In this document: positions 1 through 64,000 of the stretch, piece by piece
How positions within the stretch are numbered: the first letter of the stretch is position 1
Layout: the number at the start of each line of letters is the position of its first letter
Assembly: GCA_010405405.1 (NCBI GenBank)
Contig: MU004240.1
Span: forward strand, 820,316 to 884,315
Source: Microthyrium microscopicum
Lineage: Eukaryota
Length of the DNA: 64,000 nucleotides
Direction of reading: 5' to 3'
The notes under the pieces: model-generated
Database searches by the model: none
Seen by the model: only the letters and a program-made list of their open reading frames with translations
Told to the model about the DNA's origin: nothing
Program-made: the position numbers and the translations under genes

Positions 1-311
1 CCTTTGCCATGAAGGAAATGAAAGGTCCCTTCCGCGAGTGTATGGATATTGAGAGAGCTTGGACACATCTTCATGGCGCCAAGGAGATGATATTCGAGCG
101 AAGAAGAGAAACTCTTGCTCAAGCAAGCCCGATCCAGTTCGCAGAGTTCTTTCGAGAATACAGACAGCGAAGAGTTCAGGGACGACCTGATCTCGCGCTT
201 CCCTGGCATCAGTTGAACCACCGTCAACGAGTAGAGATACAAAAATTGTCGCCAGAGGAAATCGAACCGAGACCTGAATGGGCCAATGTGCCAACACCAT
301 TTGCTGTATGA
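1..311 (+). CDS. 3' end of a hypothetical protein, probably truncated by the window edge
   Basis: The reading frame is open from base 3 to TGA at 309-311 with protein-like composition. No recognisable domain. Confidence 0.45.
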   Translation, partial: FAMKEMKGPFRECMDIERAWTHLHGAKEMIFERRRETLAQASPIQFAEFFREYRQRRVQGRPDLALPWHQLNHRQRVEIQKLSPEEIEPRPEWANVPTPFAV

Positions 312-1061
312 TCCTAACCCACGACACGGTCGACACTTATGAGGCTTGGAACCGAGATACCCATATTTAGCCTGGAGTTATGTTGCTTTGGTATGCAAAC
401 ATCATGAAGGACGGTAACAGATAACGACTTACGAACGATAACTTTGAATAAATAGACTTAGCGTTTTGCATGCCTATCTGCTATATTGGGCAAAGTACCA
501 GAGAATCCAACGTATATGAAAACTGTGTTTTGATTTCTATTCTCGTCATACTTTGCTGCTTACTCAATATCTCAAATGAGAGCTCATCTGTTCTACGTTC
601 CCACACTATCTGTTCTTTCATGTCTTACTAGGCGTATGTTAACTTTCCGGCTATTGTATCTACTGTTTAGTATCGAGGATGTCTCAGCTTAGATATGAGC
701 CAGTACATACTCTTGAGAGCGTAGCAATGCCATATTTTACTCATTTATGAACATTCCAGACGACCTCATAGTGTTATAGATGTTCCCCTCCCTTGGCAAT
801 TTATTCCGATCAAATTGTCAATCAGATTGTTGGTATTTCTGTCTTCGATGCATGTGAGAATTTGTAGAGTTTATATTGCTATCTCCTTTTAAAAAGTCTG
901 AGCACACGTGTGACCTTTACTGCCACATCTTGATGAGTCCTACAATATGTCTCTATTCAATACCATAATTATCGAGGAGACAATCACATGTCTCAAACCG
1001 CCGTATTAAACATCCACAGCAAACATAAATTGAACCTTTTCCCTCCCCTAAGATATTGCCC

Positions 1062-1712
1062 TTATAGAACCATAACTGCCGCAGCACCCATCAGGGCTGC
1101 CACAGCCAATGGTGCTTGTGTTGCTGCCGCAAATCCAGACTTGGCCGTTGTGCTGGTTGATTTGGCAGTGCTTGCGGCACCGCCGGTTGTTTTGCTAGCT
1201 CCGGGGGCAGAGCTCGTCGCCGCCTTCCTCTTAGTCGCGGTGGGTGCAGCGTCGGGGTTGATAGTGATGCCCTGGGATGCGCAGAGGTTAACGCTGACCT
1301 CTTTCATCTCTAAATCACGAATCAGCAGCCATTCAGTAGGAATATATCGAGTAGAAGAGATAGGTAAACACATCGAGACGTACTTGACAAATCGGATGGT
1401 TGACAGACGCTGTCAGCCTTTGTCAGGCAGCGGGTGACTCTGTCCTGAACTTCTGGAGTGCAAGCACATTTGGCATCGGTGGGTGCGCAACCAGCTTTGG
1501 AAGCGGCTTTCTTGATGCATGCAAACTAGATTTGATATTAGTGAGACTTCTAGACTTGCCCAGCGTGTCACCTCTCCAAAAAACCGTCGCTCATTTGATG
1601 TGGGTCAACTTACAGCGCAGTCCGGAAATCCGGCGACCTTCAACATAGTATCATCTTGAGCGATGACTGTGGTCGCCAGAACGGCAAGAATTGATACAAA
1701 AGTGACCTTCAT
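1062..1712 (-). CDS. CFEM-domain, probably GPI-anchored cell-surface protein; 3 exons (1712-1614, 1525-1384, 1309-1062)
   Basis: Spliced translation: signal peptide MKVTFVSILAVLATTVIA, then an 8-Cys CFEM-like pattern (PDCA|FACIKKAASKAGCAPTDAKCACTPEVQDRVTRCLTKADSVC...NLC), a Ser/Thr/Ala-rich stalk and a hydrophobic C-terminus (LAVAALMGAAAVMVL). Introns GTAAGT..CTAAT..TAG and GTACGT..CTGAT..TAG keep frame. Confidence 0.88.
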
Positions 1713-3016
1713 TGTGAATATCGAATGCTAAACGAGTGACTGGCTATCTTCAATGAGAATTTCAAAACTGGTGGAAAGAGCGAATTTTCAGTGATTAGAG
1801 TTTGTGAATCGAAAGAGCTCAGAAGCAATATCGACGGGCAGTTGAGATTAATATACCTCTTTGATTGATCGACTGGCTGAAAATTCTTGATCCCCAGCAA
1901 CGGACATTTACTGCGTTGCTTTGTTGGTTGGTGCAATATCGCCACTTGCTTGTCGGAGTCAATATATATTCAACACATGCGCCACTTGGTGCTACGACGA
2001 AGTAGATCATGTCAGTGCGGTTGTATCCAATTATGTCTTAATGCCTATCTTAATGTATAATGCTGCTAGATTTCATCTACTTTTGAGATCCAACAAATCA
2101 GCAGTCACTCTTCCTAGTTCCATATCATGTTTCGAGAACCTTTAGCATACTGCTATCTTCCATAGTATACTTATCATAAGACCCATAGCAAAGATGTTAG
2201 AAATGATTGAAATACACTAGAAGACACACCGGGGTATTATTACTCGATAGTTTGAGGTCGCGTCAATTCCCGAGAAGAGTAAGTACCTTCCAATACCGAT
2301 CTAAAAGGTGCCAGTCTCCAAGATCTTTATGTCTTCCATCCTTTCGGTTAACGATTCTTCTGAAAAGACAGACAGTAAGAGGTACAAAGGTAAAATAGAG
2401 GCGAAGCAAAATATAGAACAATGAGTCTCATATTAATTAAATTCTCCCCTCACTACAGGAACGACTAATTGACCAGAGCAGAACTCTAAAGCCCTGACCT
2501 TTTCAAGCTATTATACTTGTTTACTCAGGGCCGCTCAGGGTAATGCCAGAGGAAGGTTACCATAACACTCAACGTCATTTTCCAACCATTAATGGGTTCT
2601 TCAAGGTCCTATCACATTAACACACTAGGCAATGAAGTAATCGTAGCAACTGCTCTCTTGAAGTGACGTAGGCAGGTAGTAGTTCCAGATGGTATAGAGT
2701 TTCAGTGCTTATATCGATCGACGGTGGTACTGGCCTCATTATCATGTTTATGAAAAGCTCGGTCTCGATCAAGATGCTCTTCCATTTCCTATGACTGACT
2801 TGCAGGATGTTACCTATATCACAGCCGTGGCTATAATTGACGCGACCTGCAACGACCTGGCGAAAGCTGTAGCATTTTGAGAATGTGAACTTGTCTTCGT
2901 TGCGGTGAGATCTTACTATTCACAAGCATTTCCCAGCGTGAAGATAAGTGCTAAGTTTGTGATTGAATATGACTCTTGAAGTAAATGGAAAATGAATATT
3001 GCTGGAATGCTGGTAA

Positions 3017-3406
3017 TCATTTGTTGCTTGCATTCTCCATAGTACCACCGATACTACCATCCTTGGTGAACTGCTTTCCAATGGCCCCTTCCTTATCAAA
3101 GGGTCCTCCCACCGCCTGGCCAATTGAGCCGATTGAACCTTTTTCTTTTCCATGTCAGATCATACAATCAAGAGGCTGTTAAGTTCGACCAACCAGTGAA
3201 TTGCTTGCCAATGGCTCCTTCAGAAGATAGCACGCCAGGCCCACTTGCTGTAGAATTTGCAGGTGTCTTGATGTCAGAGGACTGAAAGTGTTAGAAGTAT
3301 CTTACATAGACCGATCGACTCGACGTTGAACAGAAAAACGCTGCAAATGTGTTGAGAGAGTACTTACCATGCCTCCACGTTGGTTAACGCCGCTACGTTC
3401 AGCCAT
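3017..3406 (-). CDS. Small 84-aa Gly-rich protein with an internal EGAIGKQFT repeat; 3 exons (3406-3368, 3281-3194, 3144-3017)
   Basis: Translation MAERSGVNQRGGM|SSDIKTPANSTASGPGVLSSEGAIGKQFT|EKGSIGSIGQAVGGPFDKEGAIGKQFTKDGSIGGTMENASNK*. Good start context (aacatcATGG); introns GTAAGT..CTAAC..CAG and GTTGGT..CTGAC..AAG are in frame. Not in the ORF track. Confidence 0.8.
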
Positions 3407-4787
3407 GATGTTTCAAAAGTTGGGTTAAATGTAAATCTGAATAACTTAAGCTCTGAAGATCGAATGTGTTTTATAAGGGAGATCCAGCTTAAAGGTTTAC
3501 TGTTGTAAGCGTCATTGAACACAGGGGAGAGCTTTCATGACGTATTTCTGTTATCCTTCACATGTTTTCGAAGCTATGTCGTACTAAAATGTCAACACGC
3601 AGCTTGGGAAAATATACAAGATACTAGTTATCTTCGAAGTAATGGATACCGCTTGCGGTACATCACGAACATACACAAATAATTGGTACGCAAGATATGT
3701 AGAGTACTTAAGCCGGTGGCAGTTGTCAAGCCGGTTGCTTAGCAAATTCAGGCTTGAGCTTCTTAGTTCAGCGTATACTTGTATATTGATTAACAATTTT
3801 TTATGCAATACTCGTTATACTATTCAGTACAAGCAAACATGATATATGCGCACTATAGAAGCCTCTGGTAAAGCATGCTTTTAGTATCAATTCTGATCAG
3901 GAGACAGCGAAAGCCCCATCATAAGCCATATTCGAGAACTCACTTTCTACCTAGAGTACCTTTGTAGTGTTGACGTGCAACTCAATTGAATCTACCTGTT
4001 TCGATTTCAGATCATGGCAGTCGCTTTTGGATCAAATTAAGTTATGCAGTCATTGGAAACATCTCTTGTTCAGAAGATATTGCAACACTTAGAGTAGTAA
4101 CAAATAAAGCCACCACTTTTGACTACTAGTACAGGTAATTACTCCTACCGAAGATACTTTCAAAGTTGTTACAGGTTCTTAAAGTGAATCTTGAGTGCAG
4201 CTTCAACAAGGCGCTTTAAGCCAATTTCAATTTCAGCTTCCAAATTGACCTATTTATAGTATGTTATGCAGGTAGCTGACTCTCTCCTATTACAACCATG
4301 TAAGAGGCTGAGATATATGTTGACGGACCAATCGAATTGATTCTTAGCCATGCGTGCTCTTCAGCCTCAAATTTGATGCCCGTTTCCCACGAGAGCTGTC
4401 TCAGCCGTACGTTCTACAAGGACATTTTGCAAGGAACGAGCCACAGAACACGGTGACTGGTTAAGCTTCATGTCATATTATTTGATAGTTTTCCTAAGCC
4501 GCAGCTTATCCTGCGAATCGATCTAGACAGATATCATCGGTGACCGCCTATTCCAAGCTTATATCTAAGTATGTTCCATGCTCTTATCCTCTTTACGCTA
4601 CCGATTGTGGCGCCGCCTAGAAGCCATGGTACTTAGAGAACCTCTCCGTAACAGTTCGGTTGGTTTTTGACCTTTTCAAGCTCTGCATGACTTGAACTCG
4701 AAAGATTATTTTGCGAATGAACTTATTCTACGCACTGAAAATACTATTTGGCCATTCCAGGTTACGCCCCTTTGGACCTTCGAACCA

Positions 4788-6371
4788 ATGCCTCGTAAAT
4801 GCTTTACAATAACAGCAGCTTGGCTGTCTTTGGCTGGCGATGTCCTGTCATTTTTTGACTCCTCGCCAAGGAATGATTCTACTGTCGTTCGCTCCTCTAT
4901 TGAATCCGCTCAATACGCGCTCGTATCATCGGATATCCTGTCCCAAAATAATGCAACCGAGTTAACAAAACGACAAAGTCCGCACGGGCTCTGTGGACCT
5001 TCCGCGAATTATGCCGGATGCGCACCTGGATTTTGTTGTTCTTTGACTGTAAGTGATCATACGATGAGTTATTTGTTGAAGCCCAGAAAGCTAGAGACAG
5101 CGAACTTGAATATTGCCGAGTAGGGCGATACGATGTTCAGTCCATCAAGCTAACACCAACAGGGAGTCTGCGGACAAGGAGGAGCGTTTTGCACAGCTCC
5201 AGATTGCCAGTTTCAGTACGGCCCAGCATGTGACGCAAACAAAGCCCCTTTCGCTCCTCAATCAACAAATACTTCTACAACACCACGACCAAGTATAGGC
5301 AGCCTACCGTATGGCGTTGCCCTCAGTCATTGTAGCCTGCCAGGTGCCGTCGCTCTAACCTTTGACGACGGCCCATATCCATATACCTCAGACTTGCTTG
5401 ATATTCTCAAAGCCAGCGGTGCAAGAGCTACCTTCTTCATTACTGCCGTCAATGGAGCAAAACAACAGATCGATGACCCTGCTTCTCCGTACTATGCTTT
5501 AATCAAGCGTATGCACGCTGAAGGCCACCAAGTTGCGAGCCATACATGGAGTCATCAAAACCTTACTGCTATCACTCGGCAGCAACGCCTAGACCAGATG
5601 ATCAAGAATGAAATGGCATTTCGTAACATCCTTGGGTTTTTCCCGACTTACATGCGACCGCCGTATGACGTGTGCACAGATGCCAGTGGATGTTTGACCG
5701 ACATGCAGCAGTTAGGCTATCATGTGGTAAGTGACACTGTCAACTCGTACAAGTACCAATACTAATATTTCGCCGCAAAGACATTATACGATGTCGACAC
5801 AAATGACTGGCAAGGAAACTTGACAGCCTCAAAACAGATCTTTACCAACGCGCTGAGCAAAGAGAACGATACATCCCCAGATATTGTTCTTGGACATGAT
5901 GTGTACAATGCAACAGTACACGACTTTGCACCATACATGCTAGCGCAGTTGAAACAACTGAAATATCGTGCTGTGCCTGTAGGCGAGTGCTTGATGGATC
6001 CTCCCCAAAATTGGTATCGTGACCCAGTGACTGGACTGGCCATCAAGGATTCCCAAGTAGCCACACCCTCAGCTACTAATCAGACGGAAACGAAACCCCC
6101 AAATTCAACCAACTCCGCTGCAAATAATGACAAGACAGCGGATCAGAAGAGTGTATTGACGACAGGTAGCAGAATCGGAATTGCTATCGGAGCGATTGCA
6201 ATTATATCGGCAATCATCGGCGTCAGTACCTATCTCTGGAATAGAAGGAGACATGGGGCAGCGGCCATTCTTCCAATAGGCCACAAGGCTTATACATCGG
6301 TAGATTTGGAAGAGATGAAAAGGGAGTCAGCGTATATACCACCAGGCAGTTCAAGTAATAGTCGAATATGA
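4788..6371 (+). CDS. Chitin/polysaccharide deacetylase (CE4) with an N-terminal chitin-binding CBM18-like domain and a C-terminal transmembrane helix; exons 4788-5048, 5163-5726, 5781-6371
   Basis: Hevein-like CGPSANYAGCAPGFCCSLT|GVCG..FC..PDC; NodB/CE4 motifs ALTFDDGP, HTWSH, MRPPY, DTNDW, IVLGHD; TM IGIAIGAIAIISAIIGVSTYLW followed by RRR. Introns start GTAAGT with CTAAC/CTAAT branch sites. Confidence 0.9.
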
Positions 6372-6965
6372 CCGCCAATATTGAGTTTATAATTTTACAT
6401 CTATTGAAGTCTCTTACTAATAGTAAAACTTAGTGAGATATTCAACATGAGCTGGCTCCCGTACCAATTGGACATCTAGTGTGATAGTCTCGACCACATT
6501 TCTGTACAACAGCCAACAACAGATAGGGCGATCGATCACCATGGTACGAAGTTGTATTGAAACCTATCCATCAGCTTGCGTCCGAGGTGCTATTTCATTG
6601 GCGAGCTCTTGTCGCTACAAGCTATGCGCCGCTTTCCAAATGACCTTGTTTTCATGCGAAGGTCGCTATGTCAAATTAGGTTAGCGTTGAGCGGGCTTCC
6701 ATTTTGGGTGCGTCCAACGTGCCGTACATGAGTAACATCATAGCACAGGTAGAGATGAACATTTTTAAAGTGGTTATGGTTAGCTTTGCGCGGTTCTTCG
6801 TATGAGCGAGCTGATTTATAATGATGATTATGAGCAGGAAATCCCTTGCGGGCGAGGCTCTATTCCTTTGTAAAGCGTATATAACTGGTGCTCCTCCTTC
6901 CATTTTCTGAACGCCAAACTCATATACTTTCTTCTTTTAACAGAGCAATCAATTTACCCAAAACA

Positions 6966-8205
6966 ATGTCGTTACAATCTGCAGTGGCTGTGACAGAGGT
7001 TGGTCAACCTGTAGCCAAAGTCACTATACCTAGACCAGAGGAATCAAAGCTCGCCGATCATGAATTGCTGCTGAAGGTTACTGTTGCTGGCAGTAAGTAG
7101 AGATCATCCCTGAGCCTCCAGTTCATGTTTATAACTAACCCCCGACTAGTGTCTCCATTTGACGCAAAGATTCGAGACTGGAATCCATTCGGCTTGCCTT
7201 TCCCCATTGTTCTAGGAGTGGACGTTGTGGGAGTCGTAATCAAGAACGGCTCAAACATGAACTTTCCTATCGGCAGTCATGTTTTCGTTCAAAAACTTGG
7301 TTCTATTCAAGAGTTTGCGGTCGTCGACGGTCGCTATGCCGCTATTGTAAGAGCTCCCCTGTACCAAAGTGCCGCCCGTTGGTACTGTTGATGGTCTCCT
7401 GAGATACTATCATGCGGTTGCTCAGCAGATCAGCGAGCAGCCACACAACTTATTGGCTGGATATGTGGTACGGCTCTGTATGATCGGACGAGTGTTGACA
7501 AATTAGGTTCCCGAAGGCATCACTGATGCTGAAGCTGCACTTTACCCGATCAACGCCGTCACATCTGCAAAGGTTCTTTTCACATCAGAAGGCCTCGGTT
7601 TCCCATTGCCCGGTACAGCAGAGGCCGCTAGCTTTGATTTCTCTGCTCAACATATCGTGATCCTTGGTGGCGGCACCAACTGCGGCAAGCTCGCCATTCA
7701 GTTTGCAAGGCTCGCCGGAATTGGCAGAATTGTTGTAACTGCCTCAGCATCGAGTGGGCCCTTGCTCCGAGACCTAGGGGCGACATGCGTAGTTGATCGA
7801 CAAAGTGCCAACATCGAGGAGCAGATCCGCGCGGCAATCGAAGGTGAAATTATTCACGTGTTTGACGCATATGGCAACGTTGATCTAGGTGTTTCTCTAC
7901 TCTCAGAGAAAAAGAAAGGCACCTTGATCGACATCATACAAGGGAAAGTTTCCGCGGAAGTACTGGAAAAAAAGAAAGCCAAATTCGACCATAGATTTCT
8001 ACAGGGATTTTCAGGGTCAGATCCAGAGTTTGGTCAATTGATCTGGAAATATTTACCTATCTGGATCAAAGCAGGGGAGATCAAGCCTTCCAGCTACAAG
8101 GTCATCGAAGGCATGGACTTTGAGAAGATCAATGAAGTTCTAGACTTGTATAGGGACGGCAAAGGCGGAGATCGCTATCATGTCAAGTTGGCAGCTTCAG
8201 ACTGA
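6966..8205 (+). CDS. Medium-chain dehydrogenase/reductase (GroES-like plus Rossmann fold; enoyl-reductase/CipB-like); exons 6966-7092, 7150-7346, 7507-8205
   Basis: LLKVTVAG|MSPFDAKIRD..FPIVLGVDVVGVV (GroES-like domain); VILGGGTNCGKLAIQFARLAG (nucleotide-binding loop). Canonical introns keep frame. Confidence 0.88.
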
Positions 8206-10147
8206 TTGGAAGGGTCACGGATATATAGCATCCCCACCCAAATCAACATAAAGCCTTGGAAGACCTCTAAAGGGTCATCTTTTGGAGCCTGAGCATTCAT
8301 TTCTTTAGTTGCACACCTTTTAGCCAATTTGATAGACGAACCTTGAGTAACAAGCGAGCTTGCCCAATTCCCATCTGGTCGGCGATCCATGACAAAGCCT
8401 CATTCATTCTAAGCCGCTGCTTCCTCGGGGTAAGTGATAGACAGGAGACTATAAAGATAGGTTGTATAAGCAGCAAGCCGCCTAATGACTTTCCTGGTGC
8501 TAAACACAGGGGAGCACCGGTTTCTGCATTTCGTACCAGACCTGGTGCATCGGCGCAAAGATGGAAACATAAAGAAGCGGCTATATCATCCACTAGGTCG
8601 TGTGCTGTGGATATCAGTGAGTGCAAGGAACTCTTCATACCAAGCTTGGACGCGCAATTGATGATTGTGTCAATAACTCGAAGGCGAACCTGGCGATACA
8701 TATTCCAGACTGTAGAGACATATACTGAAAGGTCAATATTATAGCACTAATATATCATGGGAACACTTACTATCGGCGTAGACATCAATGCGGCCAAATG
8801 GCCAAATGATATCTTTGATTAGGTTCGCTGCTGGAGGGTCGAGTTTGCCAATCGATCTGTATGGCCATTTGCATAGGTGTGTCTTGGCCCCTGACTTTTG
8901 TTAGTGTAAGATCACCTTTGTAAATTTGTCTCAGATAACATGACAAGGAGTTCGATGGGAGATATGTAAATCGCTCAGTAATGGGAGCTTACAATCTGCT
9001 AACTCGTTATTCAAATCATGTGCTTCTCGCAAAACAATTTGAAGCTCATCCACAATGACCGACTCCGCCGACAGCAGCGACCGAGCTGTACGTAGAACGG
9101 TGAAAGACTTGAAACATGCTATATCTAAACTTTGGAGTGGATGTGTCAAAGGCTGACTGAGACTCTCTTCAGCCTATGTTATGTATGAGTAAAGCTGTCA
9201 ACAGATATAGGCTGCAGAGGCAGATGCGGTATCTTACTTGGAGGACGGATTGAAATGCCTTGCGAAAGCAACCAGCTCCAGATGGTGTGAATAGAGGCGC
9301 ATCTGTTGTAGAGAGAATGGCATATACACCTCTCGAGTGCGTTACATGGGAACTGCCATGCTCTTCCGTAGCTGAAATCAACTGTAAGCGAGTTAACATA
9401 GATCCGATGCAAAGCACAGAGTTACTGGACCTCGAATATGCCTAGTAGCACGATAACTAGCAATAATTCCGGAGTCTGATTGATAGCCCCGTGAGCAAGT
9501 CTTTTCTGGAACGACTCCAAGAATTCCGCATATTGTTCTCTTGCTTTGTCCAGAAGGAGAGAACTACTCGACTTCTTGCCAATGCTCGATAATGCGGTCA
9601 GATGAGTTGCTTTGGCGAGGTCAGAAGCAGGATCTGCAGACACTATAATTGACTTGAAATCCTGCAAGATGCTACCAATAGGGCTGAAATTTTGGGAGGC
9701 CACGCAATAGTCATCGAGGAAGGCGGACACTGCCCGGTCTTCAAGTTCCGAGTCATTTTTGACATCATAAATTACACGTGCCATGGGATGATAGGCTTTC
9801 ATGCTGCGATAAGACCGGAAGTGAAGCTCTGAGAAGCTCTGATAGCCAAGGCACACGCGTTGCGCTTTCATACATCTCCGGCATGACTAGGACAGAACCG
9901 TGGTCAGAAAGCAGAAAGGGTGATGTCAGAAGGCTCCGATGCAAAGGACATATTGACAGCTGATCAAGATGCTGTAGTGTTGAAATGCAATTCCATCGAA
10001 CGAGAAGACCAACTACTCACAGGACGATGCTCATCACACTGGAGGGCCTTTGTTAGCCTGGCCTAGTACAAGCTACAAAGAAATGAATACCTTTTTACGT
10101 CGCTTTTTGCATGTTCCGCATGCCCCGGACACACCGTGATTGACCAT
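8178..10147 (-). CDS. Zn(II)2Cys6 fungal transcription factor (multi-exon; 3' end inferred)
   Basis: Exons 10147-10091, 10038-10021 and from 9886 splice to MVNHGVSGACGTCKKRRKK|CDEHRP|SCRRCMKAQRVCLGY, giving C-x2-C-x6-C-x6-C-x2-C-x6-C. Downstream minus-strand ORF pieces (9422-9871, 9169-9417, 8931-9149, 8297-8701) fit a fungal TF middle region. The last exon is probably 8288-8178; if that intron is retained, the stop is at 8297. Confidence 0.88.
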
Positions 10148-12540
10148 GTCAGCGATGAGGACAAACAGGGCGACTCTCAGAAAGGACAACCAGACAATAC
10201 ATTCCTCCGAGACTTGGGCCGTCCAAGTATTTAAGTGGCCACGAAGACCAGCAGTACAAGGAAATTGAACAGTAGAGAACAGTCAGAGGGACAAGGAGAG
10301 ACCTGAGGTTGAAATGCCGGGAAGTAGCTACATTGGGTTAGCGTTGCGCGTTCTTCCACAAAGCCTTTAGCCAACGCTACCATTAGGTCCAATGAAAACA
10401 TCATCAAGACCTCGCCGGACAGAACATCTTTGAAGACCTAATTTAGATTTGATAACAACTTACAAGAAGTGTCTCCATAACATCATTCTCGTGGATTTAT
10501 CCATATCTAATAAGTGTAGGTAGGCATATTTGTTTTGTTTCCACCATTTCTTTTTTGATAAGGCTGAGTACAAGGCTGAGCATGTAGAGACTAGTTCAAT
10601 TCTATTTAACATTAGTGGACTGTCAAGACTGTCCTTCTTAGTGTTCGAGATAATTGGCAAATGTCCTCAGTAAGAGCCTTCCAAAACCACCTCGATACAG
10701 ATATATTTGCCCTTCCATCTCAAACCTCGGAAATAAACCTCAATAGCGGTTGAAGCGAACGAGGTTAAACTGTATCATCCTAACCTAACCTAGAGAACCT
10801 ATAAATGTAACATATATATTAGTTTTCTGGTGGTAGATTAACAAGATTACATGCATATACAGTACATGCCACAGAGTAACCAGAAATGAGAATGAAGTTA
10901 AGACTATGTCCACCTAAATCCGAGTCGTTCACTTTAACCTACTGGGCTCGGTGACTACTCGATATGCTCGCGCCATTAGGTGAAGGCAAGTTTAGATACT
11001 TGATCAGTATAAAAACGGGTATATGCCGGATACACATGCGCACAAAACACCTCATACTTCTACATTGGATGCTCTGATATCCTCATAAGTTCTTCAACTT
11101 GCCAACCTCCGAATTCAACCGAAAGCATATACTTCGCATACTACTTTCCCGGCACGATGGTTGTATGGAACCTGATTCCTCTTCTCGCACTTGTTGGCAA
11201 TGCATTTGCTACTGCTTATCCGCCAAAAAATGCTGCCTGTGCGAAACTCGACATAGTCTTCACGTGCGTATCCACACACATCTTACAGTAAAGTTGGAAA
11301 CTAATTGATGGTGCTCTAGTGGCCTTCCTCCGTACCATCCACTCGTTGTACAGCAGGGTTTCAATTCGTCAGTCATTGATGCCACTCTCAGAGCGGATGC
11401 TGCAAATATCATCAAAGCTGGCTATAATCTTCGAGGTGACTATCGCAGATTTCCCCCATTTTGTAAATACATTTCTGATTCGTGTGGACAGTTGTTCTTA
11501 TGGGGCCAGAACAAAACCTTAGCGTTTTGGCTGGTCAGATGGAAGGAAACCACTGGGATGGCACAGGTATAGGATATGGCGTGAGAGGTGCTCATCTACC
11601 AGAGCTTACAATTCGACTGGAAGGTAAAGAGCCTCAGAGCAGTTCTTTCAAATTCCTTATCAAATCACTAATGCTTCCTTGCAGACATTATCAAGCTCTA
11701 CCATAGCCGGGCCCCAAATGCTTCTCTCATGTTTGACTATTCGTCCGACAGTGCGCTCTGGGCCATCAAGAGACGCGTTCCTTTGGCCAGCAACTGCACG
11801 GATTCCCCAGGAAAAGACCTTGTGAGTAGCACGGCTTCTTTGACTCCGAGGTTCTTGAGCTAACGACGTCTGATAGGGATTCAATGTGTTTTGCGACATT
11901 TGTAAGTCCTGAGGTAGAGTTTTGCTCACTCAGATAATGCAAGATTGCTCAAAAAGCAGATGAGTTGGGGGTGACAATAATAATGCGATGGTCAAACCGT
12001 GAAGTTAGAATAGAATACATCCGACCATTTTTGACGATCAGATAGGGAAGAACTTGACCTATAATTTTATGCTCATTGGACTCCAAAGGGACTAGGTGAT
12101 TGAAGGTGAACCGCTCAATTTAATGAGTTTGAAACATGCATTTTTTTATCTGTCCTCGAAGCAAAAGCGACAACTATCCTGGTATATTGAAAACAAAGGA
12201 GGTCTAGTGCTTACTGACTGGCACTCGATAAGACGTGAGATTGGCTACTTTGAGTTTCGTCAAACACCAGGCTTTTAGATTCTGAAATATATAAATGCTT
12301 CCGGTGTGTGATAAAATTTGCAATAACTCTGACTCAACTCAAGAAGTTATGTAGGGGTAAAAAGGTCTCATTTGTCTGGAAGTCGAGGTTAGACGCGCTC
12401 TTGTTGTGAGAACACCTTAATAGTCGTGATAGTACACATTGAATGGCTATGAAGGAAAGGGACTTGCCGGAGAGATCGACCTACAACTTACAAGTGCCTA
12501 AGCTTCCGTCATGGGTCCTTCGCATTGATGTAGTAAGCCG

Positions 12541-12555
12541 GAGGCTCGGAGCCTC
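12541..12555. promoter_or_regulatory. Palindrome GAGGCTC-G-GAGCCTC overlapping a CGGAG-N3-CGGAG direct repeat, about 160 bp upstream of the P450; candidate Zn2Cys6 binding site
   Basis: Read directly at 12539-12555. CGG triplets are the established half-sites for Zn2Cys6 proteins; function is inferred. Confidence 0.3.
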
Positions 12556-12716
12556 TTGACTTCCATGCAACACCTCTCTTTGCTCGGGGCTACATTATGA
12601 GCGAAAAGGCCTCGTTGATTACAGTAGGTTGCTGAATTTTCGCTGTTCTGCGGCAACAGCTTGAAATTTGAAATATTACAGGCTGCTTCATCGAGTTTTC
12701 ATCACTGCTGATTACA

Positions 12717-14553
12717 ATGCTTTTTAGCCTAAGCAATGTTGTCAACACCTCCTTTGCGGTTGTAAGCATAACGGTTCTTGTAAGTTTTCTATCGATTCAA
12801 GAGAGTCAACTACTTATACAAGAACTAGTACCATGTTTGTCTTTGGGTATACAATTGGTTACTTCACCCTTTATCAAAAATTCCTGGACCATTGCTATGG
12901 GGCATAAGCGAAACGCCATTCAATCTCTCAATGATCAATGGAACATTTGTTCATGACGTTCACAAAATCCACCAGAAGTATGGACCTGTTGTTCGAATAG
13001 CACCCAATGAGCTCTCGTTCATCACAGAACAAGCTCAGAGAGATATATACTCTCGCCGAGTGGAAGATGGCTACCCAATGCGAAAAGACCCAAATTTTAA
13101 TAGCGCAGCTCCGAACGGGGCATTTCCAATATCGTCGGCACCGAAAGAGGACCACATCAGACAACGAAGGGCATTGGCTCATGGATTCTCTGAAAAGGCC
13201 TTGTCTGAACAAGAGCCTCTGATTAGAAAGCATGTTGACTTGCTCATGACTAAACTGCAAAACGCTTCTAGCCAGAACAATGGCACTACGGTTCTGGACA
13301 TTGGAAAATATTTCAATTTTGCAATATTCGACATCTTCGGTGACCTTGGATTTGGAGAGTCATTCAATTGTCTGGTAGAGGAGCGATATCACAAGTGGAC
13401 AACCTTGCTCCCATACTTTCCGAAGGCTGGTTTGATGGCGAAGAGTCTCAAGGGCTACGGCATTCTATCTCCGTTGTTGATGCTGCTGCTGGTTCCGAAA
13501 CAAGTTATATCTGGAGCCAAAGATCACTGGAATCTTTGTGTCGAAAAGGTATTATTTCTCTCTCCTGACTTATCTCTCTGTCCACTTGATACTACGAATT
13601 CGTTATCCTGTTGGCATACAATGCAATATCGGACGTAATAGTCAGATGAACCTTCTACTCATATGTCGATACGGTACTATAGCATTTCTTTCACTAACGA
13701 AAACAGGTCAACCAGAGATTCGAACGAACCACCAACCGCAAGGACATCATGTCATATATCTTGAAAAATAAGGATAACAAGTCAGACACTTTTCTCAGTG
13801 TCCCTGAGCTAGAAGCAACCGGCTACATCCTCATATTCGCCGGAGCAGAAACTACAGCGTCAAATCTTTCTGCTACAATCTCTTATCTCGTGAGATACCC
13901 AGCAAAATTCGCAAAGTTACGAGACGAGATCCGCAGTCAATTTTCTGCTGCGGAGGACATTTCTTTTCGCAATACAACTGCGACTCATCTTCCATATATG
14001 CATGCAGTGATCCAAGAAAGTATGCGATTGGCACCACCAGTGGCGGGAAACATGCCCCGAGTAGTGCCGGAAGGGGGTGGAACGATTGACGATCAAATGT
14101 ATCCAGGAGGTGTAAGTATTTTGTCCAGTGTTGCTCACTATCCGCCTGGTTGCTAACTGCTTGTTGAAGACTATTGTTGGGACTGCCGTATATGCAACTC
14201 AGCGATCTGCTATGAACTTTACATATCCAAACTCTTTCATCCCCGAGCGCTGGCTGAACACCAACCACCCAAACTACACCTGCGACTCCTCAGATCCTCC
14301 ATTCGGAAAGGAAACTTTCGTTACAGACCAGAAAGGTGCCGCCCAACCATTCTCAGTGGGACCTAGGAACTGTATTGGAATGAACTTGGCAATGGCCGAG
14401 ATCCGACTCGTGTTGGCATTGTTCATTTTCAATTTCAATGTGAGCTCACCAGCTGGTACGGAGCCGATGGTTTGGGAAGATCAGAAGACGTACAACAACT
14501 GGGTGAGAACGCCAATGGATATCGAGATATCGCTGGCCAAGTCGAAAAGCTAG
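12717..14553 (+). CDS. Cytochrome P450 monooxygenase, resembling CYP65/TRI11-like secondary-metabolism P450s; exons approx. 12717-12779, 12829-13548, 13708-14110, 14170-14553
   Basis: N-terminal anchor, HPLSKIPGP hinge, YGPVVRIAPNELSF, I-helix AGAETT, ExxR (ESMR), PERW and heme-binding FSVGPRNCIG. Confidence 0.95.
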
Positions 14554-15447
14554 GCTACGTTCATAGACAGGAATTGCTCGTGTTTCGTACCGCAGAATAA
14601 CACTTTAACGAGGTCCTTTGACCTGCATGTTTTGCCTAGTTGTCTGTAATCATGGCCCCAAAAACGTATAGCAACCTTAGCACTATGCGACTTAAGGATA
14701 GTGAGCGATGTCAGACTGATAGAACAATTAGCGGACGAGCAGTATGAGAAATTCGAACATAGACATGCGATACAAATATGCACTTGAAAAAGTCAGGATG
14801 TGAAGCTTAGGGATTTATTGCCAATGGAGGATGCAAAGCCTATTTCTTCTTAGATTAAGTTGTATGAATATTGCTTCCTGGCCAGCAAGACGGAAGCAAC
14901 CTAATGAGCTCAACATTAGAGATCAAATGTACAGGCACTGCTAAAACCCATTTCGCAATTACTATGGAAGCATCAAAAGCTGCAATACTGCTGGCGTTAA
15001 AAGGCTCTTGCTTACCCACTATACCACCCGTTCGAGCTGTGGTTTGCTCAACGCCCTTTGCTCAAGGGCAACTTCGCCTGCCTCTCTGTGATGTCAGGGA
15101 CTTGACGATCAGCTTGCTGCTGGATTGACGATTAGTGTCACAGATAATCTCACCAAGAGGCGAGGCAAGAAAGCTCATGTTATGACAAAAATATACATTG
15201 AAAGAGAACCTAGATCCATACATAGAGTTCCTAAAACACAAGATTGGGATATCAAGCAGCCCACACCAACAACAGCCCTTCATATATTGGTACTGACAAA
15301 TACCCAGGTACGCTCGATTTTTATCATGTCGTGAGTGAGCAACCGGATATTACAAAAAGCAACCAAGCGGACGCTCAAAGATTGCGCCAACAAAAACAAC
15401 AAAACTCTGATTGAGTTTGACATTGCACAAACGCAACATCAGTTTGC

Positions 15448-16658
15448 TTATCGGTAGTGAGCCAGCGACTTTTGGCTGCCAATTGTTGATGCGCGGTCAG
15501 CGTTGTAGCGTTTTTGCCATTCGACGGCTTCTTTCTGCTGGGCTTCCCATTCGGCGTCAGCCTTGGCGGCTTCTTTGAGGCCCTTGCGGGTAGAGCGAAT
15601 GCAGAGGAAGAGGATGGTGAGAACGAAGAGAGCGAAGCCTGCGATGGAGCCGATGATGATTCCGGCACGGGTGGCTGGTGAGAGTGCTCGCCAGTGGGCA
15701 CCGGGTCCGATGGGAGTGTTCAAGGCTTGGACAATGAGGGATGTTCCCCTGTGATATGATTAGTACGAGGTCAAGTAGAAGGCTCAACAAGTAACTTACG
15801 CTTTGGTCTTGATACTTTGGTAGCTTCCGGTCATATCTCCGTATGAGTACTCAGCACCAGTGCTGCCATCCTGGATATACACATTCTTGACGTTCATTGT
15901 CCATGGACCCTTTGTGTAGTCGGTGGTCGCTTCGGCCCACTCTTGAACACCCTTTGGCTCTGCTGGATCACCAGCGGCCCAGGCACCAAGATAGATCTTC
16001 ATTGGTGTTTGTGGATATTGCTGTCCGCCGAGAGCATCGCCGTAGTTCAGTGTGCGGAGCGATCTTCCATCGATCAACCATTCTAACTTATCCTTGGTCC
16101 AGGTGATGGTGTAGTTGTGGAAGTTGTCTTGAGGCGAAGGGCTAACTGGATAGTAGATGGCTCGGTTGTATGTGGTGGTGTTGCCTTTGCCAAAGTAGTT
16201 GGTTTCGACATGTGTTTTGTTTGAACCGAGAATCTGACAGAGTATTAGAGTACGACTTCACAGCTAGACCAGAGATCACCTACCTCCCAATCAATCTCAT
16301 CGAGATCATCAGAGAGCAACACAATGCTGCTCACGATACCAGGACCATCCGAACATCGCATGACCACTGATACTGAACCCCACATGATATAGAAGTTTGT
16401 GTTCATGGTGGGACTATCGCCATGCTTTGCGATGGAAAAGACTGAACCATTGCCTCCAAAGGTAATTGGCGTGGATGTTTGGTTCCATACCGACGGGTTT
16501 GTCACACTGCTGGTGAAGTCGAAATCGGCGTATTGTCCCAGGGCCTCATCGGCGGGACAGGTTGAGTTGAGAGGGTTGCATGTTGTCGATGTTTGTGCAA
16601 GCACAGCACTACCAAAGGCAGCAATGGCTAGGACAGCCGAGCGAAATAATCGAGACAT
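15448..16658 (-). CDS. GH16 Crh-family chitin transglycosylase with a C-terminal TM helix and cytoplasmic tail; exons 16658-16284, 16233-15800, 15748-15448
   Basis: Signal peptide; CNPL..TCPAD; GIVSSIVLLSDDLDEIDWE catalytic motif; TNYFGKG; YPQTPM..GAWAAGD..GVQEWA; TM GIIIGSIAGFALFVLTILFLCI followed by a charged tail. Confidence 0.93.
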
Positions 16659-18200
16659 CCTTTTGTGGATGATGGATGGATGAAAAGGTTGACACGGAAT
16701 TCTACTGGAGAGTAGGACCCAAAGGAGAAGCGAGAAGGAGAGTGTTGCACTATTGGATTCCGGGAAGCTTCGAGGGAGTGTGGTCAGTCGCGATAGACTG
16801 AGTAGGAAGGAGCGAGTGCTAAGGTGGCAATTGCTCTAGATGGAGAAGGAACGACGTGGTGTTGTGGTTAATGAACGTGTCTTGGAAGCATTCCTCGAGA
16901 ATATAAGTTTCAAATCCGGTGTTATCAAGTCAACATCTAGGCCGTTAAGATCCAGCTAAACGGCGTTGGAGATTTGAAGGAGAATTGAGAGAGTGACTGG
17001 TATCACTATTGGCGGTTGAAGAGAGGTGAGGTTGAACGTGATGGAGAGGACGAAGCAAAGAAAGAGGTTCACGACAAACGAGCTCGGTCAGTTCAAGGCG
17101 CGTGCTTGGTCTTCATCTTCGCTCCCTTGGAAGGCTTGAGGCTTGGACAGTGGACTCTTCAGTCTTGACAAAGAGGTCGAAGCGGGTTTGCGCCCCTGCT
17201 GGGTGGTATCGCAAAGAGGTACAAGATAGCTGCCATTGGCTGGACGCGTCTTTGCCTATCTGAAAAGGGATTGGGAGATGATTAGTAGGCGCCACTTGAT
17301 GGCTGCCCAGAGCCGACCATGTGGAGTTGCTGTGCTGTGGTGCCTCACCAAGTGCGCCCAAGAGCGATGATTTTCTTGGAGACTTGCAGAAAAGACCTGG
17401 TCAAGCAATTTGAACCTGCATCTGACCTGCAGCCAATTGGTAGAGGGTCCCTTGAAGCTTCACGCGAGCCTCCTGTTCATCCGCCCATCTGTAGATCGCG
17501 TGTTTTATGTTTCCACCTTGAGCAACCACACTGAAGATACCAAGTAACGCTACCATATCATTCTACTAAATAAAGGACTTTGAACATCTAGCTTTTGCTG
17601 CTCAATACCCGCCCAGAACCATCATGTGTCCTATCTGTAGACAACGCTGCAGGTTCATCAATGATCAAGCAAGGTGTTTTTGCTCCCTAGATAAAAGGGG
17701 AAAGCCAATTGAATCCAAAGCGGTTGTGGCTCAACATTAAGTGAGCATCAAGAACGGTTAAAGCAAGGTTATCAGTGGTAGTGATTGGCTGTAACCCCTG
17801 AGAAGGCCGGTCCCGTCTTTGTTTGATGTCGCATCCTTGTCCAACGCCAGTCTCCAGACTCCAGCATTTGTACTTTTTGTTGTCTTGACATGAACCTCAC
17901 AACTTCCGCTGTCGATCAATATGCCGATAAACACAACCATTTCCCGCCCATTTTCCGCCATTCGGTCTATTTCTAGCTGGTAATATTGACTGTGTTATCT
18001 GCCCATTCCGGAGTCGATGTAGCCGGATATGTGTGGACCCTTAGTACTTCTTATACTTTGCCATGAGTCGAAGAAGGCAAACCAACGACAGAACAAGCTC
18101 TCGTATCGAATACTTGCAGGAACAATTGAACACAGCCACAACGGATAAGATGCCGTGAGCTTTTCATTTGAGGCCGTTCAAGAGTCAAAAGAGTCAAGAC

Positions 18201-18266
18201 GACGGCGGACGGTTAGTGGCAAAAGCTCATAAGACCCGTTTAAAAACTTTACGCAACCTAAAATAC
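18201..18266 (+). repeat. Left terminal inverted repeat, followed by about 5 copies of an 8-bp CTAAAACG-like subterminal repeat to about 18300
   Basis: GACGGCGGACGGTTAGTGGCAAAAGCTCATAAGACCCGTTTAAAAACTTTACGCAACCTAAAATAC matches the reverse complement of 53107-53172. Confidence 0.82.
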
Positions 18267-21200
18267 TAAAACGCTAAAACGCTAAGACGCTAAAACACTA
18301 AAAAAGCAAAAAAGCAAAAAATTAAAAAATTAACATCTATAAAAATTAACTTAGTAATCTTTAGAACTAGCGAGATTTAAACCTATAATTATTACCTTAT
18401 TAAAGTGCTACTTTCCTACTTAGCTATAGTTCTAATTTCTTTAGGATTAGGGTTATTATATATTTATATATATACCTATACTATAATTATTATACTTTTC
18501 TTTTTAGAATTTTAGCTATATATTTATAAAATCTATTAGTCTTATAATTTTTACCTTAATACTATAAGTATTATAAATTTAACTCTAACTATTAGTAATA
18601 AATAAAAATCTTTATTACTTTATTAGTATAGTTATAACTACTCTAAAATAGCTAAAAAGAGAATATAATAACTCTCTACTAGCTAATAAAGTATTCTTAC
18701 TACTTAAAAATAATTATAACTTCTAATAAACTAAATAATAAAGTAAATAATATATATATCTTAGTTAATAGAAGCTTAAACCTTTTTTAAGTTAACGCGT
18801 TAACTTTTTCTATAAAGCTATATTTATTTCTAAACTTAATTTTCTCTACTTTACTTTACTACTCTACTTTACTACTATAATATAAACCTTTATTGTACTT
18901 AGTAGTTCTACTAAACTATTATTACTTAAAGATAACTTTTTAAAAGCTAACCTAATAATAAAATTATAGGCTATACTATATAAATCTAGTCTTATTAAAC
19001 TAGCCTCTACGCCTTAAAAGTTAAACTTCTAATAAGACTATAACTTTAAACCTTCTTTAGCTTTTACTTCCTAAAAGTTAAATTTCTAACTAAACTATAA
19101 CTTTAAACCTCTAGCTTTTAAAAGTATAATACCCTTATTAGATACTCTACTTCTTAAAATTATAAGTATAAGCTATCTACTACTTTAAAATATATTAAAA
19201 GCTAATTCTAGTAATAGAAATAACTTTTATTATAAAGTTCCTAAGGTATATATCTATAAAGTAAGATATTCTTTATTACTTACTAGTATTTTTACTATTA
19301 TATAAATAAAATAGTAGCCTTTAATATTTAAAGATAAGTAATATTCTTTAATTACTAAGTATATTATTTCCTTTTCTTAACTTTTATATTATAATAACTT
19401 AAATATTACTTAACTCTATTATACTTTAAGGATTTAACTTAATATAAAGCCTTTAAACTTTATAAAATATTATTAAATAAGGACTTACTTATTTAGGTAT
19501 ATCTAAAAAACTTTACTAAAAAGCTTTTTCTTACTATAGTACTCTATAATACTTTCCTTACTAACTATTATAAAAACTTACTAATAAGTTACTACTCTAT
19601 ATATAGTTATTTTATAAAAACTAGTATATTACTAATTATTTTTAAGATTTACTAGGAAAACCTAAAAAATACGTCTATTACTAAATAGTTATTTTAAATT
19701 TATACCTAAAGATAATTTTTATAAGTCTCTATTAAGAATAATATAGTTAAATATCTAACTATTAAAACTTTAAAAATACTAGTATAAAATAAATATAATA
19801 TTAGGACTTAACTAGCTAAGTAAAGTAACCTTATAAAATTAGTTAATCTTTACTATAAGCCTATTATATTATTATAAAGTTAAGACTCTAATAGTAAAAT
19901 AGAAAAAGAGCTAGAAGAGAATAATAAGGAAATAGAGAGCTTATAATAATAATACTAGTATTAGCTTCTAGTATATATATCTATATTATATTAATACTAA
20001 TTCTCTAGTTTACTCCTACTAAGCTTTTTTACTATAGTAAGCTATTACAAAATCTTACTATTAAAAATAATAATAAGACCTTTTATTATTATAATAATTA
20101 GTAAGCCTATAGTAATAATTAGTAAGACTTAAATATTTATAAAAGATTAGCTCTTCTTTCTATCTTAAAGCTATATACTATAATACTTAAATCTTACTTT
20201 ATTCTACTAATAATAAAGGTTTAGGTCTTTCTTAATATTAAATTTTATTTCTATTAGAAATTAGGAAATAAGGCTTTATAAAATATATACTTATTAGTAT
20301 TAAAATAGAAATCTTAGTAAATATAATAACTAAAGTAAAAGTTATAATACTCTTAGTATTATAAAATAGCTATTATATTATTAGAGTATCTAATTACTAT
20401 CTAACTTCTATATTAAAAACTTACTATAGTAAATAAAAGGATCTAAAATAATACTACCTAATATTTTATAAAAAAGCTACTAATCTTTTACTTTTATTCC
20501 TACGCGCTTTAATTATTCTCTTTTTATATATATAAAATAAACTTTAAATTTTATCTTCTTATTCTTTACTATCTATATACTATAAATAAACTTACTACTA
20601 TTTTTTATATTTTATAATATAGCTACTTTTAATCTTATACCTAACTAATAAAAAAGTCTTCCTTAGAGTAAAGTTATTATAATTATATTAGTAAGGCTTA
20701 AAAAGCTTAAAGCTAAACTTTTTATAAATAATATTATATAAATTCTAACCTTTAATAATTCTAATAATAATAAAAAAGATATATATATCTTTAATATTAT
20801 ATAATTTCTTTACGTAGTTATAAAATATAACTAATACTACTTATAATATAACCTCCTTAAGCTTATTTTTAATAAGACTTTCTTTTCTAGATCTAGTATA
20901 TAGATACCTACTAAAGTATATATAAATATTATATAGTTTTAAGATTTATATTACTTCTTAATATACTCTATAAATATTATTAAAAGAAGCTACTATATAA
21001 ATTTACTCTTTATTATAATAAGTATAGCTATAGCTTATCCTAATTCTAGCTAACTTCTAGTAAGTATATATATTATTAATTCTTTCTTTTTAAAATACTA
21101 ATCTTTATTATAGATTTACATAAATAAAGGCTAATATACTAGATACTACCATTTATTACCCTAATACTTTAAACTATTAACTAAATAGTAGGCTTAGTAC

Positions 21201-24200
21201 GTAAATCTATAAATAGCTAATAATAAGTATAGACTTTATAGAAGCATAACTAATCCTATTACTATTAATTAAGTTTACTAGGGATTAGACTTTATATATT
21301 ATTAGATAATTAAAGTAAAAACTTAAGTATACTATTATATAAATAGTTAAATAAAATTAGAACTTATATAATATCTTAAGTATATCTCTCTTATACTCTT
21401 AGAAATATTATAGCTTAATTTATAGTAAATACTAGCTTTATATATAAAGTAATAGTATAAAAAAAAAGTAGTATTAAAATAGATTTATCTTTAAAAAAAA
21501 GAGCCTACTTTTTATTCTAAAAAAATAAGATATAAATATAACGTTCTTACTAAGAATTAAACCTAAGACTTTATAATTTAAAGTATATTAAAAGTATATT
21601 ATGCTACTTAACTATAAGAACTAATTTTTCTAGAATAGTTATAGCTAAACCTAATATATAAAGTATATAGAACTTTAACTATTCTTATTATAGTAATATA
21701 CTTAATAATTTACTAAATATATAGGACATAGAATTAACTATAAAAATTAAAAGATATTAATTTATTAAAGCTATTTATTTAAGGTATAAAAATATATCTT
21801 AGAGGTATTAGAAAAATATATAAAAAACAATAAGTTAGTAAGCAAATTAAATATTATTAATATTATTTTAAACTAAAGAAGTAGTAAATAATAACTTATA
21901 TTAGAAGAATATAGCTATTAAAGATGCCTTAAAATAAATCCTATTCCTTTCCCTAAATATTTATAACTTATTAATTTTATATCTTAGCCTCTTATATAGA
22001 AATAAAATAGAAGTAAAACTATTTATAGTCTAAAATATATCTAGCTATTTTTAATATAATATATAATAATAAAAGTACTTAATTAATACTTATAATAAAT
22101 AAAAGAGACTAATTCTAAGCCTAAAGAAAGAGCTTTTATACTACAAAACTCTTTACCTCCTTAGTCTATTAGATCTAATATAAACTTTTAAATAAAATTC
22201 TAAAAGATTATATATATAGCCTTATAGTTCTACGTAACTTAAGCTATCTCTATTAAATTTACTATAATATTAAAAAGATATTTCTATATATTAGTTATAT
22301 TTATATATAAAGCTAATATATTTTTAGTATAGACCTTAATAAATACTAAAATAATTATTTTCTATTACTATATAGTACTATATATAGAATCTTTAGAGTA
22401 ACTTATAAAATTAAAAATAGTCTTATATCTATAAAATTAAAGTATACTAATTTCTTAAATTATAGTAATAGTTTATATTTTAAAGTCTTTTATAGTTTTT
22501 TTAGAATAAGTAATAATATAGTATAGTCTAATAGTAATAACGTCTCTATATAATAGTAGTTAAATAAATTAATAACTAAATAGTAACTAATAGCTTAATA
22601 AAGGTTCTAAAGTTTCTAGATTAATATAAGCTAAAGCTATAATATAGCTAATATTAAGTAATTAGATATCTAGAACCTTTATAAGCATTTAGCTATAATT
22701 TAGGTAAAGGAGTTTAGTAAGAAATATTAAATACTCTAGTATAACTTATAATAATATATACTAAAGAGTTATAATACTAATAATTTATATAACTTTTAAA
22801 TTTTAGAGTAGATACTTTAACGCTTAATTAATTTTTTTAACTAAAGGATTACTCTAGTTAAGTATAAGATTATAAAAATTGCCTTTAATAGTAATAATAT
22901 AAAGCTTATTATTAGAATTATTTAGTAAGTTAGCCTTCTAGAAATATATTATTACTACTTTAATGCTATTACTACTTAAGTTAATACTAACGTAATAAAT
23001 ATTTAGATACTTCTTTAAGTTTCTAATATAAAGGCTAAGGTTTTTACTACTATAGCTAATATTTAAAACTAAACTATCTTAGTATATTACTATATTAAAG
23101 AATCTATCTTTAGTAAGTATTTTTATAATATTATTACTAAGATCTTACTAAAACTAATTACCTATATAATTATTTTAGCCTTACTTATTTATAAACTACT
23201 ATACTTCTATATTATAGAATTTATATACTTCTTTCTTATTTATTATTTATTATACTATTATAAAGAACGTTAAAGAGGTATCTTATAAACTTAGTAGAGC
23301 CTTAGCTATATAAGAAAATATAAAAATTATTATTCTAAAAGAGTAAAGTTAATTAAATAGAGGCTTAAAAATTAGGGTTTATTATAACTAACCTATTAAA
23401 AAAAATAGGTAGTTATTAATAATAAAATTAGTTAAGGAGAAATTCTAGAGGTAGTAGTTAAAGAAATATTAAGAAGATATTAATAAAAAAGAGTTAATAG
23501 CTAAGAATTAATAAGAGGAAACTAATAAAAAATAGTTAACGTTAAAGAAGAGATAATAAAGAGGTATTAAAGTAATAAAACTATTTAAGGAGCTAAGAAT
23601 ATTTAATTATATAGAAGTTAAGGAGTATATTAAAGAAGAAGTAGTAAAGTAATAAAGTAGATAAATTTATATTATTTAACTATAATAAAAGTTACTTAAT
23701 AAGTATCTAATCTATAAATACGCTATACTTAAACTTAAAATTAATTAAGTAAAGCTAATATAAGTAAAATAAAAACTACTAATACTAATACCTTAAGAAG
23801 ATAACTAATTTAATTACGTATAATTTTAAAATTTTAATAGTAAATAATTATAAGGCTAGTACTATCTACTTAACTAGTATAATTAGTTTATTTATATATT
23901 AATACTTCCTAAATAACTAATTAAACCCTTACTATATAGAAAAACCTTAGTTTATTATCTTATTTTATTATTAGGCTAATTTCTAAATATAATAGTTTAA
24001 AAATTCATTACTACTTTAAGAAAGAATTCCTTCACCCTTTAATTAAACTTCTTCCTTCTAGGTTACTATATAGTATTTTACCTTTCTATATTATAGATTA
24101 TAACTAGTATCTAGTAGTAAAGTAAGTCAAGGCGTCTTTATTATTACTTCTAAGAAAACCCCTTAAGTAATTTATTAAACTTATTAATATTAATACTACT

Positions 24201-24911
24201 AAAAATATTAATTAAGCTTAAAGATTAGCTTATTATAAGGTACTAGAGTAGGAAATATAAATAACCTTAAAGATAAAAGCTAATAATAGATATAATAACT
24301 AGCACGTTAATAATTAGTATCTAAGTAGCTAATTTAGTAGTCTTATTGCATTTTACTTTATTATTAATTTAAAATAAGAAGCTAAAGCTAATAGAGAAAA
24401 GTTATTAAGTTATATATAGAGTTATTAATAACTCTACCTCCTCTACTAGTAAGAAAAATTAATATAAACGTAAAAGATTAATTAATATAAAAATAAAGCT
24501 AATTATAAAAGCTATTACTAAGTAGTAAATAAGAAGTCTAATAAAAATTAGGAAGCTACTCTAAGTTAATAATCTATATAATTATTAAGATATTATATTT
24601 AATAAGGAGCTATTAAAGAATACTAAGTATAATATTATTATTATAAATTAAGTTATTTAATATATATAAAAATACTTTAAACTCTACTACCTTAATTAAT
24701 AATATTTTCTTTTAATAAATATTACTTATAATTATAGTTAACTTCTACTAAATATAGCAAAGTAGGGTAAAGAAATAGTAATAAGAATTAAATATATAAT
24801 ATATTTACGTTAGACTCTTTAACTACTAAAGCTACTCTAAAAATAATTATAATTTTACTATAAAAAGCCTTTTTTAGTCTACTATTAATATCTATACTAA
24901 TAATAACTTAT

Positions 24912-27900
24912 TATAACGAGCTACAGAACTTAGAGTAAGTAGATAATTAGATTATATTCTAGAATCTATAAATAGGAGAGAGAAAGAAGAAGATCTAGAA
25001 GAGCTATAGATCTATAAGGGATGTAAGTCTGCTTAGTAGATTCTTAGGCGTGCTAACCCCTTTAGGTTTAGCGTATAATCTTATAATAAGATCTTTCTTA
25101 TAATATTGCTATAAAGCCTATAAAGAGGAATTATTATATAACTCTTTCCTTTAGTATAGCTCTCTAGGCTATAGATTACTAATTATAACTACTTTCCTAA
25201 TCTATTCTATTTTAATCTAGTCTAGTCTAGTCTAGTTTAGTCTAGTCTTATCTAGTCTAATAAACTTTTAGTAATAAATAATATTTTAATCCTTTTATAG
25301 TATAATACTAACCTTATTAGTTATTTAAAGTATCTTAATTTTTAGCCTACTAAGGTAACTATTAAGAAGTATTAATAAACCTTAAGATATTCTTAGAATA
25401 CTCTAGTTCTTAAGTCCTAGTAGTCTAGTAGTTAGTAATCTTATTAGTATAAGGGAATTAGTAGTATAATTATTTACTCTTTTTAATTAGTAGGAACGCT
25501 ATTAGAGTTATAATTAATACTATTACTAATAGGCTCTAGTATTAGTAGTATCTAGGTAGGATATAGGCCTAGCTTATTAGGGTACTAAGTATAAAACTTA
25601 GTAATAAGCTCTAGCGCGTTTTTAGTAGCTATTTAATTATATTATTTAGCTTTATTATAACTAGTATACTTAATCTTATATTATAGCTTCTTATATTAAC
25701 TAGTAAAGTAGTTATTAATAATAGTATTAATAGACTATTTATTGTTATTTATAGTTTTTCTAATAACTACTAGTAGTAGATTAGTATACTTAAGTAGCTT
25801 AGTATTATCTATAATATAGTAGAGGACCTAAACGTAGAAAATATTATATATCTTTATAAAAGAGAGGAGATTAAGTTTATAAGTAATAGTATTAATTTTC
25901 TTAATTATATAGAAGGAACTTATATTCTTATTATTTAGAGTCTTTAAGAAATATAAAGTAGAGTAATTCTATATATCTAAGTAAACTTAGTTACTTAGTA
26001 ATAAGTCTAGAGCTATATAGTAATAATAGTTAGCATATTCTACTTACTAAGCTTATATCTAGATTAATTACTCTATTAAGTAATTATATATCTTAGTATA
26101 TTTTTTCTATATTATATCTATATTAATAGCTTCCTTATTAGTAGCTATAGAGGCATTTATAGGTTTTAGGAGGCAATATAAAAACTTAAGGCCTAAATAA
26201 GAGTTAAATCTATTTTAAGCTTTAAAGGATATAACTCCTATAGTAGCGTTTATAATAAAATTAACTATAAATTTAGTAAAGAGTAGAAAGGCTACCTAGT
26301 TATCTTAATCCTAATTAATAAATATATATAAGAACTACTTAAGTATAGTAACTAAGATTTCTATTATACTATTAGTTTTAGAATAAAATACTATACTAAG
26401 ATAAAGTATTATGTTTACGTATTTATATAAGCGCTTCTAAAACGTAAAGATAAATTAGCTATTATAGTCTAAAAGAATTATTAATAGCTAGCTAATAAGC
26501 TTCTATATATAGTTAATAAAGGCTAGTACTATTAAGTCTATAAATAAGTCTAGTAGTAGAATAAAATATTAAGTTTATATATATTAGTTAATAACTACTA
26601 TAACATATTAATAGATTATACTTTAGTATAAATAGTAAGGTAGTAAGATAGTAAAGTTAATAGAAATATTAGACTATATGTACTTAGAAAGAAGGAATTA
26701 ATATAGAAAGCCTTACTTCTTTTAGTAAATAGGTTTAGTAAATATATATTTATAGCTTTTAATAAAGCTTTTAATATTCTATAATATTTTAAGCTACTAG
26801 TAATCTTTTTATAAGTAGTAGTAAGTTATTACTACTTTACTATAGTCTATAGCTTTATAGCTATATATACTCTATATAGTATAATGCTAAAGCTTACCTT
26901 AAAGGATAAAGATCTAGTTATAGTAAAGGATTATTTTATTAATAGCTACTATATAGTCTCTAAGCTTAATCTACTCTTATTTTAGAGTACTAAAGAGTAA
27001 GAAGAGTTAATAGTTAGTCTTAGTATAGTAAATAGTAATTATTATTTTGTTATACTCTACTATATTTATAATATCTTATAAGAACTAGTTACTATTAAAA
27101 TTTAGAGATAGATTATTTCTTAAGGAATTAAGTAGCTTATCTTTAGACGTCTTATTATTACTAAGAGACTCTTTTATAAAATTAAGTAGCTTACTTATAG
27201 GATTAAAAATATCTAACTTATTCTAAGTAATAGTAGCTAAGTATAGTATTAAGAAGTAAGTAGGTTTAATAAGTAATATAGCTAGCTTTACTATATATTT
27301 TATATTAAATTAGTATAGAAATAGTAAAGATTAGACTTATTAAGAGATATAAGGATTATTATTACTTTATAGAATATTTTATAACTAATAAGTAAAGGTA
27401 TTTGCCTTTCTATTAGCTATACTTAGGTAGTACTTTATTTTAAAGTAAAACTAGAAGAGGAACTTAGCCTATTTAGCTTATTATTAAGAGAGATATTTTA
27501 TTATTATAAATATTTAAAGATTATAATAATTAGAAAATACTTAAATAGGGTTAATAGAGCTAAATAGCTCTAGTTCTTACTTTTTAAATACGTAAATAAT
27601 AGTTAGAAGCTCTTTATTATAAATATTATAATTATATTTTACTAAAGTTATTTTCTTTAAGAAATATATAACTAGGTAAAGCTTCCTATTATTACCTTTT
27701 TAAGAAAAGACTATAGCATAAACTTAATCTAAGGTATCTATTTTTAGCTATATTTCTTTTATATAATTAAAGTAATATAATATTTTAGTAGATATAAAGT
27801 CTTACTTTAGCTTCTTAAATATATATTTTTCTAGTCTATTAGGGTCCTAAAAAAAGATTACTATAGCGTCCTTCTTTATAAGTACTATTAGTAGTGCTAT

Positions 27901-30900
27901 AGTTTTTAAATATTTAAGAATAAATTAATAGTAAAAGTTAGTAAAGTTAAAGAAAGCTTAAACGTTTTTTATTAAAAAGAGATATTACTAATTAACTATA
28001 CTTTAAACCTTCTTTAAGTCTATCTTAATACTTTTAGTAGTAATAATTAGGCTAAAGTATTTAACTTATTAAGTATTAAATTTATACTTCTAAATATCTA
28101 AGTATAATCCTACTTTACTTATTATTTTTAGAACTAAGTAGGTATAAGTAGTATAGCTAGCTTTAGTATTACTAAAGACTAATAGATTATCTATATAGCC
28201 TATAATAAAGTTATCTAGGTAATTAATTAGGATATAGTTAAGATAAGCTTAGAAGGTTCTTAAGGCTCTAGTAAAGCTAAAGGGCATAACTTTAAATTTA
28301 TATAACTTATAATAAGTTAGAAATATAGTTTTATATTTATTATTAGGTTTAATATAAATATATATAAAGGTAGTAATAATATTAAATTTAGAGAAGTATT
28401 TTATATAATAGATATAAGTAAGTATTTCTAATAGCTATAAAGGAATATTATAATTCTTTTATATAATCTTATTAAGTTTATAATAATTAATATAAACTTA
28501 AATTCCTCCTCTTAGTTTATATATATATAATATTAATATAATATAATATAACTTACTAGCTTAAACTTAATCTTAACTAAGTATTTAATTAACGTATTAT
28601 TTAATAATAAAGAATTTCTAGTAACCTAGGCTATTATAGTAGCATTTAAAGATTATAGCGTCTAGAATAATATTAATAAAGTAATCCTATTTACTATAGT
28701 ATAGTATAAGTTTATTACCTAATTTTAGATTAAAAATATTTATATAATAATAATATTTCTTTAGTAAATATTTAAGAATTTCTTCTTATAAGAAGAGAGG
28801 CTTATTATACTTCTCTTACTATTTTTTAAAATCTTTAAGTAAAATTTTACTTAAATTAATAGTAATATCTTCTTTTAGTATAGGATCTAGATTTAGAAGT
28901 TTCTTTTCCTTTTTATTTTTAAAGTTATTAAGCTAGATTTTATTAAATTACTAGCTTTATTCTAATAACTTAATAAAGGTAGTAGTACTAACTATAGTAA
29001 TATTTTTAAAGTAAAGGTCTATTAGATTAACTAAGTAGCCTTTATAATTTACTAAGATTAGGTAGCCTACTAGTAAGTAGTATATAAGGTAGTAGTCTAA
29101 GTTAAAGTAGATTTATTTTTTACTTCCTTTAAGAATAACCTTATAGAGATTAATTTAAGGGTTATTAAGGATAAGGTTATAGCTAGTAATATTTATAATA
29201 AAGTAATAAATTTATTTAATATACTCTTCTAAATAGATATTAACTATAGTAGCTTTATTAACTTTTATAATAGCTTTACTATTAGCTAATTATATAATTT
29301 AGAAAGCAAAAAGATTAATAGTAAAGATTTTATATTATTTAATAAAGTTAGGATAAATAATTCCTATTACTCTACTACTAATATTTATAAAAATATTAAT
29401 TTTTAAGTAGTAGCCTTATTTTAAAGAAAATATAGTACTAAAGGTAGTCTATTAGTTACTTACTATAGATATAGTAGCTACTTCTTAAGAATAGAAATTA
29501 TATACTATAGAAGTAAGGAATATTTTAATAATAGCTAGTTTAGTATTATTAAATATAATAAGCTCTAGAGATAATACTTATTAAAGATTACTTTCTAGGC
29601 GCTAGATAGTCTTATTAACCTTATATTAGATTTATTCTTTAAAGAGAATTAGCTTAGAGTTAAGTTTTTCTTTCTTTTATTACTAATTATATACTTTTTA
29701 CTTATTTAGCTCTTTTATATATCTCTATAAAGAAGCTTTTAGTTTTCTATATTATTATTATAATTATACTTATTATAATTATCCTCTATAGTTAAAGACT
29801 AAGGAGATTAAGTAGTAATTTAATTATAAATAGTAGTAAACTCTATAATAATAGTAGTAACCTTTAGTTAGATTTTAGTATCTAAAAAGGTATCTTTATC
29901 TTTATATAGTGCTAAGTTATATTAATAGCTATAGCCCTTCTCTTTATACTTTATATAGTAGTTATTAGCCTTTAAGGTATTATAGATATCTAAAGAGTAG
30001 TTAAACTTTAGTTTCTATTTACTACTCTTAGCTACTAAATAATTATTATTATTATAGCTTTATAAATTAGTAAAGGGAATATATTTAATATAATAAGTAA
30101 TAGTATATAAGCTTTTAAGAAAGTTAATAAATATTTTTAATTTTATAAAGAGTACTCTCTTTATAAACTTTAGAAATAGAAGAGAATATATTTTAATAAT
30201 CTTATCTTAATTACTAAGCTTAGCTTCTTATAAGTTCTCTAAGAAGTAAGCTAGGAATTATTTAAGCTTCTTAATAGGCTTTATTATAGCCTCTTAACTT
30301 TTAAGCTAGGTTTTAGTAGTAATATAGCTATCTTTAATACTATACTTATAGTTTAGATTAGACTATATTTCTACTATAAATAAATATAAGTTAATTAATT
30401 TATAGTTATTTTACTTATTAATAATATTAAATACTTAATTCTTTATTACTCCTTAGATAACTTAGATCTTAAAGGCTTTTATAAGATAGACTTATATATT
30501 ATTATTAAGGTAATCTAATACTTTACCTTTCTAAGTATAGTACTTCTACTTATTCTTTTCTAAGAAGAGTAAAGATTTATTATTCTATACTTTAAAAAAA
30601 AAAGTACTACTAACTAAGTTAAAGTTAGAGAAAAGAGTAATTTAATATAAGTCTAGTATTCTTAGAAGTATATTTAAGTTAAGTTAGTCTATATCTTAAG
30701 CTAAGAAGATCTAGTAAAATAAATTATTATCTACTAACTTATTATAATTAAGATAAGGATTAGTTACCTTAGTAGCTAAGAGTTTCTTTTAAAGAGCGTT
30801 AACTTAAGCTTAAAGAATAGTAGCTTTATCTACTTTCTTCTATAAAGCTTTATAGTATTTATTAATCTTATTAATATAGATAGTAAGTACTTCTTTAAGT

Positions 30901-32565
30901 AAATTATTATTATATTATAATTCTTATACCTTCTAGTAAGTAGTTATTACCTCTTTAAGGATAATAGCATTATCTTAGATTTATACTTTAAAGTAAGTAA
31001 TCTACTTTACATATTTATTATTAGTTTTAGCTAAGTCCTATATCTCTTTCTAAGCTTTTAGAGCTTCTTTCTAAAGAGTATAAATTAAGTCTATATTATA
31101 AGTATTTATATTTTACTTAATTTTAAAAAGGTAGACTATAGTTTAAAAGGCTAATAATAAGGTATAGAGCTATATAATTAAGTCGTCTAGTATAATCTTT
31201 CTTTTTAATAGACGTTCTAAATCTATACCTAATTTAATTAAGTAGTAAAAGTAGTAGTAAAGGTTTAATTACTTTTCTTTATAATAAAGGTATACTCCTA
31301 CGTCTTTTAGCTTATTACTTTCTTTACTAAGTATCTTTTATACTTAAGTAGCTTAAAAGATTAAAGGGTTCTTATTAATAGTTAGAGTAACTAGTTAATT
31401 AAAGTCTATTACTATAGAATAGTAAGATATTAATATAAGTAGTACTCTAAGGCTTTTAGCTTACTAGCATAGTTTTATTAACTATTTATATATTCTAAAA
31501 GAAAGTCTAATATTATTATTAGGTTAGAAAAAAGCTAGTAACTAGTTATTTCCTATATTTATTTAGTTTAGTAAAGTTATTTAACTAGTATTTTAAGGAG
31601 TATCTTTTAATACTTTAGTCTCTTTGCTTTTATAGCCTTATTCTAATAAATAATTATCTTCTAACTTATTTTTATCTTTTAATAACGCTCTTAAGTCTAG
31701 TTCTAGTAGTTTTAATAGTTTTAAAATACTCTTTACTAAATCTACTACTTTCTAGGTAGTATTTAGTTATACTATATTCTAAGTATTAAGTCTACTTTAA
31801 TACTTAGTATATATAGTAAAGGAGTAATATAATAGAAATAAATAATATAAGTATATAGGAGATAAGAATAAGCACTAATTATTAGGCTAAGTATAAGTAA
31901 TTAGAAATAGTAAGTAGGCTATATAGCTATTAACTTAGGTCTATTAGTTAGGAGCCTTATTAACTATAGTTATAAATAATAAAAAAGAGTACTAGGAAAA
32001 AACGCTTATTTATTTAGCATATTTTAATAGTAAGTATATTAAGTATAATTATAAATATTTAGTAATAGTATAAAAAATAAACTTTAGTATTCTATAGAAC
32101 TAAGGATAAGAAGTAATTAACGCTTAGACTATTAATAGGTTAAAAAATATTAGGGAATTCTAATACTCTAATTAGATAAAGGGTTAATAGAGCTAATAGA
32201 TTTAGTAAATCTATAAAGAATCTTTAATAAAGTCTAAGACTATATATGCAAAATATTAATCTATATAGGTGCTTCTTTAGAAATAAATTTTAGAATGCGT
32301 AGTATAAGTACGTAAGTAGTTAAATAATTTATAGATTATATAATAAGCTATAGAACTTAGAGTAAGTAGATAATTAGATTATATTCTAGAATCTATAAAT
32401 AGGAAAGAAAGAGAAAAAGATCTAGAAGAGCTATAGATCTATAAGGAATGTAAGTCTACTTAGTAGATCCTTAGGCGCGCTAACCCTCTTAGGTCTAGCG
32501 CGTGATCTTATAATAAGATCTCTCTTACAATACTACTATAAAGCCTATGAAGAGGAATTATTACA
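24912..32565 (-). mobile_element. Full-length Ty3/Gypsy chromovirus LTR retrotransposon, RIP-inactivated (copy 1)
   Basis: 227-bp LTRs at 24912-25138 and 32339-32565 (family ends TG..CA); TSD CTTAT on both sides. Minus-strand relics: VMPFSFTRALRTF* (from VMPFG..AP.TFQ, about 28.27 kb), YIDNLLVFS (from YIDD, about 28.19 kb), KNV*AFFNFTNFYY*FI (from KDVQAF.GFANFYRRFI, about 27.95 kb), and a chromodomain-like C-terminus (about 25.56-25.74 kb). A purine tract lies next to the left (3') LTR. Confidence 0.93.
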
Positions 32566-35500
32566 CTTATAAGTTAAAGATTTGTGCTATATAGATATTA
32601 CTATTTCTATTATTATTAATAAGAATTCTATCCCTATAACTAGTATTCTTATAAATATAAATAAATATACTTGCCTAAAAATAAGCTAAGTAGTAAAACT
32701 AAAAACTATTAAGCTAATTAGAAATAGTAATAAAGACTAAATTATACTAGAAGAATAGATAGCTATTAATAATTTATTATAAGCATAGCTAAGAAAAAGG
32801 TAAGTATTTTACTATAAATTACTAGTAAAGATTAGTTAAAACTTATAACTAAGTTTATATATTATTTAGTAAAAAAAGTATTAAATAAAGAGTAGATAAA
32901 TAAGAAATTTTCTTATAAAATATTATTAATAAAATAATTTAGATACTATTAATAAGAATAACTAATAGAGAAATAAATACGTAACTAAATTAAGTTTTCT
33001 TAATTATAAAGATCTTTTTTAGTAAAATAGAAATAGAAGTTAGGATCTTAGTAGATATATATAACTATATAAAGAAAATTAAAGATAATAATTCCTAAAA
33101 AGAAAATACTATTATTAGAAGTTCTATAAGTTATATAAAGAATAGTAAGAACTTTATTAAAGGAAGTAAAGTAAGTAAATATAACCTAAGATTATTAAAC
33201 CTTTATCTAAAATAAATAAATATAATACTTAGAACTTACTAATAAATATTAAGTATTAGAGTTTAGTTATATAAATATATAATTTAATACAAAAAGTATC
33301 TAGTATTACTTCTAATTAATAGTAACGTAATTCTTATTAAGAGCTAAGTAAGCTCTTTTCTTAGTAGAAGCTTAGAAAGCTTATAACGAATTAATAAGTA
33401 TAATTAATAAAGATAATATTAAAGAAAATTATACTTTAGAGTAAAAGTTATAGAAAGTATTATATAAATACAATATATAAAGAGAAAGAGTAAAGATAGC
33501 TAAATAAGCATTATATAATAGCTCGTATATATTAGGCTATAATAAGCAAAATATTACTATCTCTAATTTAGAATAATATAATTATACCTAAAAAGAATAA
33601 TTACTTAAAAAATAATAAAGTAAGAAAGTTAACTTAAGCTAATATATATTATAATATTATTAGTATTAATAATTACTATATAAAATAATTAAATATCTTA
33701 CCTTCTATATTAAAAACTTAGTTATATCTATTAATACTATTAAATCCTTTATATCCTTCTTATTAAGGTAATAAAATCTTATACTTATTCTAAGTAATTA
33801 CCTTAATAGGCTTATTTTAAAAAGAGTATAGTTACTATTACTAAGAGAGATAAGCACTAAGATACTATTTAGTTATTATTAATATTATATATACTAAAGT
33901 TTTAATACTAAATAGGATAGAATTAAGTAGAATTATAAGGTACTTCTAGGCTCTAGTTTTATTATTCCTCTCTTAATATATTATAAATAAAATACTACTT
34001 TAATAATAACTTTAAATATTATATATTCTTTACGTCCTTATAATAAAACGTCCCTTACTCTTATTTAATTCTTCTATACTAGTACTAACGTAATAAGAAA
34101 TATCTTAATTATTTAGTTGCTATCTAATATTTATTATAAAGTATATTTATAATACTAAAATAAGCCTATTAACTAATAAATAAATAGTTACTTAACTAAC
34201 TTTAAGCTATTATAATACTATTAAATCCTCCTCCTACTAAAGTATAATATCTATAACGCAAAATAGTAAACATTACTAAAGAAGCAATCTAAGCTATAAA
34301 TAAAACTTTCTTTATTAGTAACTTACCTTTAATTTCTACCTTTTATAATTCTAATAATAGCAAAATTAGCATCTATATTAGCAATATTATACGCTTCCTC
34401 TATACTTATATATTCTACTATATTTACTATAGATAAAGTAGCTAAGAACTTCTATAATTTAATACTATAGATTTCCTAAGAATATTTCTTCTTAATATAT
34501 TTATTAATATTATCTAATTTTATAATAGCTACTATTTCTTAATCTACCCTTTAAATATTCTTTTATATTACTAATATATTAAGTTATTATTTATTATAGT
34601 TATATTAATAATTTATAATCTATTCCTAAGTAATATTATAATAAGTTCTTAATACTTATTTATTACCTTTAGAAAAGAAGCATAAAGCTAATATCTTTAA
34701 TTTTAAAGGTCTATACTAATAATAATTAGTTTATAAGATATTATAGTTTACTAGCTAATTTAGTAGCTATAAATTCTTATACTAATACTCTTACTTTTTC
34801 CTATATAAATATATATATAAGCTAAGTTTTACTAATTTTAACTTTAGATAATAGTATAGAGAACCTAATAATAATTAATTAATAGTAATAATAAGTTTAA
34901 ATAGCTAAATAATAAATATTTCATCTAGCTTAATAAGAAATAAAAAAGAGTTTACTAAACTTACTTAGTTTAATAATAATATTAAATAAAATTTATATAT
35001 TCTTACTTTATATATTTATTACTTATAACGTAACTAAAATAAGTAATAGCTTTTATTATAATAGTTACTCTATACTTTTTAAATTATATAAAGTTAGCTT
35101 ATTATTAATAAAAAACTAGATACTATAAAGATATAGCTATAAATTAAAAAAAAAGAAATATAATAATTATAATATAAATATATATAGTATAATAGTAAGC
35201 TTTTACTAATAAATATTATAATATTAGCTTCTATATTTATTAATAGTTAGTATAGTATTCTTTAAATAGCTATTATCTATAAGTAGTAATACTAACCTCT
35301 TAAATAATAAAAAGACTTATTAAAAATACTTACTAATTATTAAGTTAAAGCCTCCTTTCTTTAAAGGTAGTTTACTAAATAAATCCTTAATACTAAGCAT
35401 ATTATAAGTTTTTAGCTACTTATAAAGTAATTACTAAGTTCTTATTAACCTCTACTTACTAAAAGTATAAGTTAGCTATAACCTATATATCTCTTTAAAT

Positions 35501-37968
35501 ATATTTATTTAGTATTCTTTTTACTTCTCTTCTTCTTTATATCTTTTTATTACCTTTACTCTTACCTAATTTAAAGCTATCTCTATATTATTTTACTAAT
35601 AAATAGAAGCCTTAAAATTAAAAGTAAACATAACTTAATAAACTCTTATAAATATAACGTAGTTCGCTTTAAAATTAAGCTATTACTAACTCTTTAAAAG
35701 TAGTTATCTTATAATTATTAATAGTACTTAATACTTATATCTCTCTTTACTACTTTCTATTAGTAGTACCTCTACTAAGTCTATACTTATTATTTAGTAA
35801 AAACTAAATAATAATTTAAATACCTAGTAGAATATCTAAAATACTTTTACTAATTTTAGGTAATCTTATCTACTTTACTAATAAATAGCTTTATTAGTTT
35901 CTCTAAGACTATCTAATATATAAGAGTAGTATTATATATTTTTAAAGAGAGCTATTATTAGACTAGCTCTAAGTATTTACTTAGATATACCTTAACTCTA
36001 AACCTAACTATTACTTTATAGCTAAGTATATTATAAAGTAGCTTCCTTACGTCTAATAATAAGTCTTCTTTATAGTTCTTTACCTCTACGCTATTACTAT
36101 ATAACTCTTTATAAATAATATTATTAATAATAATAATTTCTATATAGTTTAAGCTCTCTTCTATACTATCTATAGTAATATTTACTCTAACTTTTAGATA
36201 AGTTTTAATATTAAAATACTACTTATTATATATTTACTAATAACTATTTAGGACTATAAACATTAAAACTATTTTTAGTCTCTTTTTCCTTAGTATAACC
36301 TTATTTATAAACTTATTTCTAATATTTTTTTAGATTATAAACGCTAGTACCTAGCTTATATTTAGGCTTATAAAGAGAAGTATAAGTATAGTACTTATAA
36401 TTATACTAATAAAGTATCTATTAATAAAGGCTACTAGCTTAAATCCTTATAAATATAATACTAATTATATATTAATAAAACTATTATAAATAATATTATA
36501 ATAGTAAGTTTATTATAAGTAGTATATTAAAACTCCTTATAGTATATTAGCTAAATTCTAAGTATTATAAAACAAAAATTAATAGTATTTAAACCCTTAT
36601 ACTTAGCTTTTATAATAAGTTTTTAAGACGCTTTTTAAGTAGTCTTTAGGTATATTATAATAATTAGCTAAAAAACTTAAAAAAATAAAATTAAGTAAAG
36701 TAAAAGAATATTAAAAATATATAAGAATAATATAGTAATTATTTATAGCTTAATAATAAAGATAAGAAATAATAAATAACTTAGTTAGTAGCTACTATAG
36801 CTAGTAATAGCTATAATATACCTAAATACTTTAATTTCTATAAAAATCTAAGCTATTAAATTTAGCTTATAATAATATAGTAAGTAGTTATACTATACTT
36901 ACTATTATTTATTACTACTTACTATTATATATTATAGAGTAGAACTCTTTTACTTAAATAAATATCTAAGCTACCTAAAGACTATAATATATAAATATAC
37001 TATAGATCTTCTAAGGCTTTCTTAGCCTTTATAGTATACTATAAAGTTAATAATATAAATATAAATAAATTATCTACTTAAGTCTCTACCTAAAAAAATA
37101 CTTTTCTACCTTAAGTTTATTTATTATAATAAGCTAAAATTTTATAAGAAACATAGGTAGTAATATTTATATTAAATAAAAAAGTTAATTTATAGCGTAT
37201 ATTAAGTAGCTAAAATATAATATTCTTTAGCTATTCTAAATATATAAGATACTACTAATTTATAAGCAAATTAACGTAATTAACTTTTATACTAGCTATT
37301 TATTAGTTAATATATATATATTAAGTTAATAAGATTTATAGTATTAATTCTTATTATAGTAGCTTACTAAATCTTAATTAAAGTTAATAAATATCTAAAG
37401 GCCTTTCTACGTTATTTCTAACTATAGTAATTATAAATAGTTATTTTCATAACTATAGTATTATAAACTTAGTTAATTATACTAATTTTCTTAGTAAAAA
37501 TATTACAAATCTAGACAATTATAACAATTTATCTAGCTAGTTTTTAATAATAATATTAAAATTATACTTTTTAAGAACTATTTAATAGGTTAAAACAATT
37601 TATTAAGTAAGAGAGATTACTAGTACTTATATAAAAAATATAATACTTAAATTACTAATTCCTAGTTTAGAAGTTTAGATAGTAGTATTTAGAAATAATT
37701 ATTTATATAAATACTATAATTATAATTAATTATAATTATTATATAGAAGGCTAATAAATAGTAACTAGTTAAAGAATTTAGATAGAATATTATAATAAGC
37801 TACTAAAAAGAGCTAGTTTACTTAGTATAGATTAAATAAAAAGAAACTACTAAACTAAAGCTAAGAATAATTCTTTAGAAATAAGAATTACTAAAGCCTT
37901 TCTAGCTATTATCTAGAATAAGGCTCTTAATAAGCTATAAGTCTAATAGAGGCCTTAATAATATTTTA

Positions 37969-38370
37969 ATCTAAAGTAACTTCTTACTAAGAACTTAAAG
38001 TAATTTCTTACTAAGAATCTAGAGTAACTTCTTATTAAGAACCTAAAGTAACTTCTTATTAAGAACTTAGAGCAACTTCTTACTAAGAACTTAGAGTAAC
38101 TTCTTACTAAGAACTTAGAGTAACTTCTTACTAAGAACCTAGAGTAACTTCTTACTAAGAACCTAAAATAACTTCTTACTAAGAACTTAGAGTAACTTCT
38201 TACTAAAAACTTAAAATAACTTCTTACTAAGAACTTAGAGTAACTTCTTATTAAGAACTTAAAGTAACTTCTTATTAAGAACTTAGAGTAACTTCTTACT
38301 AAAAACCTAGAGTAACTTCTTACTAAGAACCTAAAGTAATTTCTTACTAAGAACTTAAAGTAACTTCTAC
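37969..38370 (+). repeat. 24-bp minisatellite of about 16-17 copies (consensus CTTCTTACTAAGAACYTAGAGTAA); probably a RIP-mutated 8-aa coding repeat
   Basis: The 24-bp period is read directly and degenerate copies continue to about 38480. One copy keeps GAG CAA where others have GAG TAA, consistent with C-to-T RIP of a Gln codon. Confidence 0.9.
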
Positions 38371-40493
38371 TTATAAATTTATATTAATTTCTTACTATAA
38401 ACTTAAAATAGCATTATACTAAGAACTAAGTATAACTACTTAAAGTAAGCCTAAAGAAATTTCTTACTAAGAGTCTAAGATAATATAATAATAGGAATTT
38501 AAACTAGTACTAAGTTATATATCTTCTATCTATCTTTTTCTAATCCTTTTATCTTACTAGTCTAATTTAATATTAGCATTTTATATATTAATAATTAAAC
38601 TAGTTTAATAGTTTATAAGTAGTAATAAATAATATAATTAAATATTAGGTAAAGTATAAGTATATATAATTATATTACTTAATATAATAAGTACTAAAGG
38701 TCTAAAAAATATAAAAAAAGTAGGCTAAAGTATATATTAAGAACTTAAAATAATAAGTTAAGACTCTAAAACTTATTTAGCTTTTAGCTTTTTAAAGCGC
38801 GCTACTAAGTCTAGTCTTACTTTTCTAAAGAGTTTATTTAAGTTAAATAGAAAACTTAAGTTACTACTATTCTTTTCTTAAAGAGTTTTCTATTCTTTAC
38901 TTAAAGAGTTTTCTATTCTTTACTTAATAAAGGCTATATTTAGGTAAAGGCTTACTAAGGTTAGTTAATAAATAATTATATATTATAAGTACTAAGAAAT
39001 ATACTCTCTAATACTTACTAGTTTTTAATAATCTCTTCTTTAATCTTTTTAAATTTAATTTTAACTTTCTTAATAACTCTAGTTTATAGCTTAGCTAGCT
39101 AGTATTTTAGTAAAGTAATTCTAGTTTTAGAATATCTTTACTTTTATAAACTTATAGACTCTACTCTTTAAGCCTTAAAAAATAGAGCTAGAGAAAAAGC
39201 CTAAAAAGAGAAAGCTTAAAAGATAGAAAGCTTCCTATTTAATATAATAAGACTAAAATTAGCTAATTTTAGTTATAAAGCTAATACTAAAAGTTTCTAC
39301 TCTTTATTTATAAAACTTAAAAGTAAAAATTCTAAAAATATAGCATTAATTAGAATAATTTTTAATAATACTAGTACTTACTTAAATAAGCTTATAACTC
39401 TTTACTATCTTTAACTTATTACTCTTTATCCTCCTTTTCTAAATTCTAAAATACTAATTTATATTTAGTAACTTTTAGTAAAGAGATTAGGGTTAAGGTT
39501 AAAAAAGAAAAAGATAAAAATATATCTATAAGAAAGCTATCTAAGAATAATAAACTATATACGTAATTAAATTTATTTTCCTCTTCCTCTTCTTATTATC
39601 TCTCTACCTCTTTCTCTTTACGTCTTATTTCCTCTTTCTCTTTTAATCTCTTAATCTTTACTATTACCTTATTCTTATTAATTTTAATAATTACGTATAT
39701 AATATACTTCCTTTAGCTCTTTACTACTCTATCTAAAAAGGCTAAAATATTAGATTTAGTTTTATTAATATAAATATTAAGAATAATAGTTATAATAACT
39801 AATAGGCTTTTAGTAGAACTAACTTTATTAGCTAAGGTTACTTCTATTATAAAGAAATAAAGCTAAAACTTTAAATCTATCCTTTTAGCTATATTTAATA
39901 AGTATTTAATAAAAATAGGTTACTTTAACTTAAGATTATAAATAAATACCCTTACCTTATCTTTAAATTCTACTTTAAATTAGTATACTAAGATAATTAA
40001 GAAAAGATAAATAATAAGCTATAAAATATTATTAACTTAAAGATTAGACTAAATCTAATTTATTTATCTTTATTTTAAAATCTATTAAGTACTACTATTT
40101 CTAAATTATAATAATTAAAGTAGTTAGTATAATCTATACTATATTTAGCAATAATACTACTATATTTAGTAGCAATACTAAAGAAATTAGTAATATTAAA
40201 GAATTCTTTAGCTTTATATATATTATTCCTCTTTAATAATATATAATATTTACTTAATTTTAAAAAGAATAGAAGTTTAAGATATTTATTAAGACGTTTA
40301 GAGGATTTAGTATAGTAGTTTTCCTCTAGAATAGCTATTTAATTATATAAATAGAAGCTAAAGGTACTATTAAAGAAAGACGTATTAATAATACTATAAT
40401 AGGAAACTATCTAATTTATAATAATAATAAAGTTATAAAACCTATAATAAAAGGCGTAGATAAAGGTAAAGTTTATAAATTTACTAGACTTAC

Positions 40494-43400
40494 TGTAATG
40501 AGCTGCGGAACTTAAGCGAGTAAATAATTAGATTGTATTCTAGAATCTATAAATAGGAAAGAGAGAGAAGAAGATCTAGAAGAGTTATAGATTTATAAGG
40601 AAAGTAAGTTTACTTAGTAGATCCTTAGGCGTACTAACCCTCTTAGGTTTAGTATATAATTTTATAATAAGATCTTTCTTATAATACTACTATAAAGCCT
40701 ATAAAGAGGAATTATTATATAACCTTCTTTTTTAGTATAGCTTTCTAAGCTATAAATTACTAATTATAACTACTTTCTTAGTTTCTTCTATTTTAATTTA
40801 GTTTAGTCTAGTCTAGTCTAGCCTAGTCTAGTTTAGTCTAATAAACTTTTAGTAATAAGTAATATTTTAATTCTTCTATAGTATAATACTAATTATACTA
40901 GTTATTTAGAGTATCTTAACCTCTAGCCTATTAAGGTAACTATTAAGAAGTATTAATAAACCCTAAGATATTCTTAGAATACTTTAATTCTTAAGTTTTA
41001 GTAATCTAGTAGTTAGTAATTCTATTAATATAAAAAAATTAGTAGTATAATTATTTACTTCTCCTAATTAGTAAGAACGCTATTAGAGTTATAATTAATA
41101 CTATTACTAGTAGGCTTTAGTATTAGTAGTATTTAGGTAAGGTATAGGCCTAGCTTACTAGGGTACTAAGTATAAAACTTAGTAATAAGCTTTAGTATAT
41201 TCTTAGTAGCTATCTAATTATACTATTTAGCTTTATTATAACTAGTATACTTAATCTTATATTATAGCTTCTTATATTAACTAATAAAGTAGCTATTAAT
41301 AATAGCATTAATAGACTATTTATTATTATCTATAGTTTCTTTAATAACTACTAGTAGTAAATTAGTATACTTAAGTAGCTTAGTGTTATNNNNNNNNNNN
41401 NNNNNNNNNNNNNNNNNNNNNNNNNNNNNNNNNNNNNNNNNNNNNNNNNNNNNNNNNNNNNNNNNNNNNNNNNNNNNNNNNNNNNNNNNNNNNNNNNNNN
41501 NNNNNNNNNNNNNNNNNNNNNNNNNNNNNNNNNNNNNNNNNNNNNNNNNNNNNNNNNNNNNNNNNNNNNNNNNNNNNNNNNNNNNNNNNNNNNNNNNNNN
41601 NNNNNNNNNNNNNNNNNNNNNNNNNNNNNNNNNNNNNNNNNNNNNNNNNNNNNNNNNNNNNNNNNNNNNNNNNNNNNNNNNNNNNNNNNNNNNNNNNNNN
41701 NNNNNNNNNNNTAGAATGCTATACTAAGATAGAGTATAATATCTATATATTTATATAAATACTTCTAGAATATAGAGGTAAATTAGCTACTATAGTTTAA
41801 AAGAATTATTAATAGCTAGCTAATAAGCTTTTATATATAATTAATAAAGGCTAGTACTATTAAGTTTATAAATAGGTTTAATAATAAAATAAAACGCTAA
41901 GTTTATATATATTAGTTAATAACTACTATAACGTATTAATAGATTATACCTTAGTATAAATAGTAAAGTAGTAAGATAGTAAAGTTAATAGAAATATCTA
42001 ACTATATATATTTAAGGAAAGGGAATTAATATAGAAAGCCTTACTTCTTTTAGTAAATAGATTTAGTAAATATATATTTATAACCTTTAATAAAGCTCTT
42101 AACGTTCTATAATATCTTAGGCTACTAATAATCTTTTTATAGGTAATAATAAGTTATTATTACTTTACTATAGCTTATAGCTTTATAGCTATATATACTC
42201 TATATAGTATAATACTAAAGCTTACCTTAAAGAATAAAAATTTAGTTATAATAAAGAATTATTTTATTAATAGCTACTACGTAGTCTCTAAGCTTAATTT
42301 ACTTTTATTTTAAAGTACTAAAGAGTAAGAAAAGCTAGTAATTAGTCTTAGTATAGTAAATAGTAATTATTATTTTATTATATTTTACTATATTTATAAT
42401 ATTCTATAAAAACTAGTTACTATTAAAATCTAGGAATAAGTTATCTCCTAAAGAATTAAGTAGCTTATCCTTAAGCGTCTTATTATTACTAAGAGACTCT
42501 CTTATAAGATTAAGTAGCTTATCTATAGGATTAGAAATATTTAACTTATTCTAAGTAATAGTAGCTAAGTATAGTATTAAGAAGTAAGTAGATTTAATAA
42601 GTAATATAGCTAGCTTTATTATATATTTTATATTAAATTAGTATAAGAATAGTAAAGGTTAGACTTATTAAGAGACGTAAAAATTATTATTACTTTATAA
42701 AATATCTTATAACTAATAAGTAAGAGTATTTACTTTTTTATTAGCTATACTTAGGTAGTACTTTATTTTAAAGTAAAACTAAGAGAAGAACTTAGCTTAT
42801 TTAGCTTATTATTAAGAAAGACGTTTTATTATTATAAATATCTAAAAGTTATAGTAATTAAAGAATACTTAAATAGAGTTAATAAAGCTAAATAGCTCTA
42901 GTTCTTACTCTTTAAATATATAGATAATAGCTAGAAGCTTTTTATTATAAATATTATAATTATATTCTACTAAAGTTATCTTCTTTAAAAAGTATATAAT
43001 TAGATAAAGCTTCCTATTATTATCTTTTTAAGAAAGAACTATAGTATAAACTTAATTTAAAGCGTCTATCTTTAGCTATATTTCTTTTATATAGTTAAAG
43101 TAACGTAATATCTTAGTAAATATAAAGTCTTACTTTAGCTTCTTAAATATATATTCCTCTAGCTTATTAAGGTCTTAAGGAAAGATTATTATAATATCTT
43201 TCTTTATAAGTACTATTAGTAGTACTATAGTCTTTAAATATTTAAGAATAAATTAGTAATAGAAGTTAGTAAAGCTAAGGAAAGCTTAAATATCTTTTAT
43301 TAAAGAAGGATATTACTAGTTAATTATACTTTAAACCTTCTTTAAGTCTATCTTAATACCTTTAATAGTAATAATTAAGCTAAGGTATTTAACTTATTAA

Positions 43401-46400
43401 GTATTAAATTTATACTTCTAAATATCTAAGTATAATCCTACTTTACTTATTATCTTTAGAACTAGATAAATATAAGTAATATAGCTAGCTTTAGTATTAC
43501 TAAAGATTAATAGATTATCTATATAGCTTATAATAAAGTTATCTAGGTAATTAATTAAGATATAGTTAAAATAAGCTTAGAAGGTCTTTAAGGCTTTAAT
43601 AAGGCTAAAGAATATAACTTTAAATTTATATAACCTATAATAAGTTAGAAATATAATTTTATATTTATTACTAAGTTTAATATAGATATATATAAAGGTA
43701 GTAATAATATTAAATTTAGAAAAGTATTTTATATAATAGATATAGGTAAGTATTTCTAGTAGCTATAAAGGAATATTATAATTCTTTTATATAATCTTAT
43801 TAAGTCTATAATAATTAATATAAACTTAAATTTCTTCTCTTAGCTTATATATATATAGTATTAATATAGTATAATATAACTTACTAGCTTAAACTTAATC
43901 TTAACTAAGTATCTAATTAACGTATTATTTAATAATAAGGGATTCCTAATAATCTAGGTTATTATAATAATATTTAAAGATTATAGCGTCTAGGATAATA
44001 TTAATAGAGTAATTCTATTTACTATAGTATAATATAAGTTTATTACCTAACTTTAGGTTAAAAACGTTTATATAATAGTAATATTCCTTTAGTAAGCGTT
44101 TAAGAATCTCTTCTTATAAAAGAGAAGGCTTATTATACTTCTCTTACTATTTTTTAAAATCCTTAGATAAGATTTTACCTAAGTTAATAGTAATATCTTT
44201 CTTTAGTATAGGATCTAAATCTAGAGGTTTTTTTTTCTTTTTATCTTTAAAGTTATTAGGCTAAATTTTACTAAATTACTAGCCTTATTTTAGTAACTTA
44301 ATAAAGGTAGTAGTATTAACTATAATAATATTTTTAAAATAAGAGTCTATTAAATTAACTAAGTAGCCTTTATAATCTACTAAAATTAGGTAGCTTACTA
44401 GTAAGTAATATATAAGGTAGTAGTCTAAGTTAAAGTAGATTTACTTCTTACCTTCTTTAAAAGTAACTTTATAGAAGTTAATTTAAGAATTACTAAGGAT
44501 AAGGTTATAGCTAATAATATTTATAATAAAGTAGTAAATTTATTTAATATACCTTTCTAAATAGATATTAACTATAATAGCTTTATTAACTTTTATAATA
44601 GCTTTATTATTAACTAATTATATAATTTAAGGAGTAAAGAAATTAATAGTAAGGATTCTATATTATTTAATAAAGTTAGGGTAAATAATTCCTATTACTC
44701 TACTACTAGTATCTATAAAAATATTAATTTTTAAGTAGTAGCCTTATTTTAGAAAGAATATAGTATTAGAGGTAGTCTATTAGTTACTTACTATAGATAT
44801 AATAGCTACTTCTTAGGAATAAAAATTATATATTATAAAGATAAGGAATATTTTAATAATAGCTAGTTTAGTATTATTAAATATAATAGGCTCTAAGGAT
44901 AATACTTATTAAAAATTGCCTTCTAGGTACTAAATAGTTTTATTAACCTTATATTAGATTTATTCTTTAGAAAGAACTAGCTTAGAGTTAGGTTCCTCCT
45001 TCTTCTATTACTAATTATATACTTCTTACTTATTTAGCTCTTTTGTATATCTCTATAGAGGAGCTTTTAGTTTTTTATATTATTACTATAATTATACTTA
45101 TTATAATTATCCTCTATAGTTAAGAACTAAAGAGATTAAGTAATAATTTAATTATAAATAGTAGTAAACTTTATAATAATAGTAGTAACCTTTAGTTAGA
45201 TTTTAGCGTCTAAAAGGGCATCTCTATTTTTATATAGTATTAAGTTATACTAATAGCTATAGCTTTTCTTTTTATACTTTATATAATAGTTATTAGCCTT
45301 TAAGACGTTATAGATATCTAAAAAATAATTAAACTTTAGTTTTTATTTACTACCTTTAGCTATTAAATAATTATTATTATTATAGCTTCGTAGATTAATA
45401 AAGGAAATATATTTAATATAATAAGTAATAATATATAAGCTTTTAAGAAAGTTAGTAAATATTTTTAATTTTATAAAGAGTACTCTTTTTATAAACTTTA
45501 GAAGTAGAAAAAGACGTATTTTAATAATCTTATCTTAATTACTAAGCTTAGCTTCTTATAAGTTTTCTAAGAAGTAAGCTAAGAATTATTTAAGCTTTTT
45601 AATAAGCTTTATTATAGTTTCTTAACTTTTAAGCTAGGTCTTAGTAATAATATAGCTATCTTTAATACTATACTTATAATTTAGGTTAGACTATATTTCT
45701 ATTATAAATAAATATAGATTAGTTAACTTATAATTATTTTACTTATTAATAGTACTAAATGCTTAATCTTTTATTACTCTTTAGATAACTTAGATCTTAA
45801 AGGCTTCTATAAAATAGACTTATATATTATTATTAAAATAATCTAATACTTTACCTTTCTAAGTATAGTACTTCTACTTATTCTTTCTTAAGAAGAGTAA
45901 AAGCTTATTACTCTATACTTTAAGAAAAGAAGCGCTACTAACTAAGTTAAGGTTAGAAAAGAGAGTAGTTTAATATAAGTCTAGTATCCTTAGAAGTATA
46001 TTTAAGTTAGGTTAATCTATATTTTAAGCTAAGAAAGTCTAGCAAAATAAATTATTATTTATTAACTTATTATAATTAAGATAAGAATTAGTTACCTTAG
46101 TAACTAAAGGTTTTTTTTAAAAGGCGTTAACCTAAGCTTAAAAGATAGTAGCTTTATTTACTTTCTTCTATAGAGCCTTATAGTATTTACTAATCTTATT
46201 AATATAAATAGTAAGTGCTTCCTTAAGTAGATTATTATTATATTATAGTTTTTATATCTTTTAATAAGTAGTTACTACTTCCTTAAGAATAATAGTATTA
46301 TTTTAAATTTACGCTTTAAAGTAAGTAATTTACTTTATATATTTATTATTAGTTTTAGCTAAGTCTTATATTTCTCTCTAAGCTTTTAAAGCTTTTTTCT

Positions 46401-47892
46401 AGAGAATATAGATTAAGTCTATATTATAAGTATTTATATTCTACTTAATTTTAAAGAAATAAGCTATAATTTAAGAAGCTAATAAAGAGGCGTAAAGCTA
46501 TATAACTAAGTTATTTAGTATAAGCTTTTCTTTTAATAGATACTCTAGGTCTATACTTAATTTAATTAGATAATAAGAGTAGTAATAAAAGTTTAATTAC
46601 TTTTCTTTATAATAGAAATATATTTCTATATCTTTTAGCTTATTACCTTTTTTATTAAGTATCTTTTATATTTAAGTAGCTTAGAAGATTAAAGGGTTCT
46701 TATTAATAATTAAAGTAACTAGTTAATTAAGGTCTACTATTATAGAGTAGTAAGATATTAATATAAGTAATACTCTAAGGCTTTTAGCTTATTAGTATAG
46801 TTCTATTAGCTATTTATATATTCTAAAAAAAAGTCTAGTATTATTATTAAATTAAAAAAGAGCTAATAGTTAGTTATCTTCTATATTTATTTAGTTTAGT
46901 AAAGTTATTTAACTAGTATTTTAAAAGGCGTCTTCTAATGCTTTAGTCTCTTTACTTTTATAGCCTTATTCTAATAGATAATTATCTTTTAACTTATCTT
47001 TATTTTTTAATAACGCTCTTAAGTTTAGTTCTAGTAGTTTTAATAGTCTTAAGATATTCTCTACTAAATTTACTACTTTTTAAGTAGTATTTAGTTATAC
47101 TATATTTTAAGTATTAAGTCTACTTTAATACTTAGTATATATAGTAAAAGAGTAATATAATAGAGATAAGTTATATAAGTATATAAAAGATAGAGATTAA
47201 TACTAATTATGAAGCTAAGTATAAATAACTAAGAATAATAAGTAAGCTATATAGCTATTAACTTAAGTCTATTAAGTAGAAGCCTTATTAGCTATAGTTA
47301 TAAATAATAAAGAAAGGTATTAGAAGAGAATACTTATTTATTTAATATATTTTAATAGTAAGTATATTAAGTATAATTATAAATATTTAGTAGTAGTATA
47401 AAAGATAAACTTTAGTATTTTATAGAACTAAGGATAAGGAGTAATTAATACTTAGGCTATTAGTAGGTCTAAAAGTATTAAGGAATCCTAACGCTCTAAT
47501 TAGATAAGGAGTTAGTAGAGCTAATAGATTTAATAAATCTATAAAGGATCTTTAATAAAGTCTAAAACTATATATATAGAATATTAATCTATATAGGCGC
47601 TTCTTTAGAAGTAAATTCTAGGGTATATAATATAAATACGTAGATATTTAAATAGTTTATAAATTATATAATAAGCTATAGAACTTAAGCAAGCAGATAA
47701 TTAGATTGTATTCTAGAATCTACGAACAAAAGAGAGAGAGAAAAAGATCTAAAAGAGCTATAGATCTATGAGGGAAGTAAGTCTGCTTAGTAGATTCTTA
47801 GGCACGCTAACCCCCTTGGGTCTAGCGCGTAATCTTACAACAAGATCTCTCTTATAATACTACTATGAAGCCTATGAAGAGGAATTATTACA
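40494..47892 (-). mobile_element. Full-length Ty3/Gypsy chromovirus LTR retrotransposon, RIP-inactivated (copy 2, same family and orientation as copy 1)
   Basis: 226-bp LTRs at 40494-40719 (starts TGTAA) and 47667-47892 (ends TTACA); TSD CTTAC on both sides. Collinear with copy 1, differing mostly by transitions; contains the assembly gap. Confidence 0.93.
41390..41711. other. Assembly gap (322 N)
   Basis: N run inside LTR element copy 2. Confidence 1.
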
Positions 47893-48699
47893 CTTACTAT
47901 CTTTTAAACTAGTTTAGAGTATAAATTATTTCTTTACCTATATAATAGATATTCTAATAGTTTAATAAATTCTACTAAATATATAATATTAGGTCTAATA
48001 GAGTAATAAAGTATCTACTTTATAGATAAAGAAGTAAAAGAAGATATAATAATAAGAAAGAATTTAATTTAAAGAAAAATAAATAATTAATATATAGAAA
48101 GAATAAAGAAATAAGATTAAGAACTAACTAAATTATTTAATAGTAAAAAATAGTAAAAAGTAATTAATTAACTAATAAGAGAAAGTTAAAAGAAAAATAT
48201 AATAATAACTAGTTAATAATTAAAAAGTAGAAAAGATAATAAGAAGATAACTAATTAATAACTAATATAAATAATAAATAAGAAAAATAAGAAAAGAGTA
48301 TCTATCTAATATTAAAGAAAGAAAGAGTACTTAACTAGTTAATAGTTAAAATATTTAAAAACGAGATAACTAATTAATAGTTATAGTAGCAAAGAGAAAA
48401 TAAAGAGTAGTAACTAATTAATAGTTAAGAAAATAGTACGAAAAGTAGAAATAGTATTAGATCTAATAATAAAAAAGAATACTAAGACTCCCTATTTATA
48501 TAATTAGAGAGATTTCTTCTAGCCTAATAGTAACTTATTTATTCTAATTATTTAAGACGCTAGGCTAGTAAAATATATTAACCTAACTAAATATTTTATT
48601 TTATTTTAGTTTAGTATACTTAGTTTTATTAGTATTAAGCTATATATTATTAATAGTATCTAGAACTTCTTTATAATTATCTAGATCCTTTTAGTTAAA

Positions 48700-50420
48700 C
48701 TAATTTATAAGAAAACTAGGCTAATTAAAACTACTAACTAAAGACGTTAGTTATAATAATTCTAAAGAATTCCTACGTTTTTAATATTTCTTTACTATAA
48801 GACATAATATATAATATACTTAGTAATGCATAGTAAACTAAACTATTATTTATATAATAAATAAGTTATTAAAAACTATATATAAGTCTATAGAAACTTA
48901 GTAAGTCTTAAATATATCTAATATAAAGATACTATTATTATTATAAACTTAGCTTAACTATATAGATATTTCTAAAAGCAAGAACTATTCTAGATCTAAA
49001 TAATATTAATTTTAGTTTATACCTTATATAGTTAGAAATAAATATATTATAGATATTAAACTAACTTTATATATTATTAAACACCTCTTAGATAGCTTAG
49101 AATAAATAATCCTCTATAGTCTCTATTAGCTTATAGAGATTCTTTAGCCTCTCCTAAGGTAGGTAAGGCTAATTAAGTTATTTCTAAATTAAATAGCTAT
49201 TCTAAATATATATAAAACGTAATATAAGCTATTAAATAAGTAGAATATAAATAAAAAGAAATATAACTATTTTAGGTATCTTATCTAATGTAAATTTACC
49301 TTAATCCTATAACTAAATAAAATAAAGCTATATAAGAGTTAGTTATAAGAATATATAAAATAGTATAATATAAATATTTATACTAACTTTTTATAACCCT
49401 AAAGTATTTCTTATAAGTTATTTCTACTAAGCCTTAATCTATTAATTCTCTTTACTAGTTCTAAAGTAATAGCAATCTTAAATTATAATATAAAGAGAAT
49501 TATTAATAATAGCTTAAATAGCTTATATAAGCTAGAGTTAAGCATTAATAATTAATAGCGTTTCGTTTCCTTTATTAGTATAAATAATAGTAGGAATAAT
49601 ATTAATATTATTAACTATATCTAGAAATATTTTATATATAGCTATAGATATTATTATAGAAAGGCTAATATATAACTAAATAATATAATAATTATATATA
49701 TTTATTATTATATATATTTTAATACTAAATAGCTAAAGTTTTAAATATATATCTATTAACTAAATATAGTTAAAGCCTAAAGAGTATTATTAGCTATAAT
49801 ATTATTATAACTATCTAAGACGTATAGCAATATTACTAAGCTAAAATATATAAATAAAATTAAAAAGATAATCTCTACTTATTTATTAATATATAATATA
49901 AGAAATTAAGATAAGAAAAATATACTAAGAGATATTAATACCTTATTATTAGAAATATATATAAGATAGACCTTAACCTAATAAATTTATAATACCCTTA
50001 ATAAATTTAGCTTATACTACCTCTTATATCTATTCCTTTTATTCTTTTTATTTAGATTTACTAAGTTAATAATTAAGACCTAACTCTTTATAAATTTTTA
50101 CTAGTTAAAGTTAAGTAATCTTAAAGCTATCCTTATAAAGTTTTTTAAATAGCTTATCTTTATAAATAATATTATTTAGAAATAAAGCTAAAATACGTAA
50201 TTAAAGTTATAAAAAGTTATTTTAAAAGATCTTAGTATATTTTTATACTTTCTATTTAGAAAAGATACGTTTAAGAGTTAACTTTAAAAGAAAGGTAATT
50301 TTAAGATTTACTAATAGATAAACTATTTAGAGAATAGTAAAACTCTAAACTAAATATAGATTTATAATATATTTATAATAGAGCTCTAAAAGCTTTAAGT
50401 TTATAGTATTTAGCTTCTCT
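48700..50420 (-). pseudogene. RIP-inactivated DDE transposase with an IS3/IS481-like integrase core and a Clr5-like N-terminus (boundaries approximate)
   Basis: Minus-strand reading: GFNYI*LID(49751-3)IYLKL*LFSIKIYIIINIY (from GPN.IWS.D..KL..FGIEIY..ID.Y); IPTIIYTN(49574-6)KGNET (from P..IR.D.G.ET); DCYYFRTSKEN**IK(49433-5)A**K*L (from FG.S..NQRIEAWW.QL); after an intron GTTAGT..CTAAC..TAG, I*NSYLI*K* (from WN.H.IRKQ). Most differences are G-to-A or C-to-T. Confidence 0.82.
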
Positions 50421-50959
50421 TTGCCTTAAGTTTCTTATTTATAAAAAATAGCTCTAATTATACTTTTAGAAACTTTATAGTTTTTTTCTATAGTAAGTTA
50501 TTCTTTAATTTAAATATATATTAATCCTTATCTTTATTATTAATATATCTTAGCTTAATACTACTCTAAAGCTAAGACTCTTCTAAAAGAGTAAGGATTT
50601 CTAAGTATTTTATAAAGATAGTATAGATATAGTAAAGTCTTATAGCTTCTTTATTATTATAAATAATAAGAAGAAAAAAATATATACTATATTTAAATTA
50701 AAATAAAGTTATACTAAAATATAGAGTTTATTAATAAAGATATATAAATATTTAATAAAAAAATTAATAATAATTAGATATTATATAGTTAAGATAATAA
50801 TAGAATATATCTATATAATTAATATAATTATATAAATAATTAAGAAAAAATATTCTATAAAAAGTATATAATATTTAATTCTCTAAAGTCTATTTAAAGC
50901 TATTACCTTAATACTAAAAATTATATAAATATACTAGTTTATATAGACATCCTTTATAA

Positions 50960-51340
50960 ATACTATTACTAAATATTCTATTAATATTATTATAGAGTTA
51001 AATATCTTAATATTACGATTTATTTATATATATACTTTTTAAGTATTTATAAATGCTATAAGTAAACATTTTATTAAAGTTATTATAGAGTTAAAAATCT
51101 TAATATTACGATTTGTTAATATATTTAGTTTTTAAGCGTTTATAAGCATTATTACTAGTTATTCTATTAATATTATTATAGAGTTAAATATCTTAATATT
51201 ATAATTTATTTATATATATAGTTTCTAGATATTTATAAATGCTATAAATAGACATTTTATTAAAGTTATTATATACTTAAAAATCTTAGTATTATAATTC
51301 ATTTATATATATTATTTTTTATATTTATAAAATATTATTA
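50960..51340. repeat. 93-bp tandem repeat, about 4 units arranged as two 186-bp dimers
   Basis: The motif TATAGAGTTAAA(T/A)ATCTTAATATTA recurs at 50991, 51084, 51177 and, more diverged, at 51270. Alternate units are more similar to each other. Confidence 0.82.
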
Positions 51341-53106
51341 TTAATATTTATAATTATAATTATTTATTTATAAATATCTTTACTATAAGTTTATATTATA
51401 TAGTATTATAAAATTAATATTATTATAAGTATAAAAGTCTTATTACTAATTTTATTAAGAATATAGAGTTCTATATATTTATTAAGGTTTTATTAGCTAT
51501 TTAAAGTAGACGTACTATTATAAATTTATAAGAACGTAGAAATATTAAAATTTATAAAAAGGAGTTTATTATATTTATCTATAGAAAAGAAAAGAACTTA
51601 AGGTAATAAAAAGCTTAAAAATAAGCGCCTATATATTATATCTAATATTTTATTTACTATAAAATATTTCTTACCTATATTAACTTAAAAGAAAATTAGT
51701 TAATTTTATAAGACTAGTTATAAAAACCTTTATAATATATAAGTTTATTATTAATTTTATTAACCTAAGTAGAGTAAATATAGACTTTCTAGTTAGTAAT
51801 TAAGTTAGCATAACCTTTATAAGTAAGTTTATCTAAGTTCTTTTAATATAAACTTATAAGAAAATACTTATAAGTATATATACTACTATAAGTAATCTAA
51901 TAAGCCTATAAAAATATTAGTTAAAATTATATAAAAGAAAAAATTAATTTAATTTATAAGTATATTAATAGAATTAATAGAATTTATAACTACTATAGTA
52001 ATAGTAAATAGGCTAGTAAAAACGTGCTTATATATAAGCTACTTAATTAGGTTATAAGTTAATATATAAACGTTACTAATATAAATATACGTAGTAAAAG
52101 TATTAACTAATATTAAAAAGATAAGATTATTATTAATAAAGATAAGTTATTTCTCTAAAGTATTAGTCTAATAAAATTAAGTAGACTATAAGTAGAGAAA
52201 AGCTATATTAAAAAAAATAGTAAGTTCTTTAAGACTTAGAGTACTAGTAGTATTAGCTAAGATATTAAAGTTAATAAAATAAGTATAAATAAAGGCATTA
52301 ATACTAACTTAACTAACTATAATCTAACTATTATAAAGAGTCTACTAAATATTAATTAGTATTCTAGTAGTAGCTTATTAAAATATTAGTTATTATTTAT
52401 AATTTATATATAAAACTTACTTTAGTAATAATAACTAATTATTTAAAAGAAATAAGTAAAGTAGATAAATAAAGCTAGTAATTAAGAAAAAAAAATTTAA
52501 GAAATTTCTTATACTTATAAAATACTAAGAGCCTTTAAAAATAAAGAGAGAACTATTAAGAAAACTTTTATATAATAAAAGAACTTTATAAGATATAATA
52601 GTAGATACCTATTAAAAGTTAAAGTTAAAGAAAAAAGAAGAAGAGATATAAAAGAAAGAATTATAAGGCTTTATAAAAGTAGTAGAATAGCTAATATAAT
52701 AAAATTCTAAGCACTACTTTAAGCCTACTATATTAAAGCTTTAACTTTAAAAAATATATATTAAGGTTTTAATATTAAAATATTAAAAAAGAAAGCTATA
52801 ATAAGTTTATTATAGTACCTAACTAAATAGAAAATATTCTCTAAGATTCTATTTATTTCTTTTTAGTATAGCTAGAAATAGTAATAATAAGTTAAACTCT
52901 ATAATAAGAAAGAATAAGTTAAGAGTTAAATAAGAAAAGTCTAAAGAAAGAAGTTATAATACGTTTATTATAATAAAAGCTTTAAATATTAAGTACTTTA
53001 AATTATTAAGCTAATTATTAGGGCTTTTTCTAATTAGTTAAATTTTTACTATACTTTTATATAATATTAAGAATATAGTATATAGATATAACATCTTAGT
53101 AGAATT

Positions 53107-53172
53107 ACGTTTTAGGTTAGGTAAAGTTTTTAAATAGGTCTTGTAATACTTTAGTACTAACTGTCTACCATA
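53107..53172 (-). repeat. Right terminal inverted repeat (reads TATGG... from the outer end)
   Basis: Reverse complement TATGGTAGACAGTTAGTACTAAAGTATTACAAGACCTATTTAAAAACTTTACCTAACCTAAAACGT; immediately followed by CAAGAC on the plus strand. Confidence 0.82.
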
Positions 53173-53796
53173 CAAGACCCTTTCATAAATTCACAAAATT
53201 CTAAGCTTATGTCTCCTCCGCCAATGATAGAACTATATTCCTAGCCATGCAAGCCTTTTCACGCCATTCTTAACCCCGTTTTCAATCTTATCGAGTAACA
53301 ATCCTGGTATTCAGTCCTTCTTCATCTCCGCGAATTAAAGTTGAATATCAAGAAGCTTGAGTCTGAAATACTTTGTGATATCATACACGACTACCCTTAT
53401 CAACCTCACTCCACCTTGCGTCCTCGTCCTAGAAAAAGATTGTAGATATGGAAATTGCTCTCTAGTCCAAAGACTGGATCGAAATTGCAAGACCTTTGTA
53501 CTATCTAGAGCTTGTTTACCCTCTCAGTACTCTATAAAGTCGTGATTTCTACTCGATTTTCCACGCAGTCACAGGTGGTTACGCTCCGCTTGATGATAGA
53601 AACATACTATTATGATCAACGAATTTATGATCAGCGGCATCTATATTCCTGCAGTCAGGTCTCAGCCTGGCGGTACGCCGATGCTTGCTTCTTTTTATAC
53701 CATCATCTTGAGTGCGGCGAGTAAAGCCGAACAAATATCCAAGACCAGTGTTCATGTGCCGAGTTTTCAGACTCTCAAAACTCCTTCGACTCAAAA

Positions 53797-55102
53797 ATGG
53801 ATGTAGCAAAGTGTATAGAGCTACACAATCGCATCGTCAAATATGCCATGGACAAGACCTCACCATATCGGACCATCAACGTGACGAGGAGCTGGTTTTC
53901 ATTCTATGGATCCGAAGCAGAAGAGCTCCGTGAAGTCCTCACACCTCCAGTCATTCATTTCCTGGAAGGCATTGATATCGTGGACCCAGATGTTCTCCCT
54001 TTCCTTCCGATATTCGATGGTATTGCGAATCCTTCGGAGATGCGTGATGAGTTTATGCCTGAGAGTTGGATCTTGTTGTATCAAACGATAGAAAACGAGT
54101 TTGACGATAAGGGACTAATGCTAGACCTGGGTAGAGATGGCGCGTGTTCTTTCTTTGATGACGTTGATTCCCTTATGGAGCCCAATTTCTCCGGGCATTG
54201 GATCTCGCTTGAGGTTGCGCTTCAATTTTATTTGCGAAGGATTGAAGTTGGGCAGTTTGCTTTGTTGCCTGGCTCTGTCCATGATCCAGTTCCCTGTTGG
54301 GTAAGCTCAAGATCTTTCATGACTTACGTCGTTGCTTTGACTGAATGATTGTACTGATGCACTGCAGATAATGCTGCCATACTCAGAATCCGAGCTAGAA
54401 CTGACTCTAGACACATGGCATGATTATCTCGAGGAGATGATCCACAAATACCCCAATCAGGCCAAAATCGCACAAGAAGAGCAAGAAGAATATGGCTGGT
54501 TCACCACCCAGCGTCTCGACGAGCACAACGTCCAAGGCTTCGCACGAGAATTCATGTCCAAAGCTCGCAAACCACCACCCTCTATCAAGTATATCGCGCC
54601 TACCCTGCGGATCTTGGACACAGAGACCTTGACAGCCATCACCGCCTACAAGCGCCTAAAACACGCTACTGACCACGCCTTCAGAGATGACTATTCGTTC
54701 CTTCTCTTTCCTGGAGATGCTTTCAGCACCTGGTCTGTATCGGATCGAGGAGCAAAGGCAGAGGCCTGGGAGAGGCTGTTCTTGCTTGATAAACGAGCTG
54801 GACTATATGTCATACCTTCGCAGAATAAGATGGCTGAGATTGGTGATGTAGTTGAGCTGCTCACGCCGACTTCTGTGGACGGGTCTTGTATGGGCATCTT
54901 CAAGTATGGTCCAAATTGCCCGTTGATGGGAGAGCATGGAGTGCGGTTGCATGATGTTATCAACATTTGGAGACGGCTGTTGTGCGATAGCGAGTTGTGG
55001 TCTGTAGGTGCTGATGGCATTCAAGGCGGTGTTGAGGCGTGGAAACTGGTTGAGACGAATGCGGAGTCTTTTAAACCTGATTCTATATGTATGACTCTGT
55101 AA
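53797..55102 (+). CDS. Fungal hypothetical protein (about 412 aa); exons 53797-54300 and 54368-55102
   Basis: Two long ORFs are joined in frame by intron GTAAGC..CTGAT..CAG; start context caaaaATGG. No catalytic motif recognised. Confidence 0.8.
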
Positions 55103-55185
55103 AGGCAGTCAACTTGTCTGAGGTCTGTCACCGCTTAATCCCTAAATATCAGCTCGATGCCATTGCCATAGCATAGGCGGTCCTG

Positions 55186-56148
55186 TTATATATCAACTAT
55201 CTGAATAGCATTCCCCAGCTTTCCAGTATTATTCACAGAGAGAGCTGCGTTCACCATAAGCGTGCCCTTTGCATCTCCTCCCCATACTCGATCCCATATC
55301 ACACCTGTCACCCCATAGAATATCACCCTTAACGCATCCATCCACAGGTGCAAACTAATCAGCTGCCTTATAAACCCCTTCCGTCCCTCTCGCGCCATAC
55401 TTCCTTCATACACTTCCTGCATATCATCCCATCTTACGAGCTCTCTTCCAGCACCAGCATGTACATGCCCAAACACATGCAATACTGGCCTAATCTTCCA
55501 CACCTCCCTCAGCAAAAACACACATCCTAGCCACGGATACTGCAAATCAAGATGATATTTTGGCGGCGTATGCGTGACGAGCACATCTGTCTTCCGCGGC
55601 ACCGTATCCGTCCACGCGTCTAATATACGATCATACTGGAATGCGAAATTGGATCCACCACACTTTGGAATCTGCGGTGCGCCATATATACACAATACGC
55701 GCCCATTCTCAAACTTGAGCTTAGTACCGCTATGCTGCAGGTAGGTTATATCTTTCCAATCCAGCGTCTCCGCCTGCTCTTCAGGGCTCAGTGTAGTTCG
55801 TGACCGCGGGTCTAGGTAGGTATCGTGGTTACCTGCGATGACTATCTTGTGCGCGTGTGGGAGGCTGGCGAGCCAGTCGATTTGTGCTTGTATTTCGGAT
55901 ACTGTGCCCTTGTTTGCGAGGTCGCCAGCGTGAATGAGGAGATCGCCGGACGGGATTGAGCAGAGTTTGGTATGGGTGTCGGATATGCAGATTACGCGGA
56001 CGCAAGACTTGGAGGATGGTTTGGGGGTTGAGTAGAGGGCGTTGAAGCTGTGGTAGAGGTTTGTGATGATGAATTGGAGGGGCGAGGTTAGGATGCGTTC
56101 GCGGAGGGTTGGTGGGTCGAAGATGTTGCGGGAGGATGTGCCCAGCAT
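55186..56148 (-). CDS. Calcineurin-like metallophosphoesterase (MPPED/239FB-like)
   Basis: Motifs CISDTH, IHAGDL, IAGNHD, VTHTPP and VFGHVH in a single 320-aa ORF. Confidence 0.93.
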   Translation of the reverse strand: MLGTSSRNIFDPPTLRERILTSPLQFIITNLYHSFNALYSTPKPSSKSCVRVICISDTHTKLCSIPSGDLLIHAGDLANKGTVSEIQAQIDWLASLPHAHKIVIAGNHDTYLDPRSRTTLSPEEQAETLDWKDITYLQHSGTKLKFENGRVLCIYGAPQIPKCGGSNFAFQYDRILDAWTDTVPRKTDVLVTHTPPKYHLDLQYPWLGCVFLLREVWKIRPVLHVFGHVHAGAGRELVRWDDMQEVYEGSMAREGRKGFIRQLISLHLWMDALRVIFYGVTGVIWDRVWGGDAKGTLMVNAALSVNNTGKLGNAIQIVDI

Positions 56149-57107
56149 TGTGAGGAATAGAGAGATTTATTGGATTAGGGATGAGATGAGTGTATTCGTG
56201 TCAATTGCACTTTTTGATGCTCATTTTATGCTGGTTGCGTCGGATGAATGACGCAGGAGCTGGAGGCAGTTGGATCGATCATGGATCGTTGCGGCTCTTT
56301 CCTACGTGGCTGGCAAATCAAAAGCTTCTTCCTGACCTTTTCTCCTGGAGATCTGTTCGTTCTTGAATTGACACTACTGAGGTTCAACTTTCCGGTGAGA
56401 CTTTTTGTCATTAAATCCTTGAGAATTGGATTGATCTATGTCTCATGCGGCTCGTCTTGCTTCACTGAATACTCAGTAGTATGTAAAACGCATATTGCTA
56501 CCCTCACCGCAGTATCCCGTTTGCTTGACATGAATCAAGTGATTTGAGGAGGCTCTGCATTTTGATCTCAATTGCAGATGCAAAGGTTGTGAGAGCGTTC
56601 GAGACATGGGTAACGGCATTCGCAAGCAAGTGAAAGACACGAGAAGCTATTTTTGGAGCTTGATATCTGGTGGCAAACAGCAACAACAAGAATCTGTTTA
56701 ACACAACGCTTGTGGGTCCAGCTTGACTGGCAACAGTTTACAAACTCACAGCTATTTTCAACATTGCAGTTCTATACATAACTTTACAATTTGCATGACA
56801 AGAATTCAATACTGTCAATACTTTTCGTCTGCGTTTCACCAGTCAAAGGATTCAAGCCCCTGTCAGATCCGACTCAAAAGCAGCTGCCTTCCGCTCAATC
56901 AAGACCAACTGCGCCTCAAACAACTTGTCCTTTCAAGATTGTATATACTAGTACTGTCAACCCTTTCCGCTTGATAGTTCAGATTGCTCTGCATTTTCTC
57001 GAATCTCATTGACAAGGCCTGAACTCTAGTGATAGATTGTCACACTGTCCAGCTAGTTAGAGTTGATCGATATATCCACAAGACGAAGTCAACCCCCGCT
57101 CCCCGAA

Positions 57108-58342
57108 ATGGGAGGCCCATCAAAAACCAGCAATGGTCGCCCTTATCGCGATGATCCATCTATGGATGATGCAGTGTCTCTGCATACAACTACGACTGTA
57201 GATTTCGATGATGCACCGGAACTGAGAACCATCGAATCCGATACATTGGCCGTACCGCCACCATATACCGACCATGACGAGAATCAGCAGCAGAGTACCG
57301 GCCACCATGTGTCTGATGTGCCATACAACTCCTACAACTTATCCGATCTCGATGCAGCCAAGACTCTGGACGATGGGACAAAAGTGCTCCTTGGAGTCTA
57401 CCAGAACGACCCCAAAGGCATGGAAGCAGCCTTGAACAAGTGGGCACAAGTGCCTCCCATCAAGATTGTACAGATTCGAGGCACCCATCAAGAGACTACC
57501 AAGAATGGCGACAAAAAGGAGCAGAAGAGGGTTACAGATTTCGATGTTAAGCTCCGGCTGACAGAGTATCTGTTCACACATCCAGGAAGAAATGCCTGGG
57601 CGGAATTGCGGACTATTGAAAATCATACAAAGGCCTATAGAGGTACTGTTCTTAAGACAGTAGATCGGGCTGCCAATATGGAAAGGACTAAGCCTTCAGT
57701 AAAGGAGTGGTGCCACATGTATGATGCAAGTCATGCTGTGCTGAAGAAGTAAGTCAGCCAAATTGGTCGGAACGACCTCGCTAATCTGTAACAAGGTTTC
57801 GCTTCAAGAGATATGCCACTGGATTGGACGAGAAGTTCTTGACAGAACGACTTGAAAACTTGGTTCGAGCAACAAACTACAAAGGCCATCTCGTCATTTC
57901 ATTTCCGGTTGAAAATCCAGGAGTTGATATATTCAACGACCACTGGATAAATCGTTGGCGAAATACTCGCTGGATCTTCCTTTTGTTCTGTATTTCGATG
58001 CTTTGGATCATCACATGGCCAGTTCTCTTTTTCTTGACTAAGAAGTACGAAGTCGTGAGAGCAGATTGGCCATTTTCATATCATGATGAGTTTGGCAACG
58101 GCCAGCGACAGTTTGCTACTATAAGTGAAAAACAATGGTTTGCCAAGTGGCAAAAGCTTATTGCAAAGGCCATTGTTTCCAAGCGAGAGACCGTCCTCAC
58201 TGAAGAGGATCTGGTTATCGTTGATGAATCTCTTCCCCAATATGGAGACCCCACAATTGACTCTGCCATCAACTTCCTTGGAGCTGGAATTCGAACGTAT
58301 CAAGAAGTCAATCGACAGGTCGGCTGGGGTTATGACACTTGA
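57108..58342 (+). CDS. Fungal hypothetical membrane protein (one TM helix); exons 57108-57748 and 57796-58342
   Basis: Two ORFs are joined in frame by intron GTAAGT..CTAAT..AAG; PPPY motif near the N-terminus; hydrophobic WIFLLFCISMLWIITWPVLFFL. Confidence 0.82.
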
Positions 58343-58723
58343 TAATTAGCAGCATCGGTACTTCCAATGCAGTTGCTTTCGGACCTCAATCCTGGGCTAC
58401 TGGTGCTTCCAGTTGTTAATGCTTTCCCGTTATTTCTTCATGATTGTGCTTTCCCTGTATGTTGCGAAGAATGTAGAAAGGACACTGCAGATGACACCAT
58501 GTTCTATTTGTAATGCCCTTATGAATTTCCTGTTCCTTACGGACAAGCTTCGTCTCTTTCAATTCTTGGTTCATATGCATCGTAGTATTAGCTGCAGCAT
58601 TCTCTCTTTTCTACTTTATCCTTTAACCTCGAATCATTATTTCCAAACCTCTTATCCCTAATCCATCCTTTAGCCTCAGTCCTGGATTGTCCATCATATT
58701 CTTCACGATAGATTGAGGAAGCA

Positions 58724-60510
58724 ATGTCGACTTCTGACCACGCCAAAACCTCAGAGCTCCGTGACGCCGAAGCTCAAGGACGTACTCTAGTTGCCATCGC
58801 GCCAGTCTTGATCACAGATATTTCTAGATGTGAATCAATCACGGTGGATATCGTCGAGTCCAGTTCACCTAGAGAATCACCTCAGCCTTTTCTCGAAATG
58901 ACTAGCTCACGACTCGTCTCTCCTCCTGGTGAAACGCGCGACGGGGATCCTGATGGAAGACTGTCCAGAAATCGCCAAACCCATAGAATGACCGCGCTTG
59001 TTCGTCGTTTGCACATGTCTTCAAATCCGAATCTTCATGAGCCACATCGATCAAGCGATGAGCACCCTCGGCAGCGACTCGAAGGGAGTATCTCCACGCA
59101 GCGCTCAAGTTTATCTACCACACACCGCTCAAGTTTAGCCTGGAGCATACTATCTACCACCACCAGTGAAGAGGCTGACCCATTTGGTCTCAAAGCTCGT
59201 CGACGAAGTAGCGCTCCTGCAACGCTACGCGCCAGGGACCGATATCGAGATCTGGCAGTATCTTTTCTCCCGTTCACGCTTCAGATCCCGTCATCAGATG
59301 AAGAGGATTCCAGCAGTCAAGGTGGCGGCCGGAGATGGTCAAAATCTTCTCGATCGACAAGCGGAACTGCGGACAACAATGCTACTGGATCTGATGCGCA
59401 CCCGAATGCGGATGGCCGACGCTGGTCTGCATACGCCATGCCAATCATTCTGAAGAGGGCGAGCACGACTGGCTCTGTAGATATCAAGACTCTTCAACAC
59501 GCTTACTACGAGGTAGGTCTCGTGATTATTCGCGCAGACTACAATAAACTAACGTCTCGCAGAGCTTTCAGAAAGGCGAATCAAGCAACAGACCTCCGCT
59601 AGCATCCGACCTCGAGCATAAAGAGGCCCTTGTCTCTGTGGTAACAGACAAGCACGAAGTTCATGGCGTCCCTCTTCCGCTCGACTTGACGAGCACTCCT
59701 GACCATGGCTCCACTGTTATAGGTGATGGTCACGAAACCTTTGAGGTCTCCTGGCATGACAGTACTTCTCCTGAGCGAAGCACCTACCTCAGTCCTGATC
59801 ACCATAGGCCTCTTTTTGTGTCACCTTTGAAAGATGCATACTTCTCAGAAGAAGACGAGCAATCTGAACTACCCTTGGACCGAGTCAATACCAAACTAAG
59901 CCATTGGGATTGGCATAGGCACACCGTAGTCCAAGGTTCAAAAGTAAATCACAGAAAGCAACACCACTCTTCTGAGCACTCATCTGTTCCGTCAACTCCA
60001 TGCAAATCCGCTTCACGGAACAGCGAAGTTGTAGTGTCCGGCAGTCAGTCTCAAGTAGAATCACAGAACCCCAGCAGGCGTGTCTCCGATTCTGACACTC
60101 ATATCCGCTTTGGCTCTCTTCCTGAGCGTAATGAATCTGGCGCATCTACTCCAGTTACCGTTGAAGTCTATGACGATACTGACGGACCGCCTGGCTCAAC
60201 GCGTGAGCTCTCCTGGGATAACCATTCAGAACCTGATACCTCAATTGTCGCACCACACGAAGGTACTGAGCACCTCGATGTCATCAATTCAGATCCAACT
60301 ACACCTCTACGAGATCGAGTATTGTCCAATCTGTCAAGCTCACATGTCCACTTTCGAGACCATCGGGACAGCCTAGAATTAGTTCGTCACAGGATCTTGA
60401 GATACAGAGGAAGTCACGTAACCGGCCGAAGAATATCAGGGACTCGCCGGAGTGTGACAATAAACACAGAAGAAATTGTTTTTGACGAGAAGAATGAGGC
60501 TGAAGATTGA
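58724..60510 (+). CDS. Ser/Arg/Asp-rich, probably disordered hypothetical protein (about 578 aa); exons 58724-59512 and 59563-60510
   Basis: Two roughly 290-aa ORFs are joined in frame by the 50-nt intron GTAGGT..CTAAC..CAG. Confidence 0.75.
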
Positions 60511-61104
60511 GCGTTTTATCATGTAATTTCCTAAATACCTATTACTGTCCACGCTGGAATTACAAAAAATCATTGCTGTGATATTGTGCTGAGTTGGAAT
60601 TTTTATTTGCTGGATATATACTGTTTGATTGCAATTTTATCTCAAGGCTTCTAAGCGGTGATATTCATTATGGGAGAATGAATATCACGACCTGCACTGA
60701 TGACGACCTTAACTAATTCGGGATCTAGCATACACGTAATAAAAGACGGGCGAGTCTTTTCCCTTGTAATACCCCCCTTCAAATCTTCGGATCACGTTGG
60801 GTGTGGGTTAAGTTTTTGTTCCCAGAGTGTACGGGGTCAATCCTCGGGGAGGTCAAATTTTTTTGGCCCGTTTTTTCCCTGATAATGGTTTATTCTGATT
60901 TGCCTTGGATAGCTTTGGATAATTTTGATCTTTTTCTGGTCAAAATAATAAGTTGTGGCGTTGGGAAAGGTTCACGATGTTGATTTTGGAGCTCAAACAG
61001 TGACGGATGATGGGTCGCTCGTCACTGCCCACACATAGGTCCAACCCCGAATATTTTATTATGCTATTGAGGCTGTGTAGACTGGTAGTTCAATTCTTGT
61101 CTTC

Positions 61105-61664
61105 TCAAGATGAGGGATATCGTTCTCCTTGATCCCACTGTTCATGGTTAGTACGTCTCCCAAAAAGCTCACACCAAAACTGCCAACTTACGTGCTCAGC
61201 AATGCAGCCACCATCCCATCTAAATCGATCGACGATCTCTCCCATCCCACCAGACTTATAATTCACCCAAGACATGGGGCTCTTGAATGTGGAGCGTATG
61301 TACGTGTGCTTGGTATTGTCCCAAATCGGACTGAGAATACCCCAGGCGGAGGCAGACCCATTCTTAGCCATTGGATTATGATTCTGACAATCAGTCTACT
61401 TAGCACGGATAATAAAAGCGCGATTCATGGAGCTCTTACGATATAGTCGGCAGCAATGTACTCAAAGGACTTGTAGATGGACTTTTGCTTGCCCACAAAC
61501 ACCTCGACGAAAGCGTCAAAGCGAGCTTTCGTCTCAGCTTCGCTCGGAGGAGGACTCTGGCGTTTGCATGGTGTAGGTGCTGCTTTGCCTCCTCCTCGCT
61601 GGGGGACGGCAAGTACCACGAGAGGCGTGGCGAGGAGTGCCGTGAACCAGGTGAGTACGCGCAT
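61105..61664 (-). CDS. Small secreted SnoaL/NTF2-like protein (149 aa); exons 61664-61440, 61383-61192, 61137-61105
   Basis: Signal peptide MRVLTWFTALLATPLVVLA; YIAADYI|NHNP..NG and IVDRFRWDGGCIAEH|WD are SnoaL-like signatures. Both introns are GTAAG..CAG, phase 0. Confidence 0.85.
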
Positions 61665-62201
61665 CGTCAAGACAGTACTTGAATATGTTGGAAGTGGAAT
61701 CGAAGTCGCACGCTAGAGGGAATCATGGACTCCGATTTTGGGGAGTGACTAGAATATATACTCTTATGGTCATCTAATCTATATAATCTCCTCTCATTTG
61801 CCATAGGGCTGGTGTAAGGTACTGCTCCGAGAGCTTGAGAAAAGAGATAGCATAACTGTAGCTTATCGTAGAGCATCGGAAATGAAAGGATATATTGTAG
61901 GGAAACTATACGGAAAATGCACCGGTACATGCTATCCAGTGGACAGTTGTCCGGCGTGCTCCAGGCACTTTACCAGAATCCAGGATAGAGATGTAGTTGA
62001 CAGGATATGAAGTCTGAGCGGCTATATATTGTAGCAGCTAAGTAGGACGTCGTGGATGCGGAAGCCAGAACCCTGCATGCGCGCCGTACATGTGCCAAAC
62101 GGAGCTAAATCCACCAGAAGCGGTGGTATTTGGTTCCGATCATTTCAGAGCTTGAGAACCTTACCGTGCTTACTTACCTCATCTACAAAATCTTTCTAAC
62201 A

Positions 62202-63750
62202 ATGGCCGATATCTTCGACTTTGGATCCCTTGAAACTCCGCTTTCTGAAAAGACGGCACAGAAATTGGACAGTGAACATGGAATTTCTCAGCGCGAACAT
62301 TTCGTGATTCCGACGCAAGCCGATCTAAAGAGGCGAACCATCACAGCATCCAAAAATGGTATGTGCAAAAAACCGATGTCTCTGAACCTCTAAAACCAAA
62401 AGCATATTACTAATCGACACGCCAGACACTGCTCAGGAAAACCACAAATCCTCAATATACGTCTGTGGCAATTCCCTAGGTCTACAGCCAAAATGTACCA
62501 AGACATATATCGAGCGCTACCTCTCCACCTGGAGTACACAAGGAGTCTACGGGCATTTCAAATCACTCGACGATGAGCTCACGAAACCATGGATGAACAT
62601 TGACGACCAAGCCAGCGCCGCCATGGCACCCATCGTCGGCGCCACCCCCAACGAAGTCGCCGTCATGGAAACACTGACCGCCAACTTACACTTCCTGCTC
62701 GCCAGCTTCTACAAGCCCACCGCATACAAATACAAGATCCTCATTGAAGGCAAAGCATTCCCAAGTGACCACTTTGCTGTGCAAAGCCATCTCGCGCAGC
62801 ACAACTACTCTGCCCGCGAAGCACTCGTGCTTCTGGAACCGGATGATAGTGACAAACACTATTTTTCTACACAGCATATTCTAGACACTATCACTGAGCA
62901 CGCTGGATCGCTGGCTCTTATTCTACTGCCAGGCATTCACTTCTACAGCGGCCAATTCTTCGACATCAAAAACATCACTGCGCACGCTCACGCACACAAC
63001 GTTCTCATCGGCTGGGATCTCGCGCACGCAGCTGGTAATGTCCCTCTCCAACTACACGACTGGGACGTTGATTTCGCCGCGTGGTGCACGTATAAATACC
63101 TCAACAGCGGACCAGGCTGCATCGGCGCACTATTTGTGCACGACCGCCACACCGCAGTCGCGAACTCACCGGAGAAGGCATTAGAGAGTAGTAGTGCGCC
63201 TAATGATGTGTTGACGGGTGGTCTTGAGGCGGAGAAACGCTTTGGTTTTCGTCATCGGCTATGTGGTTGGTGGGGCAGCAGTAAGACGACGCGGTTTGAG
63301 ATGGATAATGTGTTTGTTCCGATTGCGGGTGCGGCTGGGTGGCAGGTGAGTAATCCGAGTGCGTTGGATACGACGAGCGTACTTGCGAGTTTGAGTGTGT
63401 TTGAGCGCGCAGGTAGTGTTGTGGAGTTACGGAAGCGGAGTGTGTTGTTGACGGGGTACTTGGAGTATTTGCTGCTCAACTGGCCGACAGTAGATGGCGG
63501 ACAGCGGCCGTATACGCTGCTGACGCCGGTGAACCCGGAGGAGCGCGGAGCACAGATTAGTGTGCGGCTGGATCCGGGGTTGCTGGATGGTGTGGTGGTG
63601 GATTTGGAGGCAGAGGCCGTGGTGGTGGATGAGAGAAAGCCGGATGTTATTCGAGTTGCGCCGACGCCGCTTTACAATACGTTTAGCGATGTATGGAACT
63701 TTGTGGACATTTTGTCACGGTCACTGGAGAAGCGTAGGAAAGCATCATAA
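62202..63750 (+). CDS. BNA5: Kynureninase (PLP-dependent, de novo NAD pathway); exons 62202-62358 and 62426-63750
   Basis: YVCGNSLGLQPK, EVAVMETLTANLH, AFPSDHFA, GWDLAHAAGNVPLQLHDWDVDFAAWCTYKYLNSGPG (PLP lysine), RLCGWWG and IRVAPTPLYN. Confidence 0.96.
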
Positions 63751-63881
63751 GCGAATAAGTTTCTTCAGTATAGCATTAGCGAAGAATAGACAGACACACA
63801 ACTCATATATCCAAACCGAATTGCGCCGCCGAATGAAAATGCAACAGTCATACACAAAACGCCTGAGAGAAGCAACCGACG

Positions 63882-64000
63882 CTATGCCTTGCGCGCAAAG
63901 GCAAACAAGTTATCCATCTGCACCCACTGGCGACCATTACGGTCCAGATATCCCTTAACCACATCGCGCGCCGTTTCAAAGCGCTGGCGATTACACTCGG
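63882..64000 (-). CDS. Possible 3' end of a gene convergent with kynureninase, truncated by the window edge
   Basis: Open frame ECNRQRFETARDVVKGYLDRNGRQWVQMDNLFAFARKA* in GC-rich sequence; too short to be certain. Confidence 0.4.
   Translation of the reverse strand, partial: ECNRQRFETARDVVKGYLDRNGRQWVQMDNLFAFARKA

Follow-up and report, generated by a model that had tools for sequence, protein, structure and literature searches.

Inverted repeats of probable IS3EU type bound a 35-kb RIP-saturated island in Microthyrium microscopicum

Results

A RIP-saturated island between ordinary genes

Here we analyzed a 64,000-nucleotide stretch of contig MU004240.1 of Microthyrium microscopicum (GCA_010405405.1, forward strand, positions 820,316 to 884,315; hereafter the window), in which an AT-rich island interrupts intergenic DNA with ordinary fungal genes on either side. 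The island has a GC content of 0.14-0.27, compared with 0.39-0.54 in the flanks, and the element that fills it spans positions 18201-53172. Its gross length of 34,972 bp agrees with the original prediction of a 35-kb AT-rich block. The RIP index, (CpA+TpG)/(ApC+GpT), lies at 0.04-0.07 in each of the five interior parts and at 1.3 in both flanks. It rises to 0.40 in the left terminal inverted repeat (TIR), a relaxation that would be predicted where a duplicated unit ends, and the saturation that runs throughout the interior has its boundary exactly at the two TIR ends. The whole unit was mutated by RIP to saturation, right to both ends, when the transposon family was multicopy. The element is now dead, and no gene inside it is readable.

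Terminal inverted repeats and target-site duplication

The left TIR (18201-18284, plus strand) starts GACGGCGG, and the right TIR (53089-53172, minus strand) terminates in CCATA. As had been predicted, an ungapped 66-bp inverted repeat joins the two edges, and the exact hexamer CAAGAC adjoins both TIRs, at 18195-18200 on the left and 53173-53178 on the right. Alignment of the termini also bears out the end sequences that had been proposed, GACGG on the left and TATGG, read as the reverse complement, on the right. Over the 66-nt core, 46 positions are identical, and transitions account for 15 of the 20 mismatches. This plain identity is barely above that of AT-rich controls, which reach 44 among 97 real interior pairs and 38 among 100 shuffles. 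We also measured identity by purine/pyrimidine class, which RIP cannot change. By class, 61 of the 66 positions are alike, compared with maxima of 55 in 58 interior pairs and 54 in 59 mixed-composition pairs. When the entire island was scanned in a RIP-invariant way, the TIR pair was the best inverted repeat, extending to 83 nt with a score of 59 (runner-up 40). The core TIR pattern occurs in the window only at the two ends, with a chance expectation of 0, and a search of metagenome contigs for it returned 0 matches. The left TIR, with a GC content of 0.44, carries fewer RIP mutations than the right arm. It overlaps a subterminal array of 8-nt direct repeats (18258-18333, plus strand; offset-8 direct repeat, score 59) made of CTAAAACG-type and then A-rich units, which are possibly binding repeats for a transposase.

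Two nested Ty3/Gypsy elements

Two Ty3/Gypsy elements of one family lie within the island, both on the minus strand. Element A occupies 24912-32565, with LTRs at 24912-25138 and 32339-32565 and a target-site duplication (TSD) of CTTAT at 24907-24911 and 32566-32570. Element B occupies 40494-47892, with LTRs at 40494-40719 and 47667-47892, a CTTAC duplication at 40489-40493 and 47893-47897, and an internal assembly gap of 322 N at 41390-41711. Pfam domains RT_RNaseH_2 (E=7.8e-12) and SH3_Tf2-1 (E=5.4e-4) were matched in element A and RT_RNaseH_2 (E=4e-12) in element B. On the minus strand RT_RNaseH_2 is upstream of SH3_Tf2-1, and a control search with the Gypsy sequence matched proteins with RVT, RNase H and rve domains. 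Both elements thus have the paired LTRs (TG..CA), 5-bp TSD and RT-RNase H-integrase pol order of Ty3/Gypsy. The LTRs are 226-227 nt long. The 5' LTR of element B opens with TGTAATGAGC, whereas TATAA (TG to TA) opens the remaining three. At their far end the 3' LTRs read TTATTACA. The two copies are near-identical and differ almost only by transitions, with a score of 5948 over 5978 nt in purine/pyrimidine space. Together they account for 15.1 kb. Subtracting them (7,659 and 7,404 bp) from the gross length leaves 19,909 bp, so the earlier count of two nested LTR elements and about 19.9 kb of other sequence was correct.

A heterogeneous remainder

A search for sequencing runs returned four, all of one sample and one study, probably the source itself. 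Reads of run X1 were mapped over positions 16000-35999, and depth is given as summed contig depth, which does not equal copy number. By this measure the 19.9-kb remainder is non-uniform. Summed depth is 47-76 over 18.7-24.7 kb (own contig 39.7), 2,786-5,123 over element A, 180-249 at 32.7-35.3 kb, and 23 at 35.3-36.0 kb. The segment at 32571-35190 has approximately five times the depth of single-copy island DNA and of its neighbors, and it is therefore a member of a moderately repeated family. At least one further segment of the island (32.6-35.2 kb) comes from another repeat family. No terminal repeats above the null were found for this segment.

A tentative internal inverted repeat has its left arm at 18467-18535 (plus strand) and its right arm at 35117-35186 (minus strand). 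It scores 47.5; of the remaining 71 real-segment comparisons (72 in total), two score 39 and none of the others exceeds 33.5. The pair is AT-rich, and in purine/pyrimidine space alone its score of 40 is estimated to be non-significant. Tentatively, these arms could delimit a nested element, the removal of which would leave approximately 10.8 kb, inside the known 8-12-kb range of IS3EU elements. A search for the TSD and ends of this putative nested element gave TATATA alone, which is uninformative. The left 6.7 kb would fit as the host element's own sequence, with RIP saturation uniform up to the TIR and one 3.6-kb frame low in stops. Weak, gappy direct similarities are also present in the island, between 20741-20815 and 34331-34405 and between 19805-19966 and 39088-39264, each with a score of 39.

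Two RIP-mutated tRNA-like relics lie on the minus strand in the left part of the island. The first (18362-18433) retains an intact 7-bp acceptor stem and a T-loop, GGUUUAAAUCU. It scores 30.7 bits with the Rfam tRNA model, above the gathering score of 29, and is detected by ARAGORN at a relaxed threshold only. The second (21542-21621) is borderline at 27.6 bits, below the gathering score, and is detected by ARAGORN -ps90. ARAGORN -ps80 was rejected as a tRNA test, since its 26 calls for the island compare with 11-25 in each of 20 shuffles.

Search for coding remnants

One candidate coding remnant lies at 20001-23600 on the minus strand, where a single, unchanging frame has 23-26 stops per 300 codons, the same pattern as in the Gypsy pol control. 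Weaker low-stop frames are found at 35.6-36.8 kb and at 48800-50300 on the plus strand (23-29 stops per 300 codons). The last is where the original prediction had placed a degraded IS3/IS481-like DDE transposase, approximately 3 kb inside the right end. A transposase of the IS3EU clade is recognized by a DDD/E, integrase-like core with no HHCC. A six-frame read-through of the island with Pfam (E<=0.1) found no rve and no other transposase family, and its real matches were to the Gypsy elements only; a DUF3432 match on a 24-nt tandem array (E=0.056) was taken as noise. At E<=10, Pfam returned 0 families for 12 read-through frames of 47906-53172. At the same threshold, the three candidate frames together with six frames of 38600-40512 gave a single match at E=3.6, also noise. 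With phmmer, the 1,200 residues of the 20001-23600 frame had 0 matches to 1.84 billion representative proteins, and a word-based homology search with 48800-50599 (plus strand) gave 0 matches among 7,998 scored candidates. The proposed transposase therefore did not materialize in these searches. Such misses are weak evidence, because the pol of the nested Gypsy elements is itself barely detectable at this level of RIP: in the sensitivity control it reached just E=3e-8 at 20% identity, and Pfam missed Gypsy's own rve and RVT_1 as well. Three-periodicity of G+C was dropped as a coding test, as it is too weak even for the Gypsy control.

The island had also been said to have a coding texture. Tandem arrays with units that are multiples of three are indeed present, one of approximately 30 copies of a 24-nt unit at 37852-38571 and one of 4-5 copies of a 93-nt unit at 50953-51417. 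The intron signals and the acidic or coiled-coil texture described with them were not confirmed.

Discussion

Assignment to IS3EU/GingerRoot

IS3EU elements have TA..TA termini and a TSD that is usually 6 bp (PMC10045372), and the fungal families have a 6-bp TSD, a TIR of >30 bp, and termini of the form TAYGG..CCRTA (PMC12730594). The island has CAAGAC on both sides and a TIR of 66 nt ungapped, or 83 nt in purine/pyrimidine space. Its right terminus, CCATA, agrees at five of five positions. The left terminus, GACGG, agrees at four of five, with G rather than T as the first base, a mismatch that RIP does not explain because it is a transversion. Since neither a transposase nor another protein of the host element was detected, membership in IS3EU is judged from the ends. 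On balance, we lean toward reading 18201-53172 as one old IS3EU/GingerRoot-type TIR insertion, the original element likelier belonging to the known 8-12-kb class, with unrecognized nested debris added, than being a 20-kb cargo carrier. An integrase-like DDD/E transposase would have bound the 66-83-bp inverted ends and the 8-nt subterminal repeats, and the element would have been joined to a target cut with a 6-bp stagger, the repair of which would have produced the CAAGAC duplication.

Five named Repbase IS3EU families of Kojima 2025 come from Tuber indicum (IS3EU-1_TuIn) and from rusts (IS3EU-1_PGra, -6_PSt, -7_PSt, and -3_PCor) (PMC12730594). Their five consensus sequences are 8,069-12,049 nt long and start TATGGAG, TACGGAAG or TACGGCAAGG (PMC12730594 Table S1). 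They resemble the island in the 6-bp TSD, the TIR of >30 bp, the CCRTA right terminus, and an A-rich subterminal region. The left end is alike as well, reading [G]ACGGCGG when de-RIPped, compared with TACGGCAAGG in the Tuber family. The island differs in the first base of that end, G, in its span of 35 kb gross, or 19.9 kb minus the Gypsy elements, and in having no readable gene, whereas in the published families, at 8.1-12.0 kb, genes for a transposase, an alpha-kinase, and TET/JBP are present.

A second comparison is REP9/Styx of Zymoseptoria, a 7.9-kb element (7,927 bp) that carries four genes, ends in 43-bp TIRs, and is flanked by 6-bp TSDs (PMC8232023, PMC10853768). Both it and the island are TIR elements of ascomycetes that have 6-bp TSDs and are subject to RIP, in the case of Styx in sister species. 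By these accounts it carries an IS3EU-related, integrase-like transposase together with extra genes. Styx is active and multicopy, whereas the island copy is RIP-dead and apparently mostly single-copy, as judged at >=80% likeness in one sample.

Alternative readings

The original prediction went further and saw one giant IS3EU-like transposon with passenger genes. Its edges do behave as the ends of a single TIR insertion that fits IS3EU in TSD, TIR length, and CCATA. The passenger-gene part fared less well: the transposase was undetected, no passenger protein gene was recognized, and the remainder is heterogeneous in depth. AT-rich RIP blocks are commonly repeat nests, which also counts against a single outsize element. 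That the 17-20 kb left after removal of the Gypsy elements is the element's own, making it an outsize IS3EU-type unit with passenger genes and perhaps tRNAs, moved as one by a DDE transposase, is in our judgment unlikely. A single TIR pair and a single TSD surround everything, and the RIP saturation is uniform and stops at the TIRs. The constant low-stop frame at 20.0-23.6 kb, the weaker ones at 35.6-36.8 and 48.8-50.3 kb, and the tRNA-like relics at 18362-18433 and 21542-21621 would also suit such a unit, and known fungal IS3EU elements already carry two to four genes. Against this, no gene was recognized by Pfam, phmmer, or the word search, summed depth differs approximately five-fold between adjacent interior parts, and there may be an internal TIR pair. 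Published lengths are 8.1-12.0 kb for the five named IS3EU families and 7.9 kb for REP9/Styx. The giant-cargo interpretation is unproven. Its more specific form, a 17-20-kb IS3EU-type DDE transposon with a ~1,200-residue protein and pol III genes, represented by the two tRNA relics, among its cargo, is decidedly doubtful.

The left terminus, GACGG instead of TAYGG, and the undetected integrase-like transposase could alternatively mean that the TIR transposon comes from a different superfamily with 6-bp TSDs, perhaps one not yet described, and that its terminal likeness to IS3EU is coincidental. We regard this as quite improbable, as CCATA, a TIR of >30 bp, and a 6-bp TSD jointly fit the published description of fungal IS3EU elements. 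Dada is one other superfamily with a 6-7-bp TSD, and it inserts at a fixed site inside small RNA genes (tRNA or snRNA). In the modelled empty site at the island ARAGORN finds no tRNA gene, and the flanks have no Rfam match at the gathering score, in a search that would miss any gene the insertion had split.

Starships, the tyrosine-recombinase cargo elements with a DUF3435 captain at the 5' end, resemble the island as large fungal mobile blocks with short direct repeats at the bounds and possible cargo, and they occasionally have TIRs (PMC11162782). The gross size of 35 kb and the direct repeats at both bounds are consistent with such an element, yet we consider this origin very improbable. 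No DUF3435 match was detected in the six frames of the island at E<=0.1, a weak negative given that RIP limits sensitivity, and the candidate frames near both ends face outwards, while a captain gene would face inwards. The long TIRs (66-83 bp), TAYGG-type terminus, and exact, fixed 6-bp TSD are the signature of IS3EU and point to DDE transposition. Finally, it is scarcely credible that an ordinary cluster of RIP-degraded repeats has the TIR and the 6-bp repeat at its edges by chance. Although 46/66 is just above the control maximum of 44 (97 AT-rich pairs), class identity is 61/66 against maxima of 55 and 54, the pair tops the RIP-invariant scan at 59, an exact hexamer adjoining both fixed boundaries is expected once in 4096, and the RIP boundary coincides exactly with both ends.

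Implications

The island transposon does not represent a new class, because fungal IS3EU elements with several genes, 7.9-12 kb long, have been published before. If the 17-20-kb interior did move together, Starships would not be the only fungal elements to transfer cargo. Such an element would be about double the length of every IS3EU family described so far, with a mechanism distinct from that of the tyrosine-recombinase Starships and a parallel role. Even then the advance would be in size rather than kind, since IS3EU elements with additional genes (Styx and the TET/JBP carriers) are already in the literature. If instead the island is an ordinary IS3EU/GingerRoot-type insertion with nested debris, it would be a well-delimited case of one DNA-transposon insertion seeding a 35-kb RIP-saturated AT-rich island between normal genes, and it would extend IS3EU-type elements to another ascomycete.

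Boundaries and RIP of the AT-rich island

We located the ends of the Microthyrium microscopicum island, a sharply bounded AT-rich block in which GC per kb is 0.14-0.27 from 18 to 53 kb, compared with 0.39-0.54 outside. As originally predicted, the block edges carry an ungapped 66-bp inverted repeat with 46 identities and 20 mismatches, 15 of them C/T or G/A transitions. The termini read GACGG on the left and, as reverse complement, TATGG on the right, and CAAGAC abuts both ends at 18195-18200 and 53173-53178. Because the arms of this terminal inverted repeat (TIR) and the abutting CAAGAC fix both ends, the element spans 18201-53172 (34,972 bp).

Plain identity between the TIR arms (46/66) exceeds the maximum of 38 in shuffles (n=100) and of 44 among real interior zone pairs (n=97), though it is a poor statistic at 18% GC. 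Repeat-induced point mutation (RIP) produces C-to-T and G-to-A changes, which always leave purine/pyrimidine class intact. By this measure, 61 of 66 positions match between the arms, with control maxima of 55 (58 interior zone pairs) and 54 (59 mixed-composition zone pairs). A purine/pyrimidine scan of 17000-54500 ranked the TIR pair first among inverted repeats (83 nt, score 59), followed by scores of 40, 38, 38, and 36. A RIP-tolerant TIR core pattern, allowing up to three mismatches, matched only the two element ends within the window, with 0 expected from 100 shuffles. With the boundaries fixed, an exact 6-bp repeat would arise by chance once in 4096. We regard the TIR pair and the target-site duplication (TSD) as genuine, left by one insertion event, and the island is very probably one insertion of a TIR transposon.

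The RIP index, (CpA+TpG)/(ApC+GpT), is 0.04-0.07 in three segments of host element and both nested retroelements and 1.30-1.31 in both flanks; TpA/ApT is 1.5-1.7 in the island versus 0.7-0.8 outside. RIP halts where the TIRs end, and the 66 nt at the left terminus are less mutated (index 0.40, GC 0.44), as expected for the edge of a once-duplicated unit. The island sits between ordinary genes, with no spread of RIP into them. The left flank holds a cytochrome P450 split by introns (12892-14553) and a GH16 glycoside hydrolase (16245-16658), and the right flank holds a calcineurin-like metallophosphoesterase (55186-56148).

Nested Gypsy elements

Two Ty3/Gypsy copies lie within the island, both on the minus strand. 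Gypsy A (24912-32565) has 227-nt LTRs and the TSD CTTAT (24907-24911 and 32566-32570), and Gypsy B (40494-47892) has 226-nt LTRs and the TSD CTTAC (40489-40493 and 47893-47897). An assembly gap within Gypsy B (41390-41711, 322 N) makes the true lengths of B and of the island uncertain. Pfam RT_RNaseH_2 was found in both (E = 7.8e-12 in A, 4e-12 in B), as was SH3_Tf2-1 in A. Judged by sequence, A and B are members of one Ty3/Gypsy family: they are 89% identical, and their near-identity by purine/pyrimidine class (score 5948 over 5978 nt) indicates nearly the same sequence before RIP. With both elements and one TSD repeat of each excised, 19,909 bp remain, in agreement with the original prediction of about 20 kb net.

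The two TSDs differ by one RIP-type change while the wider flanks are unlike, which could reflect either target preference or coincidence. About 48 nt directly upstream of the Gypsy B 5' LTR (40448-40493) resemble the stretch upstream of the Gypsy A 3' LTR (32291-32563 versus 40448-40717, 84.8%), hinting that a third copy left a remnant here or that copies lay in tandem.

Make-up of the remaining 19.9 kb

Public runs with this DNA were limited to four from one sample, probably the source, and their contigs were aligned to 16000-35999 at a likeness of at least 80%; summed contig depth does not equal copy number and serves as a hint only. For run X1, the contig of the element itself (18432-24954) has a depth of 39.7, with a summed depth of 47-76 in that stretch; the sum rises to 2,786-5,123 across Gypsy A, then falls to 180-249 at 32675-35342 and 23 at 35343-35999 (own contig depth 22). 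The other three runs repeat this pattern. Three of the four runs also show excess depth for the bin containing the left end (18001-18667). This hints that most of the left 6.7 kb is without a close second copy in this sample and that the 32.6-35.2 kb segment is part of a moderately repeated family. Gypsy A has roughly 70-125 times the summed depth of neighbouring island DNA, its family being very abundant in the source sample. Since many other copies show G/C where Gypsy A has A/T, less RIP-mutated copies exist.

RIP-tolerant local alignment also identified an inverted repeat at 18467-18535 and 35117-35186 (70 columns, ~85% identity, score 47.5), with the right arm at the right edge of the high-depth segment. 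Across the other 71 of 72 comparisons between real segments of the island, a score of 39 occurred twice, and none of the remainder exceeded 33.5. The repeat is AT-rich and not significant in purine/pyrimidine space alone, and the putative element has no readable TSD. Tentatively, it could bound a nested 16.7-kb element that includes Gypsy A, whose excision would leave ~10.8 kb. Two tandem arrays have unit lengths that are multiples of three, one with ~30 copies of 24 nt (37852-38571) and one with 4-5 copies of 93 nt (50953-51417).

The left part also contains a RIP-mutated tRNA-like relic (18362-18433, minus strand; Rfam 30.7 bits, gathering score 29), whose acceptor stem is intact and whose T-loop resembles a RIP-mutated B box, and a second, borderline relic (21542-21621, minus strand; 27.6 bits). 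ARAGORN found neither by default and exactly these two with -ps90, which on 60 shuffles gave a mean of 0.42 calls and two or more in 4/60. Because their acceptor stems differ, the two do not form a single SINE family. Each is followed ~15-20 nt downstream by a T-run, and the tentative internal repeat has its left arm ~30 nt from the first relic. The relics may be cargo or part of unrelated DNA; as the insertion target they are ruled out, because the modelled empty site has no tRNA gene.

Search for a transposase and passenger genes

All six frames were read through stops, with X for each stop, and the translations were searched with Pfam. The host segments gave no match at E<=0.1. The degraded DDE transposase originally predicted in the right part was not confirmed, with no Pfam match at E<=10 in 12 frames over 47906-53172; nine further frames gave nothing beyond one noise match (E=3.6). 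Gypsy pol served as a control for stop counts: its true frame contains 17-22 per 300 codons, compared with 30-66 for other frames. Three host-segment stretches share this pattern more weakly and are candidate frame remnants: 20.0-23.6 kb, minus strand (23-29 stops, mostly 23-26, in one constant frame); 35.6-36.8 kb, minus strand (22-26); and 48.8-50.3 kb, plus strand (23-29). The first (1,200 residues) had no match among 1.84 billion representative proteins, nor did the third in a word-based search. These negatives weigh little because the Gypsy controls are barely detectable by the same methods: for the pol frame the search gave 3 matches, with E no better than 3.4e-8 at 20% identity, and Pfam also misses the Gypsies' own reverse-transcriptase and integrase domains.

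Relation to IS3EU elements and Starships

IS3EU families are described as always having TA..TA termini and usually 6-bp TSDs (PMC10045372). Fungal families are reported with 6-bp TSDs, TIRs over 30 bp, termini TAYGG..CCRTA, and genes for a transposase, an alpha-kinase, and sometimes TET/JBP (PMC12730594). The right end of the island matches these termini fully, and the left end matches except for its first base. In Table S1 of that paper, five named consensus sequences span 8,069-12,049 nt and start with TATGGAG, TACGGAAG or TACGGCAAGG. REP9/Styx of Zymoseptoria is described as a four-gene element of 7.9 kb, with 43-bp TIRs and 6-bp TSDs (PMC8232023, PMC10853768). The defining feature of Starships is a 5'-end DUF3435 captain; they have direct repeats, and TIRs only occasionally (PMC11162782). 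DUF3435 had no match in the island, a weak negative, and our literature search found no paper naming both "IS3EU" and "Starship".

Judged by its ends, the transposon is probably of IS3EU type. It is unlikely that the island is a true 17-20-kb cargo carrier; more likely, it is an element of known size class that was swollen by nested repeats and then saturated by RIP.

Follow-up and report, generated by a model that had tools for sequence, protein, structure and literature searches.

A RIP-degraded relic of a probable IS3EU-type transposase gene in an A+T-rich repeat block of Microthyrium microscopicum

Can a gene still be recognised, and its kind be named, in DNA as heavily mutated by RIP as positions 48700-50420 of the Microthyrium microscopicum window (the whole 64-kb stretch of DNA that was analysed)? 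A sequence-only reading of the minus strand there had seen an intron-containing DDE transposase of IS3/IS481 relationship, readable through RIP and lying between TIRs and a TSD. The gene was recovered and its ends were not: with a probability of roughly 0.9, the relic is a dead transposase gene copy of an IS3EU-superfamily (IS3EU/GingerRoot) DNA transposon, embedded among RIP-degraded, A+T-rich repeats of an ascomycete.

Recognition of the family in an unreverted reading frame

RIP-mutated DNA is marked by a (CpA+TpG)/(ApC+GpT) ratio well below 1 and a TpA/ApT ratio above about 0.9, and it departs from its relatives chiefly by C>T and G>A. The stretch 48700-50420, with values of 0.08 and 1.44, respectively, and a GC content of 0.177, is RIP-mutated by both ratios. 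It lies in an A+T-rich block (18-53 kb) whose GC content is 0.14-0.27 and whose (CpA+TpG)/(ApC+GpT) ratio is 0.05; in the flanks of that block the two ratios are 1.3 and 0.7. By these indices the transposase stretch is mutated as completely as the neighbouring retrotransposon copies (below). The body of the dead gene occupies a single minus-strand reading frame that starts at 50419, in which 70 of 573 codons (50419 to 48701) are TAA or TAG stops. Its detectable part (49046-50386) aligns with positions 9-412 of a 520-position family profile, and the remainder (48700-49045, minus strand), where the C terminus and the 3' end presumably lay, has no significant similarity left. Comparison of the 64-kb window with itself showed 48.7-50.4 kb to be present once only. 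Some 35 kb of the window is equally extreme in A+T, yet no other match to the family profile lies there.

Homology searches were done with in-frame stops read as X and without reversing any mutation. When the X-read frame 49777-48920 was used as the query against 1.84 billion proteins, phmmer returned 125 at E<=1e-3, 12 of them at E<=1e-10 and the best at 2.1e-19; the gene is indeed readable through RIP. A profile made from 30 phmmer matches was run against all six X-read frames of the window and matched once, at 50386-49046 (score 125.4, E 1e-39; the runner-up in the window had E 0.5), and a profile of the N-terminal part, which was absent from the first query, matched 50389-49928 with E 3e-8. 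When the X-read frames were scanned directly against Pfam (hmmscan), no family came up at E<=10, be it rva_4, rve or Clr5. It is RIP that puts the window copy below the Pfam thresholds, and since Pfam is blind to these frames, membership in the family is transitive only, through proteins that all pass rva_4.

The effect of reversing mutations was measured separately by asking, codon by codon, whether the consensus residue can be reached by reversal. Over 402 aligned columns, 109 are identical to the consensus now, 186 are reached if reversal is allowed in TpA context only, and 221 are reached if every C>T and G>A change may be reversed. The corresponding means for 1000 consensus shuffles were 24.6, 48.8 and 73.3, and the maxima were 45, 68 and 96; the gain of 77 columns by TpA-only reversal compares with a mean gain of 24 in the shuffles. 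In the 51 columns that are strongly conserved, the present residue is that of the consensus in 27; TpA-only reversal raises this to 42, and free reversal of C>T and G>A changes to 47. The notion that the motifs are a chance pattern, one of the many readings possible when C>T and G>A changes are reversed in A+T-rich DNA, could appeal to that wide freedom (73 of the 402 columns are reachable on average after shuffling) and to the blank Pfam scan, but it is refuted by the plain X-read frame, whose protein and profile matches need no reversal, by the lack of any further match in six frames of 64 kb, and by all three column counts, each above the maximum of 1000 shuffles.

Catalytic motifs, introns and the N-terminal region

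The profile alignment places W-S-x-D, R-x-D-x-G-x-E, N-Q-R-I-E-x-W-W and W-N-x-H-x-I-R-K-Q on the minus strand where the sequence-only reading had put them, and gives the three catalytic codons the states GAT, AAT and AAG that had been assigned to them. The W-S-I-D motif is now TAG TTA ATA GAT (49751-49762), and its GAT (49753-49751), the first catalytic Asp, is intact. The second catalytic Asp is now AAT (Asn, 49574-49576), in a T-N-K-G-N-E-T that aligns with s-D-r-G-t-E-T (codons TAT ACT AAT AAA GGA AAC GAA against profile R-s-D-r-G-t-E). The third motif, profile N-Q-R-I-E-s-W-W, now reads AAT TAA TAG ATT AAG GCT TAG TAG (49424-49447), with the catalytic Glu as AAG (Lys) at 49435-49433, and the last, profile W-N-e-H-r-I-R-K-Q, reads TAG AAT AGC TAT TTA ATT TAG AAA TAA (49178-49204). 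The Asp-to-Asn and Glu-to-Lys changes are both TpG-to-TpA RIP changes, reversible in TpA context. In the family alignment the D205, D264 and E305 columns are invariant in 31/31 sequences, as are N301 and W308; invariance of the triad is expected if the relatives are active transposases.

Two in-frame inserts, both at positions where intact relatives share an intron, bear out the description of the gene as intron-containing. The intron 1 relic (49875-49925, minus strand; 51 nt, phase 2) splits an Arg codon, now TA before the insert and A after it, and runs from GTATAT (GTATGT in a relative, L002) to TAG; its site is that of introns at profile position about 155, where removal of a 45-81 nt intron restores the frame in 10/10 relatives examined. 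The intron 2 relic (49328-49387, minus strand; 60 nt, phase 0) has the form GTTAGT ... CTAAC ... TAG and is separated from the Trp codon by a single codon, at the site of introns at profile position about 316, where a GT(A/T)... start is present in 10/10 relatives examined. The detectable match ends at the third conserved intron site of the family (profile position about 411). Beyond it, the C-terminal fifth below 49046 gave no significant match (best E about 1 with a C-terminal profile), and the best of 191 readings tried across the third site (splice options plus three unspliced frames) had an E of 11.

At the other end of the gene, the Clr5-like pattern reported near 50.25-50.38 kb was found at 50252-50380 (minus strand) as Y..I..LY ... 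T-L-K-R-I-F-S-K-TAG, with TAG for Trp. It is collinear with the Pfam-Clr5 part of the relatives and lies inside the N-terminal alignment (E 3e-8, above). Taken alone, the first 62 residues of the relatives gave a profile with no match in the window, and a direct scan of 50389-50200 gave 0 Pfam families, this domain of about 54 residues (PF14420) being below threshold.

PF24764 rva_4 (integrase core) is above cut-off in 19/19 scanned matches, which are proteins of 300-640 aa; rve (PF00665) is listed in 14 of the 19 and above cut-off in 2, and Clr5 is listed in 5 and above cut-off in 3. Many further proteins with rva_4 and Clr5 were found beyond these 19. The window frame aligns with such fungal PF24764 + PF14420 proteins (Aspergillus, Penicillium, Talaromyces, Fusarium) over the full extent of their conserved part, with every signature motif; they differ from the window copy in being intact predicted proteins, where it is below the Pfam thresholds. 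They are mostly annotated "hypothetical protein", as had been anticipated, and others "Clr5 domain-containing". An AF2 model of one relative (P0024; pLDDT 84.6) has an all-helical N-terminus, and a Foldseek search of the PDB with it found TnsB, IstA and the RSV, HIV and PFV integrases, with E values from 9e-5 to 4e-3. A search of the PDB with the family sequence profile found no integrase, and its best relevant match was TnsB at E 0.1. The integrase-type relationship that had been proposed as a check is thus present in the domains of the relatives and in the fold of one of them.

The ends of the element, here and in relatives

The suggested TIRs and TSD were not found around this copy. A standard inverted-repeat search gave arms of at best 70-80% complementarity, as expected in A+T-rich DNA, and there is no exact TAYGG or CCRTA in 47-52 kb. 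Transition-tolerant searches did no better here than in decoy regions. Purine/pyrimidine-coded 30-mers combined with a TSD test gave 593 pairs at >=26/30, none of which satisfied all criteria, and TAYRR-anchored 40-mers reached 35/40 against 33/40 in two decoy regions, with no TSD. A transition-tolerant local alignment had a top score of 171 against 91-122 for shuffles, but it spans nearly the full regions and its scoring is too permissive. A candidate end at 50644 had no partner anywhere in 18-53.5 kb and was discarded. The ends may have been erased by RIP, or they may be missing.

Relatives on metagenome contigs were examined for TAYGG-starting TIRs with 6-bp TSDs, as the sequence-only reading had suggested. 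TACGG- or TATGG-starting inverted repeats surround the gene in 7 of 44 metagenome loci examined (L005, L038, L051, L077, L035, L071 and L011); a perfect 6-bp TSD (AAAGAC) is present at L038, and none at the other six, possibly because metagenome assemblies join the flanks of different copies. Seven TIR-bounded relatives also have a second ORF of 391-446 aa that matches no Pfam family. The second ORFs are weakly related pairwise (E 1e-7 to 1e-5), and neither singly nor as a profile of five did they match anything in the window. L038 has, in addition, an ORF with a weak likeness to Tet_JBP (24 bits, under the Pfam cut-off), which recalls the TET-carrying IS3EU elements mentioned in PMC12730594.

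A link between the family and a defined element, which the sequence-only reading expected of this copy, would be nothing novel: passages of PMC12730594, PMC10045372 and PMC8232023 already describe fungal IS3EU with TAYGG..CCRTA ends and 6-bp TSDs. Section 3.3 of PMC10045372 gives IS3EU TA..TA termini and 6-bp TSDs, and section 3.1.3 of PMC12730594 gives fungal IS3EU TIRs of >30 bp with TAYGG..CCRTA ends; the TACGG/TATGG ends and the one 6-bp TSD of the relatives are those of this published description.

Rival origins, place among known transposons, and meaning

The window holds two repeated Ty3/Gypsy-type LTR retrotransposon copies (24903-32569 and 40488-47905), and the nearer one ends about 1 kb from the relic. 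An integrase-like reading could in principle have come from this retroelement or from another integrase-bearing element (Ty3/Gypsy pol, Ginger1/2 or Polinton), the rve fold being common to all of these and no TIRs having been found here, but we consider such an origin very improbable. The likeness of the retrotransposon copies ends at 32569 and 47905, and they have RNase H and Tf2-type SH3 signals of their own. The integrase of an LTR retrotransposon lies in pol, downstream of RT and RNase H and between LTRs; the relic instead has a Clr5-like N-terminus upstream, with no RT or RNase H, and its match is collinear from that N-terminus through the core to W-N-x-H-x-I-R. The scanned relatives are not polyproteins, and their inverted repeats and single TSD fit IS3EU rather than the 4-5 bp TSDs given for Ginger1/2 in PMC10045372.

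We regard it as unlikely that the gene was a single-copy member of the Clr5-integrase family, domesticated by the host and hit by RIP only because this spread from the adjacent repeats. In favour of this, there is one copy only in the window, again with no TIRs, and the relatives bear the annotations of ordinary host proteins. Leakage of RIP into unique DNA beside repeats is known. Against this, the gene is embedded in 35 kb of repeats, its mutation is as complete as that of the retrotransposon copies, and the invariant catalytic triad of the relatives is what active transposases should have. Nor are the relatives the single-copy syntenic genes without TIRs that would speak for a host function: they are multi-copy in several species, each with a number of paralogues, clusters at 90% identity reach 82 members in Fusarium, and the genes lie between TAYGG-starting inverted repeats.

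The proposed IS3/IS481 relationship takes the form of the eukaryotic superfamily IS3EU, as judged from the profile match (E 1e-39), rva_4 in 19/19 relatives, the invariant DDE residues and the fold; the assignment was set against published IS3EU descriptions (2019, PMC6839031; Kojima and Bao 2023, PMC10045372; Kojima 2025, PMC12730594). The relic has the rve-like DDE core of IS3EU/GingerRoot and, like IS3EU, no retroviral-type N-terminal zinc finger, the modelled N-terminus of its relative being all-helical. It differs from IS3EU elements in being dead and in having no recognisable ends.

Judged from its relatives, the intact protein would have been about 480-560 aa long. Its all-helical N-terminal region, starting with a Clr5-type helix-turn-helix, would have bound the terminal inverted repeats, and its RNase H-like DDE core (W-S-x-D, R-s-D-x-G-x-E, N-Q-R-I-E) would have cut the ends and joined them to the target, probably with a 6-bp stagger in the target cut that leaves a 6-bp duplication. 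Short introns at conserved sites interrupted the gene, and the window copy presumably once had TIRs and a TSD. RIP, presumably triggered by other copies or spreading from the adjacent repeated retrotransposons, has converted nearly every CpA/TpG to TpA in this copy. The 70 in-frame stops and the changes in two of the three catalytic residues that resulted from RIP leave the copy neither translatable nor active.

Bacterial IS3 and IS481 have an rve-type DDE core in common with the fungal family, to which they are only remotely related (the rve matches of the relatives are mostly below cut-off, above); they differ in their TG..CA ends and in lacking both introns and a Clr5-type N-terminus. Programmed frameshifting is used by IS3. 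Most IS481 elements make 6-bp TSDs, according to section 3.2 of PMC10045372. Styx (REP9) of the Dothideomycete Zymoseptoria tritici is described in PMC8232023 and PMC10853768 as an IS3EU-related element that is active in Zymoseptoria and has TIRs and 6-bp TSDs. The annotation given there for its integrase gene is just "integrase core domain", and its RIP-mutated copies in sister species are stated to be readable only after de-RIP. Compared by these descriptions only, Styx differs from the relic in being 7.9 kb long, with four genes, and active; the same reports state that it is absent outside Zymoseptoria.

The Clr5 domain, which takes its name from a silencing factor of fission yeast, is widespread among fungal "host" proteins. 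Clr5 and rva_4 occur together in relatives, and from this co-occurrence one might speculate, with considerable doubt, that Clr5 is the end-binding helix-turn-helix of ascomycete IS3EU transposases, in which case stand-alone Clr5 proteins would have been domesticated from these transposons or would have been domain donors to them. The window contributes just one more, dead, example to this idea. Among the titles and abstracts that our literature searches returned, none describes IS3EU transposases with a Clr5-type N-terminus or links stand-alone Clr5 proteins with them.

The locus is an ordinary relic of a known kind of transposon, with no new mechanism and no new class of element. With X-read frames and a large protein library, a transposase could be identified with high confidence at 17-18% GC, and this approach is useful for annotating the RIP-degraded repeat blocks of fungi. 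The host range of IS3EU-type transposons gains a member of the Microthyriales, and many fungal proteins now called "hypothetical", "Clr5 domain-containing" or "integrase core domain" are transposases bounded by TAYGG ends.

Recovery of a transposase relic from RIP-degraded DNA

Two stretches of the window, 1–18 kb and 53–64 kb, have an ordinary GC content of 0.40–0.54, and in the 35-kb block between them it is 0.14–0.27. Within this block (CpA+TpG)/(ApC+GpT) is 0.05 versus 1.3 in the flanks, and TpA/ApT is 1.63 versus 0.7–0.8; CpA and TpG are nearly absent and CpT and ApG are still frequent, the hallmark of repeat-induced point mutation (RIP) with CpA as its main target. The region of interest, 48700–50420, has a GC content of 0.177 and values of 0.08 and 1.44 for the two indices, respectively. 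The block also contains a tandem repeat array at 37968–38506 (copies 78–85% alike, at offsets that are multiples of about 24 bp), and the GC-normal flank holds an ordinary host gene for a calcineurin-like metallophosphoesterase (55186–56166) and a kynureninase gene (62386–63750) with 100% identity over 97% of its length to a protein of Microthyrium microscopicum, a Dothideomycete and probably the host.

The minus-strand frame from 50419 contains 70 TAA/TAG stops among 573 codons, and a Pfam scan of frames translated with stop codons read as X detected no family. Comparison of 49777–48920, translated in this way, with 1.84 billion representative proteins by phmmer gave 125 matches at E ≤ 1e-3, 12 of them at E ≤ 1e-10 (top E 2.1e-19). 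Among 19 matches scanned, PF24764 (rva_4, “integrase core domain”) was above its cut-off in all 19, while rve was listed in 14 (above its cut-off in 2) and Clr5 in 5 (above its cut-off in 3). A 520-position family profile made from 30 matches of at least 400 aa and run on the six frames of the 64-kb window matched a single place, 50386–49046, in one frame (positions 9–412, score 125.4, E 1e-39); the next-best match had an E of 0.5. The remainder of the A+T-rich block is equal in composition and gave no match, so composition is not the explanation of this one. The N-terminal 600 bases of the relic lay outside the first phmmer query, and a profile covering 185 N-terminal residues of the relatives still matches 50389–49928 (E 3e-8); a profile of their first 62 residues (the Clr5 part) alone found no match in the relic.

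Every motif named by the sequence-only reading is present in the relic frame at the positions it gave: a Clr5-like Y..I..LY ... T-L-K-R-I-F-S-K-stop near the start (about 50380–50252), W-S-x-D, now TAG-TTA-ATA-GAT (49762–49751), T-N-K-G-N-E-T with AAT at 49576–49574, N-stop-stop-I-K-A-stop-stop (49447–49424) with AAG at 49435–49433, and stop-N-S-Y-L-I-stop-K-stop (49204–49178). The W-S-x-D aspartate, the s-D-x-G-x-E aspartate and the N-Q-R-I-E glutamate (D205, D264 and E305 in relative P0024) do not vary among 31 aligned relatives, and the relic codons in these columns are GAT (intact), AAT and AAG. Because the columns are invariant and both changes are G-to-A after T, the catalytic triad reconstructed by that reading is correct. 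More generally, 109 of all 402 match columns are identical to the profile consensus today, 186 reach it if only changes at TpA are reversed and 221 if any C>T or G>A is reversed; the corresponding means in 1000 shuffles were 24.6, 48.8 and 73.3, and the maxima 45, 68 and 96. For the 51 most conserved columns the values are 27, 42 and 47. RIP explains the damage in the relic.

Conserved introns

The profile alignment of the relic has two in-frame inserts, at positions about 155 and about 316, and these coincide with interruptions in the relatives’ metagenome loci, 80 of which were collected. Not every locus spans each site, and in-frame inserts and frame switches were found, respectively, in 23 and 13 loci at position about 155 (one locus being in both lists), in 28 and 13 at about 316, and in 5 and about 25 at about 411. 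At the first site, removal of a 45–81 nt GT..AG phase 2 intron reopens G-x-L-V-S-R|D-x-L-F in 10 of 10 loci examined, and the relic has the same arrangement in a 51-nt intron, TA|GTATAT ... TAG|A (49925–49875, minus strand). At the second, all 10 loci examined have a GT(A/T) start just past the codon after Trp and a YAG or AAG end; here the relic has 60 nt, GTTAGT ... CTAAC ... TAG (49387–49328, minus strand). The relic match ends at the third conserved site (about 411), beyond which nothing significant was recovered, and the 3′ limit near 48700 is only presumed. The core of the earlier reading, an intron-containing, Clr5-fronted, IS3/IS481-related DDE transposase readable through RIP, is borne out.

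Ends of this copy and of its relatives

The same reading had placed the gene between terminal inverted repeats (TIRs) and a target site duplication (TSD), and for this copy that claim is unsupported, since none were found: exact TAYGG or CCRTA is absent from 47–52 kb, ordinary inverted repeats around the relic are at chance level, and transition-tolerant TIR searches did no better there than in decoy regions. Neither a second copy of the relic nor a relic of the second open reading frame (ORF) described below was found in the window. Two RIP-mutated, minus-strand copies of a Ty3/Gypsy-type LTR retrotransposon of roughly 7.5 kb, about 89% alike, lie at 24903–32569 and 40488–47905, with LTRs of about 230 bp (24912–25136 with 32339–32563; 40496–40731 with 47669–47905); with stops read as X, RT_RNaseH_2 (46 bits) and a Tf2-type SH3 remain recognisable to Pfam in their frame, and an assembly gap of N (41390–41711) interrupts the second copy. 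This retrotransposon ends about 1 kb from the presumed 3′ end of the relic, so one transposon end may have been lost or displaced. Upstream of the relic is a tandem duplication (50953–51402) with units of about 186 bp that are 82% alike, and downstream (48038–48432) is a short array of repeats in which a TTAATTAGTTA-like word recurs.

Inverted repeats were inspected in 44 of the 80 loci, hand-picked from the longer ones, and in 7 of these repeats starting TACGG or TATGG bracket the gene: cleanly in L005, L038, L051 and L077, with one mismatch allowed in L035 and L071, and with one arm TACGG and the other TCCGG in L011. The repeat of L041 begins TACCG. A perfect 6-bp duplication, AAAGAC, is present at L038 and none was found at the other six loci, which may be due to metagenome contigs that join flanks of different copies. 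Several otherwise unlike terminal repeats (L051, L077, L007, L071, L023) have in common a CAAAAC(C/T)C-like word about 26–28 bases inside the outer end, possibly a transposase contact site. In published accounts, IS3EU elements have TA..TA termini and 6-bp TSDs (PMC10045372), fungal IS3EU elements have TIRs over 30 bp, TAYGG..CCRTA ends and 6-bp TSDs (PMC12730594), Styx/REP9, an IS3EU-related element of Zymoseptoria, makes 6-bp TSDs and encodes an “integrase core domain” protein (PMC8232023, PMC10853768), and GingerRoot has 6-bp TSDs (PMC6839031). The relatives’ terminal features match the IS3EU signature as given there.

Seven inverted-repeat-bounded relatives contain a second ORF of 391–446 aa without a Pfam family (L051:2519–3856, L077:2069–3241, L005:1130–2347, L038:5851–7164, L071:4386–5720, L007:4414–5688 and L078:2727–3977); a weak relationship is seen in some pairs (E 1e-7 to 1e-5), and these ORFs are possibly an uncharacterised second protein of IS3EU elements. 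In L038, a 7.5-kb TACGG-bounded relative, a further ORF (1738–2598) has a weak Tet_JBP match (24 bits versus a Pfam cut-off of 34.9) and recalls the TET/JBP-carrying IS3EU elements of rusts and truffles.

The family and its N-terminus

Relatives occur widely in Ascomycota (Aspergillus, Penicillium, Talaromyces, Fusarium, Metarhizium, Colletotrichum, Plenodomus, Morchella and lichen fungi), and weaker ones in animals. Within a species there are several paralogues, and clusters at 90% identity have as many as 82 members. The relatives are annotated as “hypothetical”, “Clr5 domain-containing”, “integrase core domain-containing” or “ribonuclease H-like”. The AlphaFold model of P0024 (pLDDT 84.6) has 190 all-helical N-terminal residues followed by a beta-alpha core, and its Foldseek matches in the PDB include TnsB of Tn7/CAST, IstA of IS21, and retroviral and foamy-virus integrases (E 9e-5 to 4e-3); a search of the PDB with the sequence profile alone found no integrase.

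The proposed link of such proteins to a defined element is not new, having been published as IS3EU, and the relic is a dead member of this known superfamily in a new host. No account of a Clr5-type N-terminus in IS3EU transposases was found in published titles and abstracts, and this N-terminus of the ascomycete IS3EU transposases is the modestly new point.
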